Source: Moniliella sp. 'wahieum'
Lineage: Eukaryota
Assembly: GCA_003971905.1 (NCBI GenBank)
Contig: RSEE01000055.1
Location: 62,001-126,000, forward strand
DNA: 64,000 nucleotides
Reading direction: 5' to 3'
Shown: piece after piece, positions 1-64,000 of the stretch
How positions within the stretch are numbered: position 1 is the first letter of the stretch
Layout: every line of letters starts with the position of its first letter
Position numbers and translations under genes: made by a program
The notes under the pieces: model-generated
Told to the model about the DNA's origin: nothing
What the model saw: only the letters and a program-made list of their open reading frames with translations
Database searches by the model: none

Positions 1-1524
1 CCCTCTACCGCACCGCGCGGCTCGTCGCGCGGGCCAGCGCCGCCCCACCCGTACGCGTGCGTACCGGCTCACTCGTCTCGCCGACCGAGGGCGTGTTGTC
101 CTCCTTTACGTTGGTCAAACCAGAGGAAGAGACCGCGACGCCCGTTGGTCCGCGGTCCACCTCGCCGTTGCGTCCATCGGTGCTGGCGCGGTCTCCTTCG
201 CCCATGAGCTCGGCACCGCACCATGTACGCAAAGGTCCTGCGCCTCCGCCTCCGCCACCGCCTGTGACGCAAGCGGGCTCGGCTCGGGCTCGGGATCGGG
301 ATCGGGATCAGGCTCGTCGTGGGCTCGGGCGCGGGCGCGTCGAAGTACCTACCAACCCATTACCTCGTCCCACGCTTCGTCGGGGGGCGACGCGTCGGGA
401 GGGAGGACAGGTGCAAGGGGGTCCATGACCTTCCCAACTACCTTGCCCGCTCCCGCTGCGTCTGTGTCTGCGCCCGGAAGCCGACGTGGGTCCAACAATC
501 CCTTTTTGGTCTTTGCTCAGCCCAACCCGTTTGCCCCACCCGACCAGCCCCCCGCCACTTCCCTTCCTCCAGTCCCCGCGCCGTTTTGCCACGCCGGCCA
601 AGGTGCCACCCAACCGCTCCCGCCCAAGCTCCCTCCCAAGTTCCCCTGCAAGCTCCCGCTCAAGCTCCCACCCAGGCTGTACCAGCTGCTGCGTCCTCCG
701 CTCACGCTGAGACCAACCCCTGGTCGTCCATGGCTGCCGCGCCAGCTGTGCCGCCCAGGCGCCGGGTAGGAAGCGCTCGTTGGATGCGCAGGTGCCTGGG
801 ACAGATATGCGGACGAGTAAGAGTACGCAAGATGTGGCGGCAGGGCCTTTTACCGTGGTAGCACCTCCCCTGGGCGACCGCGTGTGCCTCGGCCACACAC
901 ATCGGGCAACATCCCCACCCGGCGCCCGTCGGGTTCGGGTTCGGGTTCGGGTTCGGGTTCAGGCATGGGTCTGGGCTGGCCTACCGAGTCCGCTCTGTCT
1001 GCCCGACCGGGTGATACGAACGGGAGCCATTGTGGTGGGCACGACGTTGACGCGGCCGAGTACAAACGGGGGTGCGACGCGCGCCCCGCACCCTCCGCCA
1101 GTTACCGTGCCGTTCAAGGACAAGGATGCGAGCCGGCGTCGGTCGGAGTGTCGAATCTGTGGGGCCGAATGCGGGAGGACCGACGGACGAATGGGGAGCA
1201 GCCGGGCAGCGGCGCGGCGGCAGCGCGACCGAACGTGCCGAGACGGATCGTTTCGTTGCATGGGCACGAACACGATGTGCCGCGACGGACGGGTGGCTCG
1301 TGGGTCCCCCCCCTGTACCCGTGCCCGTTCCGGCCTCTGGGTCGGCGTCTGCGTCGGGTGCGCGCCACCTCCGCGGTCCGAGCCTCGGCTCACCCGACTC
1401 GCTCGGCCTGCCGGCCGGGGCCGCGCCCGAGCTGGGCGGTCGCGCCGGTCGTATTCCCACGCGGGGACCCAATGGCGGGCGCAAACCCTCGTTGGCGTTC
1501 CGCCTGGGATTAAAGAAAGCCTAG
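1..1524 (+). CDS. 3' part of a Pro/Ser-rich, low-complexity protein with NPF/NPW motifs (frameshifted; 5' end outside window)
   Basis: Protein-like segments appear in successive + frames: 'SSFTLVKPEEETATP...KGPAPPPPPPP', 'GSNNPFLVFAQPNPF', 'ETNPWSS', ending 'RKPSLAFRLGLKKA*' at 1524. A pyrimidine-rich 3' UTR-like tract follows. No folded domain recognised. Confidence 0.4.
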
Positions 1525-2458
1525 CTGGCCCGCAAGGTGAGGGGAGCACGTGCCTGCCTTGGATTTGTCGTGGGCAGGGGTTCGTTGTTCCCAGCCACTC
1601 CTCCCCCCCCCCCGCCTGAACAAAATGGGTTACTTTGTCTTCCTTTTTCTTTACTGGTTTCTTCTCTCTTTCTCTCTTCTTCTCTTTTTCTTCCTTTTCT
1701 CCAGGACAGGACCTCCTACCTGCTCTCTCGCCCTCCCCCCCTCCCCTCTCTGGTTCGGCCCCTGCAGTGGTTGGTTGCCTGAGTGGCTAAAGTGTTAGGT
1801 TCTGCTCTGGACATGTGGACCTTCCATCTTCCTCTTTGCCTTTTTTTCGTCTCTCTTTCCTCCGTTTCCTCCGTTTCCTCCTCGTTTCCTTTCCTCCTCG
1901 TTTTTTCTTCTCTTCTCTCCCTCTCCCCATTTCCTCTTTTCCCCCGTCTGCTCTGTTCGTTCTTTCTCTCCTTCTCTCGCGCTGGTAAGCCTGTGAAAAA
2001 AAAAGAAAAACACGCCGCTACTTTCCTTCCTTTTGGTCCCTCTCTGCGCCCGCGCCGCGCGCTCGCCGCTCTTCAATATTCAATCTTCAGCGCACGTTTT
2101 CCTCCTCTTCGCGCCTGGCTGGTGCTTTGGTAGGCTAGGTGGGGACCTGGTAGCGCCCACGATCTGCTTGGACAAAGGGAGCGGGGGGAGAAGGGGTAGC
2201 AGCTGTTGAGCGTTGGCAATATATAGACAAGTAGGATTCCAGGAGCGCACTAATTCACACTGCAGGAACGCCGGCGAGCGTTAATACGTTTTCTTGGTTG
2301 CGACTCGGTCCGGCTTCACCCGCACAGCTTAACAGAAGTCAGGGGCCCCGAGAGTGTGTGGGTAGTTTGCAGTAACGAAGTTGTGGAATGTTCGTTTCCT
2401 TAGTAGTTTTTACTGCCCATCGCACTGTAACCCACAGGTTAGTACTCCTAGCCTACTA

Positions 2459-2682
2459 TGATGAGACCTGGAGTCCTGATGGTCCGAGGGTGATGCAATC
2501 GCACTGGTGGTAGTGGTGGTCTAAGCCAACCAGCAACGCCTACAGAGGAACAACAAGCAGCGAGTCGTCGCCAGGGGCTAAGCTGCGGAACAAGGAAAAA
2601 CAAGAGAGAGAAAACAAGGAATCCCAGGCTTGAGAAGGAACTGAAGGACATGGCCAAAGCACCAGCCACCCATGGCTCAACA
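2459..2682 (-). mobile_element. Solo LTR of a copia-related family (copy 1)
   Basis: Minus strand reads TGTTGAG...GGTCTCATCA (TG...CA ends). It aligns along its length with 52776-53015 and shares blocks GGCTTAGACC and GCGATTGCAT with the LTR of the intact copia element. TSD imperfect (GCCTA[CTA] left, GCCTA right). Confidence 0.75.
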
Positions 2683-3761
2683 GCCTATTCGGTGAAAATA
2701 GGTTTAACCTTACTGTTGACACGACGGGCCACGGCCATCTTTTCGCAATCGTCCACCGTTCCATGTCCACCCTGCCAGTTCACCGTTTCATAGTCCACAT
2801 ACTGTGTCCAGTGTAACATGCATGTTGTATACATCATGATCTAGTCCAACAGCCCATCATATCAAGCGTTTCAGTCCTTTTTAGTACAACATACACGCCA
2901 AGAAGATTCTAAAATCTGTCTATCTCACACGGTGCGGGCATGTGAGTCCTGTTCTTGATGCAGGTTGCCCGCCGGTGGTTCCGTCCGATGTTCCGTCATT
3001 TGTGCCCCTACTGCATGTGAACAAAGATCGCTGTGGAAAACGTCTTCGCGAAAAGAGACCAGATGGGGTCTTGGATATTGCACCAAGAGGCACAATCCCT
3101 TCTATATCTTCCCTTTTTTTTCATGCATCCGTCAGAAAAGGTCAGGAGTATGAAGAGCTCATTGCAGCATCCCCCCTTTCTCTTCCTCTCTCATTCGCTC
3201 GTTTCACAGTAAAAGTGGAGCTTGACGGCTGCACTGTGATGATAATCCCTTCGTACTAACTGTGTACACATCGAGCCCCCTCCGTGCCATGCAAGGAGCG
3301 GTTTTCTGTGCCGACTTCACATATCCCACCGTTGAACGTTCTTTGACACACTGCTTTTGAGGTGTTTCTCATGAGCTCCTGCTGAGGGAGCTTCTTATAG
3401 AATGTGGAGAGCAAAAACCACACATCTCTTCATTTCTCGATGTTGGGTGCGAGTTCGGAGCAGGGTAGCAAAGTAGTGTCCCAAGCGTCATATCCCGCGG
3501 ATACAGTGTGGTTATCGAGACGGTGATACCGGAGGTCGTTTCCTTCTGAAGACGATGTAACGAGAGCCTTATATTAGGGATGAGGTGCATATCGGTGAGA
3601 TAAAAGCGAAGACTTCGAAGTGTATCTTGTGTTCGTGTGGTGTGCACACAGGTACCAAACACACAATAAAGGTCCAGTAAAAGCCTGATAGGGGGGGGGG
3701 CATGATGTGCAGAGGGGTGGAAAGTCGGTTCTTCGTCTCCTAACACATATCAACATAGATA

Positions 3762-3814
3762 TATCCGTATACAGTAGTATATAGACAATATCCGTACAGT
3801 AGTATTAGACAATA
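3762..3814 (+). repeat. Imperfect tandem duplication of about 27 bp
   Basis: TATCCGTATACAGTAGTATATAGACAA followed by TATCCGTACAGTAGTATTAGACAATA. Confidence 0.7.
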
Positions 3815-5120
3815 GGCCTTCACCCATTGCGCATTTTGGACCGTTACAGAACTTACAGGGCGGGACCCCCCAGCCTCTCCTGATGCATCCAATTCCATCG
3901 CTCGTTCTCACTGAAGGGGGGAATGACGACGACGTGTCGCATCTCCAGCCAATGATTACTATATTTTTGTTGGTTACTCATCAGTGCCTGAGAGAACACC
4001 CCGTTTATGCTTCATTAGCTTCATTCCTCAAGTTCAATGTCTTCGAAGCTTCACAGTCTCGCGCTACAGTCCGCTCACACACTGCAAAAAAGTGAGCACT
4101 GTGCTGGAAAATTGTTTGCCGAACAAGCAAATCATGGGGTGAAAAAGGCGAAATGCGAACGCCGAAAAGATATGCGAGTGTTGCGTGATATTACAGCCAA
4201 AACGACTTCAGGTACTGTTACCGGTGTTACCGGTTACACACTGGTATAGATAGCACAGCTGAAAGCCCTGGGCTGTTATTCTATCATACGCCTTTTGGAT
4301 ATAAAAGCTGAAGGTGTGTGGGGGAAGGGATGCGATGGTGACGTGTGCCATGTGACGAGAGAGAAGCGGCGGTTAGGTGTATTATAGTCGTGAATGGAGG
4401 GGAACCGCGTTTATAACGTTTATATAAACCCACCGTTCACATGCTCCCAGACATTCCTTCTTTACATTGAACGTTGATGAATGCACTGTGCGAGGTTGGA
4501 CTTTGAACTGAATGACGTCTAGAAGCGTGTCCTTCGAAACAATGCGTAGAAGGGCTTGGAACCCTTGAAGCTAAAATGACCATTTTAAGGTGCCAAACAA
4601 GAAGTTTGACGCTTGGAGTGCCAACTTTTTAGTCTTCGAAACTCAAAGTCTTGATGATTTTGAAGAGCTTGAAGCTTGATGCCCCTTTTGAAGCTTTTGT
4701 AAACACGTCGAAAAGAGGGCATCTGCCGACAAAACTCCGACGGTGTGTATCCTATTCCATCATTGATGCGGCGGGCCGGGGTACCAAGTTTCTTCCCTCT
4801 GGTAAAACACGTAGGTACATCTATTCTCTCGTTTTTGCAAGGGCTCATGCACTCAGGCCGCGCTCAAGCCTGGGCGCCTGTGCTCATATCTTCACACTCG
4901 TCAGTGGATGTCGTTGATATCTGTGAGGCATGTGCTTGGCGGTGATGAAGGGGATGGAGAAGGGAGGCTGTGACTGGTGGCAACCGCAGTGGAAAGCACG
5001 TTGAGCTGATGAGTCGATGAGAAGTAATATTGGTTCCCCAGCGAGATGTCCTAGGCGCTCTCCTCAGTTACGTGTTATGATATGCAACGGTGAAGCTGTG
5101 AAGGGAAGACCAGAGCTGGG

Positions 5121-5790
5121 TTGAACGTTGAACGTTGAGTACGTTGAACGTGTTGTTGAACCCAGACTGCGGAAGAGAAAAGAAGTGAAGAGAAGGAGAA
5201 AAAGAGTGGTGCTACTTTTAATAGGCCAGAGTATTATAGGGGTATACTCCCATGTCGTGCCTGCATGTGTAAAAAGATGAGAGCGATATCTTGGGGGGTG
5301 GTTGGCCCTCAGAGCCTTGGTCAACATACTGAGTGTGCTCAGCGCTTGTTGGTCTGTGCGGCCTGAGGTCAGGCCTGAGGCTCATCGATCGTCAGCATCA
5401 TTAGCATCACTACTAATCACTAGTCACTTGTCACTTGTCACGTGTCACTAGGTCACTGCATGTCAATAGCATCACTTGTGGCACATGTGTGTCATAGTGA
5501 ATCATTTAACTGTACTAGGAAAGCGTAGTCGAGACCTCATGCACCTCATGTGTCATGTGGGGATCTCGTTCGACAATCTCAGCGGCTCAGTCTGAGCCTT
5601 GAGAGCCCTGAGCGTCTGAGCCTTGGCCCTGAGCGCTTGAGCCTCCCGAGCGTGAACCCTGAGCGCCCGCCTGCGCCCACTTGAACCGCACATGATGACT
5701 CCAGCACTCAGTACTCCACCTCCTCCAGGTTGAGCAATGTTGTGGGTCGGAGTCATACTGAGCACTTGCACGTGCATCATCGATCATCAT
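5121..5790. repeat. Cluster of TNA-palindrome-TNA heptamer arrays and degenerate copies
   Basis: TGA-ACGT-TGA-ACGT-TGA (5122-5138), TCA-CTAG-TCA (5417-5426), then (GTCACTT)n and a CTGAGC-rich patch at 5581-5670. Confidence 0.8.
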
Positions 5791-8439
5791 GGGTGCCATG
5801 TGCCATATGCCCCGCATGTTTCGGTTTGCGACCACCCCCTCCACCTGCCGCTCAGAGGGTAACGACTCGCGTGCAAGTTGCACCTTTTTCTCGGCGCCCA
5901 GACCCTTTTCGGAGAGGTCTGGTGGCGCTGATCAGTATCAGTCCGGTAGCCCTGTCGTCCAAAACATGCAACCGGGTATACGATTGCGTAATGTGTACAA
6001 CGGAAGCGCGTACGTATGCCGAACAAAAGCCGGTCCCACAGATCCCAGGGCGGTCCCTTCCTGGTCCCTAGCCGAGGAGCACTGCCGTTCCGCCCTACGA
6101 CACCCTTTGGTCTCCTGAGCGGGCCTGAGCGCTGAGTCATCCAAGTCTAATAAAGTTGTTTGAAGCTTGAAAAAGCTACTACAGCAGTTCAATGAAAGAA
6201 ACAGAGAGATACCCGAAACGAATTATGTGATTCCAAAATGGCCTATTCTTGTGGTTAGGGTAGGATACTGGTAGAATCGAACTAGGGAAAGTGATCCAAA
6301 AATGTGGACGACCCCTCCTCTTGCGTGGGGTGATAGAGCTGCGGGGAATTTTCTTGATAACGCAAAGTTTAATGAGTCCTCATCAGGCTGAGCGCCAACT
6401 GCTAGCCGCAAGTATTAGTATAGTCATTTTAGTCACTAAAATCACTATAAAGCTTAAAGAGTCCTAGTCCCCCAGGGTCCAATGTTTAACCACAAGCAAC
6501 ACACATATGAATATGGCACCTTTTAACGACGTGTACCCTTCTCTGAAATGCATGTGGACTCCACACACGTTTCCGTTCTCCACGCACCCCACGAGATACA
6601 CTGAGACTTACACGAGATACGTAAGACTTGCACCTCGTTCGCTCTGGGGGATAAGGCACTCAGGCCAACTCTGCCAAGCAATCTAGCGGTGCGCGCTCCC
6701 TTCCTATACAAATTAATGATCCTTGTGTATATCATTCTGTGAAGCTTGAAGTCGCATGGGTATGTGATCTATCGTGACGCGTGATGAGAGGAGAGACCAC
6801 CCTTTGCTATCCTATCCTTTCAAATTCAGGCGTACCGCGTACTCCTACTACCTTCAATATAGATCTGAGTGACCTCGAAGGAAGAAGCAGAAGCCGGGGG
6901 AAAGGTTTTGATTGTGGATGCCACTCTGCATCTTTCTTCACTGCACATACACTCCGAACTCACTCACATTGAACCTGTGAGAAAGATTAATGAGACGGAA
7001 GGTTAGGATAAGTGCGTGCGGGCTGGGGCGGCGTCACATGCTTCACATGCCTTAAGCGTCCGTGTGTGAAGCCACCGTGTGAAGCCTCCGTGGATTAGAT
7101 GATGGAGGGCATGGATCAACGCACACGGCAACGCGAAAGAGACTGGGAAGAGAGTATGGTAGGGCTGGATACTGCTGAAGGAGAGGATAAGAATGAAGGA
7201 TGAGTGGTTCTGAGGAGAGGCATTACAGGGGAGCAGAGGGAGCGTCCGGGCGGATAAGAGTGATGAGATGCCCGTCACGCAGGATGATGTACTTGGAGCA
7301 TCTCCCCAACAGGTATGACAGAGGGCCTCACCGGCGTCTCTGTCTACGAGCGTCTCTGTCGGGATCAAACCCACTTGATCACCGTTTGAACACCAAGTTG
7401 ACTGGTCCCTGATTTGTTCAAGACCTGTTTTCCCCCTTTGACTATGCCCCCCTTCGTCCTCCGTGTGAGTCAGCTCGCATATGCTCTCGCATATGCTTCT
7501 TCTTCTCCGAGGCATACATACCTCGCCCTCTTTCCATTCGAGATGAATTTGATCCTCATCATTTCCCCCATCTCCATCTCCTGGTAGTCTCCCCTTTGGG
7601 CGGTGCAGCTCCATAACATAATGGTTGATACGCGATGCTGATGATGCGGACTATATACAATGGCAAGTGGACTGCGCTAGTATTATCGAGGGTTTTAAGG
7701 GCGGAGCTGCACCACAGATAATGCCTCCCCCCCCCCCCCAGTATATGTAACGCAAACAAAACGCGAGTGAGAGCAAAGTAGAGGTAAGAAGCATGCGCTG
7801 TGGCTTCTCTCAGCGTCGGTGTCGCTCGTTATATGATAACCGCGTACCGCGCATAACGGAGTAGCTAGTAGTATAGCTAGTAGTCGCTAAAAAAGTCACC
7901 AGGGTCACCGGGGACCCTGAGGCCTCAGCCTGAGGCACCTCTGTTGGGTGTATAGATCATGTGCATCGTATGCACAAAACACGTTAATTGTGGAAAAGAA
8001 TTGAATTGAAGCATTCTCTCGTCGGAGCTGCTCTTCTGGTTGGGCCTCAGGCCTGAGCAACGCTCAACTGAAGGAATGGGGGCTAAGGCAAGGCACTTTA
8101 CTGGGCGATCGGTGGGCGAGCACGATGAATCACGCCAGTATAAGGTCTCTGAACGCGGTTGTCTACTCAGAAGTATCTCTACCCTAATAACCTAAAAGAA
8201 CAATTGCACTGTGCAAAAAGATGAAGAAAGGAAACAGTTATACAACAATAAACGGCCCGGTGGTGGTCCCTCGTTATACTCAAAGCTCAGCCTCTCAGCC
8301 TGAGAGCTCCGCGGAACGCTCAACGTTGTTCATCAACAGGCTTAGTTCCTTCCGCCCCCTCCGCCTCTTCCAGATCGTCGGCACCCCACCATCCCCACCC
8401 TCGTAGCATTGCATCCTTGGCGTTCACTGTGACCTTGTG

Positions 8440-10510
8440 GGCCTTCGCTTGTAACATGTAACATGCAACCGCTGGTGGAAATTTTGTAACGGGCAACAAC
8501 CCGGTTCCGGTATCGGGTAACTCCGGTAACTCCGGTAACCTTCCAAGCATTTTTATAGCCGTCAGCTTCAACATTCAAAATTCAACATACGTGAAGCTTC
8601 CTTGAAGCTTAAGCGCTGAACGTACTCGCGCGCTGAAACCGTCAGGCGTCAGGCTGACGCTGAACCCGAACGCTGATGAGACAGAACGCCTCAGTTCTCA
8701 GATCCTTGACGTACACCCAGCCATGCAGACAGGGGATGTACGTGTGTGTGGCCTGTGTGTTTTGCATGGAAGGGTAAAACGCGTAGCATAAGACAGTGGG
8801 ATGTTAGTTGTTGCTTTTCATCGATGGATTGGATGCGCAACGCGCACAAGCGCACAGGTCTACATTTTATGTATGACCGCCGACCGGTGACCGGTGACCG
8901 GTGACCTGAGATCCTACATTAAGGAACGTGGCGTATTATAAGCACCAACACGTGTTCCTACGACACTGTGTGTCATGTACAAACATTGCCGCAGGTACCC
9001 ACCGCTTGGAGGTCGGCCGGGCACCCCAGTGCGATGGTAATATGAACCCGATGTAGCAGATGTAATGGCTGTAACATTGAGCCAGTGCCTATGAGCGGGC
9101 TGTGCAGGATGGGCGCGTGTCTACATGTGGATTTTATCTTTGGGCCCCCAGGCGCCCGTCCGCCTGGTAGAACCCAACCTCCCATACCTCCGGGGCCGGT
9201 GCATTGGGATTGGAACAGAAGGATTATCGATGAATGATTCATGACGCGCACGCGTGATGACACATGTGACAAGTGACAAGGAAGGTGATGCCGGTGATTC
9301 AGTCCTTCACGACGTGTGAAATCGGAGAGACAAGGTGAATGCAAGTGATAGAGTGATAGTGACTGTACCATGTAATGCACAGTGCATCGTCGTCATCAAT
9401 CAGTACTCAGTAATCATTAATCATTAATCAGGCCCAGGCCAGGCCTGGGCCTGCTCAGGCTGAGCGGCAGAGGGGCTAACCACTTCAGCGCTTCGTCGTT
9501 CAATATATTCAATTCAACGTTGGACATGTGAACGTTAGGGCAGTGACATGTGACAGTGACTAGTGATTGTCAGAAGTCACTAGCTAGTCACTAGTCACTT
9601 GTAGTGATTCTGGTGACCAAATGACTGTATCGACTTTGGGAGCAAGCGAGAGAGGTGACATAGAAGAAGTGGTTGCAGAGAAAGGCGACGTGGTGAAGCT
9701 TCAAGCTTCAAGCTAGCTTGAAGCTCTTGAAGCTTGAAGCTTGAAGACGCATTCGACTGCTATCGGACCTAAGATCTAAGAAGAGATCTAAGAGGCATTG
9801 GATCTGGAGACGCACTTGGTACCTTCCCTTGTGGCACACATGACATCCCACGCTATCACATGTCACATCATGTCATGTTCAAGACGAGGGAAGGGGATGC
9901 GGGTGGGAGGACTAGGTAGCCACCAGCCTGGACCTCTTCAGTCTGCTAACGTACGAAGTGAATGTGAGTTGTGAGTACTGAACGTACTGAGGGTAACTCA
10001 GTACTCAGTACTGAACTCAATACTCACTAATTAGTCACTACTCACTACCCAGATTGCTCCAACCGAGTAACAACCTGGCAGACGAACAAGCTTGAAGCTT
10101 CAAGGTTCAACCTTAACGAGCTTAACGTTCAACGTTCAACGTTCATTAATCATTGAACGTATATTGACCAAGAGCTTGAAGGCATGGAGATGGAGTTTTG
10201 ATCCATGATTCGGTCTGGGTTGGGCGTGTTGGTCGTGGGGCATTGGCATGTTGGGCGTTGGCACGACATCGTAATGGATCAGCGTTCGCGTTCGTCTTTA
10301 CTCGGTACTCAGTAGCTCAGGCCCTCAGGCCTCAGGTGCCCCTCAGTACTCAGTATTGACGAAGTTGAGGTAGTAACTAGTAATTAGAAAACGACGAGTG
10401 TCCTGAGAATCTGACGCGTGACGCGTGGCGGGTGATCGGTGATCGATGATCAAGCTTCAAAGAAGTGAAGCTAGTGACTAGTGATGTGACGCCGTAGATT
10501 CATCATGCAT
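8440..10510. repeat. Densest cluster of TNA-palindrome-TNA heptamer arrays
   Basis: TAA-CATG-TAA 8452; TGA-CCGG-TGA-CCGG-TGA 8888; TCA-GTAC-TCA 9400; TCA-TTAA-TCA-TTAA-TCA 9414; TGA-CATG-TGA 9544; TGA-CTAG-TGA 9557; TGA-AGCT-TCA-AGCT-TCA 9694; TAA-GATC-TAA 9770; chain 10122-10152; TGA-CGCG-TGA 10412; TGA-TCGA-TGA 10440. Confidence 0.9.
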
Positions 10511-11493
10511 CCTGGGGTATCATGCCATCGATCGGATCGGTTATCCCCGATTCGTATATTCGGGCAAATGATGATTTGGGACATGTACGTATGGCAGAGT
10601 GGACGCAGGGTCCAGCAGGGCCCAGCAGCCAGTCACAGGGAGGGCAGGGAGGGTGGTTGGCAGTATCACCTGCTGCCTGTCCTGCGGAGCAGCAGGAGCG
10701 TTACGCGTTACGGGTCGATAATCGATAAGCGCAAGCGCTACCATCGTCGTCATCACCGCCAGCAGCAGCACCAGCAGCACCAGCAGCACAGCAGCACCCG
10801 GCCGTTGTACCACTGGTGTACCTGCGGTACCTGCCGCGTGCTGCCCTGTGGCCCAACACACTTGCCTCTCGCAGTCTGCATCGACACCCCTCGTCCCTGC
10901 TGGACCCTCAGCGTCTTACTGGTGCGTCTTCCCGCTCCCACGTCTCAGACAGGCGACATCACTCGTTACGCGTTACGCGCTACTCGTCACTAGACTCGTC
11001 GTCCTCTCGACATCCCGCATCCCGCGTCAGATCACCATCACCGTGATCTTTCAGGCTGCCCAGCCGTCTCATACATCACATTCATCACGTCCCACAGCCC
11101 GAGCGCACAGGCCTGTGCGCCTGCGCACGCCTGCGCACGCCTGACAGCTGGCCTGCCTGGCGCTCCGGCCGCCATGGATCTCCTCCAACCGCCTTCTTGG
11201 TTCTTCTTGCTTTCTGTCCACCATCCTTCGCCACCCCTCGTCCTCTCCACACTCCACCTCCCACAGACTGGTGGCTCCAGCAGAACGCAGCGGCACAATT
11301 ATACACCCACCCGCTGCCTTTCTTGCTCTCTGTCTCTCGCCCCGTCGACCCCCTCTTCCCAGCCCACCGTTTGCTGCCTGCCCTTCTCTTACTCCCTCGC
11401 GTCTTCCTTCGCCTCGTCTCGTTCCTCCCTGTCCATCTCGTTCGGTTTCCAGCCCGTTTCCCTGTCTTGTTCTGTCGCCACTTTTTGTACGCC

Positions 11494-13823
11494 ATGGTGC
11501 TTTTCGCTCAAGCCACGCCTCCCGTCTCGCCCGGGACTTCGCCCTCTCCAGACACGAAGGGCGAAGTCAAGGCTGCTCCCGCCCCCAAAGCCTCCATTCG
11601 CACGCCTTCGACCTCTCACAGGGCCAACACCGCCAGTCAACGCAAGCGCTCGTCCGTCGGTGCCGCGCCAGCTTCCGCTTCTACCACAGTCATGTGCCGT
11701 CTTCGCCTTGCGAACAGAAGGAAGAGGGCAATACGGCTTCCATGGCTTGCACGTTTGCCGTCAACGGTACGTCGTTCTCTCCCTTTTTGCTTCTCTCTCT
11801 CATCCTAACCCACGTGCTTGATTCTTCCATCCCGTCGGCCCACCAGCAAAATCAAATGCAACAACGCCAAGCCCGAATGCAGTGCGTGCGTCAGCTATGG
11901 CCGCAAAGTGTCTACCAGGCCGTCACGGCCGAGGCCAACGCAGCACTTCGCTTGGCCAAGCGCACTCGCCGCGCACGCCTCGCTGCCCCCTCATCCTTTC
12001 GGCGCCCTCACTGCAGTCCTGTCTGCAGAATCAGAAGAAGGTGGCCAATGTGACGGCGCACGTGCACCAACAGGCCAGTGTATCGCTCACCCAGATGGCC
12101 GAATCGATTGCTGGTCTGCAGCTCTACTCTTCTGAGCCGGGCCAATCGCCGGTCCACCTGCACACCGTCCGTTCACCGGAAGACGGCGTGGTGACACGTG
12201 CCTCTACACCCGTCAACTTGGACGAGCTCTTGGCTGTCGATTCCCACGTCCATCCCGCAGGCCGTGGGGAGTTCACCTCCCTGCATCCGCTCTACGCCCT
12301 CCCGGGTGAAGGAGCTGCTACGGGACCATTGGCGCCGCCGACAAACCAACGTCCTGTCCTGTCCCCGTCCCCGTTCCTAGTGTTCCTTGGCCGCTGGACC
12401 CGGTGGGATGGCGATGGAGGGGAAAGTGGTTCCGCCCAATGACCTGCTCAGCCTGACGGGGTACCTTCCTTCTGCGCCTATCTGGCCTGGCCCCTTGTCC
12501 AACGGTACCCCATTTCTGTCTCCGCTCGACTCGGGTTCACCTGATAGCATCAGCTCTGCCATCTCCTCCGTTGTGCCCTCAGGCCGGAGACACCGCACGC
12601 GATGCCGTTTGCATCATTGCCACCATCAGGTGAATCGCCACTGACGACAATGTTTACTCGCCCACATCGACACTCTGTGGAACGTACTGGCCCTCTTCCT
12701 CTCCCTCCGAAGGGTGGTGGGGCGCGGTAGGCACCGCCAGTGGGCCACCATGCCCGTCGCAGCCCCTGGCTTCTTCCCTTGCTGCCGGCCCCGCATCCAT
12801 GTTCTGCAACCCAACAATGTGTGGCGCCACGAGCGGACATGGGTGGCGGGCAACGTGGGTATGGGGCCGCTGCCCGCGCTGCTACATCGTCGAACGTTGG
12901 TGCCCACGTGTCCTCGCGGCAGGGTACACAAGCGCCAGTGCCGCAGCTCGGTCCGTGTGTCGAGCTGGTCTGTCGCTGATGCCCGAGCCAAAGGAGATGC
13001 CGAGTGCGCCGGTGCAGCGCAATTGGGGATGGCAAGCTCTGCTCAGTCCAGGGCTACCAACAATGCCCTTGCCAGCCCAGCTGCAGTGTCCGATCCGTCG
13101 CCTGGGTAGCTCGAGGGAGAGGATGGATTGGTCCTTGACTCCACCGCTCTCACCTTCCCTCTCACCCTGGCCAGCCGAGGCAGGACAATTCGATGCGCCC
13201 AACTGCACGCGGCGGGAACAGCGGCGACCCGTGATTGTCAATCCTCGCCTGGTCCATGTGATCGAAGCGATTGAAAACAGAGCCGGCACAAGTGAGTGCG
13301 CTGGCGCGACGGCGCCAAGCCACGCCCAAGCCCAACAACCTCCGCTACAGCAACTCCAGCCCACGGCAATGTCCGGGCTGGACTCCTGGTCACAGGTCCT
13401 GGGGACCAAAGAGTCGATGGAGAAGGAGGGCGCGACGTGCTTCTCCCCTGTGCAGGACAGTGAGAGGCTTCTGGATCAGCAACGGCGGAGGCGATGCCGG
13501 ATTGGAATGGGACGAGTTGCTCTCCAGTTCGAAAGCGTCGCAGTGGAGCACACCATGCTTGGATGAACGTGTACTGGCCGGAGGCGTGTCCCCCTTTGCC
13601 AGCACACCTACCCGATCAGTTGCTCACCCCCACCTCACCCGAACGACGTTGGCTTTGGCGGGCGTTGGGTGTGCCGCGCCCCCACCCCTGCTAGGGATGA
13701 TGGATGGAACATCTTGTTTCCCTGCCTAACGAGGAGCTGCTAGTTTCCGAGTTTATGGTGGACGACGCGTTTGGTCTATCGACGGAGACCAAGCCATGCC
13801 GACGGTCGTCTGAGCCATCGTAA
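11494..13823 (+). CDS. Zn(II)2Cys6 binuclear-cluster transcription factor (intron-containing, frameshifted)
   Basis: Joining across intron 11767-11846 (GTACGT...CTAAC...CAG) and allowing two small frameshift corrections gives 'MACTF[C]RQR|KIKCNNAKPECSACVSYGRK[C]VY', the six-Cys GAL4-type motif. ATG at 11494 (MVLFAQATPP). A long Ser/Pro-rich tail follows, with probable stop TAA at 13821-13823. Confidence 0.8.
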
Positions 13824-15932
13824 CCCACTCATTTGTCGGCGAAGGTGGGTCGGGTCTGGTTGACCCAAGCGTCGTCGATGGAGGCCTTGCTCAAGCCCAT
13901 TCTAGGCCCGCACAACCGTCATCTTGCCATCGGAACATTCCTTGTGCCTCTGCTCTCGTTGCACTTTACTCTGATCATTTCTCCGTCGCTGTTTATCTAT
14001 GTTGCCTCCTATAACTTTATGCTCCTTTCGCATTTCAGCAAACCTGTGCAACGTTTCTTTGCCTCCTTACTCTCATTCTTCTGCCTCATCGTCGTTCTCA
14101 CCCCGGTTTTGAGCACAGGAAAATGGGGGGTATTCGAAACACGCGCCTGTCTCCTGATGGGTCCCCACCTTTGCCCTTGCTGCTTTGTTACTCCGTCTCC
14201 CTAGATCTGGAAACCCAAGTTACTGTCCATGCTCACACACACATGGCCCACGTTGCGCCTCTCCCTTTGTACTCTGGAAGAACCGATCTGTCCTGCAACC
14301 CGCCAGGCGTGACGGCACGGGCGACTTGGGCTACAACTCCCAGTTTATTTGGGGTCGAACGCTCATCCCCTCCGGTTCGCATCGTTACTACTATGTATTC
14401 CCTTGCCTGCTCTCGCGTTCACGACCAGTGTGCTGTCTTATAGGTTCTTATGCATTGCCGCTATCTGTGTTAATTAATTCTCTTATTGTTCCAGCAATGA
14501 TTAATGAGCACTCGAGTAGGAATCGAGCATAGAACAGCACCGCGTGCATCTCCTTTCTCTCGATCGGCCGTTGGGAGGTTCCATTGTTGATCCACCCTCA
14601 GGAGACTCGCGAAAAGTGTGCTCTCTCCGGGCGCTCGCCAGCTGTTGTTCTTTAGCGACACCTATAGTTTACTTGTGAGATACAGAGGAAGAAAATGTGC
14701 AGGTACATATACTTGTGCGCGGCCCCAAGTGTCATTGCCCCCTGCCTCTTTGATCTTCCAGTAACCCTCCGTAGTAGTTGCACCCCCGACCATTGGCCTC
14801 CGGGATCCTAGGTTTCAGAACGAGGGAACTTTCACACGCACCAAAACTGGCACTGATAGTCCTGATGCAATGACAGGATATGATGAAATTGTTGCCGGCA
14901 TAGAGCCCCGCCGTGAAATGCCCGGCGGGAAGCTAAGAAAGCTAACACAGGGTCAATACAGAGCGTAATGCTGGCGACACGGAGATCGAGGAGGGTCAAC
15001 AAAATGAGGGGCGCCTCGAAAACATGAAAAACGTCGAGCGGGAGTGGCACTTTTTGGAACAACACGCTACTAAATGACTGGTGAGGCTGGGCCAGATCGA
15101 CCGTACTGACGTTTTTCGCGTGCATCATATGGACAACTGCGGGGTGAGATCGGTGAGGTATGAGAGATCCTCGTCATGCATTATGCACAAGAGTTTGTTC
15201 GGGTGACCGGTGACCGGGGAGCACCTCCTGCACCTTTGAGCCGTGTCCTGGCCAAGCCCGTTCCGGCGAAACGTGAGTGATCCAACTGGAGACGTGTTCC
15301 ATATATTAGGTTACCGGTTACCCCCCTACGGCCGTGTTGATCGGTGATCGTGTTTCCCTCGGCCTCAGTCCTAGTAATACTAGTTAATAGGCAATTGAAC
15401 CGAAGACATGGATCGATGACATGGATGACACCTATTACCCGTATACTTCTATCATCTTTAGTCACTAGTCCCTTCCGACTCTATACAGAGACAATTATCG
15501 ATTATCGATCCAATATAGTACACACTAATAGGACCCAACTTTTCTTAGACCGGATGAGATCTGAGATCCGGTGAGAAAACAGACGTCTTTCCCTTTTTAG
15601 AGCTTGGTGGTGAGTACGGTGAGCGTTGGTTATCCTCTCCCACACAGGAGATGGAAGCGACAGAAACAATGCTACACAGTCGCTGCGGATCGATGAGTGC
15701 CACGGATGAGTTGATGGCTTTCCGCAGGGTTTTGTTGCGAGGCATCATTAGTCATGATCGGAGGTGTTGAGGGACTGGAGACCCACGACTGAATACTGAG
15801 TACTGAGTATTGATGAGAGTCGGATGTCGATCGAGATGAGAAGGACTCGAAAATGTGATACCTGCCAGGATGTAGCGAGGACAGTACTGTAATGAAAGAG
15901 TTTTCCCATCACAGTAATGAAACAGTACATCT

Positions 15933-16146
15933 TGTTGGGACCCGTGGTCCCGTACTTAGGCCAAGGTGCCTCATCACCCTTCACCCCTGATTTGTCCTCC
16001 CAAGCCTCCACGTGTATACTCAGGCTTGTTTGAACCCTGTCTCTAGGTGTGGCACAAGGCTTAGACCTGAACCACCACCATCGCGATGCATTGCTCTACA
16101 TCTCCAGAGATTCTTCACCCAATCCTTGGGTTCCTCCGGTCTTACA
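15933..16146 (+). repeat. 5' LTR (214 bp)
   Basis: Differs from the 3' LTR by one substitution and three single-base indels in homopolymer runs. Confidence 0.97.
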
Positions 16147-16160
16147 GAGTTACAATCCTC
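16147..16160 (+). promoter_or_regulatory. Candidate primer-binding site complementary to a tRNA anticodon arm (GUA, Tyr)
   Basis: GAGTTACAATCCTC directly abuts the LTR. Its reverse complement GAGGA-TTGTAAC-TC has the layout 5-nt stem, 7-nt loop with GTA at positions 3-5, and 2 nt of the 3' stem. Confidence 0.5.
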
Positions 16161-16333
16161 TTGACGCTCATCCCTGAGCCTTCCATTCACCCACTCTTCC
16201 ACCCAACACCTACCTCCCCCTGGCAGGCTCTCAGGCTCAGGAGTCTTGGTTCAACTCCTCAACCCATACTTCGCCAACTGCCGCCGCAGAAGAGAGCAAC
16301 ACTCCCGTCGGAGTTGACCACGTCTCCCCGCCG

Positions 16334-19300
16334 ATGACGCCATCACGTGAGTCTACTCCTACACCTCAGCCACCCCCGTGGGCCCCGACAACACCGCGAA
16401 CGAGGTCGCCACCCTCGCCGACCGCATTCGCGACATGTTCAAATTGTTTCCCGAACACGTCACCGTCAAACAGCTACAAGATACTGGTAGCAACCTTGGG
16501 TACAGCGACGAGACGACCACAGAAGCCATTGTCATGTTATCATGTGAGAATCCACCCAAGACTAGTAAGAACGAAGGTGCCATATCGTCAACTCCGGCCA
16601 TCGACGACAACCCGTGGGCCTTGACTCCCGACAAGCTCCTCCGCAGTGCCACTCGCACCAACGTGCCGCACCACGAGCGTTTCCACAACAACAGCTCGTT
16701 TTGGTTGGGACCCGGATCTTCCTCCCTCGTATCCAGATTATCCCTGGAGCGCGTGAGCATCTGGAACAGGGCAAGGCCCTGGACGGGTATAACGCAGAAC
16801 TGGACGCTCACTTAGCCAACATTCTACTCCCGTGGATAGACTCCGACGTCGTCCAGCAGATCACCGGCGATGGCACGCCGGCTCTAGGGTCTGCATACTA
16901 TCATGCTCTGCGTGATTTGTACGGCACCGTTTCAGACACTGAGGTCTGTAATATCCTCATAAAGATTCTCACCCTCAAAATGGGCACCAAGTCGGGCCGC
17001 CAATACCTGAATGAGTTCACTGTGGCGGTAACCCAGTACGAGATGACGTCCAAGTCCAAGCTGGACGAGATTGGTCTAGCAAAGATGCTACGGAACGGCG
17101 TCACTGATCAGGGGTGGTTGCACCTCCATCGTAACAGCAGCTACGCCGAATTGCGCCGAGCAGTGAGCGAACTCGAAGGCTCCAACTACGGTAGTACCTC
17201 CAGTTCAAGCCCATATCCCTCCAGTACGACCCCTTCGGAAGCCACGTCGCACAGCCAAACAAACAGTACGGCTACAGGCAGCGGACAGGGCCGAGGTGGC
17301 AGCGGATACAGAGGAAGTCACCGTGGTGGCCAACGTGGCGGCCATGTTAGCCGGCCGGCCACGACAGCCCAGACCACCTCATGTGCCCATGCAGTAACCC
17401 ACCCTATGGCGCTCACTACACCACCCGAGTCAGCTACATCGACTGAAACGGAGTCTGTCGTGTCCACAACCCCTCCTCCCCCTACTCGGACAGCGCGGGA
17501 GGCCTTCCTCCAGCCAACCTCCCTGCGCAACACGATTCAGGTGCGAGACCATCCGTATTCAATGAACGAAGTGCGTTTATCAATCTTCGTCCCCACCGCG
17601 AGCCCATAGCAGTGGCAAACGGACAGATCGCATACACTGAAGGCATTGGCACCATCTCTATGTACATTCAAACCAGAACGGAGCCCCATCGCACCCCACC
17701 TACCCGACAGCTTGTACTGCCCACCTTCCCGACCAACCTGCTCAGCGCTTATCATCTATCTGTCGCAGGCATTGGCAGCTGGATCCCTCCAGGTGGCCAT
17801 GGTCTCTATCTCGGACGACACGGCGAACCTTTTCGTCTCGCCGCCGACTCAAGCTATTCCCTTACTCTGGCGCCCAATACGGCAGCCACAGCCAACAGCG
17901 CCACTTCGCTACTCAACCTTGATGCAACCCTGGTCAAGGTGATGAAAAACGCCCACATCCGATGGAATCATGCACCCCTAGATCAACTTTCATCCCTCAC
18001 GTCGGACGACCCAGCATTCGAACGGGTCAACAGTGGCGACATCGCTTTAATCCGGTCCTCGTGGCACTGTGCACCATGCGCATTAAGCAGAGCCACTGCC
18101 CCACCCCACGCCGCGACTGGACGCCCAATCCGATCCATTCGCCTTTCTCTCTCCTCCACCTCGACGTCCTTGAATATCCCGCCAAGGCGGCGGGGTCATA
18201 CTTACGCCCTTATCATCGTCGACGACTTTAGCGGTATACCTGGGACGCTACCCTGGTGTCCAAGGGTGATGCCACAGCCGAACTTCAAGCCTTCATCCGG
18301 CGCGAGCATCGCCAACATCCCGACCGCCCCCTTCAGGCGGTCCGCTCTGACAATCGCCTGAACTCACCACCGCAATGGACGAGTTTTACTGCGAACTGGG
18401 AGTAGTGAGCGAGCGCACCAATCCTGGTGAAAGTGGTCCAATGGGGTCGCCGAACGCGCCCATAAGATCGATTACGGATCGCGCTCGACTCATGGTAGTC
18501 GCAAACCGATTGATTCCCGACGAGTGGTGGGAACACAGCTTATTGGCAGCCACGTATGCACACAACCAGTCGCCGCCGAAGGCACTGGGTGGAGACAGCC
18601 GATTTGTCCGGTACCATGGCTTCAAACCATCCCTTCGCATGCGCGGTTTTGGCACTCTTGCTTACCTGCACCTACTGCCCAACCAACGCGAGGGCGGCAA
18701 ACTTGGTCCGCGGGCGGTCCCAGCTATGTTGGTGGGTTACGGGCACGGCCGCGGGTCGAAGGGGTGGCTCTTTGCCATCCACCAGGATGACGGCCAAGTT
18801 GGATTCCGTTGGAAAAAGCCGTCCACCTGGACACATGTCCCGTACACCACCGAGTATCCCACGCACTTCCATCTGGACCCCCTTGTTCCTTCTGGTGGCG
18901 GAGATGTGCGGGGGGGCGGAGAGATGGGTGCTGGTGGGAAGTCAGACAGCTCCCCACCCCGGCGTGTGCGTTTTGCGATAGATGAACTGACCCGATACTG
19001 ATGGTAAGAAAGAAAATGCCCCCAATGGGAAAAGAAAATTAAAAGAACGAAAAACAGAGGCACATCGCCCGGCTCAAGCCAAGAAAATGAGAATTCAGAG
19101 CCTGGCCCCACTCCCACCAACTCCAACCCCCCGCATGTACCCCCCCCCTGTTGCATCTGACCCCGCAGGCATGGCACAACGCCAGGCACAGCAAGCCGAA
19201 GAAAATGAAACTATCACACAAGATGCCGCTGACACTGGCCACCAAGTCCTGCCTCCCCCTCTCTCCGCTCCACCGTCCCCTCCCTCCCCCTCTCCATCCC

Positions 19301-21257
19301 CTCCTCCCCCATCCGACACGCTCGCCCCCGTGACCGTGCCCCTGAACGATACGGCAGTCCCCGCACTCGTGCGTCGCAACCCCGTTCGCCAAGCGCGTAT
19401 CAACGCCCCACCCCTCGACCTGTCCATTCCCGCCAACGACAATCTACGCGATGGCACTTTTTCCCTACTCGTCAACAAGGCCCCTAGCATCTTTGGCAAT
19501 CCGGCCGCTCTTTCCGCCCTAGGAATGCAGGCTTTGGTGAGTATTTTCGGACCCGCGCCGGACACCTCCATGCTGCCCGCTTCGGAGCCAAGTTCACCCT
19601 CCATCGCACTCGCAATCGAATCCGCAGCAAGTGACACCGAGGTCATACTGACCACCGATGGGGTCCCGGTGGCCCCCAAGAACATCAAGAAGTTGGTGGG
19701 CCACCCTGCTTTTGATGGCGTACTTGAGGCAATGCGCCTCGAGCTTCGGCGCTTTGACGAGCGTGACGTAAAGGAAGTTGTGCCCATCCCCCGGGGATCA
19801 AACCCCTTCCCGGCATGTGGGTCCTAGGTACTAAGACGGATGCGGATGCTAACTTCCTCAAGTACCGTGCCCGTTACGTTGTGGGAGGGCACCGACAAGT
19901 TCCTGGCACATGGGCGAAATCTTTTGCTCCTGCCGTTCGTACTGCTGCCGTCAACACGCTAATTGCGTTGGCCGAAGCTGATGGCCTCCACTTATTCTCT
20001 GCCGATGTGGAAGCTGCCTACCTCTATGCCGATATCAACGAGCTCGTCTATGTTCGACCACCCCCCTTCTTCCCAGAAGCGCCCGGTCACTGCTGGAGAC
20101 TCAAGAAAAGTCTCTATGGCCTGCACCAGAGCGGTGCCAACTTTGGAGATTGGCTCCGCACTTTCCTTTGCGACCGACTCCACTTCACTAGCCTAAAATC
20201 AGAGCCTTGCCTGTTCATACGTCGCACCGAACCTCTTGGCCTGATCTTAATTGCCGTCCACACTGACGACTTTTTGGTCGCGTGTCGGTCCCAAGAAGCG
20301 TATGATGAATTCTTGGTGGAGTTAAGGCGCAGCATCCAACTTAAATCCAACGGCCCTCTACGTTTCCATCTCGGCTGCCAATACGACCGTATCGATGGAC
20401 GACTGTACATCAGCCAACCCAAATTCATCGCTGAGACGCTTGCCGCGCATGACATATCACCTCACCGGCCCCGCTACCTTCCAATCGGCCACCAACTTCC
20501 GCCTCCCAAGCGACCCGAGCACGAAAAGCGTGCCACTCGAGACGAGCACCGTGCCTACCGTTCTATTGTCGGATCCAGCTTGTGGGCGGCTCGTATGTCC
20601 CGGCCTGATGCCCTCTTCGCGGCTACCTTTCTAGCGCGGTTTATGGACGATCCGTCCGCCGCCCACCGACGCGCAGCGGAGGACCTATTACGTTTCTTCG
20701 CCGGTACGTCTGACTACTCTTTGTGCCTCACACCCAACAGATCTCGCCCTCTACTCGAGCTGCACACCGATGCCTCCTTTGCATCAGACAAGAGCAACTC
20801 CCACTCCGTTTCGGGCCATGTTGTTTTTGTTTTCGGTGTGCCTGTATCCTGGGGCTCCAAGTCCCAGAATCAAGGTGTGGGCAACACAGCAGCATCTGAA
20901 TACCTAGCCATGGGAGATGGCCTTCGAGATGCTCTATTCATTCGCAACATACTGTTTGAACTTGGTGTCTGCAAGGCTAATCACCCGATTGAGCTCTTTG
21001 TTGACAACACCGCTGCCAAAGCGTTGGCCGAAAAGCTCGGCAGCCTAGGCAAAATACGGGAGATTGACGTCTCGTACCACGAGGTGCGGGAACGCATCCA
21101 CCGAGGCGAAATTAAAGTCCACTACACTCCAGGTGCACACCATCTCCCTGACTGGTTCACCAAACCTCTTTCTCTTCCCAAGATCATTTCTGCGCGTAAC
21201 AATTTCGATTTGGCTTCTCTTTTTCGCGCTGATCCCCTTTCTACTTTTCTTTGTTGA
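16334..21257 (+). CDS. Copia gag-pol polyprotein (several frameshifts, probably sequencing errors)
   Basis: Protease 'HDSGA...ANGQIAYTEGIGTI'; integrase HHCC 'HIRWNH...CAPC'; integrase core 'HLD...ALIIVDDFS...RSDN...NGVAERA'; RT 'KYRARYVVGGHRQ...DVEAAYL...LKKSLYGLHQSG...VHTDDF'; RNase H 'HTDASFA...ASEYLA...VDNTAA'. Confidence 0.93.
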
Positions 21258-21288
21258 TGGCCAACGGGTTCTTTCGTTCCCTTGGCCC

Positions 21289-21295
21289 GGGGGGG
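21289..21295 (+). promoter_or_regulatory. Polypurine tract of the retrotransposon
   Basis: G7 run immediately upstream of the 3' LTR TG. Confidence 0.75.
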
Positions 21296-21512
21296 TGTTG
21301 GGACCCGTGGTCCCGTACTTAGGCCAAGGTGCCTCATCACCCTTCACCCCTGATTTGTCCTCCCAAGCCTCCACGTGTATACTCAGGCTTGTTTGAACCC
21401 CTGTCTCTAGGTGTGGCACAAGGCTTAGACCTGAACCACCACCATCGCGATTGCATTGCTCTACATCTCCAGAGGTTCTTCACCCAATCCCTTGGGTTCC
21501 TCCGGTCTTACA
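21296..21512 (+). repeat. 3' LTR (217 bp)
   Basis: Direct repeat of 15933-16146, followed by TSD CATCT. Confidence 0.97.
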
Positions 21513-21930
21513 CATCTGGATCGGCCGTAGAGCCCCCCCCCCTAACCCAGCTTCTGATCCCCCTATTGAAAGCGCCCCCCCCCCGGGCCGCATTGGTCCA
21601 TAGCGCAAGCGCTGGCGGAGGCCTCGTTACGCGTTACGCATCATTGACGGACGTGTCAAAGGCCATGGCGCGCCTGATCCGTGATGTCATCATGCTTGAA
21701 ATGCATTTTATGGCCGATCCCTGGTCCACTTGTTGTCTCGTTATCCGCGCGTTGCGGGTTCTTACTCGGCATACTATAGTGGAGCGATCGTTGAGACGCC
21801 TGGTCTCTAGCAAGACCAATAAGCAAGTCTTGTTGGTTCAAGTATCAAGTACAACGAAAGAGATGAGGGGGAATAGGAGAGGGGTTGCCAGGTGGTAAGA
21901 CAAGGAGAGGGCATGCAAGAGCAAACAGAG

Positions 21931-23638
21931 TCAAATGTGGCTTGGGTGTTGGCAGTGTGTTGGCCTGGCCACGTGCATCATACCCCTGCCGCTTGTCACC
22001 AAAGAGGGCGCGCAAGTTCTTTTCGCGTCCGGCTGCCCGACGGCCCGAGGCCATGGCGGCACGGATGCGCGCTTCGGGCGAGTCCGCTTCGACCGCCGAG
22101 CCGTCCGACGCGGTTTTGGGGAAGGAGGAGAGGGCCGGGTACAAGTCCAGTGAGGCGGGTCCCTGCGCGCCCACAATGGAAAGCAATGGACGAGACCATC
22201 GTTGACCGCCTGGATCGACGAAAGACTAGCAGCGTCGGGCTCCAGCACGTACGTTTCCCCCTGCTGTACCAGTTGGATGGCCAGCACATCTTTTCCTGCC
22301 CACTCTGTACGATGGGAGGGGGCCACCCGCGTATCGAGTGATACATATACCGTCTCCCCTACCACAGCGGCATGGAGGATGGCAGACCAAGGTCGAGGGT
22401 GGTGATCTCGTTTCCGCCTCTGGCGAGGGTATCGAGGGAGAGGATGCAAGGCGGAACTGGCCTCGAGACGAAGGAGTACATGGGAGGCTTCTGCTGATCC
22501 AAGGACAGGCAGCAGGACCAGCTGAACGATGGCCAAATGGGGCGTGCCCTGGAGAGTATTGGCTTCGCCAGGGGGCGGAAGCTGTCCATTCCTTGCCAGA
22601 GGCGGTAAGCGCAGTAACCGCCTTGCAGGCGTAGGAAGTACATCCGTGCGAACGTACTTGGCAAGCAAAGCAGAATCTAACTCGACGGTGGCGAGAAATT
22701 CATGGGAAGCTGCTGGGTGTGCAGGGGAAGAAGCGGGGTAGGTGGGTAGGTAGTCGCTCAGGCGAAGCGTTTTCCCCCTCGGCTGAGAGGAGCGCCGACC
22801 TGCGTGTCCCTTTGAACGGGTAGGGGACCACCAGCAGCGCGCCAATGAAGGAAGAACTGCCCAACGTAATGCTCTACTATCCACCCAGATCGCTTGGGCC
22901 CCCAACGCGAGATACGGATATGCTCGTCTCGATCGGCTGTGATGAGGAGTGGGGGGATCGAGCCGGTATATGAGGACGATACAGGTAATGGGGCAAATAC
23001 GGCATCGGTAAGCATCCCCACATGCCAACACGCGGAGAAAGAGGATCAAAGGGTCAAAGAAGCCCATGTCGGCTGTCTCGTCGTCGAAGTTTGAGGGAGG
23101 GGAACCGGAGAGCCATCCTTAGGAAGGGGAGGGACCGAACGTCCCCCATGCCGGTCGCCGACTATGAGGTGAAGCGCCCTCCTGGATGCAGCAGGTTCCC
23201 AGAGAAAGACGGCGGCCCTTTGGGGGAGTTGGACTGAGATGGCTTCCGAGCCATAGGCAAGCAGAGACGTTTCTTCCAATTGGACGAATGCGCGGTCAAC
23301 AGGCAGGTGCCTGACTCGAAGAGTCTTGTCGTCTCCTGCTATCGCAAGCGCGAGCGAGGCATCCGGAGAGAACGATGCGATTCTAGGAAAGGCCAGATGC
23401 GCAGACTGGGACGCGTCTGCTTTCTTGTCCTGCGGCTGGGAAGCTGGTGCAGTGTAGAGGAGTGAACAGGGCAAGTAGCCGACTTGTACCGCTTCTCCCG
23501 AACCACTTGGGAGGGCCCAGAGAGCGACTGACTGAACTAAGTAGCTGTAAGCAGAGCGAGGAACTGGTAGGTGGCTTCGGGCACACCAACGACCTCGCTG
23601 GCCGCAACAAAGTGGACGGGGAGACGGTCGGAGGCCAT
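21931..23638 (-). CDS. TRM82: tRNA (guanine-N7) methyltransferase non-catalytic WD40 subunit
   Basis: Motifs 'SFSPDAS...AGDDKTLRV', 'LIVGDRHG', 'LLITADRDEHIRISRW', 'DLYPALSSFPK' are typical of Trm82/WDR4. Frameshifted; 3' end approximate. Confidence 0.85.
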
Positions 23639-23803
23639 GCCTGATGGAGGGAAGGATGGAAGATGGATGGACAGCGAGACAGATGAAGAAGCAGGGTAAA
23701 GTAGGCCAAGGTGGACCTGGCAGGCCTCGTATAGGCCTCATAGAAATGTGGGGTTCCGCAGTCAGAAATTTGCGATTCCGCTATGGCTCAGTGGGTAGCT
23801 GGT

Positions 23804-23821
23804 TGGAAAAAAAATGTTTCA
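23804..23821 (-). promoter_or_regulatory. RRPE-like element in the divergent TRM82/RRP14 promoter
   Basis: Minus strand reads TGAAACATTTT, one mismatch from the yeast RRPE consensus TGAAAAWTTT. Confidence 0.3.
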
Positions 23822-23943
23822 GCGTTTTATTAGCTTTAGTTTCCTCTTGGCTCGCCCTGCCTAGTAGCTCTTCCTTTCGCTCTGCTCTGCTCTGCTCTGC
23901 TCTTTACCCTCTGCTCGGCGCCTTGTGCTCACCCGCCCCGACT

Positions 23944-25513
23944 ATGCCCCCAAGCGCAGAAGCAGCGGTCCCAAAGCCGCCTCCAAAGCCACCGAGACTG
24001 TGGAACAGACCATTCCTGCGGCTCCATCCCCTTCTCTTCCCAATGGCGAGGCCAAGTCCAACTCCCCAAGGGTTGTGCCCTTGCAGCCGGTACGTCCTGT
24101 CCCTCCTGCGTCCAACCATAGCCAGTCTATTGACACTTCCGTCTAGCCCCCACTTCCTCTAACTTCTGTTCCGGCAGTAAATGAGCCCAAGGCACTGCCT
24201 CTGCTTTCGACTAGCTTTTCCTCTCTGGTTGCCTTGATCCCGCCGCGGTACTATTTGGTCCGAGAGGAGGATGAGGATCTTCTTGCTGGACTGGGTCAAG
24301 TCTCTTCGCGTTTCCACAAGAATGTGCGCTCCGGCACGACCAACAAGAAAGAGGCGGCCAAAGCGGCTCGGATCGCCAAGCTGAACCCTGCAAACCACAA
24401 ATCGGTGGAGGAGGTGGCTCTGGCACGGGCTCAAGGAGAAGATGATTTTGGAGTATGAGTACGAGGATGAGGAGGACAGCGATAACGAGTCCCTCGCCTT
24501 TGCTGTGGACGATGACGATGAGTCGGGCATGGAGGACGCAAGTGGACGCAAGCGCAAGCGCTCGTCCGAAGAGGAGGAGGAGGACACGCCGCCAAAAGGA
24601 CTGGCCACTTCGATTGAAGATCTGCATTCTCGTTTGCAGGATCGGGTGGTGGCGTTACGGAAAAAGCGTGGTGTGGATGAGACCAAGATCGAGTCGGAGG
24701 AAGTACTGGCTGAACGCAAGCGGAGGGGTGAGATGCGGGACCGCAGGCGAAGGGAGCGAAAGGAAGCACGACGGGCTGCCGCTGCCGCGGCCTCGGCCCC
24801 AACCTCGACGCCCAATTTAAAAAGTCGACAGACTCGCTTATGCATCCCAGCAAGTCTGAAGGTGGTGGGAAGAACACAGCTCCCGCGCTGTTGGTGTCTG
24901 CGCCCAAGTCGACGGTTTCTCAGGCCAAGGAGGCGGCGGCCAAGAAAGCTCGTGAGGTGTATGAGATTGATACCTCGGCGACGGATGTGCAGTTTGGAGG
25001 GGAAGTGGATGAGCGGGTGGCCAAGTTGGCCCAGAGCCATACTCTTCCGCGGGACCCCAAGACGGCATTGGCCATGCTCCAGGCGCGCAAGGCTAAGGCT
25101 GAGCGTATGGCGGAGAGAAAAAGCGGGCCAAGCACGGGGACCAGGCACAACAAGCTTCTCCTTCCGACGCAGCTTGGGATAAGGCGACCGCGGCGGCGGC
25201 GGGCGTGCGCGTCCGGGACAATGAGGCGATGCTTCAACAGGCGGCGGCGAGGAAGGATCGGGCCAAGGCCAAAGGAAAGGCGGCGTGGGCGGAGCGTACC
25301 CAGTCCATGAAGGACTCTCAGGCGGCGCGCCAAGCCAAGCGGGAAGAGAACATTGCTCTTCGGCAAAAGTCGAAGAAGAGCCACAAGCCCCACCCCAAGG
25401 ACACCCGCAAGACCTCCTCATCCTCCCGCCCTGGACTTGCTGGTAAGGCCAAGCCTGCTCGTGGGGGGATGCAGAGCAAGGCCCGGGGCAAGAGCAAGGT
25501 GGGGCGCAAGTAA
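23944..25513 (+). CDS. RRP14: Ribosome biogenesis protein Rrp14 / SURF6 family
   Basis: N-terminal RRP14 domain 'LIPPRYYL...KAARIAKLNP' and 'SIEDLHSRLQDRV'; SURF6 domain 'DPKTALAMLQARK...RVRDNEAML...AAWAER...QAKREENIALR'. One intron starts GTACGT at about 24089. Confidence 0.88.
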
Positions 25514-26321
25514 ACCTGGCCTGATCTTGGGGCGCGGCGCTTGCCGCCCAATCCATTCACCGCCGCAACCTGCTTTTGTCTTTCGCAGAGGTTGGCGGTA
25601 TGTGTTCTGCGTTGGAGTGTATTTCATCTGGATCCAGGCGCACCCGAGAAGGACCCCCACGTGGTTGACGACAACCTGTGCATGATGTTCGGTCCAGAGG
25701 CCTAGGCTCCTTTGTATCCCTTTTTCTGCCTGTTGGGGAGGACTACTACACCTACTCTATTGTACTGCTTTTCTGTTCACGCCCCACCACCGGCAAATGT
25801 ATGTGGGTAGAATGTACAACCCTTGTGAGGCGGCATGTTTTATCAGTGACAGGGCCATATCTTCACTGGCAGAGGCTCACCCATATTTGCTGTGTAAATA
25901 GTACTGGCGCCGCCATCCCCGCCGAGCCGGTCTTCTAATGCAAGGCCGGTGTGCGATGGTTACTCTTGTCGCGGGTCTGGACCGAGCGCCTGTGACCCTT
26001 ATGGATTATCCCGAGAATCTTCGAAGTCCTCAAAGAGCGAACTCATCCAAACACGGCCTGATGGCCGGGAGTACCTCGGTCGATATAACAACCCGCAATT
26101 AAAAAACGCGGTAGCTGTGAGTGCGTTACGCATTGCTGGCCACGGTCACGTGACGCGCACCACGTGACTGGCCATGCGAAGGACTGGGCAGGTTCCAAGC
26201 TGCTTACCTCAGCCAGTCCGGCCGCCAATCCTTCGCCGAGGGAACCCACACCTTCCCGCTCGGCCCCAGCCCACTGCCCACCAGCCCCACCGCGCGTCTT
26301 GCTTGGATTGGCTTGAGGACG

Positions 26322-28109
26322 ATGCTGGGTGTGTCGCCGAACTTGGCACGCTGCTCCGCGACGCGCGATGGACGAGGTGGCACAAGGAACAAGTGTACAC
26401 TGCTCCCCAGGCCTTCCGCGCCGTCGGCGACTGGGGTTCAAACAGCGCATGACCTCCCCCTACGCTTACGGCCGCGTGGAGGCGCAGCTGCGCAAGGACG
26501 ATGAGCGCGACGGGGCTGCCGTCGGTACTGCTGAGCCGGCTGCTGGTCCCCGCACCGCGGCGGCTACGGCCGAGTTTGTGAACAAGGGGGCCAAGGCTGT
26601 GTTTGCGGCGCCGGGACTCGGATGGGCATCCTACGCTACGTCAAGGTGCGCGACTTGGGCGGCACGTTTGACAACAAGGTCCGTTGGAAGGAAACCGAGC
26701 GCGCTGTCCAGTTCCGCCACGCATGGTTTGACAAGGGCGCCCACACGCTCGGCTTTATGGAGGCCCACCACAAGCGCAGTGAGGTTCCGGTCCAAACTGC
26801 TTTCGGCAACAACGCACGATTTTCCCGCCCGCAGGGCGTGCTGGGCTTGCCCCCACGTAGTGTGTTCGATGGTGCGTCGGAAACAGCGGATGTGTTTGGG
26901 AATGTGAATGGGGCACAGCCCCCCCGCGCCCCAGTGCCGGCCTGAAGATCCCTGGGATCGAGTCGGCGCCCGAGCTCAAGCAGGCGCCGCAGCCTGCCCC
27001 GGCGGCTGCTACGCCCGCTGCCAGCACGCCAACGTCCAAAGCATGGGCTCTTCGCCCTACATTCTTGACAAGCGGCTGTCGGTGCCCAACTACCACTTGC
27101 TTGAGCCCAAAGCGTTTGCCAAGTTTGTCAACCGGGTCGAGCAACAGCGGCCCCAGCTGGTCCGCAAGCTGGACGCCAAGCAGAAGGAGGCGATCAAGTT
27201 GGCATTGGCCAAGAAACTGCGTGCAGAAGCATTGGAGGCTGCCAAGAACAACCTGGATCTGACCAAGAAGCTGAGTGGACGCAGCCTGGCAGAATGGATG
27301 GGGAGGTGCCTTCTCTGGACGGAGTCAAGTGGGAGCAGCCCGACTTGTGGAACGTTGCGCGCAGCACGGACCGTGTGGAGATGAAGAGCGTGATCCATAC
27401 CAACGCGGTCCGTTCCTTGTTCGACAACAAGAGCTCCACCACATTGCCCTACCAGATTGCGAGGAAGGACCGTATTCACCCTTCGGCTGGGTTGCAGTAC
27501 GCGCAGCCGGACGAAGTGTTTACCAACTTGCTCAATGCGCCATTCCTGGTCGTGTCCTGGCCAATACACAATCGGCGGGGCGGACACGGTGGTGCCATCT
27601 CTCGCATCTCGCACCGCCGCACCGCCCTCGCTGGGTGTCTCGTCTGGCGGCCACATGGAACAGGTCCCTTCGGCGGTCAAGGAATGCTGCTCAACTGGAA
27701 CATGCGTCGCAGCAAGAACCCGCACTCGGAGGCCAACTTCCGTGTCATGGACGCAAGCATGGCTGTCGCTACTCCGCCCAAATATCGTCGGAGAATGGGG
27801 TTGGACGCCAAGTTGGCCAAGAACCGGCTTACGCGTGCCTCTTTCATTCCCAAACAGATGGGCATTGTCCAAGCCTTGTCGCGCCCAGTCAAGGTCAAAG
27901 CCGAAGCCAAGTTTCCTCCTCCGGGCTCGAGCCTTTCTGCCTCGGGCATGGTTTACACTGTGGAAAACGGCAAGGCCACAATCCAGAAGATCGAACCCAA
28001 AGAACCTCAGCCCCAGGCAGCGACGCCAAGTCCGGTCCAAGTGCATCGCAAGCTGGATCTGGAGGCGATGCTCAAGGGTGTCAACTCGGTCCTGCGCAGT
28101 CACAAGTGA
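26322..28109 (+). CDS. MRP51: Mitochondrial small-subunit ribosomal protein bS1m (Mrp51-like)
   Basis: 'QVYTAPQAFRAVGDWG[F]K', 'YVKVRDL', 'VPNYHLLEPKAFAKFV', 'HPSAGLQY' resemble fungal Mrp51 blocks. Frameshifted. Confidence 0.7.
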
Positions 28110-29479
28110 GGTGCTCTCCCTATTCCAACGGAAATGCTATGATTGGCACAGGCAGTTGTTCCATCCTTAGTCTTACGGTATATTAGCTCTGGATCGAAGG
28201 TGGTGCAATCCAGGTCGTCAACAGCGAGTCGATTGCCATAGTAGATGATGATGGCAACCGTCGCCTGCTCCTAGATGCTGGTACGAATGCAGATGCAGAT
28301 GCAGATCCGGACATTGTGGCTCCGACCCCCCCCCTTGTACTCCAGATGAGTACTATCTCTGCTCTGTGTTGCGCTCGAGGGGAGTGTTTATTACAGGCAC
28401 AGTCGATTGTGGACCGCTGGCAGTCTAATAGTGTCCGCTACATTTCTCTGCTTGGTCGTATCTCCCTCCTCCCACCTCATCTCGCGCCTGCACCTCATCC
28501 GGATGAAGGGAAAACGATGACGATTGGCGCTCTCTTCTGGCGAGGATGCATATGAGCGTGCTCAAGCTGCAGTGAGCAGGGCCGATGAATTTAAGGCGGT
28601 GCGGCGTGCATATTTGGGTCATTGCATGCTATAAGCGGTGGTCAGGTGACGGTGATGAGGCGCAGGCGTACCCAGCACTGCCTCAGGACTCAGACTGGGG
28701 GCTCAGGAGTACTGAGGTGAGGGCTACTGGTACTGAGGCTTGGCACTGGCTGCTCAGTGGCGGAGGGGAGAGGGCGGCGGAGGAAGGAAGCGAAGCTTCA
28801 AGCTTCACTCTGGAGGCCGTTGGGATGTGAGAAGCATGGATGGGATCCGCGGAGCCAGAGTGGCGACACGTTTTCAGGCAGGCGGAGAAGGGCCCAGTCG
28901 AGAGCGAGGCAGGGAGGAGGGGCGCGCGCGGTGGCTGATCGACTGATCGACCATCTACCTACTCGGTTGTCGCATGCTGGGCGTCCATGGCGTGCGCTGG
29001 CGTGTCAGGATGTGTCGATCCAACCAGTCTGAGATCCAAGCGCTTACAGAGCGCTTCCAGGCCCGGCTTGGCGCCCGAGCGATGATCGATGACGCACCCA
29101 CCCGCGCACTGCGCCGCACACCGCTCGCTTGGCTTCGGGGCTCGCATCAGTCCACTGTGGGCCCCGCGCAGCCGCGCTGGGGGCGGCGGCATGGGGGCAG
29201 TGCTGCCTGTGCTGCGCGGCGCTCAGCGCAGGGCAGCTGCCCCCGTGCGGCGGAGGAGCTGCGCATGGCGTGCGGGCGCCTGCTGGCTGCCGTCGCCTTG
29301 CTCGTCCCTGGTCGCTGCCTCGCCCCCTTCTCCTCGTCGCCAGCCCGCGTCCAACGCGCTCCTCTCCACCACCGCTGCGCCCCCACAGCAGCCCCCGCTG
29401 GTGCCAACGCCACCTCGCCCCCCACCCCTCCACCCCCTCCCCCCCTCCCCCTCCCTCCCCCTCCCCCCCATCCCCCGCC

Positions 29480-31946
29480 ATGGCCTCTTCCGCCTCCTTC
29501 TCCCCCAGCAGCAACCACCGCCACTCCAGTCTGTCCCAAAGCACCCTCCCCGCCCCTGGCCCGCTTCCCGGCACGCTGCCCTCCATGTCGGGCGCCCCAG
29601 CTTCGCCCCCTCCCTCTCCAGCCTGGCTGTTGCCGCTGCCGGCGACTCGCTTCGCCCCGCTCTCCTGGACGAGAGTGCGCTGTCCCCCCCGAGTACCGCG
29701 CCTACATCCCCGCCCTCCTTGGCCTGAGGCGTTCCGAGGCCGGCATCGACGGCCTGTACGACGAGCAATCCGCGCTGCAATACTTGCGCGAAAAGTGCAA
29801 GCTCCAGCTCAAGGACGAAGCCATGATCCTTGCCCTCTTTGAACGCACTCCGCTCGGCATCAAGCCAGGTCATTTCTTCGCTTGGCTCCGCCTCGTCTCC
29901 TGGGTCCAACAGGGCAAGCCTCCCAGCAAGAAGCTCCTCTTCACTCAAAGTGCGTTTGCTTGCACCCCCCTCTCCCGATTGACCTTGCTCTGACCCCTGC
30001 CCTCTGCCTGCAGCCCAGCCAGCGCAGACGTTCATTGGTGCCCCTCTGGGTACGACCCGCCCCGCCCACACACACCACCATGCCCCCCCTCCGACTCGAC
30101 CCACACCTCCAAGCTGGGGTATGGGCCTGCATCGCAACGGCGTCCGGCATCCCGCCAATCCGCCTCCCTCTCCGCAGCTGCGCTCCCCCTAGTAGTGTAT
30201 CCAGCTCTCACCCGCGCAAATCTATTGACCGACTTGTCCGGCCCCATGCGCATGCGGCCACCCAACAAGCTACGCCTCTCGGCCGTGGCAGCGTCGCAGG
30301 ACCCGCAGCCTGCGGATACCGTTCCGCACGCAGCCAGCAAGAACCCTTCCGCGCCTCGCTTGTGTCGGCCGCGGCCCAGGGTGTCGATCCAGCTGCTCCT
30401 CCAGTCAGCACCGCTACATCATCACCACCACCATCACCATCGCGACCGTACTGCTCGACCGTTGCAGCAGCAACCCCCACCCATCATCATCCTCATCGCC
30501 CGCCTCCCGTAGCCAGCTTCCGGCCCTGGATGCAGCTCCTGCCCCGGCCCACGCAGCGCCTCATCCTCCTGTGCCGCATGCACCTCCTGCGCCGTCGACT
30601 GTCTCGTCGGCCAACACGTTGCCACTAGATGCATTGATGGGTTCAATCCCCGCCCCGAACCCTTTCAAGCAATCCAATCCGCGTCTGGTCCGGCCTACCC
30701 CCGTTGTCGCTGGCTCCGAAGGCCCGTGTCGCATACGTTTGGCGATGCCGCCGACGCACGGGACCGCGAACGTGAAATGAACATGCTTACGCCTGCTTCC
30801 GGCTGGGCGATGGACGAGAACAACCTCTATGCCGGGTACAAGCCGAACGATCGCTTGGGCGTAACGATGCCGTCGCGCGCGCCCATCAGCCCGTTGATCC
30901 AGGCTGGCCTGGATGCTGCGTCCGAGGTGCAGAGGGCAAAGCAGGCTTTGCCCCCTAAAACCTATACCACCATCCAACGCAGCACGGTGCACCCGACCCC
31001 CCTCAAGCCCAAGGCAAGCAAGCCTGGCACGTCGAAAAAAGGGATCAGCGCGCCTCGCTCCACTGCCGCCGGCACCTCCACCACGGGAGCCGGACCGAAA
31101 CTTGTCGCGCCCCAGCGCGCCGAGCCGCGGCGGGGACCGACCTGAGTCAGCCTCGCAAGAAGGTCGCGTCCCGGTCGGAGTATTTGGACGAGGACGAGAT
31201 CCATTCCCTGCGCAGCCTCAAGAGCGGCAAGAGCAAGCGCAGTACCCTGGCCCGTCCCAACCCCGAATCGCACGTGTCCCCTGGCGTGGGCGATCTTCTG
31301 GGGTCCCATCTGGCCAGTCTTGGCGCCGGAGGCCGGCCCAAGTCGCGCGTAGCATGATGGCCCGGCCCCGTCCGCCCGACGACCTCCGATCCGAGGCGGC
31401 AATGACCAACAGTACGGCGGGATCGGTACGAACTGGTTGCGTGAACAGGACGCGTTTGCCCGCGCTCGTACGCAGACCGAAGGCCGGAGGAGGAATTCGG
31501 CGGTTCGCGAACCGGAGGGGTCCCGTCCAAGTCCCCGCGCCTCGTCTTTCTGCCTCGATGAGTACGCTTTCCGCCGAGGACGAAGGGATGCAGCGGGCTC
31601 GATGCGGGATGTGGCCGACGGCATCAGTCGGCCAGGCAACCCTTTTGACGCGCAGGCCGAACCGTCGCGCCCAACCCCCGTTTCCGTTTCGCTTGCTCCC
31701 CCGTGCTGCCTCCGCTCGCCTTGAGCCCGTCCCACCCTCCCGACCGCCTTGCCATCCTGACTGGGGCCACTGGACTCCCCACACCGCATGCCAAGCTCCA
31801 GTCCTAGGCCTCCGTCCAGAGGTGGCCCGCCTGGTCTCAAATCCGCTCCGACCATGTCTCCCTCCTCAGCAGCCACACTGAGAACGCGATCCCTCCATCC
31901 TCGACCCTGCCTGCATCTGCGCATCGTGCTGGACTGTTGCCTCTAG
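29480..31946 (+). CDS. Protein with an N-terminal EH-like domain and a Pro-rich tail with NPF motifs
   Basis: 'EAMILALFE...HFFAWLRLVSWVQQGKPPSKKLLFTQ' resembles the EH-domain C-terminal helix; intron after FTQ; 'PNPFKQ' and 'GNPFDA' motifs. 3' end uncertain. Confidence 0.5.
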
Positions 31947-32319
31947 TTCCTCCTTCCCTCGCCCGCATGGGTGCCGATCCCTTCTGCCCCTCTCCTGACC
32001 CCTCCACGCCTTCTTGGCCTTGTACGGGCGACCCCGGGCCCAGCATTTCGCATTCCCCTCGTTTCCCCTCTCGCTCTGCCATCCATCCACCCGACCGGAC
32101 CTGCCTGTGCTTGCCCTCCATCTGCTTTCTCTCCGCGTGGGCTGGACCCCACCGCCTTGTTTGCAGCCGGACACGGCCCCACGCAGGCCCGGTCCAGCTC
32201 ACCGTACCCTGCTACATTGGCGAGCCGGTGCTTGGCACGCCATGCCGCTCCACCGCTCCTTCAAACCGATACCAATTTTCAATTTTCTGTCTTGTCTTGA
32301 TGCCATCCTGCTCGCTGGT

Positions 32320-32394
32320 GAAGCTTGAAGCTTGAAGCTTGAAGCTTGAAGCTTGAAGCTTGAAGCTTGAAGCTTGAAGCTTGAAGCTTGAAGC
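32320..32394. repeat. Perfect heptamer microsatellite (GAAGCTT)10 plus GAAGC
   Basis: Ten exact units counted; equivalent to (TGA-AGCT)n. Confidence 0.98.
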
Positions 32395-33378
32395 ATGTGT
32401 TTGCATGATCCCTAGAGCGCCTGCCCCACTATGTGGCGGCGGCGCGGTGCCACGAAACGAGGATACGAAGACGCCAACCCAGTTGAGCTGATAGACCAGG
32501 GGAACAGGTGACTGTGTTGAATGGAGGCCGAGCGAATGGGGGTCGACTGATGCAACTGATGGGGCCGTTGGGCAGATGCTTAAGCTGCGACATCATATCC
32601 ACGCCCCTCACGGTTGCCCCGGCCTCCTACCATGTCGGATAATCGAAGCCCCAGGGCAAAGCGGAAGCGCCCCCTCGATTGCCCCGCCCTTGCCTGCGCT
32701 GGACCTGTTGGACCTCCTGCTGAGGGTGTGGAAGGCCACTGCAGAGAAGAGAATAGACAGGGGGGATGTGGAAAGTGTATTGCGTCACATAGGAGCTGCC
32801 GAGGCTAGGGGGATTCCTGTGCGCTCCAGGAAGGAGGATGTTGTCTGAAGCTAGCTTGAAGGCCAGCACCGAAAGGCAAGGGGGTTGAACGTTGAAGCTT
32901 TAAGGCGCTCAACGTCACAACTTAGACAGCTCAGGGAAGATGAACGATTACATGAACGGGTAACAAAGGAGGGTAGCGGGAATCTGTAGGGTCAAACAAC
33001 AAGTCTGGCATCTACATCGATCACGAGCCTCTCTGTGCTTTGCAGGGCTCGGAACTAAGAGAGCGTGTTTGACGTAACGAAAAAGTATATCATCAGGACC
33101 CGGGCCCAAGGAGAAGACGGGCGAATACAAGAAAGATATCTACGGAGCCAGCATGCCCAAGCAGGAGAGAGAATGGCCGACCACGTGGACCAACGGGGCG
33201 GCCAAACGGACACCGATCCCCGTTCTCGGTTCACATCGCACAGGAAAAGAGACAGGTGCACCGGGAAAAAAAGGAAAAGGAGAGTAGGCACCGGCTGAAT
33301 ATGATGAGAGAACTGAGATTGGGGCCAAAGTGTGGAGGACGAGAGAGGCAGGGAGTGGGAGGGGACGATGTGTCGGTT

Positions 33379-35337
33379 CTACTCCAAATCCGTCTTGCGC
33401 TGGACCGTCTCGTTGATGGGTGCGAGGTCCTCTTTCTCCTCCTCCGCCTGGACCTCGGCCAAGTTGCGTGCCGGCGCCGATCCGTCTCCCATCAGGACGT
33501 CGTTGCGTCCATGGGCAACCAGGTAGGCGTTCCACTCGCGATCTTGCTCAGCCAAATCAATCTTGGTCGTATCGGGCACAAGCAAGGCAGCAATCGCGAC
33601 GCCTACCGCGCCAATTCCGGCGGCCCAGTAAAACGTTGCGTTCTTCCCCCCCTTCGTTGGATGGGCTGGAAGGATTGGGTGCCGATGGCCGCGCCGGCCT
33701 TGGCAAACGCAGCTGCAAACCCATAGTGAGTTCCGCGCAGTGCGGTTGGGAAGGACGAGGCAGATACCAGGCCGCACGCCGATCCTGGGCCCAGGTTGCC
33801 AAACGAGGCCAACAGACCGTACAATACCACCATCGCAGCAGGTGCTTCCAGCAGCTTGTTCCATGCTGCTCCGATGATCACGCCTATTCACACACACCCC
33901 CCACCTACGCGTTAGCCAAACCAGGTGCAAAGCAAGGGGAGCAAAAATAGGACCACAGACGAACCCAAAACGACATAACCACCAAAGCCGATGACGAGGA
34001 GCCACTTGGTTCCAACGTAAGGAAGGATGATGGGTCCCAGGAACGCTCCGGGGAGAGAAAGAGCGCCGAGCAGCAACTGGTACTCGGCCGTCTTGCGCAG
34101 AGGCGGTTTGTGCAGAATGATGGAGATGACCGTGCCTGAAAAGACGCCATTGGAAAAGCTGACAACTGGAGGGAGAAACAGAATATACAGAGGGTGTTAG
34201 AGAAAAAAGGTGTTCTCGCCAGTTCGGGGGGTCTAACATGCAGCAAGAAACTGATCATGTAGGCACTCACAGTCATACAGAAACCATGCCATGGAAATAC
34301 CAAACAGACGTGGCCAGTACTTTTTCAGCGCCAGCAGATAGGGCACCTTGTGACGGATGGCATTCTTTCGGTAGAGCTTGGAGTTGATCATGCGCCACCG
34401 GAAGTAAAACTGTCATGGGCAGCAGTGCTCCAATCCCGAAACAGACGCGCCAGGTAATGTCGAGTTTGCGCATGTCGCTCGCACCCTGGGGCTTAGGGGT
34501 GTCGCCGTACCCGGTTGCCGACAAGACGATGAGGAAAATGGACGAAGCCAGCGGTCCGCCAAAAGTGAGGACGACGTTGGTGACCCAGATAAAGATCGAG
34601 TCGCGCTTGGCGCGGGAAGAGAAACGTTCATCGGCCGCCTCGGATGCCGAGACGGAGGAAGCGGGGTACTCACCACCCACGCCAAAGCCGATTGCGCCAC
34701 GGGTCACGACGAGCCACCAGAACAGGTTGTTGGGGTTGCCATGGATAGGCGAAGCAGCGGTGGAAAAAATGGCCCCAAGCACGAGGATGACGGTGGTGAT
34801 GACGATGGCCGACTTGCGGCCGACACGGTCGGTAATCACACCGACAACCAGTTGACCCATAATCGCACCCACCAAGAGCGCGTTGCTTACACGCGTGCTC
34901 ATTGTGGATGTGTAGACATCGGTGCCATAACGCTGCAGCAGGCCATGGGTACCTCCGTCAGTATATAAGAAAGCTTTTTGCTGTGATGTGAGCCAAAGAC
35001 GTCGGGAGAAGATGCGTACCGTCTGAAATAGTACATTGGCAAGGGTCATGCAGTTGTTTTGGAAGCCGTCGCTGATCAAGGCAGCACCGGCGGCCAGAAC
35101 AGTAAAGAAGGAGCTGTACTTGGCGATCTTGGCCTGCTTGGCCTGCTTGGCCACCTCTTTGGGGTCTTGGTAGGGCAGGTTGGCAGGCGTCAAGTCGCCC
35201 GAGGGCAGTTCCTGCAGCGGCGACTTGTCGTTGCTGCTCTGTTCATCGGACGAGACCTTGACAAAGTCGTCTTGGCCGAGCATGTTGGTGGCAGGCGGTG
35301 GCGGGGACCAGGATGCGGGCGCCGAGGGGGCGGCCAT
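33379..35337 (-). CDS. GIT1: MFS glycerophosphoinositol/glycerophosphodiester permease, GIT1-like
   Basis: 'AGAALISDGFQNN', 'VSNALLVGAIMGQL...ITDRVGRK', 'RGAIGFGVGGEYPASSVSASEAA', 'GNLGPG...FPTALRGTHYGFAAAFAKAGAAIGTQSF', 'DLAEQDREWNAYL'. Three apparent introns. Confidence 0.85.
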
Positions 35338-35351
35338 GCGGGGCGCTGGAG

Positions 35352-35405
35352 AGGAGAGGTGAGGGCAGGAGAGGTGAGGGCAGGAGAGGTGAGGGCAGGA
35401 GAGAC
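35352..35405. repeat. 15-bp tandem repeat in the GIT1-like 5' UTR
   Basis: AGGAGAGGTGAGGGC repeated three times plus a partial copy. Confidence 0.85.
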
Positions 35406-36009
35406 GGTGAACCAACAGGAAAATGGGAGCAGTCTCTTCTTTAAAGCACCGCACCAAGTAACACAGCAGGAGAGTGGGAGGGCAGAGGACCCTGCGGCGG
35501 AAGAAGCGGGTGGTGGTGTGGGGAAAGCGTATCGTGTGCAGACGGGGCCGAGACGCCGCATCAGACCATTGTCTTGCCCTATGATGGATCCGATCATCGA
35601 TCATGCCCCTCGTTGGCCCGCACGCCGCCAGCACACAGCAGCAGGCCCACCCACGGGCGAGGCGACAGAAGGATGCTGCTCGGTCCGGTGCGCACGTTCT
35701 CTGCGAAGAGGAGAACAGCGTGTCCATCCCGCCCCAGCGCCCAGCCTAGAACGCCAGCCGCCCCATGCCCCGCCTGGGACCATGCTGCGCTGGGCTGCCG
35801 GCCCCTGCCCATCACCTCTCCCCCCTCGGAGGCCAGATGGCAGAGACGGCGTACACGCGAGCACACGCCCCGGAGTACATATTGGCGGTATAAACCACCT
35901 GCTTGCCCAATGGCCGCTCGGCTGAAGCGCGCAAGGCGGGCAAGCCATAGCGCACGTGCCGTACGCCCCACACGGCCCAGCACCCGGCCACTGTCCCTGC
36001 AGCATCGCG

Positions 36010-36990
36010 TGTCACATGTCAGTGGTCACCGGTTGCATGTCACATGTCACCGGTCGCAGGGGAATTCACATGCAGAGGTCCAACGCCCAACTTTTTCCAC
36101 CTTCATCCACCGGCCGCCCCCGCTCTTCTCCGTCGGCACAACCGTCCGTTTGGGTCAGCGCTTTTAGCCGGCCGAGCCGAGAATCGAGCGGCACAGAGAG
36201 GGTTGCCCTGGGTTACCCGGATGGAAAAGCGTTGCTTCTTACCCAGCTGGCTGCGTCCGTGGCCAACCAGCCGAGAGAGATCAACGATCAACATCAAAAC
36301 AACCCAATAACAGGGCAACAATTAACTTACTGTAGCGCCCCGCCCTGCCTCCTACCCTGTAACCTGAACCTGTAACCTGTAACCGGTAACCGGTAACCCC
36401 GCACCCCACAGACCAGCCCAGGTCCCAGGTCCCAGGTCCCAGGGCCACAGCGCAAAAATGCGTGGAGCGTAACAACAGAGCTCGCCGAGCCAGAAGGAGA
36501 CCCAGGCCTCACAGGCATCATGCATCAGGCCTCAGGCCTCACAGTGGCCTCAGGCACGCAAAGGACGACGGCTGATCGAATCGAGCTGATCGACATGATC
36601 GCTTGATCGGCTCGGCGCCCCGAAGCTCCCCTACCGCCTTCCTTTCTTACCCCACAGACTGTCTCTCTTTTCTTGGCCTTTTGGGTGTTTGGCAAATTTG
36701 ACGCTTAGACGCAGGGAAGAAAAGCACACTGGGCATGCACCACGCGTCAGACACCATGCAGCCGGCAGGTCGTCGATCATCATCGTTCCTAGGCCTTTAG
36801 GCCTTATGGCCTTATTGCAGGAACTGGGTGAGAGTGTGTTGAATGTTGCTACAGTCAGTTGATGAACGTTGAACGTACGTTGAACGGCTGAGGTCTGTTG
36901 AGACGTTGACGGTAGACGCGTTGCCGGTTGGTAAACCGTTGGTACTAATCGTAGACGAAGAAAGGTTGACGCAACGTTGATGCGTCGCGC
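36010..36990. repeat. Cluster of TNA-palindrome-TNA and other 7-bp arrays
   Basis: TCA-CATG-TCA-CCGG-TC 36040; TAA-CCGG-TAA-CCGG-TAA 36380; (CCCAGGT)3 near 36417; TCA-TGCA-TCA-GGCC-TCA-GGCC-TCA 36518-36541; TGA-ACGT-TGA 36863. Confidence 0.85.
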
Positions 36991-37201
36991 CATCGTTTTC
37001 CGCTCCAGCAGGCCCCGATGCTCATCCGCTCTTCCCCCGCCGTAGTTGGGTGCCTAGACACTTCCCATCTTCCCTCCCAAACGGGACAAACAAGCGACGT
37101 CTTTTCACCCACACCCACCCATGAATCCTCTCGACCGTGATCACGTAGGCTGCCTTATACCTACGACGGTCCACATTCATGTCATCCCCCAGCCCACTTC
37201 G

Positions 37202-40200
37202 CTATCGTAACATCCTGACCATTCTGCGCTCATCCCACTCCTCCTGCAGACACCCCAAGCGACACCGAGCGAAACGGATCATATGGTATAAAAAATGGCA
37301 GGCCAGATCCCGGATCAAGCTCCTACCGTGGAAAGCGGCGCCATAAGCGGAATCAAGCGGCCCGCCGCGACGGAAGCGACGCAGCAGGAAGGCTGCGCGC
37401 CTGCAGTTTGCCCTGGATATCCTCGATCTTGGCGGCAAAACGGGCGGCGATGTGCTGTCGCTCGGTCCATTGCTTGGTGGGGACCGACGACGCGGGACTC
37501 CAGCGCTGGAGCGGGACCGAGGGGGGAGAAAGGCCGTGGAAGCACCGCCCTCCTCGGTGGCGGAAAGGGAAGGCTTAGGAACAACCGACTTGTCGGACCC
37601 CTTTTCCTTTTCTTTGTCCTTATCCTTGTCCATGTCCTGGTCCTTGTCTGTGCCCTTATCCTTGTCTTTGCCCTTGTCCTTCCTTGTCCTCTACTGGATC
37701 CGAACCTTTCTCGTCCGAAGGCATGTCGGCCAGCGACTTGCCGCGCGAGTGGCGGTGGCCATGTTTCTTGTGCTTGCGGTGCGAGCGGGGCGGCTTGAAG
37801 GTAGCGCAGGTAATGTCGAGCATCCGTGGTGTGGCAGCAAACTGGAGTGCTTGGTTCCGCACCGTCTTGGCTTGGAACAGAAGCGCGGTCAAGCCTTCTT
37901 GGCCCTCGGCCTTCTCCAGGGGCAGCACCTCGGCTTGCTGCTCCTCCTTGTCTTGTTCAACCTTCTGGACATCGTCTTCGTCCACCGACGGTAGCGCGGG
38001 GAGGGCGAACAAGGCGCTACGAAGATCGGCGCTCTTGAGGTAGGCATTCTCGTTGACCACGTGGTGCAAAGCGGCACGGAGAGAACGTACACGGTCGAGC
38101 AGGTAAGAGGTCTCAACGTCAATGGACGAGTAGGTAAACTCGGCGGTGCTTGTTTCTTGGCCCCCGGCGCGCCATCTGGACTGTCCTCGGTACTGGTAGC
38201 GGCAGCGGCGGTGGCCAGCTTGCGTGCGACCACCAAGTTTTTCTCCAGATCGTCAATCTCGTGTTTGAAGCGCATCGTTGGCTTCTTGGTAGGCCTGACT
38301 CTGTTTGAGCGTTTCCCCCAGCTCGTGTTTGAGGGAAACAATCTGTTCGGCCTGCTCCCGACTTGCCTTGAGCTGGCGGTTTAAGCGCTCCACCTTAATT
38401 CCATCTTCTTGCAAGCGCTCGTCCCGCCACTTGAGCTCGCGGTACAAGTCACGAATTTCGTCGGTCAACTTGGCCACCGTTCGCTCTGCTTCCACGTTAC
38501 GCATCGACTCAATCTTAACTTGCTCCACGCGGGCGAGCCATGGCTCGGCGCCCACAACTGCAGATCCAGTGGTCAGTTTTTCTCTTCATAACGGCACGGG
38601 GAAAAATCAGAAGGAACGCACGTTGCACAATGTTATCCGGCTCCTTGGCTACAACCAGCAGGGAAGAGACGGTAGCCACCATCGACGTTGTCGACTCGAG
38701 CGGTTTCGTCCAGGGCTCAGCGTCAAACACATTGAATCCTTCCTTGGTTGAATCGAGCACTTGCTTGAGGAAGTTGGACAAGAGACAGGGCATCTTGGAC
38801 GTTTTGACCTCGTGGGCATAAGTGGAGGCGGAGCGTGCCAAGGCAGCTGCAAATTCCACCAGCTCGGAACTGGTCTGAGTGAGAGTGGGCAAGGTAGAGG
38901 AGACAGCATCCATGCGAAGCGCTTCGGTATTGGCATGCAATCCCTCGAGGTGACGGAGGAACTTGTGCGAGGTAACCTTGGCTGCCTTGAGCTTGTCCAC
39001 CAACTCGTCCAGCGGACCAAACATTGCATTGTCCACGCTCTTTCCTCCGCCCCCAAGCTCCCACTCCACCGAGCCATCGACATGGAGCGCTGCAATGACT
39101 TGCCGCGTAAACGCCAGCGAGGCAAAGAGGGTATCCAGATCGTGTTCAAACAGCGACACACTCCCCACTTCCTTAGCTGACAGGTCCGGCTCGGCATCCG
39201 ACTCGATCACCATCCCACCCTCAACGACAGCATCTTGGTCGGCCGCAGCAAGCGCCTCGGCAAAGTCCTCGAGCTGTGTGATGAAGCGCAGGAGATCCGA
39301 AACGCACTCTGACTCTTTGAGTTCCTCCTTGCGCAGTGCTTCGATATACATATCCATCCTCCGCTCAACAGGAGCAAGCTCCTTGTACATCCGCGCCGCG
39401 GATGAAGGCGCTTGGGCTGCCATGTCCGACAATGGCTGAGATCTGTCGCGAGACGGCAGTAAAGTGGGCGAGGTGGCGCCTCATTTGGCAAATGGAGATG
39501 AGCTTTTCGTTGGGCGGGGGTGATCCAGCGACAGTAGTCTCGGAGCGCTCAAGTTGACGGGGAATGTCATAGTGGATTTCAATCACGTTCTTGATAATGT
39601 CTGCTTTTTGGTGGATGCGCTCAAAGAAGAGTAAAGCGTTGACCGCATCCGCATCTTCGTGGAAGAAGGCGGCAGGGAGATAGGGGCGAATAATATCGAT
39701 GTTCATCTGGGCCTGCTGAGCCGCCAACTTGCCCAACTCGAGTTCGATCGTCTTGGCCTGAGACTTGAGAATAGACGTTTGAAGCTTCATGTTGAGGTTG
39801 AGCATGGCTTGGGTCTGGCTGGCAAGCTTGCTGCCCCCGCCAACAGTTGCGAGAGCACTGGCGTCTGCTCCCTCTGTCTCCGATAGCCATTTGGCCCTCT
39901 CCTCTTGCAATCGTTCGACCTCAGATTGGAGCTGGATGGTAACTTCACGGAACTGAGCAAAGATCGCTTGGTCTTCAGCCACATTGGCCTCCAGGGTCTC
40001 GTTGCGGTGATGCTGTTCGGCAAGCTCGATCGCCTTGAGGTCAATCTCCTCTTGCAGTTGCTTCTCAGTCTCGATGTGAGTTTCCTCAAGTTCGTCATTG
40101 AGCTCCTTGAGTGCATCCAGATCCTCGATCACCGACTTCATCTCCTCAACTTTTTCGTTGAGAACAAGGTTGCGTTCGGTCAACTCTTCAAGCATCTCTT

Positions 40201-42340
40201 CTGCGTTAAGTGCATCGTCCAGTTGTACCTTGAGTTCTTCATCAAAGTCTCTGCACTTTCCAGACGCTCAGAAGCTTGTCGTACTGAGCTTGAATATTGA
40301 TCAGTTGGGCAAGCTCCTTGTCCATCTCAGCAATCTTGCGCCGCTGTTCAACGTCAGTCTCGTTGGTGATGTCGCGGAAACGGACGAGTGCTTCCTTGAG
40401 TTTTTCATTCTGCCGCTCCAATTGGGATGGTAGCTGCAGCGCGCATCTCTGCTGCCCCACCTCGCGATCCACCATTCGCCCTCCAAGCCCGCGGGAGAAG
40501 AAGCGCCGTCGTCGCGGAGGCGGTCCAAAGCGCCTGCTGCTGCTCCTGCAGCACCTCGAGATCGATCTGCAGCTCGTCGCGCGGAGTTTCTCTTGTTCCA
40601 ATTGTTCTTGAAGTAGCTCGACTTGTTCTTCTGCTACCTCCTTGTCGAGTTAGCCATCTCCAGTTGCTCGCTCATATCTTGAGCTTGCAGTTCCATCTGG
40701 TCACGTTGGCTCAACCATTCCTTCTCCATCTTTTCGTAGTTGCGCACATCTTGCTCCAGATCTTGCATCCGCTCCGCCATTTTCCCCTTTTGAGACAAGA
40801 ACTTATCCGCATCCTCCTTGTACCGTTCTAGCTCCCGCAAACGTTCACGATCTTCTTCCTTTTGGCGCTCGAGAACAGTTACCTTTTTGCGCAGGTCGAT
40901 CATTTCGCGCGACGAAAGCAGAGCGCCCTTCACGGGCGATGCGGACGTGGCCCCTCGCCCGGACGATGAAGGAGGCGCAGCGCCAAAGCGCATCGAAGGG
41001 GACAGAGCCATATTGGGTTCCTCTTCCTCGTCCTCATCATCTTCCGACTCGGGGGAAAGTCGAGTCAAGAACTCTGACCGTACCTCGGCACGATCTTGCT
41101 CGCTGGGATCAAACTCGAGCGAACTGGGCAAGACCAAGTCGTCCGAACCCTCCTCGGTCGGATCGCTACTTTGGCCAAACTGTGCTTGAAGCTCACCGAT
41201 GGCAGACGCCTGCCGCCGGGACTGAGAGGCCGCAGTCGCTTGAAGCGCAGGGCGAACAGAAGGAGCGGTGGTGCGGAGCGAGTTGGAACGGGAAGCCAAA
41301 GCGGTTGAAGATGGAGCAGTTGAAGTACCCGTCTGACGCGTGATAGGCGTGGCTACAGCTGCCCCTGGTCTACGTGCGGGAGTTGCTGTGACAGATGGGC
41401 GGGAACGGATGGGGGCGACTGTGGCAGGCACGCCGGGTGGCAGGGGTAGGACGCGGTGCCGCTGAACGGGTAGCAGTCGAAGGGCGCGAAGCAGGGGCGC
41501 GGGCCGCAGGAGTCGTGACGCCTGCTGCAGATGCAGCACGAGATGCGGCCGGAGAAGGAGATGGGCGAGCAGACGAGGCCGGCGTGCCCCTCGGTGTGGT
41601 CCCTGGGTGACCGAGGTGCGCATCCGTGGCGCTGCTGATCCAGGAGCCAATGCATCTCGTTTCAATGGCGAGCTGCGCATGGGGGTGGGCGTTGGGCGTG
41701 CTGACCCAGGGGTCGGGCCGGGCCGGCGGCGACTGATGAACGGGCTCTTATGCCGGGGGATGAAGTACGAGCAGCAGAAGGCGATGAAGGCGCCGCCGCC
41801 GCAGCCTTGACACGGGCGGTGGCCAAGGGAGTCGGACGGGGTGCCTAGATAGAATCAATGCAAGGGATTGAGTGTCAGCAAGAGCAGAGGCCATAGGGGT
41901 GGAGGCAGGACGTACAGCCGCGGGCGTACGAGCAGCCGTGGTGCGCACAGAGGTAGAAGTGCGAGGCGTGCCCACAGGGGGACAGCTGCGGGGCGGGAGG
42001 CGGAGATGCGCGCTGGAAGAGGCTCGTAGGGGTCGCTGGGTACGGAGGAAAGGTCGGCTGCCAGCTCATCGTCGTCGGGTATGCTCGAGGGCGCGCCTGC
42101 CGCTGGGAAGAACGTGGACCTGGCTGGGCCGAACAAACACGCCATGCAGGGCGGGCAGTCTTCGATGTACACGCGGCCCTGAACCGATCCGTCGTTCTTG
42201 CCGTTGGGCAGGTCGAGCACAATGCCGACCCACTGGCCGGGGGCAAAGTGGGGCTCGCCGAGATACATGATGTTGCCCGCCCCGAGCTTGTTGATCTCGA
42301 CGCGCTGGCCGACCCACAGGTGGGGTGCGCTGCCGCTCAT
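37202..42340 (-). CDS. NIP100: Dynactin p150Glued subunit
   Basis: CAP-Gly 'QWVGIVLDLPNGKNDGSVQG', basic Ser/Pro linker, coiled coil 'LERQNEKLKEALVRFRD', 'MLEELTERNLVL...LKELNDELEETHIETEKQLQEEID', and dynactin domain. 3' end approximate. Confidence 0.93.
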
Positions 42341-42715
42341 GGTGAGCCGCGTGTGCTGCAACAGCAAGAGCAGGAAGGAGGGGTGGTGGTGGTGGTGGTG
42401 GTGGTGGTGGTGGGAGGGCGTGGATGCGGGTGTGGCTGCTGCCGCGCTGGCTTTGCCCCACGCGCTGGAGCGGGGGGGCAACCCTACTGCCCAACCCTAG
42501 CGAGGCACCGCTGCGCTGAGTGTGTTGTGAGTTGTGAGTTGTGAGTACCGAGTGTCGGCTGGCTGCTGCTGGCTGATCGCTCGCCTGCCCAAAGGCCTAT
42601 CGTCTATCCCGCCCCCCTTTCCCACTTGCTGGCCATCGCGCACGATGGGCGGCCATGGCTCCCATCGACGCACCACATGTACATTGCTGCTTGCAAGCCA
42701 CCGGGGCGCAGTGCC

Positions 42716-43954
42716 TTATGCATCCATCCTGGTCCCGCAAACGTCAGCTGCCCATTCTAGCCCCCCCCCCCCATCAGGCACATAACGTACTCGTTCACGC
42801 ACTCCCACTCCCCCTTGAGGTTCTCCTTCCACAGCGTAACTTTGCCATCGCCGCACGACACGGCCAGCACATTGCCCGACATGGACCACGACACCTTCCA
42901 CACCGTATCCGGAAACTTGCCCTGGCCATCCGACGAAGGGTCAAGGCGGACCTGGGACCATTCGGACGCGCCCGCCTCCTGCGTCCAGATGAGCACGGTG
43001 CGGTCCTGCGATGCGCTGGCCAGTTGCGTTCGCGGCAGTCCCTGACCAGGAGCAAACGCCACATCGCGCACCCAGTCCGTGTGGCCCACCAGCGGCCCAG
43101 TCTCCTCGATCCACCGGTTTTGCTCTTCACTAAACTCCCAGAGCTTGACCACATTGTCGCAGCCGGCACTGGCGAATCTCCGCACGGGCGCCAGTGCCTG
43201 TGCTGCATCCTGCCCGGCCACAGGCTGCGCATTGACCAGGCTCCCGGGCACAACCGCCGGCGCCCAGGAAACCGCATTGCATCCAATCGGATGCGCCGTG
43301 ACCATGTCCACCGCCCAGGTCCCATTGACTGAAGCACACGCAGGCAGGTTAGTTGCGCCCATTCTACTACGCACAAAACGCAGGGCAGGTCCACGCACAG
43401 TTGAACGTCAACACCGACACATTTCCGTCCGAAGAGGCGCAAGCCAGAACCGCCCCCAGTTCCGGCGGCGCCCAAGCTAAGGAGTTGACCGAAGCCGAGT
43501 GCATGGCATGCTCCTTGATCTTCTGCCAAGAGCCGGTGGGTTGTTGGTGGTACCGTGCGCCACGCGCCGGCGCTGCCGCGGGCGTCTCCTCGTACTTCCA
43601 AATCAACACTTTGCCATCGTACGATGCGCTGGCCAAGATCGAGCCGAATTTGGGGTGGGCCCATGCCACCTGCCACACCGGGCCCTCGTGGCCACCAGCG
43701 ACACCCCTGGGCCCGTCGCAGCACCATCCACCACATCAAACACTTTGACACTCCGATCCGAGCTGCACGTCGCCAATCGGCCCGTAAAAGTCCAGCTGGG
43801 CATCGCTGGACAGAATCAAATGTGTCAGTATAGCTCCTCCCCAACCAGAAGCACACGCCACCTACAATCATATCCTCATGTTGAGTCTCGATCGTTTTGG
43901 GCTCCGTCACGGGCGGGGCAACGGGCACAGCAGCAAGAGCCTGCGAGCGGACAT
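42716..43954 (-). CDS. SEC13: COPII/nuclear pore WD40 protein Sec13
   Basis: 'IETQHEDMI', '[14 protein letters not shown]', '[23 protein letters not shown]', '[13 protein letters not shown]', '[12 protein letters not shown]', '[36 protein letters not shown]'; last exon MDA*. Confidence 0.95.
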
Positions 43955-44698
43955 AGAAATGGTCAGGGGAAGGCTCGAGAGGCGGCGCAAAGTGGGGCAT
44001 ACCATCAGGCAGAAAAAACAAGGCGGCAGTCAAGGGTGGGAAGACGTCAACAAGCGCGATCGAGACTCGTCGTGGCGTTGGCGCGAGCTAGCCACGTTGC
44101 TCCAACGAACAGCCAAACTGGTCCCGTGCCTGGTCTGCTTATGTAATGTCTACCTTACATTTTCACTTGCCCGTCGTGTCCGATGTTCAACCAGTTGTGC
44201 ACCCTTCAATGGTTACAGAGGGGGAGGTTATCCGCGCTTGTTGCAAGCATAGTGGCCGTTGCTTCAATGGGGGAAGAACAGGCGATAGTATGGAAATTGG
44301 AATCCTCCGTCGCGGTACCACTCCATCCTCGCCCCGATCATGCATCAGCTCAGGGGAGCAGAATTGCATTGAATTGAATCTAGTCACATCGCTCATCGAC
44401 ACATGCTGAATCTTCGCTCCTCCCAATTTCGATGGGACGCGGAGAGATGCGGTGCCGACCCGCCAGGGTTTCTTTTCGCTCGCCAAGGGGCCGAGAGACG
44501 GGCACGAAGGGTTGGGAATCGACTGCTCAGATGCAAGAGGAAATAAGTATAAACAGTATATACGTGCACACCTATCGTGGTGGTGAATACAAAAAATCGT
44601 CAGGGGGGTACAAGATGAAGAGTCGCGCATCGGGGAAGGCAAAAGGGAATGTCGTGATCGCGGCGCAGGTTATGTCGGGTATATATCAAGTAGAATCG

Positions 44699-46162
44699 TT
44701 AGAGGGGAGAGGGGGGGTCCAAAACGGGGGTGGAATCAAACGGAGTTGTCAAACCACCCAACACAGCACCGAAAGCAACCGCAACGTCAGCTGCTGGTAC
44801 CTGGATTCGAGGCCAATCCCGTCCGGGATCAGGAACATTTGACGTCAAGGAAATTGTTGCAGCAGTCCCCCAGCTGGACAATGTCTTCCGTCGAGGCTAC
44901 CGACCACACTTCGTATTCGGCCTGGTGGGGGGGCACCAGCCGCGCGATGCGAGACGACGAGCGAGATTGTCACGGTACGCCAACTCTTTGCTGAGCAGAT
45001 GAGCACAAGCCCGACCGGGGCCGAGGCAGATGAATCGCTCTACCCAGCCTCCAGCAGGGCCTCGATGCGCTGAGCCAGTGGACCGGACGGGCCAATGCGC
45101 CGTGCAAGTCCAGGCGAAGGTCGCGTTGGGTGGCCAGCCATTGGCCAGTGAACGGACTGAGGAGACCGAGACCACGCGAGGGGGCAAGGGGCAGGTTCGC
45201 CACGGCGGGACGGACCAAGTCCGCGCCCTTCATCGCTGTGGTGTGGTACGGTCCGGAGGTAGGGATATTAACCGCCTTGGCGCCGTAGCCACGGAGACGA
45301 AGCGGTCGGTCACGTACTGCACTGCGCTCCGTGTCCCGGCCAGAACAAGTTGGAGGGAAGAGTTGATGTTGGCCACCTCGGCGTACTCATCGGGAGCGAC
45401 GCCCTGCACCAAGCCTGCACGAATGTCGCCCATGGCCACCTCGATCTCCAACAGCGCGGCATACAGTTTGCCCGGTTGGAGCATCACGCCAACATCAAGG
45501 GGCGACGGTCCCTCTGCGTCGTCCACGCGCCCATGGAACCCCACGAGTCGTACACACTCAGTGGAGGCATCGTGCCTGGGGGGTAAAATCGGGTGAGTGC
45601 GCACATGGATCGTAGACGCCAGGCCATAATGACGCAGCAGTCTTACTCCATCGGTAAACTCCAACTCACCTGCGAGCACCAACGACGATAGGTTACCCAA
45701 ACCGTGGCCAACGCCACCTGAACATGGTCGCGAACCAAGTCGACCGCAAATTCGGTACGAAGAACTTGTAAGAACGACATGGTCGCCGTGAAGATCGCCG
45801 GCCAAGCATTTCGCCCGCGTCAAGTTGAGCTGGTCGCAACCAAAGACCATGTCCCGGAGCCAAGCCGCGGATGGGCCACGGCCGTCGCGAGTGGGATCGG
45901 CGTAGGCTGTGGTGGACAAGGCAGCTTCAAACGCGGCACGTTGCGCGGACGACCGGGACCACTCGGGCAGATCCACAGGGCGGTCCTGCGGGTCAAAGGA
46001 GCGCACCAGCGCTTTTTCGGCATCAACCCACACTTTCTCGGCCGCCCGAAAGGTACGCGACAATTTCTGGGTCATGCCAATGTACTGCGATCCCTGTCCG
46101 GCAAACACCAGAGCAGTGCTCTTATGACGCAGAGACGAATCCCTGGCCTCATTCCGACCCAT
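44699..46162 (-). CDS. FabD/MCT1-like malonyl-CoA:ACP transacylase homologue lacking the catalytic Ser (probable pseudo-enzyme)
   Basis: 'ALVFAGQGSQYIGM', 'GHGLGNLSSLV', 'VANINSSLQLVLAG', 'SGPYH', 'RPVHW', 'CLGPG'. The start may lie further upstream. Confidence 0.8.
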
Positions 46163-47724
46163 CCGGCAGCCGAGACGACTCCAGAAGAAGGGGAAAAATA
46201 GGTGTGTTGCGGGAGCGGGCGTTTGGTTCGGGTGGAGGGTGAATACTGATCGTTGCAACCCCCAGGTGGTGGAAGAGAGGTGAGTACTTTTGGTAGATAA
46301 GAGATTGAAAAGGAAATCGGAATGGAACGGACCTCATGAACGTAGTTCGCGCCTTGCTCCTTCTCAATCTGTTGTTGGTGGGCGCGCAGACTGAGGAGGT
46401 GGGGCTGCTCACGTTTTCCCTCAGGGGAAAAGGGGGGACTGCGAAGACGGTTTCTCCGCCCCCAGTTGGGTGTTGCACCGGTACCAGGGGAGCCTACAAT
46501 GCCTCGGCTCGGGTGGGGATCAGGAGCTTGGTATCGGCCCCACGTCAGACCGCGGGGTAGGAGGGGAGCCGAGGTGTGGGAGGAGTGGGGGCTCAGCCAG
46601 AGAAGACGAAATGGAGCGTGGGGTGGAGATGGTGAGAGAACGAGGGAGCAAAAGCCGCAGTCGCCATGTCGGGCTCCCTTTGGAGGCGAACGAAGTGCTG
46701 AGCCGGCTGGGATGGCGAGCGCAGGCAACGCGGGGGGCACTAAGCATAGCGGGGGATGATAGAAGACACACTCACGCACGGATTGCAAACAGGCTTTAGC
46801 GCGGACAAGGGGAGACGGAGATGGTGGCAAGGGCCGAGCAGGGGCCCCAGATGAGGATGATCTTGTTGCTGGTGGGATCCGATGCCAGAAAAAATGAGAT
46901 GGCGGGCGGAAGGGGAGATGGGATTGGGGAGAGGGCGCAGCCGTACGGCGGATGAGCGCCACACACAACAGCAGCCCCACAAGAGCGTGGAGATGTGGGG
47001 CTGGTGGGTGAGCCCATCGAACATGGCCGCTGTATAGGCGGGAGTGGCGTCGGATGGGAGAATCGATACCAAGGCACCGATCGAGCGGCTGCCGGGAGCG
47101 GCGACCGGCCTTAAAGCTTGCCGCTTTCCTAACGCTTAGTACGTTGACCGGCGCGGCCGCCGCTCTGCGGGGTCGGCACAGCGCCAGTGTAGTCTGTGCT
47201 TGGCAAAGCGCAGGCCCAGTGCCTGTTCCAGCCCATGGCGGCCATCCACCCGCGCCCGCTTCGCATCGCCACAGTGCCGCCGGGCCAACGTCCAGCTCGC
47301 TGCCCCTCGTTTTCTGTATACCAGCACCGGCAGCCGAGATCGCCGACGTCTCGTCCTGTCGTGAGCCGGTTGCTATTCCCCTTGTATTATCGCCATCAAG
47401 GCACATTATGGACAAAAATACATTTACTTTGGCACGAAAAGTCTGTGCGTGGGGAGGGGTATCAGGAGCCTGCGTCAATGGATGAGCCCCATCCAGCGTT
47501 AAGATGATGTTCCGATCACTGTGCGTCCACAGCCCTGCGTTGACAGGAAAAGTAGCCCGGACAGAAGAGGGACGACGTAAAGCGCGTTATCAGGATGCGA
47601 GGGGCGATTTTGGGCAGAAGAGCAAAGGCGCCGAAGAAAACAAAACCCAACATGCAAGTCAATGGAGACGGAGCAGCACGGCTCACAATGGGCGGCTCGC
47701 TAAAGCTGTGCGCGTTGTACTCAA

Positions 47725-48668
47725 TCAGCTGCAGCAAGCCCCATGGCCATAGCTTGCATCCGCCGCTCGGCCTGCTGCCGCACCAAGATCGGAAGGCGAG
47801 CAATCCCCTTCAAGGCAACGCTCCACTTGCACCGCCTCAATGCCGGCACCGCCTTCGGGGTTGGTCATTCCCCCTCCTCCAGCCGTCGCCAAAAAGAAAG
47901 GATCCTCATCCGAACTGAGGTCAAAGGCGAGTGCATCCCAGGTAGAGATAAAGTGACCAAACAGCCCGCCTAGGCAAATCGCCATGATGATGTATCCGTT
48001 GAACGACATGGCGATCAGCATCACGAGGTACGCGCCCATGAACTGAACAGCGTAGATCAAAGAGCGAACTGTCTGCTGGAAAAGCGAGGGCCGGAACCGA
48101 CGTGGGTTGCGAGCCCAGAAGTGAGCTGCGGCACCACGAGTACCAGCACGAGTAGGATAGCCGTACATTGCAGCGTCCACTCTGCATCACTGGGACTTGG
48201 GTTGCGCGCCAAACGTTTTTCCCCATTGCTCGAGGAGGGAGAAAGTTGGGCTGCCGCCGAAGGTGCCGAGGCCATATGAGGCTGAGACTGAGATTGGGGA
48301 TGAGATTGGGACTGGGACTGGGACTGACGCTGGTGCTGCTCCGAACGCACAATGTACCGATCCCATTCCCGCCCAAGCCGACGAATAACCTCAATGAGCA
48401 CGACCATGAGGAAGATGCCGATGCAGGAGCCTGCGAACTGACCATTGGTTTTGATACTGGAGGCAGGGAAGGGAGAGAGAGTTAGGCACCAGCAGGCAAG
48501 CACGGTGGTCCGAATCGCAACTTACTGCCACGAGGGGGAGAGGATACAGATCCCGACCGTTTGCCAATTGCCAGTCATGTGGGTCGAACACGTTCCCCCC
48601 ATCATCATTCCGCCCATTGAGCCTGAGCCTGAGCCCGAGCCCGAGCCCATGTTCATGTTCATGTCCAT
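47725..48668 (-). CDS. Ctr-family high-affinity copper transporter (Ctr3/Ctr4 type)
   Basis: Met-rich N-terminus 'MDMNMNM...MGGMMMGG', 'WQTVGICILSPSWQ|IKTNGQFAGSCIG', 'RRLGREWDR', TM2 MxxxM 'MLIAM', GxxxG, and C-terminal 'ACCS'. Confidence 0.92.
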
Positions 48669-49813
48669 CGGCGTAAAAGAGGCGGGTGAGGGGGAGGAGG
48701 GACGGGGGTGGAGTGGTGGATGAGAAGGGAGGGTTGGTGCCATGGACAGCCCCACCTGTCGACAGGGGAGCAGGTGGGCTTGCACTAGCCAGGGGAATGG
48801 AGGGCTCGGGGAGTTTTCCCTGTGCTCGGCGCGTTCTGAGGACATTGGTTAGACTCGCCCCGGGCGGAAGGCGAGCAGGCGGCACAGGGCCAGTGCTCGG
48901 CGCCTTTCCAGTCGGCCCGGCCCCTGCTCCGATCACCGACCGGTCATCGATCCGATCCGTGTTACTCATTTGCATTCCAGAGCTCCATGCCGCCGAATGC
49001 AATGTTGCAATGCCGGCGGCTCCGGGCGGATCACGTAATTCTGCCTCGAAGGGAAGGGGCATTGCCTGCGTTGTCCAGCCGCTGTTTCCGTGGGATTGTA
49101 TGTTCCTCTGCGGTTGCTGCCGCGTGGCCATAGACGCGCACACCCACGGACTCCTGGCTGATGCCAATGGTCCGGGGGGGGGGGCGGGGGGCGCTAGAGA
49201 ACGGCGGTGGCGTGGCACTCCTGTTGGCAGATTGGATTAACAGGCAGGCCGTGGTTGGGCTGCTTTCCGACAGGGGGCACTGAGTACTGAGCTCCTGAGC
49301 CTGAGACGGGATGAGACGAGTGACTAATACAAAACGTGACTATAGATGGGATGCTCTGGCACTGTTTTGAAACGGACACCGGCGCGCTAACCCTTGCTGT
49401 GTGGTGGTATATAAATGTGACCTGACCGACGCAGCCAGTTTGGAGAGGGACGATGTCGATGACCCGGCGTAGCGTGAGCGTGGGCGTGAGCGTGCGACGC
49501 GGGCGAGGGGTGGCGGTGGCGGTTGTCGGCAGCGGTGGCGGTAGCGGCAGCGGCGCAGGCGGCCCCGCGGGTTCCCGCCCCCCCCCCCCCCAGGACAGCA
49601 GCAGGAAGGAGGCCGAAGGCGTGACGTAAGATGCGGGGCAATTTCTCGGCAGGGCGCCAGTGTGGGAAAGCGAACATTTCACCGGGTGCGTGTGCTGCTG
49701 GCGCCGGGCAGCCCCTGCCGTCCTGAAAATTCTCAAGCATCTCCACGCCAGCAACGCACGCCTCAGCGCCCGCGACTCCCCGGCCCTCCTTCTCCTCCAC
49801 CTCCCTCCCCGCC

Positions 49814-51839
49814 ATGGCTCCCACCGCTGCTGCTGACCGCGCGGCCGACGCTGCCCACAGCGCGTCCTCTGGCCTGTTCAAGTGGGTCGAGGACAACAAG
49901 GGTGTTCTCATCGGCGCCGCTGTTGGTGTCAGCGCCGCCGGCCTGGGGTACTACCTCTTGTCGGCCAACCGCGGCGGCGCCCTGGCTCCGCTCTTGCTGC
50001 CGGCGACAAGTCCGCCCCCAAGAAGAAGCGCAACAAGAAAAAGTCCAAGGCTGCGCGCGACGCCGGCGACTCGCTCGCCCATCCGGACGGGCCCCTGGTC
50101 CAGGATGCAACCGATGACGACATCATGAAGCTGTCGCCAGAGGAAATTGCGCGGCTACCGACCGACGTAAGTCTCGACTCCCTAGCCTTGGTGCTGTTTG
50201 TGCTGTTGCGTGTGGCGCATTGTCTGACCCTAGTGCCGCGGGACAGGCTGCTTCCCTCGCTCGCCGCAAGGCCATCGCCGCCCAGCTGAAAACGGCCGGC
50301 AACCGGGCATACAAGGAAGGCCAGCTGGACAAGGCCATCTCCCTGTACAGCAAGGCGATCGCTGCGGAGCCCCAGTCGGTCTTCTACTGCAACCGTGCAG
50401 CCTGCTACACTAACCAGCACAAGTACCGCGAGGTGATTGCGGACACCAACGAAGCCCTCAAGCTCGACCCGACTTACATCAAGGCCCTCAACCGCCGTGC
50501 TGTAGCGGCCGACAAGCTCGGTGGCGATGGGGGCAGCGGCAAGTTGGACGACGAGAAGGTCGGATACCTGATCAGTGCAGCTCAGGGTATGCGCTCTCCC
50601 TTGCCTCTCCACTCTCTCTAACCCTTGGCCTGTTGACAAATACTAACGCCGTCCCTCTTCTCAGACTTTACTGCCGTTGCGATCCTGAGCAAGTTCTCCG
50701 ACGCCAACTCGACGACGTCAGTGGAGAAGGTGCTGGATCGGCTGGCGCGTGCGCGAGCGGCGGAGATTCTGCGTTCGCGCGAACCTCGACTGCCGTCGCC
50801 GACGTTTGTCACGGCGTATCTGGAGGCGTTCCGCAAGCGCCCGCCGCCGGCGCTACCTTCCTCCCCGTCTGAAGGCGACAAGGTGTTTGAGCAGGCAACG
50901 CGTGCGCTAGAGGACAAGGAATACGAAACGGCGCAAGAACTGTTCAACAAGTCGCTTGACCTCGGGCTCAGCACCGACGAGCTCAAGGCCCATGCGCTCA
51001 ACATGCGCGCCACATTCAAGTTCATCATGGGCAACGCTCCGAGCGCGATGGAGGACCTGGACGAGAGCACGACGATCAAGCCGGATTACGTGCAGAGCTG
51101 GGTCAAGAAGGCGAGTGCGCACATGGAGTTGTCGGACCGGGCGGATGCGTTTGCCGACTTTGACAAGGCGCTCGAGGCGGACCCGACCGACCCGGACATT
51201 TACTACCACCGTGGTCAGGTTCACTTTATCTTGCAAGAGTACAACGAGGCGCTGGCGGACTATGCCAAGTCGACCGAGCTGGACGACACGTTTATCTTTA
51301 GCCAGGTGCAACATGCTGTGGGCCAATACAAGTTGGGGCAGGTGGAAGCGTCCAATGCGGCCTTTGCCCAGATCCTGGCCAAGTTCCCCACTTCGTCCGA
51401 GGCGTACAACTACTATGGTGAGCTGCAACTGGACCAGCAGAAGTTTGAGCAGGCGCTGGCCAACTTTGACAAGGCCATTGCCATTGAATCGGCCAAGCCG
51501 AGCAAGGGGCGGAGTGTGCTGCCGATGATCAACAAGGCCCTCCTCCTGTTCCAGTGGAAGTCCGACCTCAAGGGCGCCGAGGAATTGTGCCGGCAAGCGT
51601 TGGAGATGGACCCCGACTGCGATGTAGCGGTGGCCACGCTTGCGCAGCTCAACATGCAACAGGGCAAGATTGATGAGTGCATCAAGTCCTTTGAACGTTC
51701 TGCCCAGATTGCCCGGACCGAACCCGAACTGATCAACGCGCTCACGTACGAGTATGCGTCGCGCTCCCAAGCCGCGTTTATCCGCAACTTCCCCGAGGAA
51801 GGCGCTAACCTCGCAGCGCTCGCGGCCGCGGCGCAGTAA
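49814..51839 (+). CDS. TOM70: Mitochondrial outer-membrane import receptor Tom70
   Basis: N-terminal TM anchor 'VLIGAAVGVSAAGLGYYL', TPRs 'LKTAGNRAY...YSKAI...VFYCNRAACY', 'RLPSPTFVTAYLEAFR', 'DPDIYYHRGQVHFIL'. Two introns. Confidence 0.96.
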
Positions 51840-52775
51840 CTTGCTCCACGTGTTCTCTTGCGTTGTACCCCAGAGACAGGAACAACGCTGACGGAAGGTA
51901 TCCGTTGCTGGTGCATGTGATTCTACTCCGTATCGCACAACAACTTTGCCGTTGTCATAGATGCTTCATTTCCTAGCCGGGGGACATCGGAACAAGGGAC
52001 TCAATAAACAGCATGCACAACTATGGAAGGCAACGGCATTCGCATTCCTAGCCGTGCCCAACGCCCCGAGAGTGAAAAGGAGAGATGCAGGGGGAGGGGG
52101 AGGACAAGATGAGCGTGTGTACTTGAGTAGTGAAGAAGGTAGCCTACGGTTCATACTGCATAATAAACCCCCCACAGGGTACGCGTACCATCGACGGGCT
52201 GTGGGCCAACAAGCGTTCCAATTGAGGGACACTTGTGTGGGATTGTTACACGGCAACAGACTCTGTATCAGGCGGAAAGGGGGGCCCGCAAAAGCCTATG
52301 CGTCCGCGGTAGAGGAGGAAAGTGTGCATGGGCACACAAGTAGTCTGAGTCTGATCTGCCATAAATGTAGTGTCTCTTGTCCTTTTGAGGACGATAGTGT
52401 AAAGTCCGTGTGGGGGGAGGGGAAGGAAGACTCCATATATACATGGGTTGGAAGACTTCGCGTGTCACTTGCGTCCGATGTGGAGGAGAACGAAGACGCG
52501 AGAATCCGTACACGGAGGCGCACTTGCTAGAATGATTTACCCCACCATCAGAACAGATGGGTCGCTTCGTCGTGGATATACGCTCATCGTGTTTACGCCG
52601 AGCGCCAAAAACGACCTGAACTTGTCGTGGCAAAAGGATAGAGCGAGAGTTGGATTGAATCAGCACGCTGCGTTTGAGCGTTGTATTGCACGATTCCCAC
52701 AAGTGACTGTAAGGTAGTAGAAGCGCCGCACGTGTATAGGTGAACAGGTGTCTCTGTCCGGAAGTGGGCTTGAAC

Positions 52776-53015
52776 TGATGAGACCTGGAGTCCGGATGGT
52801 CCTTTTGAGGGCGATGCAATCGCACTGGTAGTGGTGGTGGTCTAAGCCAACCAGCAACGCCTACAGAGGAACAGCAAACAGCGAGTCGCCACCAGGGGCT
52901 AAGCTGCGGAGCAAGGAAAAACAGGAGAGAAAAAACAACGGCACTCCCAGGCCTGAGGAGGAATTGAAGGGACATTGGCCAAAGCACGAGCCACCTGAGG
53001 CCTGATGGCTGAACA
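52776..53015 (-). mobile_element. Solo LTR of a copia-related family (copy 2)
   Basis: Colinear homologue of 2459-2682. Minus strand reads TGTTCAG...GGTCTCATCA. No recognisable TSD. Confidence 0.75.
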
Positions 53016-53107
53016 TAATATACACAAGGCATAGATATAGCTGTGTGTTGCGAGAGTATTATAATACGCCCCTGCTCGACTCAAAAGACGCAGCCGCTCC
53101 AGTGACT

Positions 53108-55649
53108 ATGACACCGTTTCATCCCACTGTAGCCCCCGCCCCCGAATCCTCCGTATATAACCCTCCTGCCATCCTCTCATCACCTCTTCTTGTGCCCACA
53201 CCACCACCATCACATCGCCAATGGAAGCGCACGCCTCCCACAACCGGCCCCCTGCCGCCCGCAGTCCGACGGCTCGTCTGACCCAATTCCTCTCTCGACG
53301 TTTCTTGCAGCCAAAAGCTCACAACCCAACAGCCCCCAACCCAACAGCCCCGACCCAACAGCCCCCCACCCAACAGCCCCCGACCCAACAGCACCCGACC
53401 CAACAGCCCCCAACCCTTCCACCAGGTGCTTTCCCCCGCCCTTCCAGCGCTGGGAATGGGCCCGTCTGCCGCATGAAGTTCTGCTGCAGATCATGGAAAC
53501 GGCTGCCGCCATCAGCAGGGACCTGTTGCTTCCTTGCCTCCTTGTATGCCGGGCGTGGAGTGCGGCCGCAGTCGTCCCGCTCTGGCATTCTCCTCGTTTC
53601 CCCATCCGCCTACCTTGGATCGCTTCACCTCCGTCTTGGCCCAGGCCCAGGCTCATTCCACATTTCACCCATACCCCATTTTGGTTCGCAACCTCGACCT
53701 TTCCATTCTGCCGGATGATTTCCCACCGCTCCGAACCGTGCACATGGATGGCTTTAAACTGTGCACGCGCATGCAATCGCTGGTACTCAGCGAAGGCGCG
53801 AGCGACTCGTTGACGGATATCCAAGTCGCCGGTCTGATCCTAGCCTACCCACGCCTCTGCCACGTGAGGTTCTTATGCATGGACAGTGTCGGTCCATCGA
53901 CGATGGAGGCCTTGACGTTGGTCCGTGGCTTGCAACTTCTTGAACTGAGTGGCTGTGCGCTCGTTACGAGCACCATGGTGGCGCAAGTAGCACTGAAGTG
54001 TCCGCTGCTCAGAGAGGTCCACCTGGGAGGCACACACAACACAATAGGCGACCAGGGGATTGGTGCCCTGGCCCGCCTCTCTCTTCACCTCGATCACGTC
54101 ACCCTAGAGAGCCTTCCCTTCATTACCGACCAGGCAGTGCGAGCGCTGTGGACGCACGCAGGATCCGTGCACACGCTGCGCATGTCGAATTGCAATACGT
54201 TGACCTCGTATGCGTTCCCCAACCGCGGCGACGTCCGCCTTCCATCGACAGACACAGAATGGCTCCTGCCTCCCACCGGCAACCCACAGGGTTTGGGTCG
54301 GCTCTTTCTCGAAGACAGCTTACCGCCTCCGCACAACTCATCCCAGTTGGACGACGACCGAGCTTCCCCCGAGACTACCGATCTACATCCTGCGTTAGCT
54401 CTGCGCCGCCACCAACTGTCCCAACCGCTCCTGATGGGCAAGTGCTTGACCAGGGTTTCCCTGACTGGCTGTAGCCAGCTCACCGATCCAGCGATTCAGG
54501 GTCTCGTTGCCGCAGCGCCCCATTTGCAACACGTAACGTTGGGCAGGTGTCCGCAGTTGGGCGATGGAGCGCTGGACGCGTTGGGCCAGTTGGGCCCAGG
54601 CTTGCAAGTTGTCATATTGGAAGATTTGAGCCACATTACGGATGGGGGTGGTGCGGCTGGCACAACAGTGCACAGGGCTGAAAGGGGTATCTTTGGTGAA
54701 TTGTCTGCTGAGTGACCGGTCGGTGTTTAACCTCGCTCGGCTGTGCCAGCTGCGCAGCATTGCGCTCTACCACATGCGGGGGTTGAGCACGAGGAGTGTG
54801 TATGCACTGGCGCTTTGTCAGTCACTGCAAGCGGTGCTTCTAGCCGGGTGGGAGCCGGCACTCACTCTGTCGCCCATCTTTCATCTCTTGATTACGCTCC
54901 CGCACTTGTATAGCTTCAAGCTCAACGTTTATAATGCGAGTCGAACGAACGATTCGCAGCACTTTTTCCAGCCCAACCCAGCCGACTCGCTTCCTCCGGA
55001 GGGGTGGGAGCCAGCGCTCTCGACCTCCGTTCACCGTCAGGGCATCGTCACACTCAAAGAGTACATGATCAATCGTCTTTACCCCCCCGGCACTGTCGAT
55101 GCTGTCCTGTCGCTCCCGCTGCTGGAGAGGGATGACTTTCTGGAACAAGCCCTGCTTCCCTCTCCGCCCCCCTCAGATTATTTCCAACATGATAGAAGCA
55201 CGATCGCCCGTCCCGACCCTATCTTTCTGGCGCCGCAAGCGGACAACGTCGACGATGATGTACACTCGTCGAGCCAATTGCGGCAACAACAGCAACAACA
55301 ACAACAACACGAATCATCGACATCACCCCCCTTCTTCTACCTTGCACCAACGGCTCAAGGCGCGACTGTCGCAACGGAACCGGCGCCGCCATCAATGACG
55401 CTGGACCGTGTTATGGGGTGCTCCAGTCATCTCCGGACAGCGAGCCCCGCATTTCGGAGACCTCTCATCGAAGCACACGCCAGCCCTGCGACACTTGCGA
55501 AAGAGTCTCGGCACGGGCATCTTGCTGCGGATACTTTCCGCGGACAGCCAGGAGGACGGGACTTACACGGTACGAAGCTTTTCGTATCTGGGTCGCCCGG
55601 TCTTGGTAGAACCGCCCACATCTATACTGCGCCCAAGATCGCAGTATAG
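53108..55649 (+). CDS. F-box/LRR protein, Grr1-like
   Basis: F-box 'RLPHEVLLQIM...CLLVCRAWSAAAVVPLW', 'PYPILVRNLDLS', cysteine-containing LRRs ('LELSGCALVT', 'VSLTGCSQLTDPAIQGLV', 'LGRCPQLGD'). No obvious intron. N-terminal 15-bp (PTAPD) repeats at about 53335-53415. Confidence 0.85.
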
Positions 55650-56718
55650 GCAGAACAGGCCGCCCTTTACCTATTACTACTGTAGATTCCCTCCTTCTGT
55701 TGATGTTGTTCTGATGTTACCGTATATATAAGCAGCCCTGTCTGAGGCTTGCTGGCGGTAACCCTCACCGCCCAACCCACGTCTTCCCCCGGCCGACTTC
55801 CCTCTTCACTCTTTACCCTTAATACGCTTACGAATTTACGATTAGGCGTCGCGCCGCTATCAACTACCAGCTTGTGGAGCGCAAACGCAGTTCTGGGTGG
55901 TGACAACTAAGGATACTCGTGCATGACGGCAGGGTCTTATAAAGCGCGATTACTCAATGCTGGGACAATCAATGTGTCTAATGTCCAGGTCGTCGTCGAG
56001 GATGGGTCGGCGCGGGCAGCAAGGCACATGCTGGGCAGCGCAGTGCGGTCGATCGGTGACCGTAGCGAGACGAGGCGAGGCAAGGCGGTCTCTCGTCAGC
56101 GCATCAGACGAGGCGAAAGAGATACCAGGCGCCACGGTGGAGCGGAGCAGGGTTCCAGCGAAGGCGGCTCTTGAAATGTTACAAAACGAGGTCTGCGGAG
56201 CTAAGCGCTAATCAGCCCCGGGGTTAAGCTTTAAGCTTTAAGTGTCCCATGTCACTGGGAGCGGTCCATCGCGTTATCCGAACTACGCCAGAGCACAAGC
56301 CTCAGCAGGGCAGTTGCCTAATAACATGTAACGAGAACAAAAGCGCAGCCTAGAAGCCGGCGTGTATGGTGGAAACATTCATATCAGCGCATTGCAATCG
56401 ACCATAGAGACGAGGCACATGCAAGCAAGTGGGAGAGGGGGATGAGAACGGGAACCGTTGCACGGGGGATCGATATCAAAGAGACGAGGGCCAGGGTACT
56501 GCGGGGGGACGGCGCCTCGTCTCCAGCTCAGGCGCACCAGCACATGCACGCCCTTCCAAGCAAAGTCAACATGGTAGGTGGATACGAAGAAGGAATGGGT
56601 GGGTCTCAAGCCAAGCCCCCCAAAGCCAGCAGTGGCGGCGGGGCACCAACGAACGACACGCTTCCGGCTTCCAACAAAGAGGCAAGCGCTACCCAACCAA
56701 CTTCAGCTTGGGCCGACC

Positions 56719-57745
56719 TTACGCCGTCGAGCCCTTCTTGAACGTTCCGACAATGTTGGCAAAGTAAGCCCCCTGCTTCTTCGCCACCACCTTCTCGTCC
56801 GGTTGGACCTGGCGCGATCCATCCGACTTGGACAGCGTCGAGGCGCCCACGGACTGCCACCAAGCACCACGTCCGTCTGAGAAATCTCTTCAAACTGGTA
56901 CCCAATCGGGACAAAGTTGATGCCGTGGTGCACGAGCCAGGGGATGGTAGTAACGATCGTCGTCTCCTGTCCGCCATGCTGGCCAGCAGTGGACGTAATC
57001 AGGCCGGCAAACTTGCCCACCAACGCACCGTCGCCCACAGTCCACCGGTCTGGTCAAAGAACGTGTCGACCTGAGCTGGGAAGCGGCCAAAGCGCGTTCC
57101 AGCACAAAGGTACCCGTCAAACTCTTTCAGCGCATCGGGCGTGATGGCGGGGTAGGGCTGCTGTTGATGCGCGTACATCTTGGCCAGCACCTCGGCCGGG
57201 AGCGTCTCGCCAAAGCTAAGATTTCACCGTCGCGCCCGTCGACTTGACGCCCTCGGCAGCAGCCTTGACAAGCTCGTCAATGTGGCCCCACAGCTAGATA
57301 TGCATGATTCAAATCCGGTTAGCACATCCAATATGTTACAACTGTGGTCGTTGGGACAGTATGGGGGCACGTACCGAGTGGCCAATGATGGCAATCTTTC
57401 AGGGTTCGTCCCGGTCTTGGTTGCAGCCGCCGACGTGTCAGCAGCCGCGCCGGTAGCACCAGCGCCAGTCGCCGCACCGGAAGTTGCAGCAGCCGGGGCG
57501 GCCGCAGGAGTCGCAGTAGCAGGAGCGGCAGCAGCAGGAGCGGCAGCAGCAGGAGCGGCAGCAGCGGCAGCAGGAGCAGCGGCAGCAGGAGCGGCAGGAG
57601 CGGCGGCAGGGGCAGCAGCAGGAGCGGCCGCGGGCAGCAGCAGCCTTGCTAGCAGGCGCCGAGGCGGAGGCTGACTTGGTGCCCGCCACGGAGCCAGAAG
57701 CGCTCTTGTCCTTTTTGCCGAACAGCTTCTGAAGAACTTGGACAT
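56719..57745 (-). CDS. Flavodoxin-like NAD(P)H:quinone oxidoreductase (WrbA/Pst2 family) with an Ala/Pro-rich N-terminal extension
   Basis: 'ETLPAEVLAKM', 'GTRFGRFPAQ...FFDQTGGLW', 'GKFAGLITSTAGQHGGQETT', 'HHGINFVPIGY', 'GGSPW', 'DGSRQ'. Confidence 0.92.
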
Positions 57746-58218
57746 GGTGGGCCGGAACGAGAGGCGGGGGAGTATTAGGTGGTGGTGGGACGGTGGAAGG
57801 ACGGAAGGGGTGGGGGATGTAAGTAGGGATTGGGGCGGGAAGGGTGGCGAGAGCAGCGTGTGCGACAAGCCGGGCCGGGAGAAAAGGCCCGTGTGCGCTT
57901 GGGGCGTTGGGGCTGGCACGGTGCATGGTCCGAGCACGGACAATCGTTAATCGATGAGCTAATGCGCTGGTTATACCCGGCGGGTCGGACCGTAGCTGCG
58001 TAGCGTCCGGGGGCCGGGGGTGGCGGCAGGGGGGCAGTGTGACAGCCGTCGGCGTCTGCGCTGCCGCTGTGCCTCGCCTGTCGATCCCTGCTGCAAACAC
58101 AGTTCGATGCGCCGCCACCGAGCCGCCCCGTGCCCAGCAGCGGGCGCACACTGCCGCCGTCCGTCACGTGCGAGGGCCGCCCGGCATGCAGGCGTGGCAT
58201 GGCACGGGAAGGCGTAAG

Positions 58219-58242
58219 TCACTAGTCATGCATCATGCATCA
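58219..58242. repeat. Composite heptamer array TCA-CTAG-TCA-TGCA-TCA-TGCA-TCA
   Basis: Read directly from the sequence. Confidence 0.9.
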
Positions 58243-59378
58243 TGCATGCACGCAGCACGGGGGCAGTTGGGTGCCGCCCAGGATGTCGGCCAGCGCCAAG
58301 GCGGGCCAAAGTACCAACCAAGCCCGGAGCCCGGTGGGTATGCGCAGTATCCACCCGTGCTGCGTGGGTGCGCTTAACTCCGACCCGGTCCGGCCAGGCA
58401 CAATGCACACCTGGCGGTGGCGGTCGGAAGCGGAACGGAGGGAGATGAGGCCTGAGGGTGCTGCCCCAAACCCTAACGCCCATACGACCTAAGAAGAAGC
58501 GCACCGCCCCTCCAATACCCACCCTCCATACAGCAAGCAATAGTTAATAGCTGCGTCCCCCTGCCCAAAGCGAAAAGATTGCAACCCACATGGCTCTATC
58601 TCACATCTCTCTCGCATCGCACTAGCTACTCCCTACACCCTCGCTGCCTGCTCCTGCTCGCCAACTCGTTTGCACCCACTGTTCACCTCGTGATTCCGGC
58701 CGGCTGAAACAGCGTGTGAATAGCCCACACCTCCGACCTTTCCACCGCGGCCCAGACCTCAGATGAGGCCTACCCCCCTGGTGACCGTGGAGAGTTTGCG
58801 CTCAGCCTACGGGCAGGGGTGCGAATCAAGGCGAACGTTGAACGTACTGATCGTTGATGCATGGCGGATGAAGCTTGAAGCGACAAGAGGAGAAAATCGA
58901 TTGCCAACTTGTCCTGTCCGTTTCCCAAGCGCATACAGAACTGTAACCCCACACGCCTAGACCGTGGAGCGATGGACACCTCTCTTCCACTCTGTAGCCT
59001 TGCCTTGCCTTATGCTGTACTACGGACCCAGGCGCGGCTAGGTATACTACGGAATGCCAGGCCGGACGCACGAGGTGCACTGCGCTGGCGACGCACTGGG
59101 CCCAAGATGAATGGAATGGTGCGCCCACGGCGTGAGGCGTGGGCCGCGTACAGGTTAGCGAGAACGCAAGGGAAAGTTCGAGGCGAGACAGTGGGGGTGG
59201 TAGGAAATAAGAAGCAAAGGGAGGGAGAGGAGCAAGGGAGGAGGGAGGAAGCAAGGGTGGGAGCCAGGAGAAGAAAAAAAAAGGGGAGATGCCACAGGTC
59301 ACCCTCGCCCCACCTCCCTCCTCTCCCCTCCCCTTTCCCTTTCTCTTTCTCTTTCCCCCTCCCTCTCCCAGCCCGACA

Positions 59379-60749
59379 CTACGAGTCGGAACCGATCGCA
59401 TCGGCAATATCGTGTTCCGAGTAAGCTGGGGGCGGGCCCGAGGGAACGGGGGGAGGCGGCGACCGGCACAGGGCGATGGGTAAGGCCACTTGCGCCCGCG
59501 GCGGTGCCCGACCCCGACCCCAACCCGGATCCAGATCCAGATCCCACCGCGGTGGCCAGGCCAGCGGCGCGGCCTTTTCCGAGGAGAGCACCGCGCCGGG
59601 CATGTCGAACCCTTCCTCGGCTTGCGGGGCAAAGCTGTCCTTTTCCGAGGGCGATCCGGGCCGGAGGAGGGAGGCGGTGATGGATTGGAGCGAGAAGGAT
59701 TGCGAGTCGGATTGGGCAGCGGGTGCAACTCGCCGGCGGCAAAGCGGTGTTGTCGTTTTTCCAAGTCGTGGGCCAGCATGGCTGCGCCGACACGGTTGGA
59801 AATGCTAAAGACGATGCCGACGAGCGGGATGCGCTCGAGGAGCGCACAGGCAAACCCGTACGACTTGAGCGACACCATGCGCTCCGTCAGGAACAGGTGG
59901 ACTTGCTGTGGCGTCATGCGTTTTTGGGCAAAGAAGGGGGTCAAGAGTTGTTGTGCGTAGGAGGCTGCACGGAAGTACGCCGACACGGCAAGCGATAGGA
60001 AAGGGATAAAGTCCAGGGGCAGGAGGACAACTGCGGTGGGTCCAGGAAGCAAGAAGGATTCGCCAGTCAGGGGCTATTCTGGGGTAAAAAAAGGGGGGGG
60101 GGGAGGAGCAGAGCAGAGCAGAGCAGAGCAGAGTAGAGCAGAGCAGAGCAGAGCAGAGCAGAGCAGAGCAGAGCAGAGCAGAGCAGGGGGACGTACAGCG
60201 AATGACAACGCGTTGGATCAGCTTGTTCTGCAAGCGCTGGGACAAGGGTTTCGTCGCAAACAACGTCTCGGCCTGAGCGTAGGGCGGGTCCTGCCATTCC
60301 TCCACATAGGGCATCCACCACTGCGTTGCGTATCCACGGGAGGAAACGGTGGCCGAGTAGGCCTGGGCGCGGAACTGGCGCAGTTTGCGACGCAGGACAA
60401 ACTCGATGATCGTCTGGCACTGGCCCAGCACAAAGATAAACGCAGCAAACGTCGTCAGGGACGGGAGGGGGAGCAAGTTGTGGTGGTCCTCGGCGTCTTC
60501 CGCCGCGCTGATGAAGAGCGAGTAGAGTCCACGCATGCCAGTGACTGGGCACTGCCCTTCATAAACACATCCACCAGCAGCCTCTGGATGGGCCAGGTGC
60601 ACTGCCCAGGCCATGGCGGCGATCGAGGCGCGGCGCAGCGACGGCTGCACCGACAGCCACATGGGCCGCCACAGGTTGGGGTCGTGCACCAGGCGGTAGG
60701 CGCCGACAACGGTGTACACGGGTGGGAAGGAGAGGAACTCCTGGGGCAT
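59379..60749 (-). CDS. EI24-like membrane protein
   Basis: '[20 protein letters not shown]', 'YFRAASYA...FFAQKRM...[38 protein letters not shown]'. One intron; 3' end approximate. Confidence 0.7.
60106..60186. repeat. (GAGCA)16 microsatellite at the 5' end of the EI24-like intron
   Basis: 16 units, one of them the variant GAGTA. The same motif (CTGCT)n occurs at about 23879-23902. Confidence 0.9.
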
Positions 60750-61676
60750 GGCGGAGACAGACGCGGGGCGCAGAGCAAAGGACGAGGAGAGACGCCAACA
60801 CCCAGCTGGCGGCGGAGAGGCAGGCGCCCTGGAAGCTGGCGCCTGGGGGGGATGGATGATTGAGCCAAAATTGCCAGGCTGCGCCTCAGCGCAGCCTCGT
60901 GGCCGCCGCCCCCTTCCACGTGTCCCATCACAGCCCCGTCACATGCCACACCCGTGCACCCGCCATTCCGCTGCGTCCACCATTCCGCTGCAGCGCCCCA
61001 CTCGGTTCTTGGCGCACTCCGGCAACCTGCCCCGATCCAACAGCGCCCGATATTCTGGACTACGCCCTCCGCACGCGGCGTGGGCATCGTATATCCTAGG
61101 ATGGAAAGAGAAGAACTAGCCACGCAGAACGCTCCCAGCTCGTCCCGTTTCTTGGAGTGACATTTGTCCCAACACAAACAAACCAAAACACGAACGAAAT
61201 CAACACAAAAAGCCCTGCAGTGAGTGGCCTTCTGTCATGCGTGTTTGCCAAGGAGAAAGTGGGTTATACCACCACGCAGTCCACAGCTACCGACGTGGCT
61301 TCACATTCCGCCGTTCGCACTTTTGCACTCCCCATACGCACACGCACACGTAGACTAGCCAGCACCCGCACCGCGCTCCACGCAGCCCACGCAAAGCCCA
61401 GGAACAGGCCAAACGAACGGAGGGTGTCATTGCCAAGCGAAGAGAGGGGAAGCGCGGGGGACTCAGAGAGGGGATTACAACTGATGGCGGGCACAGCTTG
61501 ATGGGTATGCGGGTCTCAAGGGAGAGGGAGAGGGAGAGGGAGAAGGAGGAGAAGGGGGGGGTAAACTCGGCGCGCACGGACCATCCGACCACCAGGGCGA
61601 GGACGAGGGCGAGGGCGACGGGAGGGAGAGAAGGGGGGCATTATACTTCTGCGACAAAAGGGTACAGGGACGGACA

Positions 61677-64000
61677 CTAGGCACAAAGCACCAAGCACCA
61701 AGCACGCACCAGCCCACCCAAGTGAGGCTGGGAGCGCAATAGGACGCAGGACGGCGCCGCACGTGCCCCGTTGGCTGCCTAGAGGGGCAGAGGCGAACTA
61801 GGAGGAGCGAGCGACGCCTGGGGCGGGACAGACGGGGTGTACCAGCAGCTGATGCGCCTGAAGGACTAGTAAGGGGCGACGCTGAGCCCGCCCCCGCACC
61901 CCGCACCCCCCACGGCCCGTGCAGGCCCAGAGGGCGCAGCATACCCAACCAACGTTTCAGGGAATGGCCCGGGCGCCGCCCAGCGACGTTCGAGGTACTT
62001 GTCAATCCAGAAACGGTCGGCGTCTCGTTGCCCGTCGCGTTGGGCGTCTCGTTGCCCGTCGCGTTGGGCGTCTCGCGGTCCATCCCGCGGCCCGTCGGGC
62101 TGCGCGTCGGCATCGCGCGCGTCGGGCGCAAGGGGCGAAAAGGGCGACAAGGCTGGCCCAGGCCCAGGCAAAGGAGGTCCTACCCCACCGCGGTACTCGA
62201 TCCGCTTTCGGTTTCGGCGCGTTTGCGCACCGGTAACGATGCACCACGTACCTTGCCAGGCGTGGCGTCCAACGTAGGTGGAGACGTCACCCTTCGTCCC
62301 CGGCCCACCGCAGTCGACTCCACCGACGCACCTGACACACCCAACGCACCCGATTCACCCGCCTGAGCCCCCGGTCCAGATCCAGATCCAGATCCAAGGG
62401 TCCCCGTCAACTCGTTCGAACCGGGGTCAGTAGGTGCGGGGTGAACGTGCCTGAGGCTGGGCAAACCCACTGCCGTAGACCGAGAGCATATGGCCCGTCG
62501 ATGTCCCCGTGGAGGGAGGAAGCCCGTCGGGTGCGTCGCCCCGGGCCACGGAAGCCATGGATTCGAGGGACGGCAAAGCGGGCGGCAAGGGGTCGTAAAA
62601 GGGGTCATCGAGTGAAGTCCGATCCATCCGTTCGGCACGGTCGACACGGTCGGTCCCAGGAGGCGGCACGTCTTTTTCTCGCTCGAGGTGGTGCGGGTAG
62701 AGATGGTGGAGGTGGTGGACGACAGCGTGGTGCGCGCGTTGGGCGGGGTTGGAACGTGATGGTTTGGTGGGCACGGGTGCGTCGGTGGGGGTTCCGTTTA
62801 GGGTAGGCGCTGTGGGAGCGGTATGGGTGGATGACGCGACCCCCCCACCTGCGCCGCTTAATGGGGTCGTGAAGGTCGACGAAAAGGTTGCCATGGACGA
62901 GGTGGAGGCGCTCATAGCTTGTGCCACCACATGGGTCGCATTAGGCGACGGCGCGTGGCGGACAAACCCGCTGGGCAAGGAGAATTCCCAATACGCATTG
63001 GCACGCGCATTGCCCCAAGCACGAGCGGCAGCAGCTTGTTGTTCGTTCCACGTATCAAAGTCAATGCTCTTGACTTTGCTCACGTGCACGCCCAAGGCAC
63101 GGTGGACAGAAGTACACTGGATACACAAAAAGATGCAACAGGGCTGCTCAAACAGCGACCAGGACGCCCAGCGTGGATCTGCCAACGGGAATCAGAACAT
63201 GCTAAGCAGAAGAAGAGGGGGGAGGAGGGCGTACTGGGTGCATGGCAGTCTGCACACAGGCGGTTCTCGGGCAACTGGGCCAAGGCCCGCACCTCGGCCA
63301 CCAGATTGACAGGGGGTGGGGTCGGATTCGAAGCAGCTATGGTGGATGATAAAGGCGAGGCCGAGGGTACTGGATTGGGACTGGAGGCGATTGGTTTCTT
63401 GCTCTTGGATACTACACCCGCAGGCACGGCATCACCAAAGGAGGTGGGGGAGTAGGCGGCAGCGTACGATCCCTGGCCATTCGAATCAGACATGGCTGAG
63501 GGGATGCTCACCGTCGATCCCGCCGTTGCAGTGGTAGGAGGGGGGAGGTCGGAGCTATGCATCATGTTACTGGCGGAACTGAGGGCGGGGAGGAACGGTC
63601 GCTGGCCAAAGAGGAGTCAGGCTGAAGCGACTTACCCCCCGGAGTAACCGACCTGCCTACCTCGGCAGCGGAGGTGGATGCTTCCTGCAAGCTGGCATTT
63701 CCGGGGGCGAGGGCGCCACCAGTCGAATCGACAAAAGCGGGTGTACTTCCCTGGTCGGGTACGATTGTCTGGTGCGAAGACATGTTGAGCAGCGCATCAG
63801 CAACGCCCTCTCGGATCGCTTGCACCCACTCTGCTAGATCAGCTGGATCGCGGGCGGTGACAAACCGACGGTCATTGAGAGAGACTAGCTCAAACACATT
63901 GTCACGAACACGAGGACCGCTGCCACTGTTGCCACCCCGCAAGAAGGGGAAGCGCTTGGATGATGCGCTCTTGTTCCCTCCTGAACTGGTCACACCGCCA
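61677..64000 (-). CDS. PH-domain plus ArfGAP protein (Age1/Csx2/centaurin-like; 5' end outside window)
   Basis: PH C-terminus 'NVFELVSL...DLAEWVQAI'; ArfGAP 'PENRLCADC...PRWASW...CIQCTSVHRALGVHVSKVKSIDFDTW...GNARANAYWE', and further downstream 'FWIDKYLERRW'. Stop position uncertain. Confidence 0.85.

Follow-up and report, generated by a model that had tools for sequence, protein, structure and literature searches.

The DNA analyzed here (the window) is a 64,000-nucleotide stretch of Moniliella sp. 'wahieum' (assembly GCA_003971905.1, contig RSEE01000055.1, positions 62,001 to 126,000, forward strand). All counts are based on this single 64-kb window from one genome, and all coordinates are positions within it, where position 1 is its first letter. 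The host is a smut-related fungus, and its non-coding DNA is densely strewn with short seven-base repeats (Table 1). In ORF-free DNA, arrays of such repeats reach 3.0 per kb (53 in 17.7 kb), versus 0.26 per kb in ORF-covered DNA (12 in 46.3 kb); none lies within a young 5.6-kb Copia element (LTRs 98% identical), and the longest array-bearing stretch is a 14-kb ORF-poor region.

Table 1. Seven-base repeat arrays and related words, by position in the window
Position	Feature
2072..2084	13-nt period-7 run, unit ATTCAAT
4226..4237	12-nt run, unit GGTTACC
4666..4679	14-nt run, unit CTTGAAG
5120..5151	GTTGAAC array: 19-nt exact run (5+7x2) and degenerate tail
5412..5457	TCA every 7 bp; spacers CTAG, CTTG, CTTG, CGTG, CTAGG
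5776..5788	13-nt run, unit GATCATC
6125..6171	Two 12-nt runs: GCTGAGC (6125-6136), CTTGAAG (6160-6171)
6448..6459	12-mer in a predicted phase, unit CTTAAAG
6740..6784	Two 12-mers in predicted phases: CTTGAAG (6740-6751), CGTGACG (6773-6784)
8450..8465	16-nt run, unit TGTAACA
8874..8906	TGACCGG array, 4.7 copies, left end degenerate
9393..9431	In-phase TCA chain, spacers TCAA, GTAC, GTAA, TTAA, TTAA; read as nested events
9541..9599	Self-folding TGA/TCA chain, spacers CATG, CTAG, CTAG-CTAG (+11 form at 9577)
9694..9746	AAGCTTC array head-to-head with AAGCTTG array; 18-bp perfect palindrome at 9708
9769..9868	13-nt runs TCTAAGA (9769-9781), TGTCACA (9856-9868)
9963..10048	ACTCAGT array and non-palindromic TGA/TCA-cored heptamer duplications
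10087..10154	One chain of CTTGAAG, GTTCAAC (22 nt) and AATCATT runs
10316..10383	Runs CCTCAGG, ACTCAGT, AGTAACT
10412..10484	Runs CGTGACG, GATGATC, AGTGACT
10698..10728	Runs CGTTACG, GATAATC
10964..10979	16-nt run, unit CGTTACG
14496..14507	Lone 12-mer AATGA-TT-AATGA within unique sequence
15176..15322	Runs CATTATG, GGTGACC, GGTTACC
15459..15568	Runs AGTCACT, GATTATC, TCTGAGA
15788..15813	ACTGAGT array, first unit variant
21625..21639	15-nt run CGTTACG, directly beyond 3' LTR
28793..29092	Runs CTTCAAG (28793-28807), GATGATC (29080-29092)
32319..32394	Longest array: TGAAGCT x10.9, 100% identical, 76 nt = 5+7x10 + 1; predicted hairpin of 6-bp helices with G.G mismatches
32884..32896	13-nt run GTTGAAC
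35591..35604	14-nt run GATCATC
36010..36050	Two TGTCACA runs
36356..36398	AACCTGT plain duplication, then GGTAACC array
36512..36541	CATCATG and CCTCAGG runs sharing one TCA
36863..36886	GTTGAAC run with +11 form TGA-ACGT-ACGT-TGA
49279..49291	13-nt run ACTGAGT
52994..53005	12-mer CCTGA-GG-CCTGA, end of solo-LTR-like repeat
56200..56242	GCTAAGC 12-mer and CTTTAAG 19-mer
58217..58247	Single TCA with CTAG upstream (template upstream AG) and TGCA x3 downstream (template downstream TG)
58446..58457	12-mer, unit CCTGAGG
58833..58881	13-mers GTTGAAC and CTTGAAG; end of the range annotated initially

An initial annotation had described these repeats as 10-mers in which one TNA trinucleotide recurs on either side of a 4-bp palindrome, and this pattern is real and far above chance. 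The window holds 86 such 10-mers versus about 2.5 expected; blockwise Markov simulations yield 2.2 ± 1.5 at order 1 (maximum 8 in 100 simulations), 2.5 ± 1.5 at order 3 (maximum 6) and 19.7 ± 4.9 at order 5, where the model partly memorizes the repeats. Among all 144 TNA-NNNN-TNA words with identical N, the spacer is palindromic in these 86, as compared with an expectation of 16/256 (6%) and with 93/1873 (5.0%) for the remaining 60 triplets as arms. All 14 of its example coordinates are exact (a TNA, the named palindrome and the same TNA), and it was right that 14 of the 16 palindromic tetramers occur as spacers (AATT and TATA are never found among the 86 words in the window); its estimate of more than 30 words in the first 16 kb compares with 48 counted there. 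The proposed tandem period of 7 likewise holds: exact arrays of at least two copies number 56 at period 7 versus 12 at period 8. The enrichment is confined to words with TNA arms and a spacer of 4 bp, at period 7, other arms, spacers and periods having no effect; in particular, TNAs separated by 2, 3, 5 or 6 bases are not enriched, which leaves +7 (and a few +11) only.

Because N is the same in both trinucleotides in 86 of the 102 TNA-palindrome-TMA words, the words amount to a 7-bp odd palindrome, xyTNAy'x', in direct repeat (the unit can equally be seen as a 6-bp palindrome A..T with one extra base), and a head-to-tail repeat of this unit is the better description. The shortest product commonly seen is the 12-mer xyTNA-y'x'-xyTNA, and in 105 of the 140 xyTNA-ab-xyTNA words on both strands ab is y'x'. 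These 105 exact 12-mer patterns compare with about 0.2 expected; in ORF-free DNA, 60 one-mismatch patterns, versus 3.3 expected, are the tail of older, decayed events. The core is nearly always TNA (odd-palindromic period-7 runs with another core account for only 6 of 71), and G or C fills the N position in 50 of the 65 arrays, which comprise 30 distinct units and 14 distinct palindromes. That the adjacent dinucleotide sets the tetramer, as had been suggested, is true of 75 of the 86 words, where the spacer equals rc(xy)+xy for the upstream dinucleotide (22 words), cd+rc(cd) for the downstream one (23) or both (30); 11 obey neither rule, and the near equality of the first two classes is what strand symmetry requires.

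These properties bear on two rival explanations. A sequencing or assembly artefact finds no support in the analysis and is scarcely credible: the arrays are diverse, short and set in unique sequence, the flank-dependent rule matches no known error mode, and arrays are sparse in ORF-covered DNA and absent from the young retrotransposon of the same contig. Selected functional elements--dimeric transcription factor sites with bZIP-like TGA/TCA half-sites, or structural or stop-codon-rich spacers--would suit the intergenic location and the prevalence of TGA/TCA cores, and a period of 7 would place TGA in all three frames. Such selection is nonetheless very improbable, given that 14 palindromes and 30 units are too varied, that the variable part is fixed by neighboring unique bases, that the half-sites stand in direct rather than inverted repeat, that arrays occur both upstream and downstream of genes, and that the longest stretch of them sits in the ORF-poor region.

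The lengths and ends of the arrays suggest how they arose. Where the unit is a TNA odd palindrome, exact period-7 runs number 62, 25 and 13 at 9, 10 and 11 nt, followed by 19 and 14 at 12 and 13 nt; that is, a second run-length population begins at 12 nt, the modal product being 12-13 nt, and runs of 19, 20 and 76 nt fit 5+7k. Of the seven possible phases, the two predicted by the insertion model described below contain 13 of the 19 12-mers, and of 130 run ends, 70 lie directly after TNA or after y'x'. Moreover, a perfect-palindrome first unit is followed by a variant last unit in 14 cases, versus 2 in the opposite order; in this polar arrangement the perfect palindrome is the new unit and the old target is kept at one end. 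Undoing insertions iteratively takes out 74 exact events, versus 0.6 ± 0.7 in order-3 simulations. A paralogous pair offers a direct comparison: one copy carries the 12-mer at 52994..53005, which is missing from its paralog near 2662, with a length difference of +8 rather than +7, so that a second small change is needed. As far as the sequence can tell, a directional +7 insertion into nnTNA sites is what the run lengths, the phases of the run ends and the polarity point to; together with the paralogous pair, they favor the stereotyped event (a 5-bp duplication plus two inverted templated bases) postulated at the outset.

The same data speak against a protein-binding motif and against a 7-bp target-site (or other exact 7-bp) duplication at ready-made xyTNAy'x' palindromes, later trimmed by point mutation to 12-13 nt with no inverted templating. 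By derivation, a single mutation in a 14-mer P7-P7 would give 12-mers in exactly the two observed phases; the base two places past the run end fits periodic extension in 14 of 34 cases, which exceeds 25% and implies that some 12-mers are interrupted 14-mers; and Galileo (PMC4168063) shows that 7-bp odd-palindromic targets exist. Duplication followed by decay is nevertheless quite unlikely: it predicts equal numbers of 11-, 12- and 13-mers in matching phases (2, 13 and 6 are seen), parental 14-mers in phase (0,6) number only 2, and perfect 7-bp palindromic targets make up only 1 in 16 TNA sites. It also predicts that the variant unit comes first as often as last, so that the 14:2 polarity excludes random decay of a perfect duplication as the source.

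Ordinary micro- or minisatellite expansion, in which self-complementary heptamers form nascent-strand hairpins and thereby favor slippage, as with CNG triplet repeats, would explain arrays of up to 10.9 perfect copies. It would also suit their stable folding: the computed folding energy of the 76-nt array is -27.2 kcal/mol (z = -6.3; none of 200 shuffles did as well), and a second array cluster folds with z = -2.9. As an origin this is unlikely, since slippage must start from two full copies whereas the modal product is 12-13 nt, fails to predict fixed run ends, polarity and spacer templating by unique flanks, and on grounds of hairpin stability would prefer G.C rather than T.A beside the mismatch. 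Slippage of hairpin-prone arrays during replication probably gains or loses whole units, and probably contributes to the growth of long arrays. Of the earlier interpretation, the geometry and the rejection of a single binding motif or ordinary slippage as the origin are supported; its description is refined to direct repeats of xyTNAy'x'.

The preferred explanation, given somewhat less than an even chance, is that the heptamers are not functional motifs but scars left by a single type of insertion, recurrent and stereotyped, which arises through a transposon-like, hairpin-end mechanism. The products take the form 5'-xyTNAcd-3' -> xyTNA-y'x'-xyTNAcd or the mirror form xyTNAcd-d'c'-TNAcd, both with a net gain of 7 bp, a doubled TNA with the same N, and a 4-bp palindromic spacer templated by the dinucleotide of one flank. 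A double-strand break would leave the 7 bp xyTNAcd on each end (a 7-bp staggered target, as in target-site duplication); the ends would be hairpin-capped and then opened 2 nt off the tip, giving duplex ends ...xyTNA and TNAcd... with the 4-nt self-complementary overhangs cdd'c' and y'x'xy; and joining in register would keep one overhang as the spacer. Each event would make a new TNA site, so that repeated hits would build up chains that stay in phase while the palindrome changes. In V(D)J joining, hairpin opening about 2 nt from the tip produces overhangs of 4 nt and P nucleotides of 2 nt. Most economically, the breaks would come from excision of a cut-and-paste element, or from a nuclease of such ancestry, that has a target of 7 bp centered on T-N-A and the flank-hairpin chemistry of hAT, Transib and MULE elements; these and RAG cut via hairpins on the flanking DNA, and end joining leaves footprints (as described in PMC5499845).

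If both overhangs survived, this hairpin version would be expected to yield a +11 form, TNA-pal4-pal4-TNA, and this is seen in 6 of 107 TNA-8-TMA words versus 0.42 expected; in both informative cases the palindrome that matches a flank is the one the hairpin model predicts (downstream flank for the first palindrome, or upstream flank for the second). The +11 forms thus count for the hairpin version. Plain 7-bp duplications with a central TNA are expected from a hairpin opened at its tip, and 9 C-type words of this kind are present, although by-eye reading places 2 of them apparently inside one TTAA array. Counting against the mechanism, the 64-kb window contains nothing that combines terminal inverted repeats with a 7-bp duplication. 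Nor, the Copia reverse transcriptase aside, did a transposase domain turn up in 106 ORFs of 170 aa or longer or in 50 ORFs of 70 aa or longer from 1.7-16.4 kb. Also against it, end-joining footprints are usually heterogeneous, yet only +7 (and a few +11) is seen here, and 3 per kb would be a very high density for footprints of transposons.

Two asymmetries, furthermore, are left unexplained by a symmetric 7-bp target. In 20 of 37 oriented arrays the terminal TNA is followed by T (against a background of 0.25; p = 2e-4, post hoc), with no matching A on the opposite side, and the ratio of the two mirror forms shifts from 7:15 left of 16 kb to 11:4 beyond 28 kb (p = 0.02, likewise post hoc). Both would suit an inherently asymmetric route to the same insertion, namely self-templated synthesis without hairpin-capped ends (the first candidate of the initial annotation), which is possible, though rather doubtful. 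Here a 3' end ...xyTNA would fold back or pair with an identical end (T.A and A.T, with N unpaired), be extended by y'x' to the template end and be joined to the other end, xyTNA then being filled in, much as in snap-back synthesis during polymerase-theta end joining. This would give the same product with the same polarity and would account for the self-complementary outer core bases. Self-complementarity alone, however, would also permit CNG, GNC and ANT cores, and the rarity of non-TNA runs means that a TNA-specific cut is still needed; such insertions usually vary in length, which is fixed here, and the route gives no reason to expect +11 forms. It is, moreover, sterically doubtful that one T.A pair could prime synthesis across a 1-nt loop. 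Templated insertions, both direct and inverted, are a known hallmark of theta-mediated end joining, with inverted copying from a few bases away as seen here (both from PMC9779921).

The seven-base insertion mode is apparently undescribed so far: a literature search, Ustilago included, found no description of a 7-bp TNA pattern. Template-switch and quasi-palindrome mutations also create new bases as inverted copies from a few bases away. These and theta events are of variable size with no fixed core, whereas here there are always two inverted and five direct bases at TNA. CNG triplets share tandem self-pairing units with one mismatch per unit, but their unit is 3 and they arise by slippage of an existing tract, as opposed to flank-templated insertion of a unit of 7. 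Fusarium mitochondrial genomes contain palindromic microsatellites likewise linked to indels in fungal non-coding DNA; these are larger, putatively mobile double-hairpin-like elements, and the accessible part of PMC7218506 does not describe the 7-bp TNA rule.

Footprints of hairpin-forming transposons (hAT, Transib, MULE) and V(D)J P nucleotides resemble the present scars in that both sides of the junction retain the target, and the junction itself bears a short inverted copy of the flank (hairpin chemistry as in PMC5499845). The 2-nt inverted stretch has the length given by off-tip hairpin opening in V(D)J style. Transposon footprints and coding joints, however, are heterogeneous and rare, whereas here one outcome (+7) recurs at a TNA core with three scars per kb of non-coding DNA; and target duplications are 8 bp for hAT, 5 bp for Transib and 8-10 bp for MULE elements, versus 7 here. 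Galileo and 1360, of the P superfamily, are known from Drosophila; what P-type excision leaves behind is fragments of the element termini, not inverted bases of the flank. According to PMC4168063, the 7-bp duplications made by Galileo have the odd-palindromic consensus GTANTAC, and the targets of Galileo/1360, like the unit here, are 7-bp odd palindromes centered on a free N; their core is A-N-T with fixed outer bases, as against T-N-A with free outer bases here.

Across the window, the trinucleotide TNA (mostly TGA or TCA) is repeated around a 4-bp palindrome far more often than base composition predicts. A palindromic spacer occurs in 86 of the 144 TNA-NNNN-TNA words that carry the same N on both sides, compared with 2.2 or 2.5 such words under Markov models of order 1 or order 3 (simulated blockwise; the highest count in 100 runs was 8); an order-5 model yields 19.7, and this model already memorises parts of the repeats. 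The excess that the initial annotation had noticed by eye is thus borne out: its 14 example positions are all exact, and 48 of the 86 words lie in the first 16 kb, where it had put more than 30. The effect is confined to TNA, inasmuch as the other 60 triplets, used as arms, enclose palindromic spacers at chance level (93 of 1873 words, or 5.0%). It is likewise confined to one spacing, same-N pairs numbering 144 at a spacer of 4 nt and 18-82 at each other spacer of 0-12 nt. Within a scan of other geometries (arms of 2-7 nt around 2-, 4- or 6-nt palindromes), nothing besides TNA with a 4-nt spacer was enriched, and no inverted patch of 1 nt or 3 nt was seen.

These words belong to short arrays with a common construction. 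Exact runs of period 7 that reach 12 nt or more number 170; in 71 of them the unit is a 7-bp odd palindrome in one of its rotations, and 65 of these take the form xyT-N-Ay'x', where xy are the two bases preceding TNA and y'x' is their reverse complement; other cores account for the remaining 6. (Equivalently, the unit consists of one free base and a 6-bp palindrome, A-y'x'xy-T.) The canonical units number 30 and the palindromes 14, the sole constant part being T-N-A, with N either G or C in 50 of the 65 arrays. Because N is the same in both TNAs of 86 of 102 pairs, the arrays are direct repeats whose strands differ only at N. Each strand on its own folds into a hairpin in which N.N mismatches separate helices of 6 bp. 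Being self-complementary, the arrays are likely to be fragile and polymorphic in length, and as such may prove useful as markers.

The palindrome is set by its flank, as had been claimed: 75 of the 86 palindromes match a neighbouring dinucleotide. The spacer copies the upstream flank only (the reverse complement of xy followed by xy) in 22 words and the downstream flank only (cd, the two bases after the second TNA, followed by its reverse complement) in 23; such equality is required if the two forms represent the two strands of a single process. Both rules are satisfied by 30 words, which lie inside arrays, and 11 palindromic spacers match neither flanking dinucleotide. Other arrangements are scarce: 9 words have the spacer cd+xy of a plain tandem duplication (2 of them, on our reading, within one TTAA array), 2 have both reverse complements, and 47 have neither palindrome nor match, which is near the chance expectation of roughly 30. 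Scored as a 12-mer by nine constraints on both strands, the rule is satisfied in full by 105 words where about 0.2 are expected. Within ORF-free DNA--that is, outside every stop-to-stop ORF of at least 150 codons--eight of the nine constraints are satisfied by 60 words (3.3 expected) and seven by 137 (39 expected); these near-misses are the tail of older, decayed events.

The initial annotation had proposed that each such word is the scar of a stereotyped insertion, in which a 5-bp duplication plus 2 inverted templated bases add 7 bp, giving the 12-mer xyTNA-y'x'-xyTNA or its mirror form xyTNAcd-d'c'-TNAcd. The lengths of the odd-palindromic period-7 runs with a TNA unit are informative here. 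Runs of 9, 10 and 11 nt number 62, 25 and 13, a chance-like fall; runs of 12 to 17 nt number 19, 14, 9, 4, 7 and 2; and those of 19, 20, 21, 22, 25 and 76 nt number 3, 2, 1, 2, 1 and 1. The rise at 12 nt points to a separate population of runs that starts at 5+7 nt, a length for which plain duplication of 7 bp fails to account because its minimum product would be 14 nt. Moreover, 13 of the 19 12-mers occupy two of the 7 possible phases, those that read xyTNA-y'x'-xyTNA on one strand or the other; 34 of 130 run ends fall right after TNA and 36 right after y'x'; and among 140 words of the form xyTNA-ab-xyTNA, counted on both strands, ab is y'x' in 105. The arrays are also polar: a perfect unit comes first, followed by a last unit that is off at its sixth base, in 14 cases, and the order is reversed in 2, so that new perfect palindromes adjoin a surviving imperfect old site.

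Decay offers another way to obtain the 12-mers, since single mutations in a perfect 14-mer produce them and, by our derivation, in the observed phases. Decay, however, should leave 11-, 12- and 13-mers equally common in the matching phases, where 2, 13 and 6 are seen; it calls for parental in-phase 14-mers, of which there are only 2; and it would place the imperfect unit first as often as last, contrary to the 14:2 polarity. Slippage is the other familiar route to head-to-tail copies in variable number, and it has probably helped to lengthen the hairpin-prone arrays. As their origin, however, it cannot serve, given a modal length of 12-13 nt, phased run ends and the same polarity; unlike slippage-born micro- or minisatellites, the arrays are flank-dependent and did not arise by duplication of whole units. 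The initial annotation had likewise found ordinary slippage a poor fit.

Paralogs within the window were used as a stand-in for population data, and only two pairs were available. The two copies of a solo-LTR-like repeat differ near their ends, where one reads CCTGA-GG-CCTGA and the other CC-CA; the former would be the expected scar, its direction being judged from structure alone, and because the copies differ by 8 nt net, the +7 would have to be accompanied by another small change. (Judged by eye, part of this repeat is similar to the Copia LTR read in reverse complement.) No 7-bp indel separates the two LTRs of the Copia element. Taken as geometry, the +7 insertion is hence well supported within this one window by run lengths, phases, polarity and a paralog.

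Greedy, repeated removal of exact events accounts for 74 insertions (518 bp), compared with 0.6 +/- 0.7 in order-3 simulations, and leaves 12 of the 86 palindromic words. The arrays, whose copy number ranges from 1.7 to 10.9, are concentrated in ORF-free DNA, with 53 of 65 in 17.7 kb (3.0 per kb); the remaining 46.3 kb holds 12 (0.26 per kb), mostly at ORF edges, and the 5.6-kb Copia element holds none. Relative to the genes, the arrays occupy both upstream and downstream positions. Neighbouring arrays often hold TNA in phase while the palindrome switches, and such chains, together with hybrid spacers such as GTAA, are expected from repeated insertions, in either mirror form, at TNA sites both old and new; the chain and the doubly templated TCA listed in the table are examples.

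Coordinates of arrays, repeats and genes discussed in the text (window-relative)
Feature	Coordinates	Strand	Description
ORF-poor stretch	1787-16350		~14 kb, ~50% GC; interrupted by long ORFs at 10.5-13.7 kb (58-62% GC)
Solo-LTR-like repeat pair	2459-2670, 52776-52995		roughly 215 bp, 89% identical
Non-TNA heptamer duplication	5793-5806		one of a few further cases
In-phase chain	9393-9431		spacers TCAA, GTAC, GTAA, TTAA, TTAA
Head-to-head arrays	9708-9725		perfect 18-bp palindrome CTTCAAGCT/AGCTTGAAG; TCA array meets TGA array, N switching strand
Copia-type LTR retrotransposon	15933-21512		217-bp LTRs (TGTTGG...TTACA), 98% identical, three 1-nt gaps; 5-bp target duplication CATCT
C-rich low-complexity tract	29413-29481		CCCCTCCC-like; 52 nt, 68% C by TRF
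76-nt TNA array	32319-32394		fold -27.2 kcal/mol, z = -6.3
MFS transporter ORF	34276-35745	minus	Tilletiaria anomala 60%, Tilletia 48%
Non-TNA period-7 array	36417-36443		CCCAGGT x3.9
Dynactin p150 homologue	38518-42496	minus	CAP-Gly 41858-42496; Dynactin domain halves 39368-40267 and 38518-39480
TOM70-like ORF	50637-51836		top named match Tilletiaria anomala, 70% identity; other smut-related yeasts/smuts ~60-65%
In-frame tandem repeat	53311-53416		15-nt unit x7.1
In-frame tandem repeats	57419-57644		9- to 42-nt GCAGCAG-type units
Doubly templated TCA	58217-58247		upstream CTAG (template AG), downstream TGCA x3 (template TG)

Words of the form TNA-palindrome-TN'A, in which the two Ns are complementary, number 7 in all, and at one site two arrays meet head to head. 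The window also contains a few heptamer duplications lacking the TNA core; the longer array of this kind lies in an intergenic region that has TNA arrays as well.

Any mechanism must deliver xyTNA on both ends, copy 2 nt of the end bases in inverted orientation and keep the register fixed. During V(D)J recombination hairpins are opened 2 nt from the tip, which gives rise to P nucleotides, and a comparable route would suffice here. First, each end would carry a 7-bp staggered target, xyTNAcd, the situation left when an element flanked by a 7-bp target duplication excises; next, both ends would be capped by hairpins; opening these 2 nt off the tip would then leave duplex ends ...xyTNA and TNAcd... 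with 4-nt self-complementary overhangs (cdd'c' and y'x'xy); finally, in-register joining would retain one overhang as the spacer. Such a scheme would yield both mirror forms in equal numbers; a hairpin opened at its tip would give a plain duplication, of which 9 words were counted; and survival of both overhangs would give a +11 form, TNA-cdd'c'-y'x'xy-TNA. The +11 form occurs 6 times among 107 TNA-8-TMA words, where 0.42 are expected, and in the informative cases (those whose palindromes differ from the target's own symmetry) the predicted palindrome matches in 2 of 2. On this pattern we rate the scars as candidate products of hairpin- or P-nucleotide-type break repair of unusual specificity and scale, the hairpin steps themselves being what we infer from the products.

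As outlined in PMC5499845, hAT, Transib, RAG and MULE enzymes form hairpins on the flanking DNA, and footprints remain once their donor sites are repaired by end joining. The scars resemble such excision footprints in that the target is directly duplicated across the junction (xyTNA at a 7-bp offset) and inverted flank bases stand at the junction (P nucleotides, in the 105 of 140 words). They differ in that their junctions are not heterogeneous, only spacer 4 (+7) and a few of spacer 8 (+11) being enriched, and in that the window holds no element combining inverted ends with an equal duplication length, and no transposase. Specifically, a search that required inverted ends 14-16 nt long, tolerated 3 mismatches at most and asked for flanking duplications of 3, 5, 7, 8 or 9 bp found no matching element, its hits lying within the arrays themselves or being chance pairs; and no DNA transposase came up in Pfam scans, which took in 106 ORFs of 170 aa or longer, 50 of 70 aa or longer from the ORF-poor region and, in a first pass, 16 ORFs. 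These absences count against excision with hairpins as the source, as do the uniformity of the junctions (footprints usually being heterogeneous) and a density of arrays very high for transposon footprints.

Two asymmetries, both examined post hoc, also argue against the hairpin scheme, because a symmetric target leaves them unexplained. In 20 of 37 oriented arrays a T comes next after the terminal TNA (as it does at 18 of 34 run ends; background 0.25, p = 2e-4 with no correction for the post hoc choice), with no matching excess of A on the other side of these arrays and no T excess at the first position of non-palindromic spacers in general. The mirror forms, furthermore, are unevenly spread, their ratio being 7:15 to the left of 16 kb and 11:4 to the right of 28 kb (Fisher p = 0.02), which would fit a dependence on the direction of replication or transcription. 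Both asymmetries would be better accommodated by a one-sided process or by a link to replication direction. The initial annotation had suggested one such process, fold-back synthesis, and this, acting on a 3' end ...xyTNA, would take in the two asymmetries more easily than does a symmetric target. Fold-back synthesis still needs a TNA-specific cut, however: self-complementarity alone would allow CNG, GNC and ANT cores as well, and such cores are nearly absent (6 of 71 runs). The T was also considered as part of a longer P tract and, on our reading, rejected, the next base being N' in only 5 of 20 arrays. The next base again fits the palindrome in 14 cases, and by our count T is the sole departure from a perfect last unit in 11 of these.

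Comparison with other systems sharpens what is distinctive. A Tc1-like footprint (2 nt from each transposon end between a 3-bp TNA duplication) was rejected, since the palindrome is of 14 kinds and tracks the flank. Galileo, of the P superfamily, has a 7-bp odd-palindromic target with consensus GTANTAC, as given in PMC4168063; the arrays share its period and type of unit, but their core differs and their palindrome is largely made by the event instead of pre-existing in the target. Templated insertions by polymerase theta vary in length and come with junction microhomology, unlike these scars of fixed length and composition. That the arrays are protein-binding sites is unlikely, as the initial annotation held in judging them a poor fit to one binding motif: unlike a cluster of transcription-factor sites, the 30 units share no consensus beyond T-N-A, and the remainder is copied from adjoining bases. 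The nearest fungal item, the palindromic microsatellites of Fusarium mitochondria, is a different phenomenon, as characterised in PMC7218506. No description of the 7-bp TNA pattern, in fungi or elsewhere, was found in full-text literature lying mostly outside subscription journals, and one may be in print.

It is possible, though less likely than not, that the arrays record a lineage-specific endogenous insertion process and not a conventional resident transposon--a process that recognises T-N-A, adds exactly 7 bp (2 inverted, 5 direct) and re-hits its own products, and that is hence a major builder of intergenic DNA, its signature serving as a molecular clock for non-coding sequence. In that event the strand asymmetries (the terminal T and the switch in orientation) would link it either with replication or with a nuclease that acts on one side. 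Should the rule hold genome-wide, it would constitute a clean mutational signature, readable from sequence, with three fixed features--site (TNA), size (+7) and templating rule--and few eukaryotic insertion processes are so stereotyped. It would also mean that ends are processed by hairpins or fold-back across an entire genome, explain the source of much intergenic sequence in compact fungal genomes, and provide a genetic handle in the form of a +7 frameshift reporter scorable in repair mutants.

The window comes from the nuclear genome of a basidiomycete belonging to the Ustilaginomycotina, with the matches of the TOM70-like and MFS transporter ORFs in agreement; no tRNA genes were found in it. 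GC content is 58-66% at long ORFs and about 50% in ORF-poor stretches. Other identifiable genes encode dynactin p150/CAP-Gly, WD40, TPR and F-box proteins and an ArfGAP; the dynactin p150 homologue extends across several ORFs, which implies introns or frameshifts. The Copia element is probably degenerate, because its internal coding region (with RVT_2, Pol beta-barrel and SH3-like domains) is broken into at least five ORFs. The ORF-poor stretch adjoining it lacks Pfam hits, has the highest array density of the window, and may represent a centromere-like region or a gene desert. The C-rich tract lies in a GC-rich, ORF-dense region, and the tandem repeats of in-frame length inside long ORFs probably encode protein repeats.
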